Positions 1-21,054 of a stretch of DNA of 21,054 nucleotides are shown in pieces; positions within the stretch are counted from its first letter, which is position 1; the number at the start of each line of letters is the position of its first letter. The stretch comes from Bacteroidales bacterium. Its GTDB lineage: Bacteria > Bacteroidota > Bacteroidia > Bacteroidales > Bacteroidaceae. Both the position numbers and the translations under genes were made by a program. The notes under the pieces are model-generated. The model was given only the letters and a program-made list of their open reading frames with translations. It did not search any database and was not told the DNA's origin. The stretch spans positions 1 through 21,054 of the forward strand of contig JAUNNV010000029.1 of NCBI GenBank assembly GCA_030531335.1, written 5' to 3'.

Positions 1-324
1 CAGGTGAGCCTGCCGTTCGGAGGGAGGTAGCGTTTGGGCGTACTCGTAGGTCTCGATGATGATGCTCCGTATCTCCTTGGCTATCGGCAATGTCTTCTTC
101 ACGCTGGCCACCATGCGCGAGAACTCCTTCTGCTGTCTGCGGCTTCGGAACACGAGCGGTTTGAACACATATACCTCCGGAATCTGCAGCGAGGGAATAG
201 TGTCGCCGCCCTCCACACATGCCGGCACCCTGATGCCACTGATGGTGGTGTTGACCTCTTGTGCGCTTGCCGGCACGACGGACAGGCCGCACAAAATGCA
301 GATTATGGGCAATTTCCATGTCAT
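1..324 (-). CDS. Partial CDS (first 108 aa; 3' end lies beyond the window start): secreted protein resembling the Bacteroidales DUF4294 family
   Basis: Absent from the supplied track because it runs off the edge. Manual reverse-strand translation from the ATG at 324 gives MTWKLPIICILCGLSVVPASAQEVNTTISGIRVPACVEGGDTIPSLQIPEVYVFKPLVFRSRRQQKEFSRMVASVKKTLPIAKEIRSIIIETYEYAQTLPPSERQAHL, open through position 1. It has an N-terminal signal peptide. The family assignment is from memory only. Confidence 0.5.
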   Translation of the reverse strand, partial: MTWKLPIICILCGLSVVPASAQEVNTTISGIRVPACVEGGDTIPSLQIPEVYVFKPLVFRSRRQQKEFSRMVASVKKTLPIAKEIRSIIIETYEYAQTLPPSERQAHL

Positions 325-363
325 CGCGCTGCAAAAATAGGAAGAAAATACTACTTTTGCGGC

Positions 364-2382
364 ATGAAGAGGCTGATATATCTGCTTTCATTAGGTTTTT
401 TTGCACTTTCACTACAAGCGCAAAATGTGGTGGAGGACATGGTGGAACAGCTTGTCGAGACCGACGACGGCATCGACCAGGCCGTGTGGGAGGAACGTTT
501 AGAGGAACTGTCGTACCTGCGTGAGCAGCCTCTGAACATCAATACCATCAGCAAGCAGCAACTCGAACTCTTCCCCTTCCTGTCGGCACGACTGATAGAA
601 AACACCTTGTACTATCTCTACAGGTACGGGCCGATGAAGACCGACAAGGAATTGATGATGGTGGAGGACATGGACTTGGAGACTTGCCGACTGCTGCGCC
701 AGTTTGTGTATGTGGGCGAGGTGGAAGAGAAGCATCGCCGCCCGAGTCTTGCCACCATCCTGCAATATGGCCGGCACGAGGTATCGACACGTGTGGATGT
801 GCCTATGTATGAGCGTCGTGGTTACAAGGAGGATGTTTACGAGGGCAGTCCGCTGGCCCACAACCTGCGCTATCAGTTTCGATATTCCGACCGGGTGATG
901 GTGGGTGTCACCGCTGCGAAGGATGCAGGCGAGCCGTTTTTTGCGGGACGCAACGCGAAAGGATACGATTCGTATTCCCCATATTTCTACCTGCGCGATT
1001 TTGGTAGGATAAAGGCTTTGGCCCTTGGCAATTATCGCCTCAGCTATGGCTACGGCATGGTGGTGAACACCAATTTCAGCATGGGGAAGACCTTCATGCT
1101 GAGTACCCTTGATAATCGTGTGCAGGGCATCCGCAAACATTCCTCGACCGACGAATACAACTACCTTCAGGGAGGAGCGTTGAGCTACGACTTGGGGAGG
1201 AGGTGGAGTGTCGATGCTTTTTATTCGAACCGACGGATGGATGGCAATCTCAGCGATGCGGGCGAGATAACGTCCATCAAGAAGGACGGCCTGCACCGGC
1301 GCGACTTGGAGTGGGACAAGCACAACACCTTCCGTAGTCGGGTGCTGGGAGGCAATGTGGCCTACGATGGCCGGTATGTGGACGTGGGAGCCACTGTGGC
1401 CTATCAGCACTTGGGCAGGCGGCTCAATCCTACGCCACACGACTACAACCGCTACTATGCGCGAGGCTGCGATTTCCTGAATGTGGGCGTGGGCTATCGT
1501 GCGGTGTGGCGTCGGCTTACGTTGCAGGGCGAGACTGCCGCCGACAAGGATGGACACTTGGCCATGATGAACACAATCCGATACAACGGCTTGTCGGATT
1601 GGCAACTGATGCTTATGCAACGCTACTACGAGGCCGCCTACGCATCGCTGCTGGCGCGTGGAGTAGGGGAGAGTTCCTCGGTGCAGAACGAGAGTGGTGT
1701 CTATCTTGGTGTCGAGGGCAGGCTCATGCGCTATGTCCGTGCGTCGCTCTATGCCGATTACTTCTACTTCCCATGGTATCGTTATCAGGTAAGCAAAAAG
1801 GAAACGACGGGTTTCGACGGTGGAGCCCAGCTCATTTACAGTCCGCGCGGGGCGTTCAGTCTGCTTGCGCGCTATCGCTACAAACGTAAGTATCACGACC
1901 ACACCCCCGAGGGTGCCGACAAGGCGACGCTTCCTTTCACTACGCAACGCCTCAAGTTGCAGGTCGATTACAGGCTTTCGTCGTGTCTCACGTTGCGCTC
2001 CTCCGCCGATGCGAGCCATGTGCGTTATCAAGGTTGTCCGGCTTCGGTGGGTGTGCTGTTGGGACAATCGGTTGGGTATGACGGCGGGCGGCTGCCCTTG
2101 CAGGTGGATGTGTCGTTTGCGTGGTTCGACACCGACGATTACGATTCGCGCCTTTATGCGTCCGAGCGTGGGGTGCTGTATTCGTTTTCGACGCCTTCGT
2201 TCTATGGCGAGGGGCATCGTGTCAGTGGTGTGGTGCGTTGGGCCTTCACTCCGCACGTCGTCTTGCAACTCAAGTTGGGTGCCACCCATTATCGCGATCG
2301 CGACGTGATAGGGAGTGGCTACGATCGCATTGCAGGATCCGATAAGTGGGATGTGAACTGTTTGTTGAGGCTGAAATTCTGA
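364..2382 (+). CDS. Secreted helix-hairpin-helix (ComEA-like) domain protein with a long Y/R/G-rich C-terminal region suggestive of an outer-membrane beta-barrel
   Basis: Part of the 34..2382 ORF. Start is set at MKRLIYLLSLGFFALSLQAQ (signal peptide) at 364, because 1-324 codes on the opposite strand. The segment INTISKQQLELFPFLSARLIENTLYYLYRYGP resembles an HhH motif. Alternating aromatic/polar strands and the C-terminal ...CLLRLKF are typical of a barrel terminus. Confidence 0.65.
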   Translation: MKRLIYLLSLGFFALSLQAQNVVEDMVEQLVETDDGIDQAVWEERLEELSYLREQPLNINTISKQQLELFPFLSARLIENTLYYLYRYGPMKTDKELMMVEDMDLETCRLLRQFVYVGEVEEKHRRPSLATILQYGRHEVSTRVDVPMYERRGYKEDVYEGSPLAHNLRYQFRYSDRVMVGVTAAKDAGEPFFAGRNAKGYDSYSPYFYLRDFGRIKALALGNYRLSYGYGMVVNTNFSMGKTFMLSTLDNRVQGIRKHSSTDEYNYLQGGALSYDLGRRWSVDAFYSNRRMDGNLSDAGEITSIKKDGLHRRDLEWDKHNTFRSRVLGGNVAYDGRYVDVGATVAYQHLGRRLNPTPHDYNRYYARGCDFLNVGVGYRAVWRRLTLQGETAADKDGHLAMMNTIRYNGLSDWQLMLMQRYYEAAYASLLARGVGESSSVQNESGVYLGVEGRLMRYVRASLYADYFYFPWYRYQVSKKETTGFDGGAQLIYSPRGAFSLLARYRYKRKYHDHTPEGADKATLPFTTQRLKLQVDYRLSSCLTLRSSADASHVRYQGCPASVGVLLGQSVGYDGGRLPLQVDVSFAWFDTDDYDSRLYASERGVLYSFSTPSFYGEGHRVSGVVRWAFTPHVVLQLKLGATHYRDRDVIGSGYDRIAGSDKWDVNCLLRLKF

Positions 2383-2481
2383 ACAGTGTGTACTTTTGTC
2401 GTTGTCGTGGTTTGCCTGGTTTACGACATTATTTGTTTTGTACGAGATGATAGGAATGTTATAATCTGCCGTAGTACATTT

Positions 2482-3849
2482 CTAATCGGCCTTTTCGGCA
2501 TTTTCAACCGTTTTCTCCTTTACCAAGTAAGAAGGCAGGTCGAGTCCTGCTTGGTTGAAAAGGTCGTGGAGCGGTGGCACACTCTTCATCAGTCCGGACA
2601 GAAAGTTGGCCGTCGAACCCTTTCCGTCGGCAGAGTTTCCACTGTCCCACACGGTGACGTGGTCGATGTTGACACCCTTGATGGCCTCGACCTGTGTGCG
2701 CACCAGTTCGGGAAGCTTTTCGGTGAGCAATAGCATGTAGGCCTTGTTGGCATCGCCTCCGGCAGCCTCGACCATCTGCTTGTAGCCGGCCGCCTGCTTG
2801 GTGAGCACCTCGTAGTAACCCTTGGCTTCGGCCTCCATGCGGGCATAGATGGCATCGGCCTCACCCTTGGCGTTGACACGAATCTTCTCGGCTTCGGCCT
2901 CGGCCTCGATGATGCGGCGTTTCTTCTCGATCTCTTGGCTTACGAGTACGTTTGCCGTCTGCGTGGAGCGTTCGCGCTCGGCGCGAGCCTCCTCTGCCTC
3001 GCGCTCGGCGGCGTAGGCCTCTTGTAGGGCCCGTGCCGATGCCACCTTCTCGGCAGCCGACGCACGGCGCAGTGCCTCGGCCTCCTTCTCGCGTCGGAAA
3101 GCCTCGGAGTTGGCAATATCCACCTTTGCGTTGTTCTCGCCCTGCACGGCCTGTGCGTTGGCTTCGGAGGTGCGTATGCGGGTCTCGCGTTCGGCCTCGG
3201 CCTTGCCTATGGCACCAATCTTGTCTTGCTCGGCCACACGAACCTTCGCCTCGTTGATGGCCTTGGCGGCGGCTTCACGGCCGAGAGCCTCGATGTAGCC
3301 CGACTCGTCCTTGATATCGGTGACATTCACATTGATAAGTCGCAAGCCTATTTTCTTCAGTTCCACTTCCACGTTGGCACTGATGCTTTCGAGAAACTTG
3401 TCGCGGTCGTTGTTCAGTTCCTCAATGCTCATGGTGGCGATTACCAGACGGAGCTGTCCGAACAGGATGTCGCGGGCGAGTTCCTGAATCTGCGTCGGCT
3501 TGAGGTCGAGCAGACGCTCGGCGGCGGCGTTCATGGATTCCGGATCGGTGGATATACCCACCGTGAAGCGGCTGGGCACATCGACACGGATGTTCTGGCG
3601 CGAGAGCGCATTGGTGAGATTGGCATCGATGGAAATGGGCGTAAGGCTCAGGTATTGATAATCCTGAATGATAGGCCACACGAAGGTGCCACCTCCGTGG
3701 ATGCACTTGGCCGACCCTCGTTTCCCGGTGGTGCCATAAACTACAAGGATTTTGTCGGACGGACAACGACGATAACGCTTGATGATGGAAGCGAAAAGGA
3801 TGATGCCGACGAACACTACGGCCACCATCAGATACATGGATTCTAACAT
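2482..3849 (-). CDS. Flotillin-like SPFH/band-7 family protein (YqiK-like)
   Basis: 455 aa with an N-terminal membrane anchor (MVAVVFVGIILFASII). The SPFH core is CPSDKILVVYG...GGGTFVWPIIQDYQYLSLTPISI...RVDVPSRFTVGI. It is followed by a long A/E/R-rich coiled coil (flotillin repeat region). It sits downstream of an NfeD-like gene, as in yqiJ-yqiK type pairs. Confidence 0.88.
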   Translation of the reverse strand: MLESMYLMVAVVFVGIILFASIIKRYRRCPSDKILVVYGTTGKRGSAKCIHGGGTFVWPIIQDYQYLSLTPISIDANLTNALSRQNIRVDVPSRFTVGISTDPESMNAAAERLLDLKPTQIQELARDILFGQLRLVIATMSIEELNNDRDKFLESISANVEVELKKIGLRLINVNVTDIKDESGYIEALGREAAAKAINEAKVRVAEQDKIGAIGKAEAERETRIRTSEANAQAVQGENNAKVDIANSEAFRREKEAEALRRASAAEKVASARALQEAYAAEREAEEARAERERSTQTANVLVSQEIEKKRRIIEAEAEAEKIRVNAKGEADAIYARMEAEAKGYYEVLTKQAAGYKQMVEAAGGDANKAYMLLLTEKLPELVRTQVEAIKGVNIDHVTVWDSGNSADGKGSTANFLSGLMKSVPPLHDLFNQAGLDLPSYLVKEKTVENAEKAD

Positions 3850-3855
3850 GACAAA

Positions 3856-3900
3856 TATGATAATTTTGAATTATGAACTTATGATAATTAAGAATTATGA
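3856..3900. repeat. Tandem 21-nt direct repeat (19/21 identical, 24-nt period); each copy contains the palindrome ATAATT-N3-AATTAT
   Basis: 3856-3876 reads tatgataattttgaattatga and 3880-3900 reads tatgataattaagaattatga. The repeat lies in the 96-nt AT-rich spacer between the NfeD-like stop (3946) and the flotillin ATG (3849), ending 6 nt before that start codon. Confidence 0.8.
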
Positions 3901-3945
3901 CTTGCGAAGTTTGATGATCGAATCGAACAATCTTAACTCAAAATA

Positions 3946-4518
3946 TTATATGGTGGATACTTTCACGGTGGATTCGTCGATGACAGCCTCTATGCGTACC
4001 TTGCGGCCTGTAGGAATATCGACACCGTCCGAAACGGCTGTGAGCTCATGGATGGAACCATGGACAGACACTTGTATCTGGCCTTTTCCCTGTGGTGGTA
4101 TGTGCAGATAGACATCGGCCACCAAGCCCACACAATCGGCCAGCGACCAAGCACCGTTGCGTTCGAGTTTGCGTGTCTGACGGAAAATGAATACGAACAA
4201 TGCCACAAACAAGGAGCCTGTGACCACCGACAAGAAACCCGCGAATAGATGGCTGCCGACCAAGGGGTAAAAGCAGATGCCTCCCCATCCGATGCCCATG
4301 AGAAGGGCGACGACATTCTTCACGCTGAACAGGTTGAGGCCACCCCCCATGTCGAGGGTGTTGTCAACGTCGAAGTCGGCATCGGTGTCGGTCGCATCGA
4401 TGCCAATGAAGGTTAGGATGGATTGGACGACAAACACGATGGTGGAAATGCCGGCAATCCACCAATAAAAACGGAGCATTGGGTCGAGCGATGCGTACCA
4501 GATAGACAATTCATTCAT
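3946..4518 (-). CDS. NfeD-like / YqiJ-like (DUF1449-type) inner-membrane protein
   Basis: Start is set at MNELSIWYASLDPMLRFYWWIAGISTIVFVV (ATG at 4518), downstream of the predicted promoter. It has several TM helices, then a C-terminal OB-like NfeD segment (GLVADVYLHIPPQGKGQIQVSVHGSIHELTAVSDGVDIPTGRKVRIEAVIDESTVKV). The genetic pairing with flotillin is a classical arrangement. Confidence 0.7.
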   Translation of the reverse strand: MNELSIWYASLDPMLRFYWWIAGISTIVFVVQSILTFIGIDATDTDADFDVDNTLDMGGGLNLFSVKNVVALLMGIGWGGICFYPLVGSHLFAGFLSVVTGSLFVALFVFIFRQTRKLERNGAWSLADCVGLVADVYLHIPPQGKGQIQVSVHGSIHELTAVSDGVDIPTGRKVRIEAVIDESTVKVSTI

Positions 4519-4549
4519 GTTTTGATGTGTTTTCGTTGTTTTACGTTGG

Positions 4550-4580
4550 CAAATATAGGGACAAATAGATGAATTGCAAA
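4550..4580 (-). promoter_or_regulatory. Candidate Bacteroides-type promoter for the NfeD-like/flotillin pair
   Basis: The minus strand reads TTTG (4580-4577), a 19-nt spacer, then TATATTTG (4557-4550). This matches the Bacteroidetes -33 TTTG / -7 TAnnTTTG consensus. The -7 box ends 31 nt (4519-4549) upstream of the ATG at 4518. Confidence 0.5.
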
Positions 4581-4590
4581 ACAAATCGGC

Positions 4591-4624
4591 AAGAAAAAAC
4601 CCATATCCTCGAGAAGGATATGGG
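4591..4624 (-). terminator. Rho-independent terminator closing the long minus-strand operon
   Basis: The minus-strand RNA reads CCCAUAUCCU-ucucg-AGGAUAUGGG, a perfect 10-bp stem with a 5-nt loop (4600-4624), followed by UUUUUUCUU (4599-4591). It lies 45 nt after the stop of the 4670..7108 gene. No T-tract follows the hairpin in the plus orientation, so it is unidirectional. Confidence 0.85.
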
Positions 4625-4669
4625 CTTGATATTAGAACTTGGGGTGAGGGAGGAAATGACGGATGGGAA

Positions 4670-7108
4670 TCACATTTCGACCAAATGGAAGGAGGTCTGT
4701 CCTATCTGGAAGCTTTCGCCATGCCAGAGTTGATATTCCTTTCCAAGCGCGAGATATTTGCCCCCCTTCAAGGTGATGCCATCTACGGCACAGATACGCA
4801 CTACGCCATGCCTTTCATAAACCTTCACCTGCACGGGAGCCACGTCGCTTTGGAGATCCCAAGTGAGTTGCAAGGCGCAATCGACCGACTTGCCGATGGT
4901 GACAACTGTGTGAGGTGATGAGCGTAGCCATTTGTAGAGTGCGATGTCCATATCCTTGACAGATCCCGACACGTGCAGGAAAAAATGCTTGCCGACCGAC
5001 AAGGGTTGAGTCATGCACACCGCTATGGCCACACCATAGCCGATGAACACGAACAATGTCTTCATTAGTTCCGAAACCGTCTGTAGTTCCGCAACCATTT
5101 CCCAAAACAAAGTGCTCGCCACACCCACGACAGCCAGCATCAGCCACTGTCGCCTTTTGAGCCACAGGCGCGAATGATAGGTGGATACACAAGCGATGAC
5201 AAGTGTAGTCAGCACCCAAGGCAGCAGGTCGAACACAAACGAGCCCTCGTAAAGATTGAGCACGACAAGAGTGGCATTGTTGAAAACGAACACAAAAAAC
5301 ACGAGGACACACGCCACGGATGCCCGGACGAACTGCCCAAACAACCTTATGTGCCAACTATACTTGAACAACGTGAAGATTGACAGGGCAAAGGTAAGGA
5401 CGAAACCGATGATGCAACCAAATGTGGGAAGTGTATATAAACGTGAGGAGATGATGTCCAAATCCTGGGGGGAAAATGGGGATACACCTTGCTCGTGAAA
5501 GCCCAACAAGGAAATCGCGATACCATCGAAGAGGTCGAGAAAGAGTGAGCGAAAATGTGGATCCCACACAACCAACCAACCGATCGACGCCGCAGCGATG
5601 GCTACAAGGATCCAGCGTGTGAAGGGGGATGCGTTTTGAGGGTCGAGCAAGTTGGAACGGTTGTAATAATGCGAGCCATCGGGGCAATGCCTTCCATGTT
5701 CGGGGCAATGTTGTCCGTTTTCATTCCAACACTCCAAATGCATCACATGGCTGCATCTTGCCACGATACGGTCGCCCACGGCAAAGGGAGCCTTACAGTA
5801 ATAACATTCGTCGGGGATGGCGATGGCATTGATGCTCATGCGCCCCCCTGTATAGGTGAGGACATACTTGCGCTGAAAGATGACATAGCGTACAAATGGT
5901 TCCAACAGTTGCAAGGCCACGTAGGCGAGCAACAAGACCAGCAAGGCGATAATGATGCCGCGTGAAGCGATGTGGCCGGGCGATTTGTACCCACCGGTAA
6001 CGATTGGCACGTCAATGCTTCCGCACGCATATTCCTTGGAGCACCGGGCAATCAGGCTGTCGTTCCGGTCGTGGAAACTCAATTCCAGCCTGCGCGAACA
6101 GCCGTAGTAGATTTTCCCATCGGGATTCTCGAGCCGGATGGCGAAATCGGGATAGCCAATGCCGAAGGACGCGAAATTGTGTTTGCGCAACTCGACGGCA
6201 CTCAAACCATCGATGACACCCCCCCCCGATTGCTGGCAGAACACCTGCATCATATCCTTGTCGTCGGTGGAACTGTTTCCAGAGTCGGTCGAGGGAGTAC
6301 ACACGTAGCAAATGGCGGGTGCGGAAAACGAGGTGTCGGCGAGTTGTTGTAGGATTTGAGCCTGCACCCAGTAGTGGTCGGGGTCGAGAGGCGTATTGTC
6401 CGTCTCGTCATACACATGGCTGTCCGACAGTATCGCGATGGTGCGGTATGCAGCCGAGTCGAGAGGTGTTCCGGTGCCTTTGCGCAGTTTGCCGAGCATG
6501 AAGTACAAGGCACGATACACGTAAGGAGGAAGTTTGGTGTCGGACACACGATATTTGGAATTGCCGTTTACGTAATTGTCGATTACGTATGGCGAGACCT
6601 CCATGATAGGCGACAACTCGCCTTCGGAAAGGATGAACGAGATAAACACATTCCCATCGCCATACAGACGTATCAGCGAACGGATGTAGTCGCGTTCCTT
6701 TTCAAGCATGTCGGACGATTGGCACAAATCGACCATCAGCAGCAACTTGAGTCCCAACTTGGCATTTTCGGAAGCCACCACGTTGTTGAAGGAAACGACA
6801 TGTGGATGGGTCGATTCTGACCAAGGCACGAACTGGCGTTTCAGCTCCTTCACTGTCATGTGGATCAAGGAGCTGTCCTCAAGTAGGTATTTGTCCAAAT
6901 CATGGGTAATGTCCAACTCCAAGCTTATCTGTTTCACGTCGGTTGAAACGTTCATCGAGCGTATGGCCAAGGCATGGGTCTCGTGTTCGACCGAAGAAGG
7001 ATTCAACTCCGTGAACCGACTGCACGAGGCAAGTAGCAGAATGTATGGTAGCCAGACAGCAAACTGGCTGAAACGACGGAAACAACAAATTACAGACGGT
7101 TTCATCAT
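4670..7108 (-). CDS. Polytopic lipoprotein with four modules: periplasmic vWA-like domain, TM helix, cytoplasmic RING-H2-type zinc finger, six more TM helices, C-terminal FHA domain. Candidate membrane E3 ligase / signalling subunit.
   Basis: Lipobox LLLASC (Cys29). vWA-like strands are KLLLMVDLCQSSDM (a DxCxS degenerate MIDAS) and RTIAILSDSHVYDE. TM1 spans about aa 384-402. Residues 435-471 follow C-X2-C-X13-C-X-H-X2-H-X2-C-X7-C-X2-H, including CSHVMHLECW. By my hydrophobicity reading there are six further hydrophobic helices (aa ~497-700). The C-terminus VVTIGKSVDCALQLTW...VYERHGVVRICAVDGITLKGGKYLALGKEYQLWHGESFQIGQTSFHL is FHA-like. Confidence 0.7.
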   Translation of the reverse strand: MMKPSVICCFRRFSQFAVWLPYILLLASCSRFTELNPSSVEHETHALAIRSMNVSTDVKQISLELDITHDLDKYLLEDSSLIHMTVKELKRQFVPWSESTHPHVVSFNNVVASENAKLGLKLLLMVDLCQSSDMLEKERDYIRSLIRLYGDGNVFISFILSEGELSPIMEVSPYVIDNYVNGNSKYRVSDTKLPPYVYRALYFMLGKLRKGTGTPLDSAAYRTIAILSDSHVYDETDNTPLDPDHYWVQAQILQQLADTSFSAPAICYVCTPSTDSGNSSTDDKDMMQVFCQQSGGGVIDGLSAVELRKHNFASFGIGYPDFAIRLENPDGKIYYGCSRRLELSFHDRNDSLIARCSKEYACGSIDVPIVTGGYKSPGHIASRGIIIALLVLLLAYVALQLLEPFVRYVIFQRKYVLTYTGGRMSINAIAIPDECYYCKAPFAVGDRIVARCSHVMHLECWNENGQHCPEHGRHCPDGSHYYNRSNLLDPQNASPFTRWILVAIAAASIGWLVVWDPHFRSLFLDLFDGIAISLLGFHEQGVSPFSPQDLDIISSRLYTLPTFGCIIGFVLTFALSIFTLFKYSWHIRLFGQFVRASVACVLVFFVFVFNNATLVVLNLYEGSFVFDLLPWVLTTLVIACVSTYHSRLWLKRRQWLMLAVVGVASTLFWEMVAELQTVSELMKTLFVFIGYGVAIAVCMTQPLSVGKHFFLHVSGSVKDMDIALYKWLRSSPHTVVTIGKSVDCALQLTWDLQSDVAPVQVKVYERHGVVRICAVDGITLKGGKYLALGKEYQLWHGESFQIGQTSFHLVEM
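4673..4912 (-). other. FHA (forkhead-associated, phosphothreonine-binding) domain at the C-terminus of the 812-aa protein
   Basis: The pattern T-I-G-(K/R)-x...D..L...VS..HA-like is degenerate here (TIGKSVDCALQL...APVQVKVYERHGVVRI). It is followed by G(I)TLKGG...L..G..I.IG...F, which is typical of FHA C-terminal strands. Confidence 0.6.
5684..5806 (-). other. RING-H2-like zinc-finger motif within the 812-aa protein (aa 435-475)
   Basis: The segment is CYYCKAPFAVGDRIVARCSHVMHLECWNENGQHCPEHGRHC. Ligand spacing fits the RING-H2 consensus C-X2-C-X(9-39)-C-X(1-3)-H-X(2-3)-H-X2-C-X(4-48)-C-X2-C, with the last ligand His471 (or Cys475). Codons were checked: tgt at 5806-5804 and 5797-5795. Confidence 0.6.
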
Positions 7109-7110
7109 TG

Positions 7111-8076
7111 TCAGATGGTGGGATATTCGTTATCGTTAAATTGTGTCATGGACTTGTACTGCTTCGCCGCTTTCTTGGCGGCCTTCAGAGCGGCATATTT
7201 GCTCTTCATCATTGAAACAAACATCAGGATGATGGCTACGGCAGCCAAACTCATCAAGGAATCCTTCAGATGTTGCATCAGAGGCACATACTTCGCCTGT
7301 TGCACCTTGTCGGATTGCGCCTTTATCTCGGCGAACAACTGGCTGAGGCTGTCCATACGATTCTTTAGCGAAGGCACCAGCAATGCGGCTTGGGTGGCCT
7401 GTTGAAATGTTTGCTGCAATTCGGCAAAGGCGATTTGTTCCTTGGCTTGCAGCTGTTGCAGCAGAGGAGCCGTCTTGGCGGTCAGCGACAGCCTCTGGGA
7501 TTCCGACAGATATTGACTGTACTGATGCCGTTTCGATTCCAGCAGTTTTTCGGCCCGTGTAATGTCCTCCATCGCCTGCAGTCGGGCTTTTTGGGCTGCA
7601 ATCGAGTCCGACACGACTTGGAAGGTCACCTGAAAAGCCGTGAACTTGTCCATCAGAATCTCGTTTTCCACAATGTCTTGTTGTCGTACTTGCGTATAGA
7701 TATTCCATTGTACATTCACATTCTGCAACATCCGATCCAGTCCTTTTAATTCTGTCATCTTGGCCTGCGAAATACTTTTCCCGATATTGAGCAGTGTGGA
7801 TATGTATGCGTCCATCTCGCCCATCGTGGCGTTGGATTGTCCGCTTGGATGCGATGTCGTGGGTAAGTCTGAATAGACATCGAACTTTGTGGGCGTAGCC
7901 CATACAGACATGGTAGCCGATATGGTCACAAGCAGGATGGTGCAGAATGAGTAAACAACTTTTGTCACAATTGATTTCCTGTTATTGGCTTCGCCCATAA
8001 CAGACTGCGTCTCGGCATAACCAAGGTAGGCTTGCCTCTGCTCTTGGCTTGCGCTGTTATTCAAATTCACTGACAT
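7111..8076 (-). CDS. Hypothetical envelope protein: N-terminal TM anchor, Q-rich periplasmic coiled coil, C-terminal TM helix, short basic tail
   Basis: Part of ORF 7111..8232. Start is moved to MSVNLNN (ATG 8076) because 8077-8232 lies inside the upstream gene; M at 7998 is an alternative. TM helices are VVYSFCTILLVTISATMSVWA and LMSLAAVAIILMFVSMM. Coiled-coil heptads include LLQQLQAKEQIAFAELQQTFQQATQAAL. No family was recognised. Confidence 0.6.
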   Translation of the reverse strand: MSVNLNNSASQEQRQAYLGYAETQSVMGEANNRKSIVTKVVYSFCTILLVTISATMSVWATPTKFDVYSDLPTTSHPSGQSNATMGEMDAYISTLLNIGKSISQAKMTELKGLDRMLQNVNVQWNIYTQVRQQDIVENEILMDKFTAFQVTFQVVSDSIAAQKARLQAMEDITRAEKLLESKRHQYSQYLSESQRLSLTAKTAPLLQQLQAKEQIAFAELQQTFQQATQAALLVPSLKNRMDSLSQLFAEIKAQSDKVQQAKYVPLMQHLKDSLMSLAAVAIILMFVSMMKSKYAALKAAKKAAKQYKSMTQFNDNEYPTI

Positions 8077-9277
8077 GTTTGAAGAAATATTTCGCTGCTG
8101 TGTCGAAAATGCCATACGCACGACGCTGTTCTTCGTTGTATATGCCTTTTTCCTCAACACCTTGCTTGGTGACGTTGATGATGTCGCGACCCATAAAGTA
8201 GATATCGCGTCGTTCCAACTCATTTTTCGCAACCAGATTTTGCGCCACCAGTTTGTCTAATTGACGTGCCGCTCGGACAAGTGCTTCGGGCGAAATACCT
8301 GTGCCGTAGAGCACGCTGCCCTCTTCCGTCAGCTCTACCGGGACGGCGCATTTCAGGGATTCAATCGAATCCACGTAGTTGTTGTAACTGTCGCGCACCA
8401 TATTCACATCGGCACATGACGATTTCGTCTCTATCGGTTGGAATTTCGACAACAGAAATTCTTGATGTTGCTTGAACACGCCGACCTCCTCGGCGGATTC
8501 CACCTTGCCTGAAGGACATATCTGATGGAGCTTCCGATACGCTTTCCGGATATCCATCAACTTGGCTTTCATGACAGCCAACGCCTCTTGTTGACCATGG
8601 CAAGGATTGCGGGCCAATGCCACCCGACAAGTAAGGTCAAGATCGTGATCGAATACTATCTCGTATTCCCGTCCTTTCTGAGTGTCTTTCAACACATCCA
8701 CCACCATGATGTTGCGAATGCGCAACGTCACATCGGATGCCTCCGGATTCACCTTGAACCGTTGTGTCAAAATTTTCTGACTTAACTTCGGCAATGTCTG
8801 AGGCGAGTCTGTCGCACTTGTCGGCAGATAGGTAGCAGGACAGGCAATGGTGAGCGAGGCGGAGTTCGGTTCCACCCAGGCATTGATAAGGTGATGGCGG
8901 CGTTTCTTCCGATACGACTTATACACCGATTCTCTTAGGTAATATTTCGAATTAGGCTCTACCAGCACCTTATATTGCAATTTCTCGGCATGAAGCCGAC
9001 GTTTGCCAAGAAACGGATGGGTAAACACATCGTTGTAGGATACGTCCTGACGGAAAGCCATGAAATCGCGATTGCCAGACAACGTGAGAACCAACTCGTC
9101 GGCAGCCTCTTCGAAAGCAAGCGTCAGGTCAAGCTCCAAGCCTTTGTCGTCGAAGGCAATCTGTATTTTCTCCTGATAAGGCGTGTCGGCATCCACACGC
9201 ACGTTTTTGGTCTCTTGAGCCTGTGCCAGGGCAGCACAGCAGGCCATGAAAAGGCAGAAGAATTTAGTCTTGGTCAT
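8057..9277 (-). CDS. Hypothetical secreted/periplasmic protein (406 aa), no recognisable family
   Basis: Signal peptide MTKTKFFCLFMACCAALAQAQE. The ORF is long and well-formed with normal composition. Its start overlaps the E2 stop by 14 nt, and its stop overlaps the next gene's start. Confidence 0.65.
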   Translation of the reverse strand: MTKTKFFCLFMACCAALAQAQETKNVRVDADTPYQEKIQIAFDDKGLELDLTLAFEEAADELVLTLSGNRDFMAFRQDVSYNDVFTHPFLGKRRLHAEKLQYKVLVEPNSKYYLRESVYKSYRKKRRHHLINAWVEPNSASLTIACPATYLPTSATDSPQTLPKLSQKILTQRFKVNPEASDVTLRIRNIMVVDVLKDTQKGREYEIVFDHDLDLTCRVALARNPCHGQQEALAVMKAKLMDIRKAYRKLHQICPSGKVESAEEVGVFKQHQEFLLSKFQPIETKSSCADVNMVRDSYNNYVDSIESLKCAVPVELTEEGSVLYGTGISPEALVRAARQLDKLVAQNLVAKNELERRDIYFMGRDIINVTKQGVEEKGIYNEEQRRAYGIFDTAAKYFFKHVSEFE

Positions 9278-9860
9278 AATATATCCAATTGTTTGGTTCT
9301 CCTTGTGTCCGAACCCAATAGGCTACTTTCAAATCCTCTGGGTAAGGAGGTTCGGGCAGTGCATGGTAGATTTCGTAGCGCAGATACAGTGCGATGCGTT
9401 CCACAGCCCATGCCAAACTGCTGTGTGTGTTGGGCATGTTCACACACACACGTCCTGCCAGGCTACCATGATACCCTATGTTGGGATGCCAAGGCAACGT
9501 GTCGCCCACAAAACGGAAGCAAGGCATAGCATCTACCTGAGGATAACGTTCGGGAAGTTTTATCTCCATCCGAAACTCATGGGCGAAAATAGGACTGCCA
9601 TCCACATTCACCCCACAGATACATTTTATAAAATAGTCTATCGAGTAGGCCGTAGGGATTCCTTCAGGGGTGGCATCGACCACTTGCATGGCGATGTCGT
9701 TGCGTTGTTTCACAAAGGCGGCAAGCTGCTCCCACTCGTAAAACAGTCGGTGTGCGCGTCCTCGAAGAGGCTTGTTCTGAAACCAGCTTGTCCCGGGCGA
9801 AGTCAAGGAAAGGGGTTTACCCTGGGAATGGATCGGGGATGAGGAAAATTGTGTCGCCAT
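9264..9860 (-). CDS. UBC-fold ubiquitin-conjugating (E2)-like enzyme
   Basis: The segment FRMEIKLPERYPQVDAMPCFRFVGDTLPWHPNIGYHGSLAGRVCVNM reproduces the E2 core signature: F.l.i.fp..YP..pP...F.....HPNi....G.iC. HPN is aa 125-127 and the candidate catalytic Cys is Cys139 (tgt at 9446-9444). The ATG at 9860 overlaps the Ubl gene by 44 nt; a TTG at 9806 is an alternative start. Confidence 0.75.
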   Translation of the reverse strand: MATQFSSSPIHSQGKPLSLTSPGTSWFQNKPLRGRAHRLFYEWEQLAAFVKQRNDIAMQVVDATPEGIPTAYSIDYFIKCICGVNVDGSPIFAHEFRMEIKLPERYPQVDAMPCFRFVGDTLPWHPNIGYHGSLAGRVCVNMPNTHSSLAWAVERIALYLRYEIYHALPEPPYPEDLKVAYWVRTQGEPNNWIYYDQD

Positions 9861-10140
9861 TGTTCACATTATAGTCGGCAAGCGTCTGTTCGGTTTTCCC
9901 AATGCGCGGCCGCATCACGCGAATCTCGTGCACGACCTCGTCTTCTTTCCCAAAGAAATAATCGAGGGGTGCTCCTGTGCTGTCGATGGAGGGAAAGTCG
10001 AATATCAGTCGGCCATCTTGTCCGGTTGAATGTTTCAGGTTGTTCATCAATGCGCCCAATGGGAGTTGCGGATTGATGACGCGGAACTTCACCTTTTTGT
10101 CCTTATAGACAATGTTAATGAAAAAATCGTCTTGGTGCAT
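9817..10140 (-). CDS. Ubiquitin-like (beta-grasp) protein whose ORF ends in Gly
   Basis: 107 aa. The strand-strand-helix opening is FINIVYKDKKVKFRVINPQLPLGALMNNLKH. The C-terminal EQTLADYNVNNGDTIFLIPDPFPG parallels ubiquitin's [22 protein letters not shown]. The last codon is ggg (9822-9820), directly followed by a TAA stop (9819-9817). It sits directly upstream of the E2. Confidence 0.65.
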   Translation of the reverse strand: MHQDDFFINIVYKDKKVKFRVINPQLPLGALMNNLKHSTGQDGRLIFDFPSIDSTGAPLDYFFGKEDEVVHEIRVMRPRIGKTEQTLADYNVNNGDTIFLIPDPFPG

Positions 10141-10163
10141 GTTTCGTCAATGATGGTTGATGG

Positions 10164-11927
10164 TTATTTGCTACGCGAATCTAAGTCAATCTTCACTTGG
10201 ATGGGGCAGATGCCCGTAGTACGCACCTCCATGAGCCTTTGTAGGTGATTTTCGATACTGGCAAAATGTTTTCCCAACGCACGTTTCACATACATGTTGT
10301 CGTGGAGCACGATACCTACCACGATGCAATAAGCATGATAGCTACCTCGTGTAAGCACCTGCTTGTGCGTACGTATGGAGGCTATCATTTCCTGCTCTAC
10401 ATTGAACCGTGTGGCCAATTCCTGATAACAAAACAACTTTAGATCTGTTTCGGTGACAAGCCGGTCGTCGGTGGCTATGAAGTAGCGTGTAGCCGTCCTC
10501 ATGGCTTCCTCGGACAACAATTCGTCGTATCCTGGTTGAGGAATCGTCACTTGATGGGATTTGGACTGGTCGAAACCTGGGGGTACCACAAACACGGCAT
10601 CGGAGGTGAGCACACTGTTCACTACAGCTCCGTTAGTGGTCAGATAGCCGACATTGAGTGAAGTGTTTTCTGGGCTTTGTCGAAGGGTGTCGCCCCAACT
10701 ATCCTTCGAGCGTTCGTGAGGAATGCCGGCAAACATCAGATAGACACCCTCGTGCGAGGTTCGCAAATGTGGATGCGTGTGTTGCGACAACTCCTTCAGG
10801 TTGTTGCGCAGGTTGTGCATCACCATGTCGGTATATTCGTTGCCCATGGCCTGAAACGCATAATAGTCGGATGTGTATTTGTCGATGAGGCCCGACAACA
10901 ACCTGTGCAGCCTCCCCTCGTTGAACCTGTCGGCACCTATGCGCCGCACCTGTAGCCGGACATTGCCTAATAGTTGGTCCTCGTCGGGACGTAGCAGATG
11001 AAGAAACTGCCCATTGTTCTTGTCATCGATACGCTGTATAGGCGCATCGGCCGAGAGGGTGGCTGTTTTCACTTCGGCGTTCACTATCAAGGCGATGTTG
11101 ACAAGCAAATCGCTCTCTTTGAAAGAAAAGTTGTCGTCGATGCCGTCGAACTCGAAGGTGAGTTCCATGCGATCAATGGCATCGATATCGTCCATTTCAT
11201 CTACGACATACAGCAATAGGTTTTGTCGGGCATACAAATCCAGGGCGCAGAAGTTGCGATAGGCAGCCATGCCTTGGAACACGTTGCCCGAACGTACGGC
11301 TTGCGACTGATTGTAGAGCAACGTATCAAGCGAGAAACAGTCGGCACACGGCAGATTCGCAAAGTCCCACGGTGCGATGAGGGGTATTTCCCTATCGCTC
11401 ATGCTTACACGCAGGCCATGGAAATCCTGGTTCTTCAAGGCAAACGCAAGGCCTTTTAGGCTTTTCACCTTGTGTGGAAAGAACATATTGACTTGCCATC
11501 TCCTTCCATCCACGCGCCTCAGCCCATCCATCTCCACCTGTATGGCTTTGGTCTTGAGCAAGGGGATGAAGTTGAAGTTGTTGTTGTCGGTTCCTTTTAA
11601 GATGAATCTCATGGACGAATCGACATCCATTTCCGTCACATTGGGCATCAGAGCCAATTGCACGACGGCTGTGGCTGGAATGGCCTTGACTGGTTCGTTC
11701 ACGCAAAGCATGTTCTGGAACTCGTCGAGCAGCTCCGTCCGCAATGCCTCCAACTCGTTGTCCGACTCGTTGAATTGATAGGCCAGTGCCGTAATCAGGA
11801 ACTTGAACAGCGGATCCGAATCCAGTCCCTCAAGACTGTCGCTTCTGTTGTTGCGGTGCCAAATATCCACACATTGGGCCATCAGCTCCTTGGCGCGTTG
11901 TCTTATTTCAAATATGTTCTGTCTCAT
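10164..11927 (-). CDS. tssF: TssF-like (phage gp6-like) baseplate wedge subunit
   Basis: 587 aa, the typical TssF size. The N-terminus IRQRAKELMAQCVDIWHRNN...DSDPLFKFLITALAYQFNESDNELEALRTELLDEFQNML...IPATAVVQL matches the remembered TssF N-terminal layout: a helical segment, the DP(l/h)v..Ll motif, then PAhAv. It is positioned directly after a gp25/TssE gene. Confidence 0.6.
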   Translation of the reverse strand: MRQNIFEIRQRAKELMAQCVDIWHRNNRSDSLEGLDSDPLFKFLITALAYQFNESDNELEALRTELLDEFQNMLCVNEPVKAIPATAVVQLALMPNVTEMDVDSSMRFILKGTDNNNFNFIPLLKTKAIQVEMDGLRRVDGRRWQVNMFFPHKVKSLKGLAFALKNQDFHGLRVSMSDREIPLIAPWDFANLPCADCFSLDTLLYNQSQAVRSGNVFQGMAAYRNFCALDLYARQNLLLYVVDEMDDIDAIDRMELTFEFDGIDDNFSFKESDLLVNIALIVNAEVKTATLSADAPIQRIDDKNNGQFLHLLRPDEDQLLGNVRLQVRRIGADRFNEGRLHRLLSGLIDKYTSDYYAFQAMGNEYTDMVMHNLRNNLKELSQHTHPHLRTSHEGVYLMFAGIPHERSKDSWGDTLRQSPENTSLNVGYLTTNGAVVNSVLTSDAVFVVPPGFDQSKSHQVTIPQPGYDELLSEEAMRTATRYFIATDDRLVTETDLKLFCYQELATRFNVEQEMIASIRTHKQVLTRGSYHAYCIVVGIVLHDNMYVKRALGKHFASIENHLQRLMEVRTTGICPIQVKIDLDSRSK

Positions 11928-11943
11928 CGTTATGCACCCTTCA

Positions 11944-12387
11944 TTAGTTCCATACGTTTATGATGTTGCTGTACTGAAAAGGCTCGTTTGTATCGCCCAA
12001 CAGGCCGGTTATTTCCACCAATACTTGCCGTTGGTCGCGGCGGTAGTTCATTACTACCTTTGGTGAGAGCAACCGAGGCTCATACACCTCGATGCTATGC
12101 TTCAGGTCGGAGGCGAATGTCTGTAGGTTCTTCGAGGAGCCGGAAACTTTCTTCTTGTATATTGGATTCCGGCTGTCACGAGAATCGAACACCGTCCCCT
12201 CGTTCTCGTCGAAAATCTCAAATCTCAACGTGGAGAACACAAAGCCATAATCCGGATCGATGGGCAAAGAGCCCAACGGTGTGTCCATCAGGAGCTGTAG
12301 CGAATCCCTGACCGATTGCTCCAACCCGTTCGACTGATGGAGGAACCTGCCCGACACTACCTGTAAAGGACTTTGCAAGTATTTCAT
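11944..12387 (-). CDS. tssE: GPW/gp25-family baseplate protein (TssE-like)
   Basis: 147 aa. LEQSVRDSLQLLMDTPLGSLPIDPDYGFVFSTLRFEIFDEN fits the gp25 signature (I..sl..LL.T..Ge....P.yG). Both size and position next to the TssF-like gene are as expected. Confidence 0.75.
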   Translation of the reverse strand: MKYLQSPLQVVSGRFLHQSNGLEQSVRDSLQLLMDTPLGSLPIDPDYGFVFSTLRFEIFDENEGTVFDSRDSRNPIYKKKVSGSSKNLQTFASDLKHSIEVYEPRLLSPKVVMNYRRDQRQVLVEITGLLGDTNEPFQYSNIINVWN

Positions 12388-13589
12388 ATCAATGGTGTGA
12401 AAACATCTTCCGGCTGATGTTCCTCCTTGGCCACGAGACCAGACAGCGCATTGAACAATGCAGGGTAAAGTTCCTGATATAGCCTATCGTGCAATGCTTC
12501 GTACAGCACTTCTTTCAGCTTCGGACGAAGTCGATCGTCCACGTATGCCTGCAGTTTTTCCGTGATTGTCGCGGTCAGTTCAGGCATCACCACGTCGCGA
12601 AGTTCCATGCGGATTTTTTCGTCTATTTGCTGCTTCAATTGTTCAAGAAGTTGTGTGTACAACTCTCTCTTCAGCGCCTCCACATCGATGTGGCGACTTT
12701 CCGTCACCACATCGTCCATGGACAGTAGCAAGGCGTTCATGAATTCTTTGAGCCACGACAGGTAGGCTCGGATATGGTTTGTGTGAGGCACGCGGCGAGG
12801 GTCGGCGGCCAGCTCGCGCGTGGGTTCTTGTCCTGAGCCCTGCCGAAGGACTTGTTGGCCTCCCAATCCCAATCGGATGTGGTAATCCAAGGCTTGATCC
12901 GTTTCGCGCAACAGTCGCACAAGCTCCACTACCGACTCCTTGCCGGTGAGGCTCTGTAGCCGGAAACACAGATGTAACAAGGTGCGTTTGCCGTCACCAT
13001 CCTCCATGTTGCGGTGGGTAGCCAGCTTCGTGAGTAGTTCCACATACATGCTTACGAACTCTCCGAAAGCCTTGTGCGAGGCTGTCGAGATCATGGGAGG
13101 CACATACGAGGCATCCACATTGAGCAGGTCGCCCTCTACGTAAAGCCTCTTCAGCGGCAGTACGTCCAAACTTTCGTCGGCACGTTCCAACTCGTCCAGC
13201 GAATGCAGCGAGAGCTCGTAAACGGGAGCCTTGTAGGGTATGCCATCGCGTTCGAAACAATGTGTTTTCCCATTGGCAGGGCCGACGCACACAAAACATT
13301 CCGGCAACGGTTGCGACACGATGGTCAGCGTGAGGTCGTCATCTACGCTGAGCACGGCCCCCGATGGCAACAATGCCGTAAGCCTCAGATTGTTCATCTC
13401 GAAGGTGTTGCCCACAAAAGCGCCCTCAACGTGTAGTGGGTACATGGGGAGAATGCCCATGCCGACACTCCCTATGGCGGCGCGGAGCAACAGTTGCTGA
13501 CGGTTGTCGAAGTCGTGTTGCTGATGGACGAAGACCCCAGAGGTGAGCTCCATCCCTGGTTGCCAATGTATATTTGCGTTGTAATACAT
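12384..13589 (-). CDS. TssK-like baseplate protein (N-terminal domain) with a divergent helical C-terminus
   Basis: The N-terminus NIHWQPGMELTSGVFVHQQHDFDNRQQLL resembles the TssK opening motif (W.eGm.L.pqHfQq.dry). The C-terminal ~100 aa are repetitive helices (LKRELYTQLLEQLKQQIDEKIRMELRDVVMPELTATITEKLQAYV...). Its stop overlaps the gp25 start in an ATGA junction (12384-12387). Confidence 0.45.
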   Translation of the reverse strand: MYYNANIHWQPGMELTSGVFVHQQHDFDNRQQLLLRAAIGSVGMGILPMYPLHVEGAFVGNTFEMNNLRLTALLPSGAVLSVDDDLTLTIVSQPLPECFVCVGPANGKTHCFERDGIPYKAPVYELSLHSLDELERADESLDVLPLKRLYVEGDLLNVDASYVPPMISTASHKAFGEFVSMYVELLTKLATHRNMEDGDGKRTLLHLCFRLQSLTGKESVVELVRLLRETDQALDYHIRLGLGGQQVLRQGSGQEPTRELAADPRRVPHTNHIRAYLSWLKEFMNALLLSMDDVVTESRHIDVEALKRELYTQLLEQLKQQIDEKIRMELRDVVMPELTATITEKLQAYVDDRLRPKLKEVLYEALHDRLYQELYPALFNALSGLVAKEEHQPEDVFTPLI

Positions 13590-13631
13590 GCCTTTATGTC
13601 ATTTTATGATGGATTTTGGTTTCGCGACTCA

Positions 13632-14432
13632 TCATTCATAGTCCTTAATTACGATATTGTAGTTCATGATTTTCCCTTCCTCCGACTTGCCCTTGGCTCC
13701 TGCCTCAAACAGGCAGTCGAAAGGAATGAACCGGCTGTGCACAAATGCAAGCATACGTTCCCATCGTTTGGTAAGGTCGGCGTATGCGGTGGCTGTCAGA
13801 CCATCCACACAAATGTCGTAATGCACTTTTTGCATCCAAAAGCGTGTGTTGTCGCATTCGTTGTACGCCGACAAACGCATCCGCACCGGATAACCCGTGA
13901 CAACGCTCAGCAATGATTTTACAAACGACAAGTTGCCACGGAGTTTGGCCACGTATGGCAGCAACACCGCCACCTTGCGCACATACTCGTCCGTTTCCGC
14001 CTCCAAGTCGAACTTGTAGGATGTTTTTAACACGAATTCGAGCTTGCGGGCCAGCAAGTCGGCCACGATGTGTTCCCGCTTCAGCTTCTGCCTGAACATG
14101 AACGAGTCGATGGGTAGGAAAGTTTCTGACAGTGTCCTTATCCGCTCATGCAACTGTTGGGCAAGCTGTTTGAAATCGCCTTTTCGTTTCCTTCCGAAAC
14201 GGTCGGATGCCTTCAGCTCATCCTCCGATCCTAAAAACAAGGGAGGCAGATAGTGTAGGAAGCCGTTGCGCGAAAGCGATACGATTGCTTCCTTCGGATT
14301 GATGGACAACACATCCGGCGCATAGTTCCTGCTGAAGGAACCTTTCTGATAGGCCAGCCACTTGTCTTCCAGCTCTGGATACAAATAGTTGAGCAACAGT
14401 TCCGCACTTATCTCGTGCCTGTCGGTTGTCAT
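13632..14432 (-). CDS. Possible TssG-like baseplate subunit (tentative)
   Basis: 266 aa, in the TssG size range. The C-terminus YDICVDGLTATAYADLTKRWERMLAFVHSRFIPFDCLFEAG resembles the TssG tail pattern (igpL....f..flP.g....l..lv..flP..l). It lies among baseplate genes. Evidence is weak and pattern-level only. Confidence 0.35.
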   Translation of the reverse strand: MTTDRHEISAELLLNYLYPELEDKWLAYQKGSFSRNYAPDVLSINPKEAIVSLSRNGFLHYLPPLFLGSEDELKASDRFGRKRKGDFKQLAQQLHERIRTLSETFLPIDSFMFRQKLKREHIVADLLARKLEFVLKTSYKFDLEAETDEYVRKVAVLLPYVAKLRGNLSFVKSLLSVVTGYPVRMRLSAYNECDNTRFWMQKVHYDICVDGLTATAYADLTKRWERMLAFVHSRFIPFDCLFEAGAKGKSEEGKIMNYNIVIKDYE

Positions 14433-15478
14433 AGTTCCACGTACCTATATCCTGTTGGGGTCTTTATTCTCACAATGTCGTGTGCTGGAATGCCCAACGC
14501 AGCCAATGGCAGCGTGGGGTAGGGGAACGAGGTGTCTATCTCCGCATATTCGTGTTGGCATAGTTTCGCCATCGGTATGGTCGAAAGTCGTGGATGTTGC
14601 TTCACGAAGCCAGCCATTCGGCGTGCCGGCAGCATTGCTTCCGTCTGTTCGCCCGTCTCTCGATTCTCTACATAATCCACAAAGGCATCGTTGAGCACCA
14701 CAGTGCCAATCCGCAGGAGTGATTTCAGCGAGTGTTCCCTGACTACTTCAATAGGCTCCCATTGCTCGTGCAGCACGCAATCGTCATCCCACGCCTCGAA
14801 CACGGCTTTCCGCACACTCAGGTTTTCGCCATCGTAGTAGCACATGTTTCGTTCCACTGGCACGCCTGCAATCACTTTCAATGCTTCGGCTGCTTGCCAG
14901 GCTCCTATCACGCTGGCCGCCACTGATGTGGTAGGGGCATGGCCAGCCGCTTCCATTTGCCGTATCACGCCCGAACAAGGCATCCGTCGGCGCAACTCGT
15001 CCAGTCCTTCCGTCCCGAGGCCACAAGCGTAGCAGTTCACGCCGGGCACAAACACCCGCATCGTCCCCTCCATGCCGATGATGCCACCGTCAATCCATGT
15101 CTTTCCTGCCCTCGTACAGAGGCGCTGGATGCAATAGCGGGTCCACCGGCTATCGACGCATCCCATCACCACGTTCATCTGCCGTATCAATGCCAATCCC
15201 ACATCGTATGCCACATCGCCATGGATGGCCTGCACATCGACGGTGGCGTTGATGCCTCTCAGCGCGTCCTTCACCACATCCACTTTGCGCCGACCCACAT
15301 CGACTGGCCTGAACAGGATGCTTCGTGTGAGGTTGCCCTGTTCCACCACATCGAAATCGACCACCACCAGATGCCCCACTCCAAGCAGTACGAGGTTTTT
15401 GAGCACCTCGTTGCCCAGGGCCCCACATCCCACCACCATGATGCGGGCATCGCGCAGCTTGTCTTCTTCGATGTTCAT
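14429..15478 (-). CDS. ThiF/MoeB/E1-like adenylyltransferase (Ubl-activating enzyme candidate)
   Basis: Start is set at MNIEEDKLRDARIMVVGCGALGNEV (ATG 15478, forming an ATGA overlap with the upstream stop). The Rossmann GxGxxG is at 15413-15430. Other family motifs are VVDFDVVEQGNLTRSILF, GRRKVDVVKDAL, VVMGCVDSRWTRYCIQRLC and GTMRVFVPGVNCYACGL. A crossover-loop Cys lies in RRRMPCSGV. About 130 extra C-terminal residues end in LAALGIPAHDIVRIKTPTGYRYVEL. Confidence 0.8.
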   Translation of the reverse strand: MNIEEDKLRDARIMVVGCGALGNEVLKNLVLLGVGHLVVVDFDVVEQGNLTRSILFRPVDVGRRKVDVVKDALRGINATVDVQAIHGDVAYDVGLALIRQMNVVMGCVDSRWTRYCIQRLCTRAGKTWIDGGIIGMEGTMRVFVPGVNCYACGLGTEGLDELRRRMPCSGVIRQMEAAGHAPTTSVAASVIGAWQAAEALKVIAGVPVERNMCYYDGENLSVRKAVFEAWDDDCVLHEQWEPIEVVREHSLKSLLRIGTVVLNDAFVDYVENRETGEQTEAMLPARRMAGFVKQHPRLSTIPMAKLCQHEYAEIDTSFPYPTLPLAALGIPAHDIVRIKTPTGYRYVEL

Positions 15479-16200
15479 CCGATTGGTAGTTTGTCCTGAA
15501 TGCTGTTGAAGACCTTGTCGAGCTTCATGCTCTGTCCGCCTTTTGTGATGTCCGTTGTGGATGTATCCTTCGCATTGCCGGCCACATGGCGGTTGTAGGC
15601 TTCCTCGATTTCCTTTTTCTTGTCGTTGTAGAGTCGTTCCATCATTTCGGAATACGTGTCGAAAATTTCCTGCAACTTGTCCTTGGCCTCTTTTACCGCC
15701 TCTTCCGAGCTTCCTACAGTGCGACTGGCTACCGCAGACGCAGCCCTCGTCTTTTCTGCCTCGATTTTCGTCTTGCATTCCGAGTAGAGTGCATCGGTGG
15801 CCGTGTCGAGTAAATCCTTGCGTTCCTTATTTACATCGGGCATCGTGAGCAGTAGGTATTTGGCATCGATGCCATTCTCATCGTCTGCCCCAGGAGCAGT
15901 TTCGAGCGTCACCTTGAATTCCGGATGCACTTCCGTGATGCCTTTGTAAATGCAGGAGAAGTACGCCGAATCCTTTGGATATACATTCATCATGTGTTTT
16001 TCGTTCTCATCCTCGTGCACTAAAATGTCGGCCACGTCCTCAATGCGTTTGTCCATGCCACCATACACCATCTCCACTCCCAGCAACGAAGAGGGATCGG
16101 CCTTGACACACACGTTGCAGAACAGGTACGACATGCTTGCCACATGTCCCAGCATCCTGTTCTGTGTTTCTATCAATGCGACTTCTACCGATCGTTTCAT
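15475..16200 (-). CDS. Hypothetical protein with apparent ribosome-recycling-factor (RRF)-like fold
   Basis: 241 aa. Three segments align by eye to E. coli Frr as I remember it:
- [32 protein letters not shown]...[18 protein letters not shown] versus [52 protein letters not shown].
- [38 protein letters not shown] versus [38 protein letters not shown].
- [25 protein letters not shown] versus [25 protein letters not shown].
It also has an insertion and a ~45-aa C-terminal extension. Confidence 0.4.
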   Translation of the reverse strand: [241 protein letters not shown]

Positions 16201-16239
16201 TTGTTATTTGCCATTTACCATATTCTCTAATATCTCTTA

Positions 16240-16629
16240 CTATTTGCCCTCTGCAAGGCACGCATTGCCGGGGAAGTTCACGGAGATGTTTCCACCCCAG
16301 TTGCACATACATTTGCAGTTGTCGAGCAGTGCAGGCATTTGTTTTACCATTTCTTTTCCTCCAGGCATCCATGGAGCGGCTATCACTGGCATGCAGGGCA
16401 TGGGCGTAAGTGCTCCGAATGCTGCAGCCGTGGCCGCAGCCACCTGAGGATTCGACAAGCTTTGGCACATGCCGAAAGGCATGATGTTCATCATCGGCTT
16501 GTTGTCGCCGATGTTTCCTATGGGTTTCCCCTGTACCTTTGGTCGGGTGGGATCCACCACCATGAAGTTGGAAGGAGCCATCCCGAACGAGCACTGCAGG
16601 ATTGCTCCGGCCGTTACGAATTTTCCCAT
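16240..16629 (-). CDS. DUF4280 (PAAR-like) domain protein, candidate spike-tip protein
   Basis: 129 aa. FVTAGAILQCSFGMAPSNFMVV...VQGKPIGNIGDNKPMMNIMPFGMCQSLSNP...TPMPCMPVIAAPWMPGG...QMPALLDNCKCMCNWGGNISV matches the DUF4280 pattern (A.l.Cs.G..Ps.l.v...g.p.a...D....NI.pFG.C...nP...PC.P....W......g.paL...s.l.C..gG.I). Confidence 0.75.
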   Translation of the reverse strand: MGKFVTAGAILQCSFGMAPSNFMVVDPTRPKVQGKPIGNIGDNKPMMNIMPFGMCQSLSNPQVAAATAAAFGALTPMPCMPVIAAPWMPGGKEMVKQMPALLDNCKCMCNWGGNISVNFPGNACLAEGK

Positions 16630-16638
16630 TGTATTTTT

Positions 16639-18432
16639 TTATTTTCCTACTTCCTCTTCCTTCATCTTTGCCGACGCTTTTCCTGGTGTCGAGGCTGCCG
16701 GCACGGCCACACCGTCTGTGATGTTCTGCGACTTGAACGACGAAGAGGCCTCCAAATTCTTGAACACGCCCTTGGGAGCCGTGGTGTCGCCCTTGATGTC
16801 GGTCTTGCCTTCTATGGTGGTGTCGCCCTTCAGCGCATTCTTGCCTCCACCTGCCGTAAGGTTTCCGCCTTCGAGCGTAATCACTGCCTTTCCTTCTCCC
16901 TGCTGCAGTTCGGTGGTGGTGTTGCCCATGATGCCCACTTGCTCGGCAGCTATCTGCACCAGTTTGCCCTTGGTTTTCTTGTCCTTGCTGCCAGCAAGCA
17001 GCTTTTCCGCCACAAGTACCATCTGCGAACTGGCGGCCAGTGCCTTGTCCGTGCGTTTCTCCTTATCCACATCCATGGCTGCCACCTGAATGTTCTTGGC
17101 GTTGAGTGTCAGTTCGCCTGTAGCCATTCCTTCGGTGTCGGTAGCTTCTATCTTCATTTTCTCTGCCCTGACAAGCAGGGTGCCATCCTTGGTCAGTGCC
17201 TTCTCCTGCCGTTTTTTGTCCTTCAGTTCCTCGTCGATGGCCTGTATGGTGACATTCTTCGAGGTAATCACCACGTTGCCCAAAGCGGGTATGTCGCCTT
17301 TTTCGCCCTTCTCGTCGAGTTGGGCGGAGGCTGTGGAGAGGTTCACCTCCTGTAGGTTGACGTTCAGTGTGCTGTCGGCCATCAGTGCGCCCTTCGTGTC
17401 GTGTGCCACCACGTCGATGTGAGGCATTTGTACATACAATCCGGCTTCGGCGTTCTGGCGCAGGTTGCCGTCGCCGTCGGTCGAGACCATGCTTACGAAT
17501 TCGGAACGCAGGGCGATGTGCGACGAGGTGGTGTTCTTGTCGAAATCGGCACTGGCTTTGCCGAGCTCCTCTTTGGTGTCCTTCAGGGCCTGTGCCTTCC
17601 GATTGAGTTCGGCTTCGGACGAAAGCAACCTGATGTAGTCGGTCAGTGAGGAGTAAAGCATCCGTTCCAGGTCCTGGAACTTGTCGGCCAGATCCGACAA
17701 CTCGGGTTGGTTCGCCCGCAGGTGTTCCTCCGTGTCGTTCAGTGTGTCCTGGCTTTTTATGAGCTTTTCTATGTCGTCCAGGTTTTTCAGCACCGTCTTC
17801 TTGGCATTGGCAGCCAACTTCGCAATGTCGCCACTGTATTTTTCCAAATCTTTCACACGCTCGTCGATGGCGGCGGTCTGTAGTTTGTTCGACGGTGTGG
17901 CGCTTATCGCCACATAAGAGTCCGCATGTATGTCGATGCCGGTGCTACAGCTGCCTGCTTCGGCCACGAACGCGCCGGTGGTGTCGTTGCTCTGCAGGGT
18001 GATGGCGCGAGCTTGGTTCACGATTTCGGAGTTCATGCACACCACGTTCTCCATGCCGTCGGTACCGGGATCCACGGCGATGTGGCGAATGCTGGCTGCT
18101 CTCGACACGATGCTTCCCCCTATGTCGGGAGATCCTGTACCCTCCAGGCTTACGCGGTTTCCGCGTATCACCACCGTGCCGCCTCCGCCATGCTCTCCCA
18201 TCAGCTCGCCGCTGCGGTTCACGTTGCCGATGATGACCGTCGGAGCCGAAAGAATGAGGCATTGGTCGTCGCGCACGTATTTCACGCCGCTCACCGTGTG
18301 ATGGATTTCCTCCCTCAGCCGTCGCACCTCGCTTTTTTGCTTGCGGATTTCCGCAACGTCCTTTCTCACGCTGCTTTCGAAAGCCTCCAGTGCCTGCTTC
18401 AGGTCGTCAAGAATATATGCCATCTTTTTCAA
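16639..18432 (-). CDS. Hypothetical protein with three parts: N-terminal coiled coil, central coiled coil, repetitive beta-solenoid-like C-terminal half
   Basis: 597 aa. Periodic units of the type x-L-x-A-K-N-I-x-V-x-A-x-D recur: VVITSKNVTIQAIDEE, LLVRAEKMKIEATDTE, LTLNAKNIQVAAMDVD, AVITLEGGNLTAGGG, DTTIEGKTDIKGDTT. No gp27/gp5 (VgrG) signature was recognised. It lies 9 nt upstream of the PAAR-like gene. Confidence 0.55.
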   Translation of the reverse strand: MKKMAYILDDLKQALEAFESSVRKDVAEIRKQKSEVRRLREEIHHTVSGVKYVRDDQCLILSAPTVIIGNVNRSGELMGEHGGGGTVVIRGNRVSLEGTGSPDIGGSIVSRAASIRHIAVDPGTDGMENVVCMNSEIVNQARAITLQSNDTTGAFVAEAGSCSTGIDIHADSYVAISATPSNKLQTAAIDERVKDLEKYSGDIAKLAANAKKTVLKNLDDIEKLIKSQDTLNDTEEHLRANQPELSDLADKFQDLERMLYSSLTDYIRLLSSEAELNRKAQALKDTKEELGKASADFDKNTTSSHIALRSEFVSMVSTDGDGNLRQNAEAGLYVQMPHIDVVAHDTKGALMADSTLNVNLQEVNLSTASAQLDEKGEKGDIPALGNVVITSKNVTIQAIDEELKDKKRQEKALTKDGTLLVRAEKMKIEATDTEGMATGELTLNAKNIQVAAMDVDKEKRTDKALAASSQMVLVAEKLLAGSKDKKTKGKLVQIAAEQVGIMGNTTTELQQGEGKAVITLEGGNLTAGGGKNALKGDTTIEGKTDIKGDTTAPKGVFKNLEASSSFKSQNITDGVAVPAASTPGKASAKMKEEEVGK

Positions 18433-18469
18433 TTTAGGGTTGTCCTATCAATAGGCTTTGTCGAGGTTG

Positions 18470-19768
18470 TCACCATTCGATTTTCTTACCCAACACATAG
18501 TATTTCATGTCGTTGTACCAAAGTACTCCCTCGCCATTGGCTACGGTGTAACTGGTATAATATGAATTGTCCTTGGGCCTGGGATTTATCAATTCAGGCT
18601 GTGAGAACCATATCGGCTGCTCGGCTCCCGGCACAAATTGTCCTTTGAGTAAGAAGAGTGGCCCACGATTTTGGTATGCCGTAACGTCGTTGTAGTCAAA
18701 GGTGTTGTGGACAATGGCGAAGTACTTGCCGCTGAACGCCTCTGGCCCCTCCCAGTCGTATAGAGGGCAGGGAGAGCGGGGATGTGGAATGGGCTTGCCT
18801 CCATCCTGGAAACAGAGGATCTTGGGCCTCGACCATGTTCTGCCGTGGTCGGAACTGACCGACCATACAGGAGAACCTACAGAGCTACGCATCATGGCAA
18901 AGAGACGCCCGTCGGGGAGACCTACGATGGCCGCTTCTTCGATTGCAGGCCCCTCCTTGATGCCATAATTGGTCGCTCCCACAACCTGGCTGACGTCAAA
19001 GGCATCCTTGTTGGTGTTGAAATAGGATATCTTGATGTCTTCTATCTCCGGGTCATCATCAATGTTGTCGAACTGCCAGAATTCCACGCGGCATTGCTTT
19101 TTCTCGTCGTAAGGGGCACGGCCATGGCGTGAGCAGCCTACGATGAACTTGCCACCCTCGCCCAACCTCAACGGACGTTGCCAGTTGCACCATTCCGCAG
19201 GCACGAGCGGGTCGGGAGAATCCATATCCATGCGTGGCATCGCTATGCTCTTCGGCTTGCTCCAGGATAGTCCGGCATCATCGGAATAGGCACCAAACAA
19301 GGCACCGTGATGAATCTTGTCTCCATTGACTTGCTGGTTCCATAGCAGGTAAAGACGACCGCTCTTCGACAGCATGGGTTGTTGCCAACTGGCCAATGGA
19401 CGAGGATTGGACCGTGTCTCAGAACCTTGCAGAAGAACTGGCTTCGACCAGGTCTTGCCGCCATCCATGCTTCTGGAGAACACGATGTGGTGGTCTGGTT
19501 CTCCTTCACGTGTGGCCTGGGTCCAAAAACAGTAATGCATGCTTCTGGCCTCGTCGTAAATCACCTGTATATGGTCATTGTAGGTGTCGCCCCTAAGTTT
19601 GGGATCCGCCTTTTTCCAGTCTTGGGGCTGTTTGGGCACATAGACCACATAGTTTGGTTTGGTGGTCATAATATCTTCTTTTTGCTTGTCCTGAGCTGCT
19701 GCTGATGTGACCATGGACAGAAGAAGACAAAGCACGATAGCATTACGCGGATAGTTGCATGTAATCAT
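18470..19768 (-). CDS. Secreted BNR/Asp-box repeat beta-propeller protein (sialidase-fold family; substrate unknown)
   Basis: Signal peptide MITCNYPRNAIVLCLLLSMVTSAAAQD. It has three Asp-box motifs (S-x-D-x-G-x-T/S-W): SRSMDGGKTWSKP, SDDAGLSWSKP and SSDHGRTWSRP. I did not see a clear sialidase RIP motif. Confidence 0.7.
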   Translation of the reverse strand: MITCNYPRNAIVLCLLLSMVTSAAAQDKQKEDIMTTKPNYVVYVPKQPQDWKKADPKLRGDTYNDHIQVIYDEARSMHYCFWTQATREGEPDHHIVFSRSMDGGKTWSKPVLLQGSETRSNPRPLASWQQPMLSKSGRLYLLWNQQVNGDKIHHGALFGAYSDDAGLSWSKPKSIAMPRMDMDSPDPLVPAEWCNWQRPLRLGEGGKFIVGCSRHGRAPYDEKKQCRVEFWQFDNIDDDPEIEDIKISYFNTNKDAFDVSQVVGATNYGIKEGPAIEEAAIVGLPDGRLFAMMRSSVGSPVWSVSSDHGRTWSRPKILCFQDGGKPIPHPRSPCPLYDWEGPEAFSGKYFAIVHNTFDYNDVTAYQNRGPLFLLKGQFVPGAEQPIWFSQPELINPRPKDNSYYTSYTVANGEGVLWYNDMKYYVLGKKIEW

Positions 19769-19783
19769 ATTTCCTATTGTGAA

Positions 19784-21054
19784 TCAGGATTTCTTTAGGT
19801 AATCCTTTAAGCCATTAAGCCCCGCATTCAGCACAGGCTCCCAGCCGTTTGATGCCAGGTTGAGCTGGTAGGTGTGCTGTGCACTGTTCGAAACCAATAT
19901 GTTGCCATTGCTCGCCACGTCCCAGAGGACACGCGGACCGGCACAGCCATTCCTGTTAAAGAGTTTCTGGCCACTGTCGAACACTTTCACGTTGTCGTCC
20001 TCGACAGTCACTGCACCGCTGGTGATGACGGGTAGGAGTTCGGCACCGAGTGCCGTCGCGAAGCTGTTCAATACGCCACCCTCCTTATCCTTGGGATCGT
20101 TCTTAAACTCTATCCCATTGATGAGGTCATTCCATTGTTCATCATTGGCAACGTCACCTATTATCGGATGTGTTATTTGATCGTTGTATATATCCAATAT
20201 GGCGACAAACACCGTTCTTTTCATTCCTTTTTTGTCGGAAAGTATGGAAGAACCAAGGATTTGCTCCCGACCTTCTTTCGAATTAAATGTTGCTACAAAC
20301 AGTGGCCAATTATTGCTCCCTTGTAATTTTTTCTCTCTTTCGAGCTGCTGATTGATTTTTTTCAACAATTCATCTTTAGTATGTTCGTTGATGTAGTCAA
20401 GATGGCGCTTTAAAGTATCGAAATTATTTTTAAATTTTCTCAAACTTTCCGTGATTTCAATATTGTTTTCTTTACCATCTGCTGGTTGTAGCTGTGGACA
20501 TAGGTTGTCTGTGATATAATTTAACAGTTCTTCAGATGATTTTGTTTTCAGTGTTTGTATTGTGGACTGGCTTGTGTCATTTAGCTTGTTTTCTTCTGAA
20601 TTAAAAAAAGACAGATGAGTGTGAAATTCATTGGATAGTTTTCTGATTGTTTCTTCTGAAAATTGGATCTCTTCATAGAATGTGTTTATCACACGAGTAG
20701 CCTCTATCAACACGCCCTCTATCGTAGAACCCAAGTCTTTTGCCGCTTTTTCATCCTTATTCATGTGGTTCTTCCAACCTTTGGAAGCGTAGTTCGACAT
20801 CAGGGATGTGGGAATCATTGCCTTGCCTTTTCCTGCCGTCATGGTGACATTGCGGTTCGACTTGATGGACAGAGTCCCCTCTACGGGTCGCATCAGCACT
20901 TCCCACAGGCTACGCAGGAACGACAGATCGGAGAGCTTGGTGGGGTCGAATGTCAGGAAATTCTTCGCCTGTTGTGTGGCTATTTGAGCTGCAATACCTC
21001 CCGCGATGGATCCGAGAATAACGCCAACAATCTCACCGCTACTTGGATCATTCG
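19784..21054 (-). CDS. 5'-truncated CDS (open to the window edge): hypothetical protein with a glycine-zipper-like hydrophobic segment, a K/E/N-rich helical middle and a globular C-terminal domain
   Basis: The track ORF 19784..20899 begins at a GTG. My manual translation upstream stays open to the edge: NDPSSGEIVGVILGSIAGGIAAQIATQQAKNFLTFDPTKLSDLSFLRSLWEVLMRP... The true start is therefore either outside the window or at an internal GTG/ATG (20899/20893). No family was recognised. Confidence 0.6.
   Translation of the reverse strand, partial: NDPSSGEIVGVILGSIAGGIAAQIATQQAKNFLTFDPTKLSDLSFLRSLWEVLMRPVEGTLSIKSNRNVTMTAGKGKAMIPTSLMSNYASKGWKNHMNKDEKAAKDLGSTIEGVLIEATRVINTFYEEIQFSEETIRKLSNEFHTHLSFFNSEENKLNDTSQSTIQTLKTKSSEELLNYITDNLCPQLQPADGKENNIEITESLRKFKNNFDTLKRHLDYINEHTKDELLKKINQQLEREKKLQGSNNWPLFVATFNSKEGREQILGSSILSDKKGMKRTVFVAILDIYNDQITHPIIGDVANDEQWNDLINGIEFKNDPKDKEGGVLNSFATALGAELLPVITSGAVTVEDDNVKVFDSGQKLFNRNGCAGPRVLWDVASNGNILVSNSAQHTYQLNLASNGWEPVLNAGLNGLKDYLKKS

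Follow-up and report, generated by a model that had tools for sequence, protein, structure and literature searches.

A predicted ubiquitin-like conjugation cascade interleaved with baseplate genes in what is most likely a Bacteroidales T6SS operon

In Bacteroidota T6SS subtype iii (B. fragilis GA3), the envelope genes for TssNQOPR adjoin the baseplate genes, and the machine includes a lipoprotein and a ubiquitin-fold element, which is a fused domain of TssN (PMC10781749, PMC4714493). TssN from B. fragilis was shown to interact with TssK, and its cytoplasmic, EccD-like and ubiquitin-like domain was proposed to dock the baseplate (PMC10781749). ThiF and ubiquitin enzymes go unmentioned in the GA1-GA3 papers (PMC10781749, PMC4714493). 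Bacterial E1, E2, and Ubl proteins, the last with a C-terminal glycine, are known from Bil (BilABCD) and Bub, which are compact four-gene cassettes that include a JAB deubiquitinase; Bil targets a structure related to contractile tails (PMC10557695, PMC11601596, bioRxiv 10.1101/2023.09.04.556158). In the proteobacterial T6SS-i, Fha/TagH places an FHA domain at the cytoplasmic side of the interface between membrane and baseplate, where it is tied to protein modification (Thr phosphorylation) by PpkA/PppA. In 2011, Burroughs, Iyer, and Aravind reportedly predicted prokaryotic neighbourhoods with RING-finger, E1, E2, and Ubl genes (Pfam Prok-RING_1, PF14446), and their abstract is said to propose conjugation of YukD-like Ubls as well. 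To our knowledge, neither YukD nor EccD is conjugated, and we know of no E1, E2, or E3 partners for them.

The window that we analysed is an entire 21,054-bp MAG contig. Positions 4,597-21,054 of its minus strand, where all of the genes described below lie, are most likely the promoter-distal part of one long T6SS operon of a gut or rumen Bacteroidales bacterium, and they encode a complete predicted ubiquitin-like conjugation cascade that is interleaved with baseplate genes. We found no published description of a T6SS operon with a built-in Ubl cascade in the literature.

As in subtype iii, the window encodes TssE, TssF, TssK, and a PAAR-like protein together with a ubiquitin-fold element and a predicted lipoprotein, its envelope genes adjoin the baseplate genes, and homologous loci contain TssC and TssD of the Bacteroidetes type (PF17541, PF17642), ClpV, and VgrG. 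(VgrG, TssC, Hcp, and ClpV are present in L002-L004 and L078.) The TssE or gp25-like wedge protein (11944..12387) matches Pfam GPW_gp25 (E = 3.8e-10) and NCBIfam TssE (E = 2.6e-7). The TssK-like subunit (12384..13589) matches NCBIfam TssK with E = 9e-4, and 20 of the 23 members of its family match Pfam T6SS_VasE (best E = 9.4e-6). TssF (10164..11927), a gp6-like wedge protein, was recognized from an AlphaFold model: the best matches are the TssF chains 6n38_I (E = 6.6e-14) and 6n38_H (3.2e-13) and 6giy, and CIS and T4 gp6-type proteins rank next. For the putative TssG-like wedge subunit (13632..14432), whose start overlaps the stop codon of the E1 gene, we found no sequence match to TssG or to another family, so the label that it was given in a preliminary description of this DNA reflects its position and size. 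Unlike in subtype iii, Pfam does not recognize TssF and the putative TssG, owing to their divergence, and the ubiquitin-fold element is a free protein with a terminal Gly that has E1, E2, and a RING beside it. The other labels in that description (E1, E2, Ubl, gp25/TssE, TssK-like, and RRF-like) are borne out by family, motif, or fold evidence.

The spike genes lie upstream. The first gene (19784..21054), which is cut by the contig end, encodes the C-terminal end of a VgrG-like spike protein that carries an extension at its C-terminus; it shows 37% identity (tblastn) within a 1176-aa Phage_base_V ORF of L002, and its region has a low GC content (0.42-0.45). It is followed by a BNR/sialidase-like beta-propeller protein with an N-terminal signal-like segment (18470..19768; Pfam BNR_2, E = 9.7e-16). 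We found this gene in none of the 77 other loci, and its position is a variable cargo slot. The 597-aa protein after VgrG (16639..18432, with a start at TTG 18432 or ATG 18423) is conserved in 40 loci with a median identity of 41% and has no Pfam or NCBIfam family match. Next are a PAAR-like spike-tip protein (16240..16629; Pfam DUF4280, E = 1e-30; NCBIfam IglG PAAR-like, E = 7.7e-10) and an RRF-like protein (15475..16200; Pfam RRF, 46.5 bits, cut-off 29.7), whose stop overlaps the E1 start. The RRF-like gene occurs in 28 loci; a PEGA-domain protein replaces it in L003 and L004, loci whose genes were read.

The E1-like Ubl-activating enzyme (14429..15478; Pfam ThiF, E = 1.4e-51) combines a ThiF-type adenylation domain with a C-terminal domain of about 100 aa. 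Its family has an invariant GxGxxG, D130, C149xxC152...C234xxH237, and C168, and its profile is nearest to the active adenylation domains of UBA7, UBA6, and UBA1 (E ~1e-33). BubCD matches this profile far more weakly than do the eukaryotic E1s (7e-11 versus 3e-33 in the PDB). The Ubl (9817..10140) is a 107-aa protein with a beta-grasp model that ends in ...DPFPG-stop, and all 74 of its copies end exactly at this glycine, behind a conserved DP[FI]P. Among the proteins nearest to the model in fold are EccD5 and EccD3, and Foldseek places the Bil Ubl 8tyx among the top matches, with 8tyz also among the matches. The T7SS components YukD and the EccD Ubl domain likewise belong to a protein secretion machine at the cytoplasmic membrane, but here the terminal glycine and a full enzyme cascade are conserved. 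The E2 (UBC-fold) conjugating enzyme (9264..9860; Pfam UQ_con, E = 4.8e-6), which starts 44 nt inside the Ubl gene, has an invariant PWHPNI...AG.VC.N motif, and its family profile matches UBE2K (E = 0.0025) with HPN and the cysteine aligned. Since the annotated neighbourhoods contain no JAB deubiquitinase, we see no sign of a reversible regulatory cycle. In contrast to Bil and Bub, this locus has a RING E3 candidate and its genes are interleaved with those of a secretion system.

Three envelope proteins, which probably replace the TssNQOPR membrane complex of Bacteroides fragilis, complete the block. Scans of the genes in the window gave no family match of any kind in Pfam or NCBIfam and hence none to a Tss membrane-complex family, but models for TssN/O/P/Q/R may be absent from these libraries. 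A 406-aa protein with an N-terminal signal peptide (8057..9277) is conserved in 70 loci (median identity 27%) and has no family match in these databases. A coiled-coil membrane protein with hydrophobic segments at its N- and C-terminus (7111..8076) is fused to the product of the last gene in five loci (L006, L007, L012, L020, and L065). The last gene (4670..7108) encodes a candidate membrane E3: a lipobox (Cys29), a periplasmic domain of ~350 aa, TM1, a RING-H2-like finger (433-482), six more TM segments, and a C-terminal FHA-like domain. A TM scan predicts that the RING and the FHA domain are both cytoplasmic. Within this family, zf-RING_2 matches 21 of 21 members, Prok-RING_1 matches 19 of 21 (best E = 4.6e-5), and FHA matches 9 of 21 (best E = 2.9e-8), with the RING and FHA matches under the Pfam curated cut-offs in every member. 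The invariant residues of the finger are C435, C438, C452, H454, H457, C460, W461, C468, C475, and H480, and the spacing of the last Zn-ligand pair is not the canonical C-x2-C. As in the Prok-RING_1 neighbourhoods, a membrane-associated RING is linked to E1, E2, and Ubl. As with Fha/TagH, an FHA domain would lie on the cytoplasmic side and be tied to a protein-modification system; here, however, it is part of a polytopic membrane protein that also bears the RING, and no kinase or phosphatase is seen. The preliminary description was silent on the RING in this last gene, as it was on the T6SS membership of the block.

The ten-gene block from E1 to RING has an identical order in 73 species-level genomes of Prevotella/Xylanibacter, Alistipes, Parabacteroides, Bacteroides, Mediterranea, Millionella, and Caecibacteroides, and the same order is found on a metagenome contig assigned to Paludibacteraceae. 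(The order is rearranged in L071, which has no E1 within 19 kb.) Across the 73 genomes, TssF has diverged to 33-47% identity. The Ubl is the best-conserved protein, with a median identity of 73%, whereas the medians of the block's baseplate and envelope proteins are 27-41%. The preliminary description held that the conjugation enzymes and baseplate subunits belong together, which this interleaved order supports, and it took the gene overlaps as the strongest sequence-level argument for joint function, for which the order kept in 73 genomes is far stronger. As for whether the overlaps are conserved in homologous loci, in 53 of 71 loci the stop codon of E1 overlaps the start of the following gene, by 4 nt in 43 cases and by 1 nt in 10, and this is the only overlap that is widely kept.

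Gene packing is tight throughout. All 15 ORFs are in frame on the same strand with one stop codon each, and the 14 junctions, re-derived from the sequence, reproduce those described before. The gaps are 15, 37, 9, 39, 42, 16, 23, and 2 nt; there are three ATGA overlaps (15475-15478, 14429-14432, and 12384-12387) and three longer overlaps of 44 nt (9817-9860), 14 nt (9264-9277), and 20 nt (8057-8076). Junctions thus range from -44 to +42 nt, or up to +58 nt with alternative starts. The 37-nt gap presumes the TTG start at 18432 and becomes 46 nt from the next ATG (18423). The overlap at 8057-8076 is the weakest call: homologues of the 7111..8076 gene begin only a few residues ahead of the N-terminal hydrophobic segment, and L002, the closest relative, has a 69-nt gap at the matching junction, so we favour ATG 7998 over 8076 as the start, with a resulting gap of 58 nt. 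Support for the 44-nt Ubl/E2 overlap comes from L002, L005, L006, L012, L020, and L062, in which no alternative start follows the Ubl stop ahead of the conserved E2 core. As the first gene has no start in the window and its frame is open to base 21054, the last of the contig, the operon is truncated on its 5' side. Within operons, the commonest distances between genes are -4 and -1, and most are under 50 nt. That all 14 same-strand junctions are at most ~60 nt is what operon statistics predict for one transcription unit; the pattern is real and not unusual.

It is very probable, as was claimed before, that the genes are transcribed as one unit; the short junctions and a terminator after the last gene both point to it. 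The putative intrinsic terminator (4597..4627), 43 nt past the last stop codon, has a 14-bp stem followed by the U-run UUUUUUCUU. Its folding energy is -19.5 kcal/mol (z = -4.8), and none of 200 shuffles folds equally well. It is the top terminator-like site of the region, in keeping with the earlier report of a single convincing terminator at 4591-4624; the rest of the minus-strand sites have stems of 5-9 bp, and the total of 18 sites is close to the 17.8 expected from shuffles. Most likely, a single mRNA would start at a promoter beyond the contig end and stop at this hairpin. Ribosomes probably re-initiate at the ATGA overlaps, which would fit the Bacteroidetes because they rely little on Shine-Dalgarno sites. 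However, the dense packing is normal for a long bacterial operon and supports one transcript, not the "fixed stoichiometry" that the preliminary description drew from translational coupling: co-transcription and stop/start overlaps set no protein ratios. T6SS baseplate wedges contain unequal numbers of TssK, TssF, TssG, and TssE from a single operon (PDB 6N38, 6GIY), and E1 and E2 are catalysts rather than stoichiometric subunits. The overlaps reflect ordinary operon compaction and the coupling of adjacent cistrons.

It is unlikely that promoters within coding regions instead split the locus into separate spike, baseplate, and envelope mRNAs, with the short gaps being mere compaction. Long T6SS clusters elsewhere often comprise several transcription units, the alternative start would widen the maximum gap in the window to 58 nt, and in other clades the gaps before Ubl and after E2 reach 65-125 nt, occasionally 250-300 nt, which leaves room for promoters there. 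But the gaps in the window are all too short for a full -33/-7 promoter and a leader, the six stop/start overlaps preclude termination between their gene pairs, and the terminator scan of the region found no internal hairpin as strong as the final one. Also, the coding strand of the 16.4-kb block contains a single copy of the Bacteroidetes -7 motif TAnnTTTG, inside the last gene, against ~3 copies expected for the block (the shuffle mean is 7.9 for both strands of the 21-kb window); outside the block there are seven copies in 4.6 kb, one directly past the terminator. (The promoter scan covered consensus motifs only, and coding sequence may still harbour promoters.)

The cascade itself might be read in other ways. 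That the Ubl is a non-covalent structural adaptor, comparable to YukD or the Ubl domains of EccD and TssN, while E1 and E2 carry out other chemistry or act as chaperones, seems quite improbable. The proposed docking role of the TssN domain (PMC10781749) and the lack of a deubiquitinase would suit an adaptor. It would not explain why every Ubl copy ends at the glycine after DP[FI]P, why the E2 retains its HPN...Cys motif and the E1 its ATP-binding residues, Zn ligands, and invariant loop cysteine, or why a RING finger is present in every case; purifying selection on four catalytic signatures is hard to explain without thioester transfer. We consider it very improbable that Ubl, E2, and E1 are an independent mobile antiviral module of the Bil/Bub type that was inserted by chance and acts on phage proteins. 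The known bacterial E1-E2-Ubl systems are antiviral (PMC10557695; bioRxiv 10.1101/2023.09.04.556158), the structure that Bil modifies belongs to the phage tail, a homologue of the T6SS, a Bil Ubl is among the top matches of the Ubl model, and the E1 partly matches the 'E1-E2' models of PADLOC. However, these matches cover the generic adenylation domain only and the Ubl has no PADLOC match, BubCD is the more distant E1, and JAB, a core component of Bil and Bub, is absent from the annotated neighbourhoods. Furthermore, the module would be split, with E1 upstream and Ubl and E2 downstream of the baseplate genes and the RING in an envelope protein, and this arrangement persists in the 73 genomes despite the divergence of TssF.

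We think it likely that this is one T6SS operon whose Ubl cascade acts on the machine by modifying one of its components at the inner membrane. E1 would adenylate the C-terminal Gly107 of the Ubl and then form a thioester, for which Cys168 is the candidate residue, and the Ubl would be handed to Cys139 of E2. The RING would lie between TM1 and the six-helix bundle, beside the FHA domain and on the inner-membrane face that is turned to the cytoplasm, and would direct transfer of the Ubl onto a lysine of a T6SS component. Candidates for this component are the subunits of the baseplate, spike, and tube and the RING protein itself. We propose that this modification would govern the docking, assembly, or turnover of the machine.

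The minus-strand block of the window encodes a ubiquitin-like protein (Ubl), an activating enzyme (E1), and a conjugating enzyme (E2) among genes for type VI secretion (T6SS). The E1 (14429-15478, minus strand) matches ThiF with E = 1.4e-51. Its GxGxxG nucleotide loop, D130, Zn site (C149xxC152...C234xxH237), and loop cysteine C168 are invariant in the family, and C168 is the candidate catalytic cysteine. The adenylation domain is followed by a C-terminal domain of about 100 residues. The best matches of the family profile are the active adenylation domains of the eukaryotic UBA7, UBA6, and UBA1 (E about 1e-33), with MoeB, MccB, and ThiF ranking lower and BubCD far lower. The E2 (9264-9860, minus strand) scores 26.7 bits against a Pfam cut-off of 27 for UQ_con. 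The motif PWHPNI...AG.VC.N is invariant in its family, as are H125-P126-N127 and C139 within it, and a profile search aligned the HPN and the cysteine correctly with those of UBE2K. The Ubl (107 aa) gave a confident structure model (pLDDT 87.8, from an alignment built of database proteins) with a beta-grasp, ubiquitin/EccD-like fold; the Foldseek matches of this model also include the Ubl of the antiviral Bil operons, SUMO, and the Caldiarchaeum ubiquitin. The region of its C-terminal strand is similar to the ubiquitin sequence (QTLADYNVNNGDTVFLI vs. RTLSDYNIQKESTLHLV). All of the Ubl copies that we recovered (74/74) end in DP[FI]PG, with the stop codon directly after. As the gene stops right at the terminal glycine, the protein would be made in its mature, conjugatable form.

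The candidate ligase (E3) is encoded by the last gene of the block (812 aa; 4670-7108, minus strand), which has a weak RING match in Pfam. From the N-terminus, it consists of a conserved lipobox cysteine, a periplasmic domain of about 350 residues, one transmembrane helix, a RING-H2-like finger, six more transmembrane helices, and an FHA-like domain. Because the number of helices between the finger and the FHA-like domain is even, both should be cytoplasmic. Within the finger, C435, C438, C452, H454, H457, C460, W461, C468, C475, and H480 are invariant, which includes at least eight cysteines and histidines, and the last ligand pair is non-canonical. Members of the family match zf-RING_2 (21/21), Prok-RING_1 (19), and FHA (9), all below the curated cut-offs. 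In our reading of the sequence, motifs in the periplasmic domain resemble those of a vWA domain. The three envelope genes that end the block, of which the candidate E3 is the third, had no match in Pfam or NCBIfam, including to any Tss membrane-complex family; this is a sequence-level result, from libraries that were not confirmed to contain models for TssNQOPR. The precomputed Pfam annotations of the neighboring genes had no match to a TssNQOPR family either. It seems from these comparisons that the lineage has different or very divergent envelope parts. The second envelope gene, for a coiled-coil membrane protein, lies 2 nt from the RING/FHA gene in the window. In five other Bacteroidales loci (L006, L007, L012, L020, and L065) one ORF of roughly 1050-1070 aa encodes the two as a fusion, which argues that they work together.

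The genes between those for E1 and Ubl encode three baseplate subunits and a putative fourth. TssE (11944-12387, minus strand) is clear from its matches to GPW_gp25 (Pfam, E = 3.8e-10) and TssE (NCBIfam, E = 2.6e-7). The TssK family (401 aa, encoded between the putative TssG and TssE) matches T6SS_VasE in Pfam for 20 of 23 members (best E = 9.4e-6, sub-threshold) and TssK in NCBIfam (E = 9e-4); a profile search of this family against PDB sequences gave nothing useful. TssF (587 aa, encoded between TssE and Ubl) matched nothing in Pfam or in a profile search against PDB sequences, so we identified it from an AlphaFold model. Although the mean pLDDT of this model is only 69, its best matches are TssF of the TssK-F-G baseplate, 6n38 (E = 6.6e-14) and 6giy, followed by gp6-type wedge proteins from other contractile systems. 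The 266-aa protein encoded between E1 and TssK is a putative TssG by position: it had no match in Pfam, NCBIfam, or PDB sequences, including with a family profile.

Spike genes and several others lie upstream of the E1 gene, all on the minus strand. At 19784-21054 is the C-terminal part of a VgrG, which aligns to the 1176-aa VgrG (Phage_base_V) of the closest relative. The C-terminal extension of this protein has no family match and a GC content of 0.42-0.45 vs. about 0.52, and it starts near a hydrophobic segment that is rich in glycine (EIVGVILGSIAGGIAAQIAT). This extension may be the toxin domain of an "evolved VgrG," gained by recombination. Next, ahead of a conserved gene for a 597-aa protein, is a BNR_2 gene (18470-19768; Pfam), which encodes a BNR/sialidase-like beta-propeller whose N-terminus has a signal-like segment. 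As BNR_2 was not found in any of the 77 other loci examined, this looks like a variable slot for cargo, an effector, or an immunity protein. The 597-aa protein (16639-18432), in turn, is present in 40 loci. It has long stretches of coiled coil and of repetitive, Gly/Thr-rich sequence and no family match in Pfam or NCBIfam, and may be an unrecognized spike- or tube-associated component of the T6SS. It is followed by a DUF4280/PAAR-like gene (16240-16629; Pfam and NCBIfam) and by a gene similar to ribosome recycling factor (RRF; 15475-16200; Pfam, above the gathering score). The RRF-like gene immediately precedes the E1 gene, which it overlaps at an ATGA, and was found in 28 related loci. A PEGA-domain protein occupies this slot in L003 and L004, the two homologous loci whose genes were read there.

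Genes for the sheath, the tube, and ClpV are missing from the window because the contig ends. Upstream in L003 and L004 are ClpV, TssC, two to three Hcp (TssD, of the Bacteroidetes type in Pfam), and VgrG, and the homologous loci L002 and L078 also carry VgrG. Since the remaining parts of the machine are encoded upstream in these loci, the block is the distal half of such a T6SS locus, which is related to subtype iii of the Bacteroidota. The upstream part of the window's own operon was not recovered; a search with its TssF found only a 2.3-kb contig.

To compare loci, we used the TssF family to scan a single genome of each species, which identified 73 loci in Bacteroidales. The carriers, from more than 70 Bacteroidales species of the rumen, the gut, and the chicken caecum, include Prevotella, Xylanibacter ruminicola, Alistipes, Parabacteroides distasonis, Bacteroides mediterraneensis, Millionella, Mediterranea, and Caecibacteroides. 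The layout is identical on a Ubl-bearing metagenome contig that one source assigns to Paludibacteraceae. The order of ten genes (E1, putative TssG, TssK, TssE, TssF, Ubl, E2, and the three envelope genes) is kept in every locus that extends far enough, with one exception. This is L071, at 5686-15598 of the Prevotellaceae MAG contig CAMEQD010000023.1, where the order is TssK, TssE, TssF, putative TssG, Ubl, E2, the three envelope genes, and a PAAR-like gene; no E1 was detectable within 19 kb on either strand. Relative to the window's proteins, the median identity is highest for Ubl (73%), followed by the PAAR-like protein (62%), E1 (50%), E2 (49%), TssE (41%), TssF (38%), putative TssG (37%), TssK (32%), and the three envelope proteins (27-34%). 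That Ubl is more conserved than the surrounding machine is a parallel to ubiquitin itself.

It had been proposed from the window that these genes are made from one transcript, with translational coupling and in fixed stoichiometry, and that their overlaps are the strongest argument for joint function. When we recomputed the junctions between the 15 minus-strand ORFs, which occupy 4670-21054, we obtained coordinates identical to those in the preliminary description. There are gaps of 15, 37, 9, 39, 42, 16, 23, and 2 nt, three ATGA stop/start overlaps (15475-15478, 14429-14432, and 12384-12387), and longer overlaps of 44, 14, and 20 nt, so that the junctions range from −44 to +42 nt (up to +58 nt if alternative starts are used). 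The window is an entire metagenome-assembled contig of 21,054 bp. Its most upstream ORF lacks a start and has a frame that is open through the final base, so the operon is cut by the end of the contig. By established operon statistics, a series of same-strand junctions shorter than about 60 nt, with overlaps of 4 nt, is the signature of a single operon. Fourteen such junctions in a row are a real pattern but not an exceptional one: this is textbook operon architecture. Across loci, the junctions stay short, with medians of −4 to +26 nt, but most of the specific overlaps are not conserved. The overlap of the E1 stop with the next start is, in 53 of 71 loci (4 nt in 43 and 1 nt in 10). The first and second envelope genes overlap by 4 nt in 20/71 loci, and the 44-nt overlap of Ubl and E2 is limited to the window's own subclade.

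Operon membership and stop/start overlaps do not imply fixed stoichiometry. The subunits of the baseplate wedge are encoded together, yet they are present at unequal copy numbers, and E1 and E2 are catalysts. The functional link between the conjugation and baseplate genes is nevertheless real, as their order is kept across the 73 loci; it is this conserved interleaving, and not the overlaps, that is the strongest argument. The original interpretation was partly right, and the packing itself is ordinary.

Some of the junctions depend on the choice of start codon. The 37-nt gap requires a TTG start, and the adjacent ATG at 18423 would give 46 nt. The 20-nt overlap, which had been marked as uncertain, is reproduced with the start used originally, but ATG 7998 (a 58-nt gap) is the likelier start, because homologues of this gene start just before the hydrophobic segment at their N-terminus and because the corresponding junction of the closest relative is a gap of 69 nt. 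The 44-nt overlap of Ubl and E2 is backed by relatives in which no alternative start is available. We rejected TTG 9806 (a 10-nt gap) as the start of E2: this stretch is missing in the closest relatives, which must use an ATG within the Ubl gene. That ATG comes from conserved Asn-Gly codons of Ubl (aATGGc; window 9817-9870, minus strand), so in the window's subclade the first 14 codons of E2 are read, in a different frame, from the DNA that encodes the invariant C-terminus of Ubl.

As for transcription signals, a hairpin at 4627-4597 (minus strand; a 14-bp stem and then UUUUUUCUU) lies 43 nt beyond the last stop codon, with an energy of −19.5 kcal/mol (z = −4.8). The preliminary description considered this the only convincing terminator, and we found no comparable site on the minus strand; our search was a consensus scan only, in which the total number of terminator-like sites equals the expectation from shuffling. 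The 16.4-kb block has a single copy of the Bacteroidetes −7 motif TAnnTTTG on its coding strand, within the last gene. There are seven copies in the remaining 4.6 kb, including one directly past the terminator before an NfeD-like gene. A sigma-70 promoter scan was uninformative (16 sites vs. 15.6 expected) and is the wrong model for Bacteroidetes, and an Rfam scan found no RNA family in the window. As far as such motif evidence goes, the spacing of the genes, the terminal hairpin, and the motif counts make a single long transcript a reasonable reading, and it would fit them all. Past the terminator, the NfeD-like gene and an SPFH/Band-7 gene (2482-4584, minus strand) form a classical pair that is unrelated to the block, preceded by a promoter motif of the Bacteroidetes type (TATATTTG at 4557-4550, and TTTG upstream of it). 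Beyond them, two ORFs (782 aa at 34-2382, plus, and 596 aa at 499-2289, minus) lie on opposite strands and overlap almost fully, and only the plus-strand one has a Pfam match, a weak one to HHH_3.

How does this locus relate to known systems? The T6SS-iii of Bacteroides fragilis has a membrane complex of TssNQOPR, in which TssN binds TssK; the cytoplasmic domain of TssN is EccD-like and is described by the authors as ubiquitin-like, and the lipoprotein TssR contains a vWA-like domain (PMC10781749). Whereas T6SS-iii has the Ubl fold fused within TssN, here a free, putatively conjugatable Ubl takes its place. The survey of the GA1-GA3 architectures does not mention ThiF or ubiquitin genes, although it noted two loci outside the three architectures. 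We rejected an assignment to GA1-GA3 because the papers list no ThiF or ubiquitin genes and because we found no sequence match to TssN-R here.

Bacterial ubiquitin-like conjugation has so far been tied by experiment to antiviral defense, and a Bil-type defense system was also considered. The known E1/E2/Ubl systems, Bil and Bub, are antiviral and compact and include a JAB peptidase. In contrast, the loci that have gene annotations include no JAB deubiquitinase, and while the Bil cassette is contiguous (Ubl, E2, JAB deubiquitinase, and E1), the module here is split by four baseplate genes. Also, Ubl had no match in PADLOC. Given the missing JAB, the split module, and the conserved interleaving, we rejected this candidate as well. 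The sub-threshold matches to Prok-RING_1 point to the prokaryotic RING systems that Burroughs et al. 2011 reportedly predicted. Full-text literature searches, which did not reach Burroughs et al. 2011, found no description of a T6SS with an integral Ubl cascade, so this variant appears to be undescribed or barely described.

The best-supported mechanism is a thioester relay from E1 to E2 to RING. E1 would adenylate Gly107 of Ubl, with Cys168 as the candidate thioester residue; Ubl would then pass to Cys139 of E2, and RING-assisted transfer would end the relay. The relay would work on the cytoplasmic side of the inner membrane, the site at which the baseplate has to dock, and the candidate targets are baseplate subunits, spike subunits, or the RING protein itself. 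Our analysis shows the domain identities, catalytic motifs, topology, and conservation, and beyond them we infer conjugation, a target, and an effect on the T6SS. Expulsion or degradation of the tagged part at every firing could explain the missing deubiquitinase.

We consider it quite possible, if somewhat short of probable, that these loci represent a lineage of Bacteroidales T6SS with an obligatory, built-in Ubl cascade, in which a free EccD/YukD-like Ubl is joined covalently by a membrane-embedded RING E3 to a subunit of the baseplate, the spike, or the membrane complex and thereby licenses assembly or firing. Because carriers are culturable, this idea is directly testable; several are named as strains rather than MAGs, namely Xylanibacter ruminicola D31d, Parabacteroides distasonis An897, Bacteroides mediterraneensis An793, Millionella massiliensis, Mediterranea massiliensis, and Caecibacteroides pullorum. 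If true, no bacterial secretion machine would have been found before under the control of ubiquitin-type protein tagging, and the finding would give bacterial ubiquitin-like conjugation a new function, inside a secretion nanomachine. It would also connect true conjugation systems with the Ubl domains in membrane proteins of T7SS and T6SS-iii, which are not conjugated, and would suggest how this lineage manages without the TssNQOPR membrane complex.

Follow-up and report, generated by a model that had tools for sequence, protein, structure and literature searches.

Why should a ubiquitin-type conjugation cascade be encoded among the baseplate genes of a contractile injection apparatus, which apparatus is it, and what might the cascade tag? 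The locus lies in a window of 21,054 nt, by which we mean the whole stretch of DNA that was analysed, from a Bacteroidales bacterium (GCA_030531335.1, contig JAUNNV010000029.1, positions 1-21,054 of the forward strand). Positions 4670-18432 of the minus strand form a single densely packed operon, in which genes for a 597-aa protein, a PAAR-like DUF4280 protein, a ribosome-recycling-factor-like (RRF-like) protein, a ThiF-type E1, a 266-aa protein, TssK, TssE/gp25 and TssF are followed by those for a 107-aa ubiquitin-like protein (Ubl), an E2, two envelope proteins and a polytopic RING-H2 lipoprotein, and then by a terminator (Table 1). Gene order and spacing are those given in a preliminary description of this DNA, and the terminator that it placed at the end of the operon is present as a hairpin with a T-run, 43 nt past the stop codon of the 812-aa gene.

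Table 1. Features of the window in the order of transcription
Feature	Position	Strand	Basis or remark
VgrG-like spike gene, 3′ part, C-terminal ~420 codons	19784..21054	-	open frame up to base 21052
BNR/sialidase-like protein, 432 aa, signal peptide	18470..19768	-	Pfam BNR_2, E 9.7e-16
597-aa protein, spike/cargo module	16639..18432	-	position after VgrG
DUF4280 PAAR-like spike-tip protein, 129 aa	16240..16629	-	Pfam DUF4280, E 1e-30
Ribosome-recycling-factor-like protein, 241 aa	15475..16200	-	Pfam RRF, E 4.8e-12
E1-like Ubl-activating enzyme, 349 aa	14429..15478	-	Pfam ThiF, E 8e-52
266-aa conserved protein, candidate TssG	13632..14432	-	position only
TssK baseplate subunit, 401 aa, helical C-terminal region	12384..13589	-	NCBIfam TssK, E 9e-4
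TssE/gp25 baseplate wedge protein, 147 aa	11944..12387	-	Pfam GPW_gp25, E 3.8e-10
TssF baseplate wedge protein, 587 aa, sequence strongly diverged	10164..11927	-	
Ubiquitin-like protein, 107 aa, end ...DPFPG-stop	9817..10140	-	AlphaFold pLDDT 87
UBC-fold E2, 198 aa from ATG at 9860	9264..9860	-	Pfam UQ_con, E 4.8e-6
406-aa exported protein, signal peptide, candidate periplasmic membrane-complex subunit	8057..9277	-	conserved position
Coiled-coil protein, ~295 aa, N- and C-terminal TM segments, candidate membrane-complex subunit	7111..7998	-	hydrophobic segments
Polytopic lipoprotein, 812 aa, candidate E3 and membrane-complex core	4670..7108	-	zf-RING_2, topology
Intrinsic-terminator-like hairpin, closes operon	4597..4627	-	14-bp stem, 3-nt loop, T-run

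The apparatus can be identified more closely as a type VI secretion system (T6SS), because the locus encodes TssE, TssK, TssF, the PAAR-like DUF4280 protein and the 3′ end of VgrG, and because of the genes that lie upstream in relatives. The 587-, 147- and 401-aa proteins, first read as baseplate homologues, proved to be TssF, TssE and TssK. TssE matches the NCBIfam TssE model at E 2.6e-7 and 30.3 bits, under the cutoff of 53.2 bits; Pfam T6SS_VasE matches 14 of 17 TssK family members (best E 2e-5), and the DUF4280 protein matches NCBIfam T6SS IglG at E 7.7e-10, under cutoff. The label "TssG-like" for the 266-aa protein found no profile support in Pfam, NCBIfam or PDB, and the protein is a candidate by position, its gene lying between those for E1 and TssK in 75 of 78 loci.

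VgrG had been reported absent from the ~14 kb of the operon; its 3′ part is in the window, outside 4670-18432, and the gene is interrupted by the contig end. The product of the fragment aligns to residues 772-1163 of a Phage_base_V protein of ~1160-1176 aa in the closest relatives, L001 and L005 (E 1.6e-237). These relatives lack the BNR/sialidase-like gene at the matching position, and its membership of the system is doubtful, even within the operon. In relatives, the order ClpV-TssB-TssC-Hcp x3-VgrG is found directly upstream in 25 of the 35 loci having at least 9 kb of upstream sequence, with TssC matching PF17541 and the Hcp proteins PF17642. Where the sheath and tube genes had been thought to be split off, to lie beyond position 21,054 or to be non-canonical, these upstream genes show the second possibility to be the right one. 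We propose that a distinct Bacteroidales lineage has a complete T6SS cluster here, of which the window covers two thirds, the downstream part.

Each member of the cascade can be recognised by fold or motif. The E1, which starts at Met101 of its long ORF (a correction of the first reading), consists of a ThiF adenylation domain and a ~115-aa C-terminal domain, and its GCGALGNE and NCYAC motifs and a loop Cys (Cys166, in MPCSG), a candidate catalytic residue, are each kept in at least 95% of copies. The top 50 PDB matches found by Foldseek for the Ubl model all have a ubiquitin, SUMO or beta-grasp fold; the first is Caldiarchaeum ubiquitin, and the EccD1 Ubl domain and the Bil Ubl structures 8tyx and 8tyz are among the matches. 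The Ubl sequence profile matches ubiquitin residues 53-70, and a PG-stop C-terminus is found in 95/95 copies (76 plus 19 homologues). The Ubl is by far the operon's most conserved protein, its median identity being 72% where the other operon genes have 27-61% (38% for TssF), as would fit a protein with many partners to satisfy.

The E2, for which a TTG at 9806 offers an alternative start, scores just under the UQ_con cutoff (26.7 bits against 27) and is linked at E 1e-20 to a protein, P0263, that clears it. Its PDB profile matches are exclusively eukaryotic E2s, and PWHPNI...AGxVC, including HPN and Cys139, is invariant across copies. Among its more distant relatives are proteins with conflict-system adaptor domains such as EAD11. 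Structure and profile searches agree with the original assignment of the 107-aa protein as a Ubl of beta-grasp fold and of the 198-aa protein as a UBC-type E2. The RING-H2 attributed to the 812-aa lipoprotein likewise stood: zf-RING_2 matches the window protein at E 1e-3, under the Pfam threshold when taken singly, and matches 17 of 18 family members, all Cys/His ligands are kept in at least 95% of copies, and the PDB profile matches, though weak, are exclusively to RING fingers. Of the other domains proposed for this protein, FHA goes undetected in the window copy, 7 of its 18 homologues have a detectable one, the best at E 2.5e-8, and vWA has no profile support. Because the PG-stop of the Ubl, HPN/Cys139 of the E2, the nucleotide-binding motif, CxxC motif and loop Cys of the E1 and the RING-H2 ligands are conserved, the cascade looks catalytically competent. 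The window E2 and RING matches each fall under the Pfam threshold, which counts against this reading.

Whether the cascade belongs to the T6SS can be judged from its linkage. The junctions are -4 nt for RRF/E1, E1/266-aa and TssK/TssE, +23 nt for TssF/Ubl, -44 nt for Ubl/E2 and -14 nt for E2/406-aa; the E1 gene therefore has an ATGA overlap at either end, including the one with the 266-aa gene noted earlier, and the 23 nt first reported between the TssF stop and Ubl/E2 was reproduced for TssF/Ubl. By their spacing, the ATGA overlaps and the 23-nt gap are a translational coupling of the cascade to the baseplate genes. The block E1-266-TssK-TssE-TssF-Ubl-E2-406-cc-RING (cc, coiled-coil) is collinear in about 100 loci (78 loci from a genome scan and four contigs, plus a separate, independent metagenome sample) from Prevotella, Alistipes, Parabacteroides, Bacteroides, Paludibacteraceae and others, with TssF identity to the window down to 33%. 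Cultured candidate carriers are Xylanibacter ruminicola D31d and Parabacteroides distasonis An897. Absences of block genes all fall at contig ends, the sole exception being the rearranged locus L072, which has no E1 within 19 kb and so counts against an integral cascade. Where metagenome loci had room, Ubl and E2 were found in 19/19 and E1 in 24/24. The Ubl, E2 and E1 genes, holding their positions among baseplate genes across several families, are not a strain-specific insertion, and the collinear block, the metagenome counts and the translational coupling indicate that the cascade is most likely an integral, vertically co-inherited part of this T6SS lineage. Ubl-E2 lie directly upstream of the three envelope-protein genes in every case, L072 included, and as far as gene order tells, it is to these three genes that they are most tightly tied.

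The 406-aa gene immediately follows E2 in 76 of 78 loci, and its product has no family match in Pfam or NCBIfam profile searches. The coiled-coil gene occurs in 74 of 78 loci. Its most likely start is at 7998, which corrects the first reading; its long ORF has hydrophobic segments at residues 88-106 and 324-342, and homologues in relatives are 284-292 aa long. The 812-aa protein, with seven hydrophobic segments, is predicted to comprise a periplasmic N-domain, TM1, a cytoplasmic RING-H2 (433-470), six more TM segments and a cytoplasmic FHA-like C-terminus. None of the three matches a T6SS membrane-complex family in Pfam or NCBIfam, and neither TssNQOPR-type proteins nor a free-standing TssN homologue were matched. 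Position, topology and analogy make the three a candidate membrane complex.

The T6SS already known from this phylum, subtype iii, comprises GA1-GA3 of gut Bacteroidales and uses a TssNQOPR membrane complex (PMC10781749, PMC4714493). Apart from the phylum, the two share the ClpV, TssC (PF17541), Hcp (PF17642) and VgrG of the window's relatives, baseplate genes of the TssE/F/G/K type adjoining envelope-protein genes, a lipoprotein of ~800 aa with membrane proteins instead of TssJLM, and a ubiquitin-fold element at the baseplate/membrane interface, which in B. fragilis is the TssN cytoplasmic domain. In contrast, the window locus matches none of TssN, O, P, Q and R in sequence, its TssF, TssG candidate and TssK are too diverged for standard profiles, its beta-grasp protein is free-standing, Gly-ended and accompanied by E1, E2 and RING, and its lipoprotein is polytopic (seven predicted TM segments) with RING and FHA domains. 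The paper on TssNQOPR calls it the sole membrane-complex type in the phylum (PMC10781749), to which the window lineage appears, from its gene content, to be an exception.

Nearer to the cascade itself are the eukaryote-like archaeal and bacterial E1/E2/RING/Ub operons typified by Caldiarchaeum subterraneum (PMC5654768), which likewise have a separate Ubl, a short E1, a UBC E2 (HPN...Cys) and a small RING-H2 E3; their ubiquitin is the top fold match of the window Ubl, and the nearest solved relatives of its E1 and E2 are eukaryotic. Unlike them, the window has no Rpn11/JAB peptidase and a Ubl that needs no processing, its RING sits inside a polytopic envelope protein, its genes are interleaved with T6SS baseplate genes, and its Ubl ends in Pro-Gly rather than Gly-Gly and carries an insert at about residues 37-60. 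Prokaryotic RING systems were reportedly treated by Burroughs, Iyer and Aravind in 2011, and the 812-aa family resembles these in that Prok-RING_1 matches 16 of its 18 members. Hrd1 and Doa10 of ER-associated degradation are eukaryotic polytopic membrane RING-H2 ligases, and the likeness extends to a multi-spanning protein with a cytoplasmic RING-H2, a soluble E2 partner and a protein-translocating membrane complex; homology is undetectable outside the RING, and the comparison would be one of functional analogy only.

What the sequences show are the genes present, their folds and motifs, their coupling in the operon and the conservation of their linkage; conjugation, its location and its target are inferred. 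We consider it probable, if well short of certain, that the cascade belongs to the T6SS as a built-in module for assembly or regulation and that it attaches the Ubl where baseplate and membrane complex dock. The cytosolic E1 would adenylate the exposed C-terminal Gly107 of the Ubl, which would then be loaded onto Cys166 and transferred to E2 Cys139, and the cytoplasmic RING-H2 of the 812-aa lipoprotein would recruit the E2~Ubl thioester. Together with the 406-aa and coiled-coil proteins, the lipoprotein would build an envelope-spanning membrane complex substituting for the TssNQOPR complex of known Bacteroidota T6SS, and it is this placement of the RING that suggests attachment at the docking site. 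As acceptor we would expect one of the conserved T6SS components (TssK, TssF or TssG) or else the RING protein, and docking, assembly, firing or recycling would be under the control of the tag. A phospho-threonine-dependent input may come in addition from the FHA domain. T6SS control by threonine phosphorylation works through FHA proteins in Pseudomonas and Agrobacterium, where Fha1/TagH act with PpkA/PppA; there too an FHA domain is associated with the membrane complex on its cytoplasmic side, a hint that assembly is controlled post-translationally. Here, by contrast, the FHA of the family is fused to the RING membrane protein, the cluster has no kinase or phosphatase gene, and the modification machinery is of the ubiquitin type. 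No JAB or other deconjugating peptidase was found among the conserved genes of the cluster; a regulatory cycle would usually include one, and the lack counts against the proposal.

A one-way tag would suit that lack, and the cascade might instead act on what is fired, putting the Ubl on VgrG, the PAAR-like protein, Hcp or an effector so that cargo is loaded or marked, or the Ubl or E2 might itself be delivered into target cells. The operon also encodes VgrG, the PAAR-like protein and the conserved 597-aa spike-module protein, and the target reported for Bil is a phage tail-tip protein related to such spikes, to which the Ubl is attached (bioRxiv 10.1101/2023.09.04.556158; PMC10557695). However, the spike/cargo module (597-aa, RRF-like, PEGA and 330-aa genes) is the variable part, differing from locus to locus. 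The 597-aa gene, whose product has no family match in Pfam or NCBIfam profile searches and no profile support for its earlier label of beta-solenoid, is always preceded by VgrG, and with it and the RRF-like gene (46.5 bits, above the Pfam cutoff of 29.7) occurs in orphan Hcp-VgrG-597-RRF modules without ubiquitin-type genes; by this distribution the 597-aa and RRF-like genes are a mobile spike/cargo module separate from the ubiquitin-type set. Ubl and E2 are placed with the baseplate and envelope genes, away from that module, the RING is predicted to be anchored in the attacker's own inner membrane, and such strong Ubl conservation is atypical of delivered effectors. Tagging of cargo is thus unlikely, and because the module is variable and also orphan, and because Ubl-E2 always directly precede the three envelope genes, the target is probably a conserved component.

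It is quite improbable that the cascade is a structural relic, with the Ubl a non-covalent adaptor between baseplate and membrane and the E1, E2 and RING scaffolds or chaperones that perform no conjugation. The B. fragilis TssN hub does bind TssK through a cytoplasmic ubiquitin-like domain (PMC10781749), one of the fold matches is the EccD1 Ubl domain, and a free-standing TssN homologue went undetected here. Yet the residues needed for catalysis only (the terminal Gly, E2 HPN and Cys139, the E1 ATP motif and loop Cys, and the RING Zn ligands) vary little or not at all among some 75 divergent copies, which would be unexpected in pure scaffolds.

Very improbable, too, is a defence or self-protection module that travels with the T6SS and tags incoming phage tails or foreign T6SS spike proteins. 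Antiviral action is indeed known for bacterial E1/E2/Ubl sets (Bil, CBASS Cap2; PMC10557695), PADLOC "E1-E2" models hit the ThiF domain of the E1 with E as low as 1.5e-17, and EAD11 occurs in distant E2 relatives. Bil (BilABCD) shares a bacterial Ubl, E1 and E2 with the window but is a stand-alone four-gene defence operon that has a JAB deubiquitinase and lacks a RING, whereas the window has no JAB peptidase, its E2 matches PADLOC models only at E 8e-4, and its genes are fixed in a secretion-system operon. The cascade genes moreover stand in two places flanking the baseplate genes to which they are translationally coupled, the candidate E3 is fused to a polytopic envelope protein that is specific to the T6SS, and the position is fixed across families at 33-47% TssF identity, where defence islands are typically patchy. 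That the E1 and Ubl are a ThiS/MoaD-type sulfur-carrier pair for cofactor or natural-product synthesis is scarcely credible. In its favour, the best NCBIfam matches of the E1 are to ThiF/MoeB models, though all far under cutoffs. Against it, the best PDB matches of the E1 (the eukaryotic UBA7, UBA1 and SAE2) outrank MoeB and ThiF, the Ubl resembles ubiquitin/SUMO and not ThiS/MoaD by fold and sequence, the pair is conserved together with a RING finger and an E2 that has a catalytic Cys, and the cluster has no sulfurtransferase or biosynthetic genes.

The earlier statement that no described secretion apparatus is known to carry such a cascade agrees with the searchable literature, where we found none (one key 2011 paper lies outside it), and the operon is most likely a new T6SS variant, of a lineage that is common in gut and rumen Bacteroidales. 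If the proposed role is true, this would be a secretion machine under ubiquitin-style protein-tagging control.

The ubiquitin-type conjugation genes of this contig probably constitute an integral, and probably catalytic, module of a T6SS. The window spans the whole contig, 21,054 bp of a Bacteroidales MAG. Thirteen genes with near-zero spacing make up the operon, and the observation in the preliminary description that genes for a ubiquitin-like protein (Ubl), E2, E1 and RING protein lie among baseplate genes within it is confirmed; its interpretation, that the Ubl may be conjugated to a component of the apparatus, is supported. The E1 ORF must begin at Met101 of a longer ORF; the protein is then 349 aa long, and its start codon overlaps the stop codon before it (ATGA). 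Two neighbouring units are separate from the operon: an SPFH/Band7 gene (E 9e-30) paired with a gene for an NfeD-like membrane protein (weak match, E 1.4e-3) downstream of the operon terminator, and a plus-strand gene beyond them. Here two ORFs overlap on opposite strands, and codon statistics favour the plus strand (0.18 vs -0.01 log-odds per codon); the start of the plus-strand ORF is probably MKRLIYLLSLGFFALSLQAQN (signal peptide), and its helix-hairpin-helix match is weak.

Features of the window, with junction spacing and median identity of relatives to the window proteins
Feature	Position	Strand	Spacing (nt)	Median identity	Remark
VgrG C-terminal part	19784-21054	minus			frame open to contig end
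BNR/sialidase-like gene	18470-19768	minus			between VgrG and 597-aa genes
Operon	18432 to 4670	minus			thirteen genes
RRF-like gene	15475-16200	minus			
Hairpin	4627..4597	minus			14-bp stem and T-run; ends gene row
SPFH/NfeD-like pair	2482-4584	minus			
ORF	34-2382	plus			plus-strand gene, from about 34
ORF	499-2289	minus			
RRF-like/E1 junction			-4		
E1/266-aa junction			-4		ATGA overlap visible
TssK/TssE junction			-4		
TssF/Ubl junction			+23		
Ubl/E2 junction			-44		
E2/406-aa junction			-14		
Ubl				72%	most conserved operon protein
DUF4280 protein				61%	
E1				50%	
E2				49%	
TssE				42%	
TssF				38%	
TssK				32%	
RING protein				32%	
406-aa protein				27%	

The machine is a T6SS, and the contig is cut inside its VgrG gene. 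The T6SS features found are a VgrG spike with a PAAR-type tip and a TssE/TssF/TssK baseplate, with TssG by position. The VgrG fragment corresponds to the last 400 residues (E 1.6e-237) of the full-length VgrG (~1160-1176 aa) encoded by the closest relatives, the loci L001 and L005, in which the Phage_base_V domain is seen; the tip is a DUF4280 PAAR-like protein (Pfam E 1e-30) that weakly resembles IglG, the PAAR-like protein of Francisella. The labels given to three of the baseplate genes are borne out: TssE matches Pfam gp25 (E 3.8e-10) and, under its cutoff, NCBIfam TssE (E 2.6e-7); TssK weakly matches the NCBIfam TssK model (E 9e-4), its identity being confirmed at the profile level through its family, where Pfam T6SS_VasE detects 14 of the 17 homologues (best E 2e-5); and the best fold matches of the predicted TssF model are TssF 6n38 (E 2e-14). 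For the 266-aa protein, labelled TssG-like, the position between E1 and TssK agrees with the label and no profile supports it, with no relative beyond its own family detectable in Pfam, NCBIfam and PDB profile searches and only noise in a Pfam scan of 16 homologues; that position, and the fact that any T6SS baseplate needs a TssG, suggest that it is one.

Genes for the TssB/TssC sheath, Hcp tube and ClpV are absent from the window, whose contig ends inside VgrG, and are found directly upstream in relatives that share the core block. In the Prevotella relatives the upstream genes encode ClpV, a 154-aa protein (TssB by position), TssC (PF17541) and Hcp (PF17642), with further Hcp and VgrG genes downstream. 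A metagenome scan with the 597-aa protein yielded the full window-type order, ClpV-TssB-TssC-Hcp-Hcp-Hcp-161-aa-VgrG-597-aa-DUF4280-(PEGA and/or RRF-like)-E1-266-aa-TssK-TssE-TssF-Ubl-E2-406-aa-coiled-coil-RING protein, and where the sequence extends 9 kb or more on the upstream side of the 597-aa gene (35 loci), TssC was present in 25. The preliminary description had reported no sheath, tube, ClpV or VgrG gene among the operon genes and had offered three explanations, of which a split apparatus and a non-canonical, sheath-less one are both contradicted, since the contig simply ends inside VgrG; the third, that the apparatus continues beyond 21054, agrees with the open VgrG frame and with the ClpV, TssC and Hcp genes directly upstream in relatives. 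VgrG itself is present in part, upstream of 18432.

The remaining loci of the 35 are orphan Hcp-161-VgrG-597-RRF modules (two in tandem in L125), none of which carries baseplate or ubiquitin-type genes, and therefore the 597-aa and RRF-like genes are a mobile spike/cargo module and stand outside the ubiquitin set, despite the ATGA overlap of the RRF-like gene with E1 in the window. The RRF-like label holds (Pfam RRF E 4.8e-12, over threshold); the beta-solenoid label of the 597-aa protein found no profile support in Pfam or NCBIfam. An RRF paralogue accompanies VgrG and the 597-aa gene in the window and in L085, L123, L125, L132 and L161, orphan modules included. The C-terminal ~420 aa of VgrG have no family match, with a G+C of 0.42 at 20001-21000 and a GC3 of 0.49 against about 0.65 in neighbouring genes, and may be an exchangeable cargo or toxin domain. 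The BNR/sialidase-like gene, which encodes a signal peptide and is seen in the window contig only, may be an insertion or a cargo gene; in L001 and L005, 74%-identical relatives, the 597-aa gene follows VgrG directly with no BNR gene between. Several kb of extra genes separate PEGA/RRF from E1 in L160, and L130 shows no E1 within its remaining ~8 kb; judging from these two loci, the PEGA/RRF-E1 junction seems to be an insertion point for variable cargo.

The proteins of the cascade carry the features expected of a working conjugation pathway to differing degrees of profile strength, and the labels originally attached to them (a beta-grasp Ubl ending in Gly, a UBC-fold E2 with HPN and Cys, and an E1 with ThiF motifs) all stand, that of the E2 on sequence evidence. 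The Ubl model has a pLDDT of 87, and its top 50 PDB fold matches are all ubiquitin-fold proteins, among them Caldiarchaeum ubiquitin, SUMO, ubiquitin variants, the Ubl of the BilABCD anti-phage system (Bil) and the EccD1 Ubl domain; the family profile aligns the C-terminal strand region (TLADYNVNNGDTIFLI) with ubiquitin residues 53-70, and a Pfam/NCBIfam scan of the 107-aa protein gave a weak Rad60-SLD match. In all 76 + 19 homologues (95/95) the Ubl terminates in DP[FI]PG directly before the stop codon. Family searches of the conserved cluster genes found no peptidase of any kind (JAB or Cys protease), and the Ubl would need no processing peptidase because it already ends in Gly. The 198-aa E2 matches UQ_con at E 4.8e-6 (26.7 bits vs a cutoff of 27) and is related at E 1e-20 to P0263, an E2 relative that passes the UQ_con threshold at 33.6 bits; its PDB profile matches are weak and all to eukaryotic E2s (UBE2K E 0.02), and the motif PWHPNI...AGxVC, with Cys139, is invariant, as predicted for a UBC-type E2 with HPN and a catalytic cysteine. 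The E1 matches Pfam ThiF at E 8e-52. Among proteins of solved structure, the eukaryotic enzymes UBA7, UBA1 and SAE2 are closest to it in sequence (E 4e-26 to 1e-21); MoeB, MccB and ThiF score less well, and CBASS Cap2 is far behind. Three E1 features are at least 95% conserved: the GCGALGNE motif, the zinc motif NCYAC, and the Cys of 'MPCSG' (Cys166), which sits at the loop-cysteine site of ThiF, Uba5-type and MoeB-type enzymes, a position that points to it as the catalytic Cys. Tested as a possible ubiquitin-fold domain, the ~115-aa C-terminal domain of the E1 reached an hhalign probability of 6% against the Ubl profile, and a PDB profile search with it returned nothing meaningful.

The 812-aa protein is a candidate RING-type E3. 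Its zf-RING_2 match is at E 1e-3 in the window, zf-RING_2 is found in 17 and Prok-RING_1 in 16 of 18 family members (all below curated cutoffs), and the ligand pattern C-x2-C-x12-C-x-H-x2-H-x2-C-x7-C-x6-C...H is at least 95% conserved, in keeping with the RING-H2 label first given to it. The FHA domain was detected in a well-conserved region at the C-terminus of 7 of the 18 homologues (best E 2.5e-8) and was undetected in the window protein itself, while the vWA label is unconfirmed: no profile matched among the 18 homologues, and inspection by eye of the N-terminal part revealed vWA-like motif remnants only (hhhVDLT... and hhSDG). Hydropathy predicts a lipobox signal (LLLASC), a periplasmic N-domain, a first TM segment at 384-402 and six more at 496-699, with the RING between them (433-470) and an FHA-like domain at the C-terminus, both cytoplasmic.

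It is clear that the association of these genes with the baseplate genes is widespread. A TssF-family alignment scan restricted to one genome per species returned 74 loci, in Prevotella/Prevotellaceae, Xylanibacter ruminicola, Alistipes, Parabacteroides (including P. distasonis An897), Bacteroides mediterraneensis, Mediterranea, Millionella, Caecibacteroides and unclassified Bacteroidales, to which a Ubl search added Paludibacteraceae and Tannerellaceae. In an HMM census of 78 loci, Ubl, E2 and the 406-aa protein were each found in 76, E1 and the RING protein each in 73 and the coiled-coil membrane protein in 74; every absence falls at a contig end, except for the E1 of L072, a rearranged locus with none within 19 kb and thus the sole locus whose E1 absence is unexplained by a contig end. 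That locus, from a Prevotellaceae MAG (CAMEQD010000023.1), reads TssB-TssC-Hcp x3-161-TssK-TssE-TssF-266-Ubl-E2-406-cc-RING-DUF4280, where cc is the coiled-coil gene. An independent metagenome sample gave Ubl and E2 in 19/19 loci with room for them and E1 in 24/24. TssF identity to the window is 33-47% across the genome-scan loci, except for L005 at 74%, and therefore the linkage is old and maintained and is not the strain-specific insertion that the preliminary description had named as a refuting outcome.

Several other roles can be envisioned for the cascade. The cargo might be the principal Ubl target, but the spike/cargo module is variable between loci. A purely structural role of the cascade proteins has against it that residues needed only for catalysis are invariant. 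Against a hitch-hiking defence island stand gene positions that are split, coupled and fixed. As to known systems, Bil is a stand-alone defence locus of four genes (Ubl, E1, E2 and JAB), whereas the window set has no JAB and is interleaved with T6SS genes; its E2 matches the PADLOC E2 models only weakly, at E 8e-4. The PADLOC E1 matches are explained by the shared ThiF domain, and a Bil or CBASS identity is rejected. Nor do the E1 and Ubl fit a ThiS/MoaD-ThiF/MoeB sulfur-carrier pair, which would act in cofactor synthesis with no E2 or E3: E2 and RING genes are co-conserved with them, and the E1 scores far under the cutoffs of all NCBIfam ThiF/MoeB models.

Ubl-E2 are always followed by three envelope proteins (406-aa, coiled-coil and 812-aa). 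By sequence comparison, none of the three has a Pfam or NCBIfam match to T6SS membrane-complex families, the precomputed Pfam lists of relatives hold none, and no subtype iii membrane complex is found. Their genes occupy the place of TssN, Q, O, P and R in Bacteroides loci. The TssR of B. fragilis is a ~790-aa lipoprotein that contains a vWA-like domain; TssN, a membrane protein with five helices, docks TssK through a ubiquitin-fold domain in the cytoplasm (PMC10781749). Three counterparts occur in the present lineage: a polytopic lipoprotein of similar size whose RING and FHA domains are predicted to face the cytoplasm, a free, conjugatable ubiquitin-fold protein, and the enzymes to attach it. 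On the most economical reading, the 812-aa protein would be both membrane-complex core and E3, and the Ubl would be attached at the baseplate/membrane-complex interface, there to control docking, assembly, firing or recycling; conjugation itself and its target are what we infer. A more specific version strikes us as possible though rather unlikely, namely that the polytopic 812-aa RING-H2/FHA lipoprotein is the channel-forming core of an unrecognised T6SS membrane complex and, by attaching the Ubl, perhaps to itself or to TssK, gates or licenses docking and firing. If true, bacteria would have their own equivalent of ubiquitin-gated membrane machines such as Hrd1; the T6SS would be the first secretion system known to depend on a ubiquitin-type modification cycle of its own, and a complete bacterial E1-E2-E3 cascade would have a native role outside defence.

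The E2 is one member of a larger prokaryotic UBC family, of which a 50%-representative library contains 203 representatives at E<=1e-3; its members include fusions to tandem Ubls, YukD-type Ubls, JAB domains and the conflict-system adaptor EAD11. Unusual fusions occur among P0248, P0265, P0271, P0350 and P0385, relatives with 27-39% identity to the window E2: EAD11-E2, YukD-E2, three E2 domains with JAB, and E2-DUF4419, P0248 being an E2 with weak Ubl-type matches downstream. Bacterial E1/E2/RING/JAB systems have been described by Aravind's group (PMC7159879), and with the E2 family among them the cascade is therefore a known module type and the T6SS a known machine type. An obligatory union of the two was not found described in the searchable literature, although an earlier mention in Burroughs, Iyer and Aravind 2011 (prokaryotic RING fingers) is possible, and the earlier statement that no described secretion apparatus carries a complete E1-E2-E3-Ubl cascade agrees with the literature searched. 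The words 'ubiquitin' and 'ThiF' are both absent from a 2026 review of T6SS accessory factors, and the bacterial ubiquitination papers examined make no mention of secretion systems. Coyne et al. 2016 listed a 'putative T6SS' in Prevotella stercorea among the few loci outside three named architectures. According to a 2024 paper on the membrane complex of Bacteroidota, the phylum has no type other than TssNQOPR; by sequence, the present lineage appears to have a different one, which would contradict that statement.

Prevotella, Alistipes, Parabacteroides and their relatives widely carry this T6SS lineage, some contigs of which come from human-gut metagenome assemblies, and most of its baseplate and envelope proteins escape the standard T6SS baseplate and membrane-complex profiles that were run. 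T6SSs are major weapons shaping gut and rumen communities, and an E1-E2-RING-Ubl cascade built into one of them would mean a new way of controlling or assembling such a machine. To our knowledge, conjugation by bacterial ubiquitin-like systems has so far been shown only in anti-phage defence, and most of these systems have no known function; in the present locus, a complete bacterial cascade sits in the evident context of a cellular machine. Among the cultured carriers are Xylanibacter ruminicola D31d, Parabacteroides distasonis An897, Bacteroides mediterraneensis An793, Mediterranea massiliensis Marseille-P2645, Millionella massiliensis Marseille-P3215 and Caecibacteroides pullorum AN421, and the purpose of bacterial E1/E2/E3 sets is therefore directly testable. 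The locus also bears on the evolution of ubiquitin signalling before eukaryotes.

Follow-up and report, generated by a model that had tools for sequence, protein, structure and literature searches.

The question raised by this locus is whether a bacterial T6SS gene cluster encodes its own membrane-bound E3 ligase. The gene concerned is at 4670..7108 of the window, i.e., of the whole stretch of 21,054 nt of Bacteroidales DNA that was analyzed, and it is on the minus strand, like all features for which coordinates are given below. Its product of 812 aa, RING812, is identical to P0001, a "hypothetical protein" of a Bacteroidales MAG at NCBI. It begins with a lipobox and a periplasmic vWA-fold domain, followed by TM1, a RING-H2 loop, six further TM helices, and an FHA-fold C-terminus. 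An original prediction had called this protein a candidate transmembrane E3, in which periplasmic ligand sensing and phospho-signaling converge on the ligation of a ubiquitin-like protein (Ubl). Conservation was evaluated with 123 full-length homologs, one representative per 50%-identity cluster.

The signal peptide (aa 1-29, 7022..7108) ends with the lipobox LLLASC, and its C29 is invariant in alignment A1 and present in 97 of the 123 representatives, the remainder being mostly alignment gaps. A predicted periplasmic beta-sandwich follows (aa ~42-110, 6779..6985; AlphaFold2 strands 45-109, pLDDT 73-88), then the vWA-like alpha/beta domain (aa ~111-320, 6149..6778) and a membrane-proximal beta domain (aa ~321-376, 5981..6148; AlphaFold2 strands 322-363). 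TM1 (aa 384-402, 5903..5959) has a hydropathy of 2.76 and a positive-inside pattern, with a Lys/Arg-rich cytoplasmic start directly behind it, and is part of a model helix of residues 377-415. The bundle TM2-TM7 (aa 496-703, 5000..5623) was recognized by hydropathy, alternating loop charge, and model helices. The seven hydrophobic segments (384-402, 496-514, 563-581, 598-616, 623-641, 655-673, and 681-703) match the AlphaFold2 helices, and thus both approaches concur with the seven TM helices that had been proposed. Because Lys/Arg-rich loops alternate with acidic loops, the N-terminal domain is predicted to be outside and the RING loop and the FHA-fold C-terminus inside, in agreement with the cytoplasmic RING loop of the original prediction.

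The RING-H2 finger comprises aa 433-480 (5669..5812), and residues 435-471 read CYYC-x13-CSHVMHLEC-x7-CPEH. C435, C452, H454, H457, C460, and C468 are invariant in all 123 homologs, as is W461, while C438 and C475 are each found in 119 (Asp and Asn, respectively, in the other four). The motif itself was thus exactly as had been described, but its last ligand was not, since position 471 is His in only 34 of 123 sequences and Tyr in 77, which makes C475 the more probable eighth zinc ligand. The conserved ligands therefore give the family pattern C-x2-C-x13-C-x-H-x2-H-x2-C-x7-C-x6-C. CPEH is found in all four sequences without C475, and CPEC in a single sequence; in some family members, position 471 serves as an alternative ligand. 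A regular expression for RING-H2 did not match any of 20,000 shuffled versions of RING812, and 12 of the 49 Cys and His residues of the protein are concentrated in the 46 residues 435-480.

Searches with profiles and models point in the same direction. A family HMM of the RING retrieved 31 PDB sequences, about 26 of them RING-finger domains, mostly of RING-H2 E3s, and two membrane E3s, HRD1/synoviolin and gp78/AMFR, were among these (E 0.007-0.6). The isolated loop was modeled with a pLDDT of 87.3, although AlphaFold2 may tend to favor a RING geometry, and the top 14 Foldseek matches of this model were all RING-H2 domains (probability 0.5-0.97), among them RNF13, RMR1, RNF38, RNF12, and Arkadia. 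The E-values in the PDB and Foldseek searches were marginal (0.007-0.15), and every match of RING812 to a RING family falls short of the curated thresholds. For zf-RING_2 this is true for 15 of 15 family members (RING812: 19.7 bits versus a cut-off of 27.3), so that the Pfam search that had been proposed gave sub-threshold matches. Prok-RING_1 matched 12 of 15 members weakly (15.1 bits, threshold 29.1). The equivalents of E2-contacting residues are conserved, namely Y436/Y437, W461, and P469 (104/123). However, the last ligand pair is spaced by x6 instead of x2, and a canonical RING-H2 has a central helix that is longer by three residues, and therefore E2 docking by RING812 may differ. Taken together, sequence and model argue for a well-supported RING-H2 finger on the predicted cytoplasmic face.

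The neighboring genes encode the partners that such an E3 would need. The Ubl (9817..10140, 107 aa) ends with DPFPG directly before the stop codon, and this C-terminus is invariant in 10 loci, with a mean column identity of 84%. It is far better conserved than its neighbors (70% identity versus 32% for RING812 between the same two loci) and belongs to a family of 639 clusters of about 105 aa without a Pfam family. The UBC-type E2 (9264..9860; UQ_con, E 4.8e-6, 26.7 bits) has an HPN motif and the catalytic Cys139. In the PDB it matches UBE2K and UBE2N best (E about 1e-5), and PWHPNI...AG.VC.N is invariant in eight loci. The E1 (14429..15478) is a ThiF-family adenylating enzyme of 349 aa, counted from an internal Met (PF00899, E 1.4e-51), and best resembles the adenylation domains of UBA7, UBA1, and SAE2 in the PDB (E 4e-26 to 1e-21). 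None of the three proteins has a hydrophobic segment, and thus they should be cytoplasmic, on the same side as the RING loop. A deconjugating peptidase (DUB, JAB/Rpn11) was not recognized in the locus.

Two further proteins are encoded between E2 and RING812. p406 (8057..9277), a conserved member of the block, has a signal-peptide-like hydrophobic stretch at its N-terminus and no family match. p373 (7111..7998, probably 295 aa from M79) is a conserved neighbor with a signal/TM segment, a coiled-coil region, and a C-terminal TM. Its stop codon is 2 nt from the start of RING812, and fusion proteins of both exist (P0021 and P0032); RING812 is translationally coupled to p373. The window and the loci L001, L002, L100, and L101 all have the complete block Ubl-E2-p406-p373-RING. 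In L102 the part from E2 to RING is visible, because the contig stops inside the E2 gene and the Ubl side is beyond reach; there, two blocks are permuted and E1 immediately follows the RING gene. E2 and Ubl were found beside the RING gene in every examined locus with readable neighbors, and E1 as well with one exception; in L100 no E1 gene is present within 10 kb upstream. The shared operon with E1, E2, and Ubl was thus corroborated, all being same-strand neighbors in the window. Because of this operon, together with the real RING-H2 finger and its predicted cytoplasmic location, "candidate transmembrane E3" is a fair label.

The cascade genes are interleaved with genes for a T6SS baseplate. 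Between Ubl and E1 the window encodes a TssF candidate (10164..11927, 587 aa), TssE, a gp25-like baseplate wedge protein (11944..12387; PF04965, E 3.8e-10; TIGR03357, E 2.6e-7, below cut-off), a weakly supported TssK-like protein (12384..13589; TIGR03353, E 9.2e-4, below cut-off), and the TssG candidate p266 (13632..14432). The TssF candidate is proposed from its size and its position next to TssE in conserved synteny, and it had no Pfam, NCBIfam, or PDB sequence match; p266 is proposed from its conserved position between E1 and TssK, and it had no family or PDB match. The synteny of the tssK-like gene is conserved as well. On the other side of E1 follow an RRF-like protein (15475..16200; PF01765, E 4.8e-12), which is kept beside a PAAR-like DUF4280 protein (16240..16629; PF14107, E 1e-30; IglG model, E 7.7e-10), a conserved protein of 597 aa without a family match, which comes after VgrG in related loci (16639..18432), and the C-terminal part of VgrG (19784..21054), the frame of which is open to position 21052, i.e., up to the contig end. 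The latter was identified by a BLAST match to the VgrG of L003 (1176 aa, with Phage_base_V and TIGR01646). L003, a locus with 67-92% identity, also encodes ClpV, TssC (PF17541, E 5e-103), and four Hcp proteins (PF17642). The locus type is thus a Bacteroidota T6SS with ClpV, TssBC, four Hcp, VgrG, a PAAR-like protein, TssK, and TssE. This variant cluster with a RING gene occurs in gut Bacteroidales, and Parabacteroides distasonis An897 and Mediterranea massiliensis Marseille-P2645 are examples of strains with the locus.

In T6SS-iii loci tssN is normally placed between tssG and tssK (PMC10781749), but here no gene occupies this position between the TssG candidate and TssK. TssNQOPR were not detected: the proteins of the cluster gave no Pfam or NCBIfam match, roughly 7-10 kb upstream of ClpV were read in related loci, and the genes downstream of the RING gene differ; such genes could be located elsewhere in these genomes. 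Apart from RING812, the cluster encodes no polytopic membrane protein. This, the lack of a recognizable TssN/O/P/Q/R, and the coupling and fusion to p373 are the reasons why a structural subunit of the membrane complex with an added E3 module is a better reading of RING812 than a sensor.

We therefore favor, with somewhat better than even confidence, the view that RING812 is a polytopic inner-membrane subunit of a variant T6SS-iii and at the same time the RING-type E3 of the Ubl cascade encoded in the locus. RING812, p373, and p406 would stand in for the undetected TssNQOPR, and the lipid-anchored beta-sandwich/vWA region together with p373 and p406 would form the periplasmic part of an envelope-spanning complex. 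E1 would activate the C-terminal Gly of Ubl, and the UBC-type E2 would then be charged with it. The RING-H2 finger, which is about 30 residues or fewer from the membrane between TM1 and TM2, would recruit the charged E2 and promote transfer of Ubl to a target at the interface of membrane and baseplate. Candidate targets are components of the T6SS, cargo proteins, and RING812 itself. The FHA-like domain may provide phosphorylation-independent docking for the baseplate or a substrate, by analogy with SctD/YscD.

Proteobacterial T6SSs are regulated by FHA proteins. RING812 could likewise be a sensor-E3, in which Ubl ligation is gated jointly by a periplasmic ligand that binds to the vWA domain and by an FHA domain that recognizes phosphothreonine, as with Fha1/TagH and PpkA/PppA. 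Both folds that had been predicted are indeed present, and on opposite faces of the membrane. The top Foldseek match of the N-terminal region is the vWA protein ArnB (8s05, E 7.7e-6), and the matches of the FHA region (aa 705-812, 4673..4996) include YscD of the T3SS (4a0e, 4d9v). Their predicted functions, however, were not supported. The FHA domain has other residues at the canonical phosphothreonine-binding positions (G-K740 for GR, A757 for Ser, Q760 for His), the S-x-N loop between beta6 and beta7 is two residues shorter, and the R/S/H triad is missing in 118 of 123 homologs, the remaining five having kept it. The MIDAS is degenerate (D127-L-C-Q-S131 and S228-D-S; family consensus D-x-[TS]-x-[PS]), although about one third of the family has a MIDAS-like start, D-x-[ST]-x-[ST]. 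The absence of a Ser/Thr kinase or phosphatase from the window was confirmed for its larger ORFs, and no kinase, phosphatase, or PP2C family is recorded among the genes of five annotated related contexts either. A sensor-E3 of this kind is thus quite unlikely. Catalytic activity is absent from many treble-clef and RING-like domains, and RING812 might be purely structural, with a zinc-stabilized loop as a docking knob, e.g., for TssK or the baseplate, while E1, E2, and Ubl work without an E3 or with another partner. The non-canonical features of the RING and its sub-threshold Pfam scores would fit, and for the characterized Bil system, which consists of E1, E2, Ubl, and DUB, an E3 component has not been described (PMC10557695). 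We nevertheless regard this explanation as doubtful, since the genes for E2 and, in all loci where it can be read, Ubl belong to the same conserved block as the RING gene, the E2 has the UBC fold with an HPN motif and belongs to the class activated by RING domains, and the E2-contact positions of the RING are conserved.

Several bacterial E1/E2/Ubl operons serve phage defense (PMC10557695), and the E1 matches the PADLOC models for E1-E2 proteins of the Cap2 type (E 1e-17), via the shared adenylation domain. It is nevertheless hardly probable that the Ubl, E1, E2, and RING genes form a Bil- or Bub-like conflict island that happens to lie in or beside the T6SS locus, with RING812 as membrane effector or sensor. 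The cascade genes are interspersed among baseplate genes instead of just adjacent to them, an arrangement that survives the block permutation, PADLOC gave no meaningful match for RING812, Ubl, p266, p406, or p373, and a DUB was not found. In addition, the T6SS locus ends at RING812, behind which the genes vary between genomes, and records of phages and plasmids yielded no copy. Lastly, Ubl might be a secreted product or a secretion tag, which the membrane RING ligates to cargo or spike proteins for loading into the T6SS. It is a free-standing protein of extreme conservation whose C-terminal Gly is ready to be activated, the E3 would be located at the meeting point of cargo, baseplate, and membrane, and a toxin secreted by Bacteroides fragilis is known to be a ubiquitin homolog (PMC5705921). 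However, no effector fusion to Ubl occurs among the 120 best family members, and the chance that this explanation is right seems slim. It is a sub-case of the combined subunit and E3 that we favor, differing in the target alone.

This favored interpretation suggests that a bacterial injection machine has its own ubiquitin-style tagging system. We found no published description of the RING812 system, but Burroughs, Iyer and Aravind (2011) may already mention the family.

The locus can be compared with several known systems. Eukaryotic transmembrane RING-H2 E3s (HRD1/synoviolin, gp78/AMFR, and the PA-TM-RING proteins RNF13 and RMR1), which are among the best sequence and structure matches of the loop, likewise combine a cytoplasmic C3H2C3 finger with a lumenal or extracytoplasmic domain, and their partner E2s have the UBC fold. 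In contrast, RING812 is bacterial and encoded in a T6SS locus, carries additional vWA-like and FHA-like domains, has its RING in the internal TM1-TM2 loop instead of at the C-terminus, and deviates by the C-x6-C pair, the short central helix, and the unmet Pfam thresholds. The FHA-RING ligases RNF8 and CHFR as well as Fha1 bind phosphothreonine, whereas RING812 lacks the residues involved. A closer parallel is SctD/YscD, an inner-membrane protein of the T3SS with an FHA-fold cytoplasmic domain, which has been reported not to bind phosphopeptides. ArnA, the partner of archaeal ArnB, is a zinc-ribbon and FHA protein, and thus the same three kinds of modules (vWA, zinc, and FHA) co-occur. However, ArnA and ArnB are separate, soluble, kinase-regulated regulators of the archaellum, while RING812 is one membrane protein with no kinase encoded nearby.

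BilABCD, Bub, and CBASS Cap2 are bacterial systems that likewise couple an E1-type adenylation enzyme with an E2 and with a Ubl that has a C-terminal Gly, but these are stand-alone islands with a DUB and without a RING E3, in contrast to the RING812 locus with its RING, no DUB, and a T6SS, and the PADLOC defense models have only the E1 fold in common with it. A full set of E1, UBC-type E2, small RING, and Ubl is known from prokaryotic operons such as the Caldiarchaeum subterraneum cascade (PMC5654768). The locus differs from these by the lack of a recognized JAB/Rpn11 peptidase, the placement of the RING in an 812-aa polytopic protein, and the interleaving with baseplate genes. With respect to the secretion machinery, the T6SS-iii membrane complex TssNQOPR (Bongiovanni et al., 2024, PMC10781749) comprises the vWA-domain lipoprotein TssR, the multi-TM protein TssN of the inner membrane, the cytoplasmic domain of which docks TssK, and the periplasmic proteins TssQ, TssO, and TssP with a single TM each. 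The RING gene also adjoins T6SS-iii baseplate genes, and RING812, p373, and p406 supply equivalent kinds of parts. In contrast to TssNQOPR, none of these parts matched a T6SS membrane-complex family in sequence searches, and RING812 unites TssR-like and TssN-like features in one protein, in which the cytoplasmic RING and FHA modules replace the beta-grasp domain; the beta-grasp protein here is a free, conjugatable Ubl that is encoded together with its E1 and E2.

The gene at 4670-7108 on the minus strand encodes a protein of 812 aa, RING812, identical in sequence to a Bacteroidales MAG protein that NCBI lists as 'hypothetical protein'. Scans of RING812 against Pfam, NCBIfam and PADLOC yielded sub-threshold RING matches only; families of vWA, FHA or T6SS membrane-complex proteins were not matched, and tblastn searches of plasmid and phage collections retrieved no match. 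A word-indexed search found only 15 homologues with identities of 30-67%; the wider family was seen by an exhaustive profile search. At E<=1e-3 this search retrieved 433 representatives of 50%-identity clusters, of which 207 remained at E<=1e-30. The family members are mostly 780-830 aa long, and the conservation counts given here refer to 123 aligned full-length representatives of such clusters. A hydropathy scan predicted seven TM segments (384-402, 496-514, 563-581, 598-616, 623-641, 655-673, and 681-703). The loops 403-495, 582-597, and 642-654 are rich in Lys and Arg, the loops 515-562, 617-622, and 674-680 are acidic or uncharged, and the N-terminus contains the lipobox LLLASC. Because of this charge alternation and the lipobox, the first 380 residues are predicted to be outside, and the RING loop and the C-terminal domain inside. 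All evidence presented is computational; the structural claims about RING812 rest on AlphaFold2 models, and the full-length model has a mean pLDDT of 76.8.

Residues 435-471 read CYYC-x13-CSHVMHLEC-x7-CPEH, exactly as stated in the original prediction, which had proposed RING812 as a transmembrane E3. The RING-H2 pattern did not occur in any of 20,000 shuffles of the protein, and 12 of its 49 Cys and His residues are clustered inside 46 residues. The spacing was tested against that of RING-H2 fingers (C3H2C3; Pfam zf-RING_2, PF13639), i.e., C-x2-C-x(9-39)-C-x(1-3)-H-x(2-3)-H-x2-C-x(4-48)-C-x2-C. Ligands 1-7 fit this spacing and are kept in 119-123 of the 123 representatives. C435, C452, H454, H457, C460, W461, and C468 are found in all 123 without any alternative, and C438 in 119, with Asp in the remaining four (P0104, P0115, P0121, and P0131). 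H471, the x2 partner of ligand 7, had been regarded as the last ligand, but this position is His in only 34 of the 123 representatives and Tyr in 77, whereas C475, which follows ligand 7 with a spacing of x6, is present in 119. C475 is therefore more probable than H471 as the eighth ligand, and the consensus of the family is C-x2-C-x13-C-x-H-x2-H-x2-C-x7-C-x6-C. All four sequences without C475 have an Asn instead and carry CPEH (P0092, P0095, P0100, and P0102), and one sequence reads CPEC. These natural ligand swaps (C438D and C475N) could help to assign the eighth ligand.

RING812 does not reach the gathering thresholds of zf-RING_2 (19.7 versus 27.3 bits) or Prok-RING_1 (PF14446; 15.1 versus 29.1 bits). 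Sub-threshold zf-RING_2 matches were found in all of the first 15 homologues (best E 8.3e-4), and weak Prok-RING_1 matches in 12 of these 15 members (best E 4.4e-4). A family HMM of the RING loop retrieved 31 PDB sequences with marginal E-values of 0.007-0.6; about 26 of them are RING-finger domains, most of these from RING-H2 E3 ligases, and the retrieved sequences include RNF126, HRD1/synoviolin, ZNRF1, RNF24, gp78/AMFR, ZNRF3, and Arkadia. In the alignment to the PDB matches, the central RING helix of RING812 is three residues shorter than that of canonical RING-H2 fingers. Residues 408-494 were also modelled alone (AlphaFold2, pLDDT 87.3), and the 14 best Foldseek PDB matches to this model are all RING-H2 E3 domains, i.e., those of RNF13, RMR1, RNF38, RNF12, and Arkadia/RNF165, with target-normalised TM scores of about 0.45-0.58 for the top targets. 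Putative hydrophobic E2-contact positions are kept, namely Y436 after ligand 1 (95/123), an aromatic or aliphatic residue at 437, the invariant W461 of the helix, and P469 after ligand 7 (104/123). Each of the RING matches is marginal, and they are persuasive only because they are mutually consistent and the ligands are conserved. The available evidence thus agrees with a genuine RING finger: its ligands are conserved, the predicted model resembles RING (cross-brace) domains and not a simple zinc ribbon, and the predicted location is not periplasmic.

The two other domains were recognized by their predicted folds. The N-terminal region matches ArnB (Foldseek, E 7.7e-6) and has the alpha/beta fold of vWA domains in the model. 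The MIDAS motif (DxSxS...T...D) is not intact, the corresponding residues being D127-L-C-Q-S131 and S228-D229-S230, and the commonest pattern at the MIDAS positions across the family is D-x-T-x-P. The C-terminus is modelled as an FHA (PF00498) beta-sandwich, and Pfam FHA matches were obtained for 8 of the 15 homologues. The fold call of the original prediction therefore stands, but the phospho-signalling attached to it is not supported. In comparison to the phosphopeptide-binding FHA domain of DgcB, GR is changed to G-K740, the Ser and the His of SxxH are replaced by A757 and Q760, and two residues are missing from the S-T-N (beta6-beta7) loop. The R/S/H triad is complete in only 5 of the 123 representatives.

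All genes from 7111 to 21054 are on the minus strand, like that of RING812. The neighbouring gene, p373 (7111..7998), has its stop codon 2 nt from the start of RING812 and encodes a coiled-coil protein that has a signal/TM segment and, at the C-terminus, a further TM. It is preceded by p406 (8057..9277), with a signal-peptide-like N-terminal stretch, and by the genes for a UBC-type E2 (9264-9860), a Ubl of 107 aa (9817-10140), a 587-aa protein (10164..11927), TssE/gp25 (11944..12387), TssK (12384..13589, a weak match), the 266-aa protein p266 (13632..14432), and a ThiF-family E1 (14429-15478). Further upstream are the genes for an RRF-like protein (15475-16200) with a significant ribosome-recycling-factor match (PF01765), a DUF4280 PAAR-like protein (16240..16629), a 597-aa protein with coiled-coil and repetitive segments and no family match (16639-18432), a BNR-repeat (sialidase-like) protein of 432 aa with a signal-peptide-like N-terminus (18470-19768), and the C-terminal part of VgrG (19784-21054, the '371-aa ORF'), the frame of which is open to the contig end. 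The 587-aa and 266-aa proteins are TssF and TssG candidates by position only, and no more is claimed because PDB sequence searches with both gave nothing useful. The window thus ends within vgrG, and the genes for ClpV, TssBC, and Hcp that are present in related loci would be off-contig.

Those loci contain ClpV, TssB, TssC (Bacteroidota-type PF17541, E 5e-103), four Hcp (PF17642), and a VgrG of 1176 aa upstream. The RING812 gene is thus inside a T6SS-iii locus, beside TssK and baseplate genes, and in L003 this locus also contains the PF17541 TssC and the PF17642 Hcp. A classification as an extracellular contractile injection system was considered and rejected, because ClpV, TssBC, and TssK argue for a T6SS. 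The 597-aa gene is always located between the VgrG and the PAAR-like gene, and with its product as a marker the cluster was found in 17 GTDB species representatives, among which the gene order is conserved. The carriers include Bacteroides, Parabacteroides distasonis An897, Alistipes, Millionella, Mediterranea, and Caecibacteroides. A TssB search added 211 loci from JGI metagenomes, in which ClpV is the first cluster gene or is preceded by extra VgrG/597-aa/RRF modules; a conserved membrane-complex block upstream of ClpV was not found in them.

The window shares the block Ubl-E2-p406-p373-RING with four related loci (L001, L002, L100, and L101); no E1 was found within 10 kb upstream in L100. 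In a Porphyromonadaceae MAG (L102), the contig of which ends inside E2, E2-p406-p373-RING can be read. The operon halves are swapped in this locus (1-10500), giving the order E2-p406-p373-RING-E1-p266-TssK-TssE-568 aa with E1 directly after the RING gene, and therefore the modules stay together despite rearrangement. Two representatives (P0021 and P0032) are p373-RING fusions, single proteins of about 1,075-1,100 aa, in which the lipobox region would be an extra TM helix, and this would be topologically consistent. Downstream of the RING gene, each of the compared loci has different genes. In the window, these are genes for a flotillin-like SPFH and an NfeD-like membrane protein (2482-4584, minus strand), directly downstream of the RING gene. 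They were rejected as members of the system, since their presence beside the cluster is not conserved in other genomes, and they look like an unrelated operon. A 782-aa ORF with a weak helix-hairpin-helix (HHH_3) match (34-2382, plus strand) is on the opposite strand and outside of the cluster.

Several upstream genes vary between the loci. In contrast to the window, vgrG and the 597-aa gene are direct neighbours in L003, L004, and further loci, and the intervening BNR-repeat gene may be a lineage-specific insertion or encode a cargo protein. The RRF-like gene is conserved beside the DUF4280 PAAR-like gene (window, L006, L008, L012, and others); in many loci it is on the opposite strand, next to a gene of about 450 aa. 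It is found again upstream of ClpV, in the additional VgrG/597-aa/RRF modules of L020 and L022, and in L001 a PEGA-domain protein occupies its position. For the RRF-like protein, roles as adaptor, immunity protein, or effector are conceivable.

A full cascade is encoded in this one operon, i.e., the adenylation domain of an E1, a UBC E2 with HPN and Cys, and a Ubl with a C-terminal Gly, and it looks eukaryote-like. The E1 comprises 349 aa from an internal Met (position 15478). Its best matches are to active adenylation domains, those of UBA7, UBA1, and SAE2 (E 4e-26 to 1e-21), with MoeB and ThiF ranking lower. A longer E1 of 449 aa (14429-15778, minus strand) was discarded as an artefact of ORF calling; it overlaps the RRF-like gene by about 300 nt, and the homologues start at the internal Met. 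In the E2, PWHPNI...AG.VC.N is invariant in eight loci, and the best PDB matches are UBE2K and UBE2N (E about 1e-5). The Ubl belongs to a family of 639 clusters with about 105 aa, which has no Pfam family and no annotation, and its C-terminus DPFPG-stop is invariant in ten loci, with a mean column identity of 84% in the Ubl alignment. Its conservation greatly exceeds that of all other genes of the locus, with about 70-92% identity where the neighbours have 30-50%; for example, the identities between the window and L001 are 70% for the Ubl and 32% for RING812. A profile search of the PDB gave only weak matches to ubiquitin variants, and we infer the Ubl fold from weak Pfam hints, the C-terminal Gly, and the context. 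No hydrophobic segment is present in E1, E2, or Ubl, which places all three on the cytoplasmic side together with the RING loop. Family scans recognized no deconjugating or processing peptidase (JAB or papain-like DUB) in any cluster ORF; the Ubl already ends in Gly, and therefore no processing is needed.

One tentative explanation, which we put forward as possible and not as established, is that gut and rumen Bacteroidales harbour a widespread T6SS lineage in which TssNQOPR is replaced by p406, p373, and RING812 with its transmembrane RING-H2 E3 core, and in which assembly, baseplate docking, recycling, or cargo loading depends on covalent Ubl attachment by the in-locus E1, E2, and E3. E1 would activate the C-terminal Gly of the Ubl, which would then be passed to Cys139 of E2. 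The RING-H2 finger, within about 30 residues of the inner leaflet, would recruit E2~Ubl and promote the transfer of the Ubl to a lysine of a target at the membrane/baseplate interface. The FHA-like domain without a phosphothreonine pocket might be a constitutive docking surface, comparable to the FHA-like domain of the T3SS protein SctD/YscD. The ligation could serve assembly, docking, recycling by ClpV, or cargo loading. Within this explanation the Ubl might itself be a secretion tag or a secreted product, a sub-case that seems very unlikely.

Other readings give the RING finger or the whole cascade a different role. The loop could be a purely structural RING-like knob and the conjugation independent of an E3, in agreement with the spacing of the last ligand pair, which is non-canonical, with the shorter central helix, and with scores below threshold; in view of the conserved block that holds the RING gene and E2, the HPN motif of this UBC-fold E2, and the kept E2-contact positions this appears rather unlikely. 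The original prediction had seen RING812 as a sensor, with ligand binding by the vWA domain and phospho-gating by the FHA domain. Both folds are indeed predicted, but the lost phosphothreonine-binding residues, the degenerate MIDAS, and the lack of kinases argue against this, so that it is decidedly improbable. As had been noted before, there is no Ser/Thr kinase or phosphatase among the window ORFs, and a PpkA-type kinase and a PppA-type phosphatase are absent from the window and from five annotated related contexts. That the conjugation genes are a defence island merely located within a T6SS locus is barely plausible, because they are interleaved with baseplate genes and this arrangement is preserved through the block permutation.

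RING E3s that work with an E1, an E2, and a ubiquitin-like modifier are regarded as a hallmark of eukaryotes and archaea, and bacterial examples are rare and uncharacterised. The RING812 family unites RING and vWA, RING and FHA, and RING and a membrane anchor in one protein, and eukaryotes have these pairings separately, in Ssl1/p44 (vWA), RNF8/CHFR (FHA), and HRD1/RNF13 (membrane anchor). The domains are each of a known kind, and it is the combined architecture and the T6SS setting that appear new. The cascade combines a UBA1-like E1, a UBC E2 with HPN, a RING-H2 finger, and a Ubl with a conservation reminiscent of ubiquitin. It is present in full in cultivable gut Bacteroidales such as Parabacteroides distasonis An897, Mediterranea massiliensis, Bacteroides mediterraneensis, and Millionella massiliensis, and therefore the function of a bacterial RING E3 is directly testable by genetics. 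In one paper (PMC10557695), bacterial RING E3s are called 'rare examples', citing Burroughs et al., 2011. Full-text searches found no paper that ties a T6SS to its own E1, E2, Ubl, and RING genes; an earlier computational mention of the family is possible (Burroughs et al., 2011). Descriptions of gut Bacteroidales T6SS from 2016 to 2025 cover only GA1-3, in which ubiquitin, ThiF, or FHA genes are not mentioned, and the founding paper on Bacteroidales T6SS architectures is silent on ubiquitin, ThiF, FHA, and DUF4280 genes. The cluster points to an undescribed architecture beyond GA1-3, with an envelope-spanning part that is not TssNQOPR, and covalent protein tagging may take part in it. If true, it would be the first secretion machine with a built-in ubiquitin-type conjugation, and RING812 would be the first polytopic RING E3 from bacteria with a demonstrated function alongside a cognate bacterial E1, E2, and Ubl.

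The membrane complex of the T6SS-iii has been described for B. fragilis and consists of TssNQOPR (PMC10781749). TssN, with five TM helices, binds TssK through a cytoplasmic beta-grasp domain, and its gene is located between tssK and tssG; TssR is a vWA-domain lipoprotein, and TssQ, TssO, and TssP are periplasmic proteins with a single TM (PMC10781749). No Pfam or NCBIfam T6SS membrane-complex family, and thus no homology to TssN, O, P, Q, or R, was detected for RING812, p373, p406, or p266, even at E<=1, and no other cluster ORF matched such a family. This absence of TssNQOPR holds within the loci read, with roughly 7-10 kb upstream of ClpV in related loci. The junction of p266 and TssK, i.e., the tssN position of B. 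fragilis, is empty, and RING812 is the sole polytopic membrane protein of the cluster. Based on position, topology, and analogy, and not on homology, p406, p373, and RING812 may form the envelope-spanning module of this T6SS variant. RING812 has the lipobox and the vWA domain in common with TssR, and the TM bundle and cytoplasmic domains in common with TssN, while p373 and p406 would be further periplasmic parts beside it. It might be speculated that a Ubl ligated onto the membrane complex would recreate post-translationally the beta-grasp docking hub that is fused to TssN in B. fragilis.

What the first reader, a model, noticed from the sequence alone, without database searches (positions are those of the whole stretch)
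9264..10140. Ubl encoded with a terminal Gly as its last codon, overlapping its E2 by 44 nt, with no recognisable DUB in 21 kb
**What the sequence shows.**
- The 107-aa beta-grasp candidate ends ...DTIFLIPDPFPG, immediately followed by TAA (ggg at 9822-9820, stop at 9819-9817).
- Unlike ubiquitin precursors and many bacterial Ubls, it therefore needs no C-terminal processing before adenylation.
- It ends with a single Gly preceded by Pro-Phe-Pro rather than a Gly-Gly tail.
- It carries a ~30-aa insertion relative to ubiquitin (LIFDFPSIDSTGAPLDYFFGKEDEVVHEIRVMRPRIG).
- The E2 ATG (9860) lies 44 nt inside the Ubl gene in another frame.
- The E2 has a 12-residue spacing from the HPN Asn127 to Cys139. 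My recollection is that this spacing is about 8 in canonical UBCs.
- I found no JAB/MPN (HxH...S..D) or obvious Cys-peptidase DUB signature in any ORF of the window.

**Inference.** The E2/Ubl overlap suggests coupled, stoichiometric expression. Together these points suggest a conjugation that is either irreversible or reversed by an unrecognised enzyme.
Basis: partly seen in the sequence, partly recalled or inferred. Interest (0 to 1): 0.75.

Follow-up and report, generated by a model that had tools for sequence, protein, structure and literature searches.

The report
Ubiquitin-like conjugation module inside Bacteroidales T6SS
The small gene is a real ubiquitin-like protein made ready-to-use, and with its E1, E2 and a membrane RING ligase it is built into the baseplate operon of a type VI secretion system found in about 150 gut Bacteroidales species, a link I did not find in the literature I could search.

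Summary

The E2 has the UBC fold, with invariant HPN and Cys139 and an N-to-C spacing of 12.

The 44-nt overlap is real only in a sub-clade. In 64 of 81 loci the E2 starts after the Ubl stop.

No JAB or other recognisable peptidase lies in the window or in 170 related loci. Diverged sister systems carry a membrane-anchored JAMM peptidase next to the RING gene. In two of the three sister lineages examined the Ubl has a 2-residue tail after Gly.

The block E1, TssG-like, TssK, TssE, TssF-like, Ubl, E2, two envelope proteins and a RING/6-TM/FHA membrane protein is colinear in about 80 loci. It sits inside a complete T6SS locus (ClpV, TssC, Hcp, VgrG, PAAR-like).

Most likely the cascade ligates the Ubl to a T6SS component at the inner membrane. 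The target and role are inferred, not shown.

I class it as a new variant of bacterial ubiquitination-like systems. Interest is high.

The parts
9817..10140 (-). Ubl, 107 aa. Beta-grasp, ends PFPG followed by the stop codon.
9264..9860 (-). E2, 198 aa from the ATG at 9860 (alternative TTG start near 9806). UBC fold with HPN125-127 and Cys139. Residues 1-33 are disordered.
   Evidence: Pfam UQ_con 26.7 bits against a cut-off of 27. Profile against PDB: UBE2K at 1.2e-3, with HPN and Cys aligned. AF2 pLDDT 87, and all top-50 Foldseek hits are eukaryotic E2s. Invariant residues.
14429..15478 (-). E1, 349 aa from the Met at 15478. ThiF/MoeB-type adenylation domain with GCGALG 17-22, CxxC at 149/152, Cys168 as candidate catalytic Cys, C234/H237, and an uncharacterised C-terminal stretch of about 110 aa.
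   Evidence: Pfam ThiF 2.5e-49. Best PDB matches are the active adenylation domains of UBA7, UBA1 and SAE2 (4e-24), and MoeB over the full length. Conserved residues: where the numbering is 10 lower. Its ATG overlaps the upstream stop as ATGA.
4670..7108 (-). Membrane RING-H2 E3 candidate, 812 aa. Lipobox Cys29, periplasmic domain about 30-383 (possibly vWA-like), TM1 384-402, RING 435-480, six TM helices 496-699, FHA about 730-812.
   Evidence: zf-RING_2 1e-3. Among 26 family members, Prok-RING_1 and zf-RING_2 each match 18, and FHA matches 13 (best 2.9e-8). Invariant C435, C438, C452, H454, C460, W461, C468, C475, H480; H457 is conserved in at least 90%. TM scan.
8057..9277 (-). Conserved 406-aa protein with an N-terminal signal peptide. 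Probable envelope component.
   Evidence: Colinear in 82 loci. Two conserved Cys and no conserved His. No family hit.
7111..8232 (-). Conserved coiled-coil protein with a C-terminal TM helix. The true start is probably downstream, since homologues are about 290 aa.
10164..11927 (-). 587-aa TssF-like baseplate protein (assignment tentative).
   Evidence: It sits directly after TssE in all loci. The 595-aa protein at the same position (after gp25/TssE) in L178 has a faint PF05947 T6SS_TssF hit. No direct hit for the window protein.
11944..12387 (-). TssE, a gp25-like baseplate wedge protein.
   Evidence: PF04965 3.8e-10.
12384..13589 (-). TssK-like baseplate protein.
   Evidence: TIGR03353 TssK 9e-4. 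The homologue in L005 has a weak PF05936 T6SS_VasE hit.
13632..14432 (-). 266-aa conserved protein that always follows E1. Possibly TssG-like, unproven.
   Evidence: The E1-g266 adjacency is kept in the window clade and in sister clades L174 and L176. No hits. No conserved Cys, His or Ser.
15475..16200 (-). RRF-like 241-aa protein.
   Evidence: PF01765 4.8e-12. It travels with the 597-aa protein and VgrG in 70 of 80 metagenome loci.
16240..16629 (-). PAAR-like spike tip protein (DUF4280).
   Evidence: PF14107 1e-30.
16639..18432 (-). 597-aa VgrG-associated protein of unknown function.
   Evidence: It lies directly downstream of VgrG in 76 of 80 loci.
19784..21054 (-). C-terminal part of a VgrG-like spike protein. 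The ORF is open to the end of the window.

Best explanation
**What it is.** The window holds the baseplate end of a Bacteroidota-type (type iii) type VI secretion system. A complete ubiquitin-like conjugation cascade is built into it as a fixed component.

**Proposed steps**
- The Ubl is translated in mature form with Gly107 exposed.
- The compact ThiF/MoeB-type E1 adenylates Gly107 and takes it onto a crossover-loop cysteine (Cys168).
- The Ubl passes to Cys139 of a eukaryote-like UBC E2.
- The E2~Ubl is recruited by the cytoplasmic RING-H2 finger of an 812-aa inner-membrane protein. This protein also carries a periplasmic lipid-anchored domain, six TM helices and an FHA domain.
- The Ubl is ligated to a lysine of a T6SS component at the membrane/baseplate interface. 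Candidates are TssK or another baseplate protein, the spike, or the RING protein itself.

**Proposed role.** In canonical T6SSiii the EccD-like ubiquitin-like domain of TssN docks the baseplate protein TssK without a covalent bond. Here a free EccD-like Ubl plus a ligase may do that job covalently and under regulation. The FHA domain suggests phospho-threonine input.

**The missing peptidase.** This clade has lost the membrane-anchored JAMM peptidase that sister systems keep next to the RING gene. Conjugates would then be permanent, be removed with the spent machine, or be cleaved by an unlinked enzyme.

**Shown versus inferred.** Shown: folds, motifs, conservation and gene linkage. Inferred: every chemical step, the target and the role.
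For: **Ubl**
- The terminal Gly is invariant.

**E1, E2, RING**
- E2 has the UBC fold with invariant HPN and Cys.
- E1 matches ThiF at 2.5e-49. GxGxxG, CxxC and Cys168 are conserved in at least 93% of family members.
- In the RING, eight of the nine candidate zinc ligands are invariant and H457 is conserved in at least 90%. The FHA domain is detected in 13 of 26 members.

**Linkage to the T6SS**
- The 10-gene block E1, g266, TssK, TssE, TssF-like, Ubl, E2, g406, g373, RING is colinear in essentially all 80 genome loci. Relatives of the Ubl are found in 152 species.
- Upstream lie ClpV, TssC (3e-104), Hcp and VgrG. Representatives of all of these families, from ClpV through E1 and the baseplate genes to g406, come from single contigs such as L101.
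- Diverged relatives (24-44% Ubl identity) sit in T6SS loci with a different gene order. The association has therefore survived rearrangement.

**Conservation and the JAMM pattern**
- The Ubl is far more conserved (68-95%) than E1 and E2 (about 48%) or the baseplate genes (25-45%).
- Two of the three sister lineages examined (L176, L178) have a Ubl with a tail after Gly (AG-AC, AGG-TN). All three carry a JAMM protein with the motif HSHPGLGxFxSxxD.

**Parallel with TssN.** The cytoplasmic domain of TssN is reported as EccD-like and ubiquitin-like, and it binds TssK (PMC10781749).
Against: - No biochemical evidence exists. Conjugation, its target and its effect on secretion are all untested.
- The TssF-like and TssG-like assignments of the neighbouring genes are weak.
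- I could not compare the Ubl directly with TssN, nor show that TssN is absent from these genomes. I can only say that no TssN/O/P/Q/R Pfam hit appeared in the proteins I scanned.
- The E2 and RING Pfam scores are just under the curated cut-offs.
- A DUB could be encoded elsewhere in the genome.
- Burroughs et al. 2011 may already describe related RING/TM operons. That paper is not held in the library.
Confidence: 0.6

Rival explanations
1. The cascade loads or marks cargo rather than building the machine. The Ubl would be ligated to effectors, to the spike (VgrG or PAAR-like) or to the 597-aa VgrG partner. This would recruit them to the baseplate, or the Ubl would be delivered with them into target cells.
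For: - The Ubl module sits beside the spike module: VgrG, the 597-aa protein, PAAR-like DUF4280 and the RRF-like protein.
- Sister loci carry PAAR-like fusion proteins of 419 and 647 aa upstream of the Ubl.
- The only bacterial Ubl system with a known target, Bil, modifies a phage tail-tip protein. That protein is the viral counterpart of the T6SS spike region (bioRxiv 10.1101/2023.09.04.556158).
Against: - Effectors vary between strains, whereas the Ubl and its enzymes are fixed and the Ubl is extremely conserved.
- The ligase is an integral inner-membrane protein, which points to a site at the membrane.
- Nothing tested here distinguishes this reading from the main one.
Confidence: 0.13
2. 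It is an anti-phage ubiquitination island of the Bil kind that merely sits within or next to T6SS genes, and it acts on phage proteins.
For: - Known bacterial E1/E2/Ubl operons (Bil, and type II CBASS Cap2) are defence systems (PMC11601603, PMC10557695).
- E1 gives weak partial hits to the Cap2 and BilD models.
Against: - The Ub genes are interleaved with baseplate genes, in the same order in about 80 loci and inside T6SS loci in three different arrangements. Defence islands are not normally that stable.
- The Ubl has no hit to any PADLOC model, which includes the Bil models. E2 gives only a weak generic hit (8e-4), and E1 matches BilD over only about 65 residues.
- No JAB peptidase is present in this clade.
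- The membrane RING/FHA protein has no counterpart in Bil.
Confidence: 0.08
3. The Ubl is a non-covalent structural adaptor, like the TssN or EccD/YukD ubiquitin-like domains. E1, E2 and RING would then have another or no catalytic role.
For: - The best prokaryotic structural match is the EccD5 ubiquitin-like domain of type VII secretion, which is not conjugated.
- The TssN ubiquitin-like domain docks TssK without ligation.
Against: - The terminal Gly directly before the stop codon is invariant in all 120 listed homologues.
- E2 HPN and Cys139 are invariant. E1 GxGxxG and Cys168 are conserved in at least 93% of members. The RING zinc ligands are invariant or nearly so.
- Sister clades keep a JAMM peptidase, and two of the three examined have a Ubl tail after Gly. 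Both features make sense only for a conjugated Ubl.
Confidence: 0.07
4. The Ubl is a sulphur carrier of the ThiS/MoaD kind. E1 would thiocarboxylate it to supply sulphur for a cofactor or a toxin.
For: - E1 is of the ThiF/MoeB type (TIGR02356 1.6e-36; MoeB 1jw9 4e-19).
- The Ubl has a free C-terminal Gly.
Against: - No rhodanese domain, thiazole synthase or molybdopterin synthase gene was seen in any locus.
- A UBC E2 and a RING finger have no role in sulphur transfer.
- The tail is PFPG, not GG.
Confidence: 0.04

Closest known systems
Bil (bacterial ISG15-like) systems BilABCD, types I and II
   Same: - Separate Ubl, UBC-like E2 and E1 genes in one operon.
- A Ubl with a reactive C-terminal Gly.
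- The known Bil target is a phage tail-tip protein, which belongs to the same structural family of machines as a T6SS.
   Different: - Bil always has a JAB peptidase (BilC), and many BilA proteins need trimming after the conserved Gly. The window clade has neither feature.
- Bil E1 has two adenylation domains and a CYS domain. The E1 here is a 349-aa single domain.
- Bil has no RING, no membrane component and no T6SS linkage.
- PADLOC gives no hit for the Ubl, only a weak generic hit for E2, and a partial BilD match for E1.
Bub (6E/DUF6527) operons and type II CBASS Cap2/Cap3
   Same: They are bacterial E1/E2-based conjugation pathways. Distant relatives of this Ubl include E2-Ubl fusion proteins, which recall the fused architectures of Bub.
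   Different: - Bub has Ubl-E2 or E2-E1 fusions plus a DUF6527 serine peptidase.
- Cap2 is an E2-E1 fusion that acts on a CD-NTase.
- None of these proteins or domains was found here.
Prokaryotic RING-finger ubiquitin-type operons (Burroughs, Iyer and Aravind 2011; Pfam Prok-RING_1 and Prok-RING_4)
   Same: - E1, an HPN-type E2, a Ubl and a RING finger are encoded together.
- 18 of 26 RING proteins here give sub-threshold Prok-RING_1 hits.
- From my recollection of the abstract, that paper proposed that YukD-like Ubls might be conjugated.
   Different: - I could not read the paper, so any overlap with its operon types is unverified.
- Scores are below the Pfam cut-off.
- A citing review says those operons usually pair the ligases with JAB (PMC3417536). 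JAB is absent here.
- No source I could read mentions a T6SS context.
Canonical Bacteroidota T6SSiii (GA1-GA3) with the TssN-O-P-Q-R membrane complex
   Same: - The same core parts: ClpV, TssC, Hcp, VgrG, PAAR-like, TssE and TssK.
- TssN uses an EccD-like ubiquitin-like domain to dock TssK. The Ubl here is also EccD-like.
   Different: - No TssN/O/P/Q/R family hit in the proteins scanned.
- Instead there is a free Ubl with E1, E2 and a RING/6-TM/FHA protein, plus two other envelope proteins.
- The GA1-3 survey and a 2026 review of T6SS accessory factors contain no mention of ubiquitin or ThiF.
YukD / EccD ubiquitin-like domains of type VII secretion
   Different: From my own knowledge, YukD and EccD lack a C-terminal Gly and have no E1 or E2 partners. 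Sequence identity is only 13-14%.

Membership tests
Ubiquitin-like protein modifiers (beta-grasp Ubl) | Beta-grasp fold | tested here: met
Ubiquitin-like protein modifiers (beta-grasp Ubl) | C-terminal Gly available for adenylation | tested here: met
   PFPG followed by the stop codon in the window and in all 120 listed homologues.
Ubiquitin-like protein modifiers (beta-grasp Ubl) | Covalent attachment to targets through E1 and E2 | not testable with these tools
   Needs biochemistry. Only gene linkage and catalytic-residue conservation were shown.
UBC-fold E2 (PF00179) | UBC fold | tested here: met
   AF2 pLDDT 87. All 50 top Foldseek hits are eukaryotic E2s, best Ube2K at 5.8e-7.
UBC-fold E2 (PF00179) | HPN motif and catalytic Cys | tested here: met
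   H125, P126, N127 and C139 are invariant in 26 and 87 sequences and align to HPN and Cys of UBE2K. The loop is 3-4 residues longer than canonical.
UBC-fold E2 (PF00179) | Score above the Pfam gathering threshold | tested here: inconclusive
   26.7 bits against a cut-off of 27 for the window protein. Many homologues carry a precomputed PF00179 hit.
E1 / ThiF-MoeB adenylating enzymes | ThiF-type adenylation domain with nucleotide-binding GxGxxG | tested here: met
   PF00899 2.5e-49. GCGALG at 17-22 is conserved.
E1 / ThiF-MoeB adenylating enzymes | Catalytic Cys for the thioester | tested here: inconclusive
   Cys168 lies 16 residues after the CxxC pair and is conserved in at least 93% of 68 sequences. 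Its position in the crossover loop was not checked on a structure.
E1 / ThiF-MoeB adenylating enzymes | Ubiquitin-fold domain (UFD) for E2 binding, as in canonical eukaryotic E1s | not tested
   The C-terminal stretch of about 110 residues has no family hit.
RING E3 ligases | Cross-brace pattern of Cys/His zinc ligands | tested here: met
   C435, C438, C452, H454, C460 plus C468, C475 and H480 are invariant; H457 is conserved in at least 90%.
RING E3 ligases | Family model above threshold | tested here: inconclusive
   zf-RING_2 19.7 bits against a cut-off of 27.3. 18 of 26 members match at E up to 0.01.
Bil system (BilABCD) | JAB/JAMM peptidase BilC in the operon | tested here: not met
   No JAB by Pfam or PADLOC, by JAMM-motif scan or by tblastn in the window and 170 related loci.
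Bil system (BilABCD) | Match to the BilA, BilB and BilD models | tested here: not met
   The Ubl has no PADLOC hit. E2 has only a generic 'E2' hit at 8e-4. E1 matches BilD at 2e-6 over about 65 residues.
Bub (6E/DUF6527) operons | DUF6527 serine peptidase, and Ubl-E2 or E2-E1 fusion proteins | tested here: not met
   No such domain in any window ORF, and E1, E2 and Ubl are separate genes.
Type VI secretion system, type iii (Bacteroidota) | Core genes: ClpV, TssB/C, Hcp, VgrG, TssE/F/G/K | tested here: met
   In the window: TssE, weak TssK, PAAR-like and the VgrG C-terminal part. On the same contigs in relatives: ClpV, TssC 3e-104, Hcp and VgrG. The TssF and TssG assignments are only tentative.
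Type VI secretion system, type iii (Bacteroidota) | TssN-O-P-Q-R membrane complex | tested here: inconclusive
   No Pfam or NCBIfam hit to these proteins in the proteins scanned. These proteins diverge fast, and whole genomes were not searched.

The most novel reading that the evidence does not exclude
A widespread gut-Bacteroidales type VI secretion system needs covalent ubiquitin-like modification for its assembly, firing or recycling. The modification would be made by its own eukaryote-like E1, E2 and membrane RING E3 cascade. A free EccD-like Ubl would be ligated to the baseplate or membrane complex, in place of the built-in ubiquitin-like docking domain of TssN. One clade would have dispensed with the deconjugating JAMM peptidase. 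This would be the first secretion machine shown to be built or controlled by ubiquitin-type conjugation, and a bacterial E1-E2-RING-E3 pathway with a defined cellular role outside phage defence.
Probability: 0.45. Interest if true: 0.9.

Novelty: new variant of a known kind. Interest (0 to 1): 0.8.

Why it matters
**For bacterial ubiquitination.** The pathways with an established role so far are linked to phage defence (Bil, CBASS). Bub has a proposed stress-response role. RING-type E3s in bacteria are described only as rare bioinformatic cases (PMC10557695). Here a full E1-E2-RING-Ubl set is a fixed part of a T6SS in about 150 Bacteroidales species, several of them cultured. That gives the pathway a defined and genetically testable cellular context.

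**For T6SS biology.** It suggests a new layer of assembly or control, and a different solution for coupling the membrane to the baseplate in Bacteroidota.

**For evolution.**
- The E2 (HPN motif, best matches to eukaryotic UBCs) and the E1 (best matches to UBA1, UBA7 and SAE2 adenylation domains) are unusually eukaryote-like.
- The Ubl shows ubiquitin-like extreme conservation.
- The contrast between clades with and without JAMM is a natural experiment on whether deconjugation is needed.

Tried and rejected
- **Burroughs et al. 2011 and 2012.** Neither paper is held. Whether they already list this operon type stays open.
- **AlphaFold database fold search.** The library was not available.
- **TssG-like (A4) and TssF-like (A6) profiles against PDB sequences.** No meaningful hit. 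These assignments rest on position, plus one faint TssF hit in L178.
- **Contexts of distant Ubl relatives with C-terminal tails.** P0184, P0142 and the E2-Ubl fusion P0173 lie on contigs of 2-4 kb and were uninformative.
- **Orphan ORFs as hidden DUBs.** The 406-aa protein has a signal peptide and no conserved His. The 241-aa protein is RRF-like with no catalytic set. Both are rejected as recognisable peptidases.
- **The long 449-aa E1 ORF.** Rejected. The real start is Met101 at 15478.
- **Minor families near the 597-aa homologues.** They turned out to be unrelated neighbours such as efflux pumps and glycoside hydrolases. Many VgrG / 597-aa / RRF-like clusters are therefore auxiliary spike islands away from the main locus.
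- **Literature searches.** Searches for T6SS together with ThiF, ubiquitin-like or E1 in Bacteroidales returned nothing relevant.


Full report
**1. The observation**

All real genes in the window are on the minus strand.
- The ORF 9817-10140 encodes 107 aa ending ...DTIFLIPDPFPG. GGG lies at 9822-9820 and TAA at 9819-9817.
- The next gene downstream has an ATG at 9860, 44 nt inside the first gene and in another frame. It reads WHPNIGYHGSLAGRVC, with N127 and C139.

**2. The Ubl**

A word-indexed search found 543 homologues.
- All 120 listed are at least 68% identical, are called 'hypothetical', carry no Pfam domain and come from Bacteroidales.
- All 120 end in PFPG directly before the stop.

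A full HMM scan of 1.84 billion cluster representatives found only 82 at E up to 1e-3, so the family is narrow.

The AlphaFold model has pLDDT 88.3 and pTM 0.77 (46-sequence alignment). Its order of elements is beta-beta-alpha-beta-beta-beta.
- Foldseek returns only SUMO, ubiquitin and Ubl domains, including the bacterial BilA.

The fold is therefore beta-grasp. The extra length relative to ubiquitin lies mostly between helix 1 and strand 3 (about residues 37-60). That segment (GRLIFDFPSID.TGAPLDYFFGKED) is the best-conserved part of the protein. It is a functional surface rather than a loose insertion.

**3. The E2**

- Pfam UQ_con scores 26.7 bits, just under the cut-off of 27.
- A family profile hits eukaryotic UBE2K at 1.2e-3, with WHPN and the catalytic Cys aligned and a 3-residue gap between them.
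- The AlphaFold model has pLDDT 87. All 50 top Foldseek hits are eukaryotic E2s.
- H125, P126, N127 and C139 are invariant across 87 sequences, as is a PYPED motif at residues 172-176.
- The N-to-C spacing of 12 is fixed in the family. UBE2K has 9 and the UBE2D type has 8.
- Residues 1-33, including those encoded in the overlap, are predicted disordered.

**4. The overlap**

In 81 loci I located every in-frame start between the last upstream stop and the conserved E2 core.
- In 64 loci the E2 can only start after the Ubl stop.
- In 12 loci the only start lies inside the Ubl gene. Nine of these use the ATG at -44 and three have a 4-nt ATGA-type overlap.
- Five loci, including the window, have both options.

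In the window's close relatives the linker between the ATG and the core varies by whole codons and contains no other start. The overlap is real in that sub-clade. It is not a family trait, so it cannot carry a general argument about stoichiometry.

**5. What surrounds it**

Pfam and NCBIfam identify the following.
- A ThiF-type E1 at 14429-15478, scoring 2.5e-49. The true start is Met101 of the long ORF.
- gp25/TssE.
- A weak TssK match.
- A PAAR-like DUF4280 protein.
- An RRF-like protein.
- An 812-aa protein with a RING finger.

Eighty loci from named genomes were retrieved, and 152 of 185,579 species representatives encode a relative of the Ubl. The genera include Bacteroides, Prevotella, Alistipes, Parabacteroides, Paludibacteraceae, Millionella, Mediterranea and Caecibacteroides.

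These loci share the same ten genes in the same order: E1, g266, TssK, TssE, TssF-like, Ubl, E2, g406, g373, RING protein. Nothing is conserved beyond the RING gene.

Loci centred further upstream show ClpV, TssC (3e-104), several Hcp genes, a 1,240-aa VgrG, then the 597-aa protein, PAAR-like and RRF-like genes. Some also have a SpoIIE-type phosphatase and a STAS protein. The window's last ORF is the C-terminal part of that VgrG.

This is a complete T6SS of the Bacteroidota type, with a Ub-type cascade interleaved among its baseplate genes.

**6. The ligase**

The 812-aa protein has these features.
- An invariant lipobox Cys29 and a periplasmic domain.
- One TM helix.
- A RING-H2 ligand set: C435, C438, C452, H454, C460, then C468, C475 and H480 are invariant; H457 is conserved in at least 90%.
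- Six more TM helices.
- A C-terminal FHA domain.

Across 26 family members, Prok-RING_1 and zf-RING_2 each match 18, and FHA matches 13 (best 2.9e-8). The topology places both RING and FHA in the cytoplasm.

**7. The DUB question**

- No peptidase family matched any window protein in Pfam, NCBIfam or PADLOC.
- None of the conserved proteins of unknown function keeps a Cys+His pair, an HxH or an HExxH.

The informative result came from diverged relatives of the Ubl.
- P0137 (44% identical, ends PIAG), P0191 (24%, ends PIAG-AC) and the L178 locus (Ubls ending AGG-TN) all lie in T6SS loci with a different gene order.
- That order is TssC, Hcp, VgrG, PAAR-like..., Ubl, E2, x, x, JAB, RING protein, x, E1, g266-like, TssK/E/F.
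- Just upstream of the RING gene they carry a protein of 530-654 aa with a TM anchor and a textbook JAMM motif, HSHPGLGxFxSxxD (Prok-JAB 6.9e-4).
- This JAMM family has 168 members in the 5.8-billion-protein database. All of those listed are Bacteroidales proteins of the same architecture.
- tblastn and a motif scan found no trace of it in the window or in 170 window-type loci.

The window clade is therefore a JAMM-less derivative. It is also the clade in which the Ubl end is uniformly the bare PFPG. Whether a DUB exists elsewhere in these genomes was not testable here.

**8. How it probably works**

The catalytic inventory is complete and conserved.
- E1: GxGxxG, CxxC and Cys168 (each conserved in at least 93% of members).
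- E2: HPN and Cys139 (invariant).
- RING: zinc ligands invariant or nearly so.
- Ubl: terminal Gly.

The Ubl is far more conserved (68-95%) than its enzymes (about 48%) or the baseplate genes (25-45%). That is the pattern expected of a modifier that must fit many partners.

The linkage to the T6SS has survived at least three gene-order arrangements. I therefore take conjugation onto a T6SS-associated target at the inner membrane as the best explanation.

One specific lead supports this. In canonical T6SSiii the hub protein TssN has a cytoplasmic domain described as EccD-like and ubiquitin-like, and it binds TssK (PMC10781749). The free Ubl here has EccD5 (7b9f, 7b7j) as its best bacterial structural match. 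No TssN-R hit appeared in the proteins scanned.

The idea that ligation of the Ubl replaces or regulates that docking step is inference only.

The rivals are listed with their tests in the rival explanations. They are cargo marking, a defence island, a non-covalent adaptor and a sulphur carrier.

**9. Comparison with known systems**

It works like a eukaryote-type E1-E2-RING cascade, but it is not a member of the described bacterial families.
- **Bil:** no JAB, a different E1 architecture, and no match of the Ubl or E2 to Bil-specific models.
- **Bub:** no DUF6527 peptidase and no fused enzymes.
- **CBASS Cap2:** no E2-E1 fusion and no CD-NTase.

It may be related to the RING-containing operons of Burroughs et al. 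2011. [quoted passage not shown] I could not read that paper.

Searches of the held literature for a T6SS with E1, E2, Ubl or ThiF found nothing.
- The GA1-3 survey contains no mention of ubiquitin or ThiF.
- A 2026 review of T6SS accessory factors contains none either.

**10. Verdict**

- The terminal Gly alone is ordinary.
- The overlap is clade-specific.
- The absence of a DUB is real for the locus and is a derived state.

The larger result is the T6SS-embedded Ub-type cascade with a membrane RING E3. I rate it a new variant of a known kind and of high interest. All chemistry and the target are still to be shown.

Noticed in passing
L005:10325-10370, L006:10325-10377, L007:10325-10405: The spacer between the Ubl and E2 genes holds tandem GATAGTTGA(C/T)AATT repeats. 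Copy number differs between otherwise near-identical loci.
   Followed up: no
L178:4904-7706: This JAMM-bearing sister locus has two Ubl-E2 gene pairs plus a third E2. The Ubls end in AGG-TN. The first E2 copy reads HPLHPT...GRVSLN, so the Asn is Thr and the catalytic Cys is Ser. It could be a UEV-like pseudo-E2 or a serine E2.
   Followed up: partly
window 18470-19768 (minus strand): A BNR/sialidase-like gene with a signal peptide lies between the VgrG and the 597-aa gene. It is present only in the window and its closest relative L008, which suggests a recent insertion into the T6SS locus.
   Followed up: partly
window 15475-16200 (minus strand): A 241-aa protein with a ribosome-recycling-factor-like domain (PF01765, 4.8e-12) is conserved beside the PAAR-like gene. 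It accompanies VgrG and the 597-aa protein in 70 of 80 metagenome loci, including auxiliary spike islands. Its role is unknown.
   Followed up: partly
window 2482-4584 (minus strand): An SPFH/flotillin and NfeD gene pair lies directly downstream of the RING gene. It is present only in the window and L008.
   Followed up: no
P0173 (629 aa), P0202 (298 aa): Distant relatives include proteins with the E2 fused N-terminally to the Ubl domain. They lie on short contigs, so their context is unknown.
   Followed up: partly
L164:3604-5205, L146:4376-4678 and similar: A SpoIIE-type PP2C phosphatase with a HAMP domain lies among the upstream T6SS genes in 32 of 80 loci, and a STAS protein in 23 of 80. 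This may be a phospho-signalling input for the FHA domain of the RING protein.
   Followed up: no
window 15475-15478: The E1 start codon overlaps the stop of the RRF-like gene as ATGA. TssE and TssK also overlap by 4 nt at 12384-12387. Short overlaps of this kind are the usual form of coupling in this operon.
   Followed up: partly
window 34-2382 (plus strand) versus 499-2289 (minus strand): Two long ORFs overlap on opposite strands. The minus-strand translation looks like low-complexity noise. The plus-strand 782-aa ORF has a weak HHH_3 hit and is probably the real gene, outside the T6SS block.
   Followed up: no
L002:2196-3533 and 52 other loci: A PEGA-domain protein of about 450 aa lies between the PAAR-like and RRF-like genes in 53 of the genome loci. 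It is absent from the window and its close relatives.
   Followed up: no
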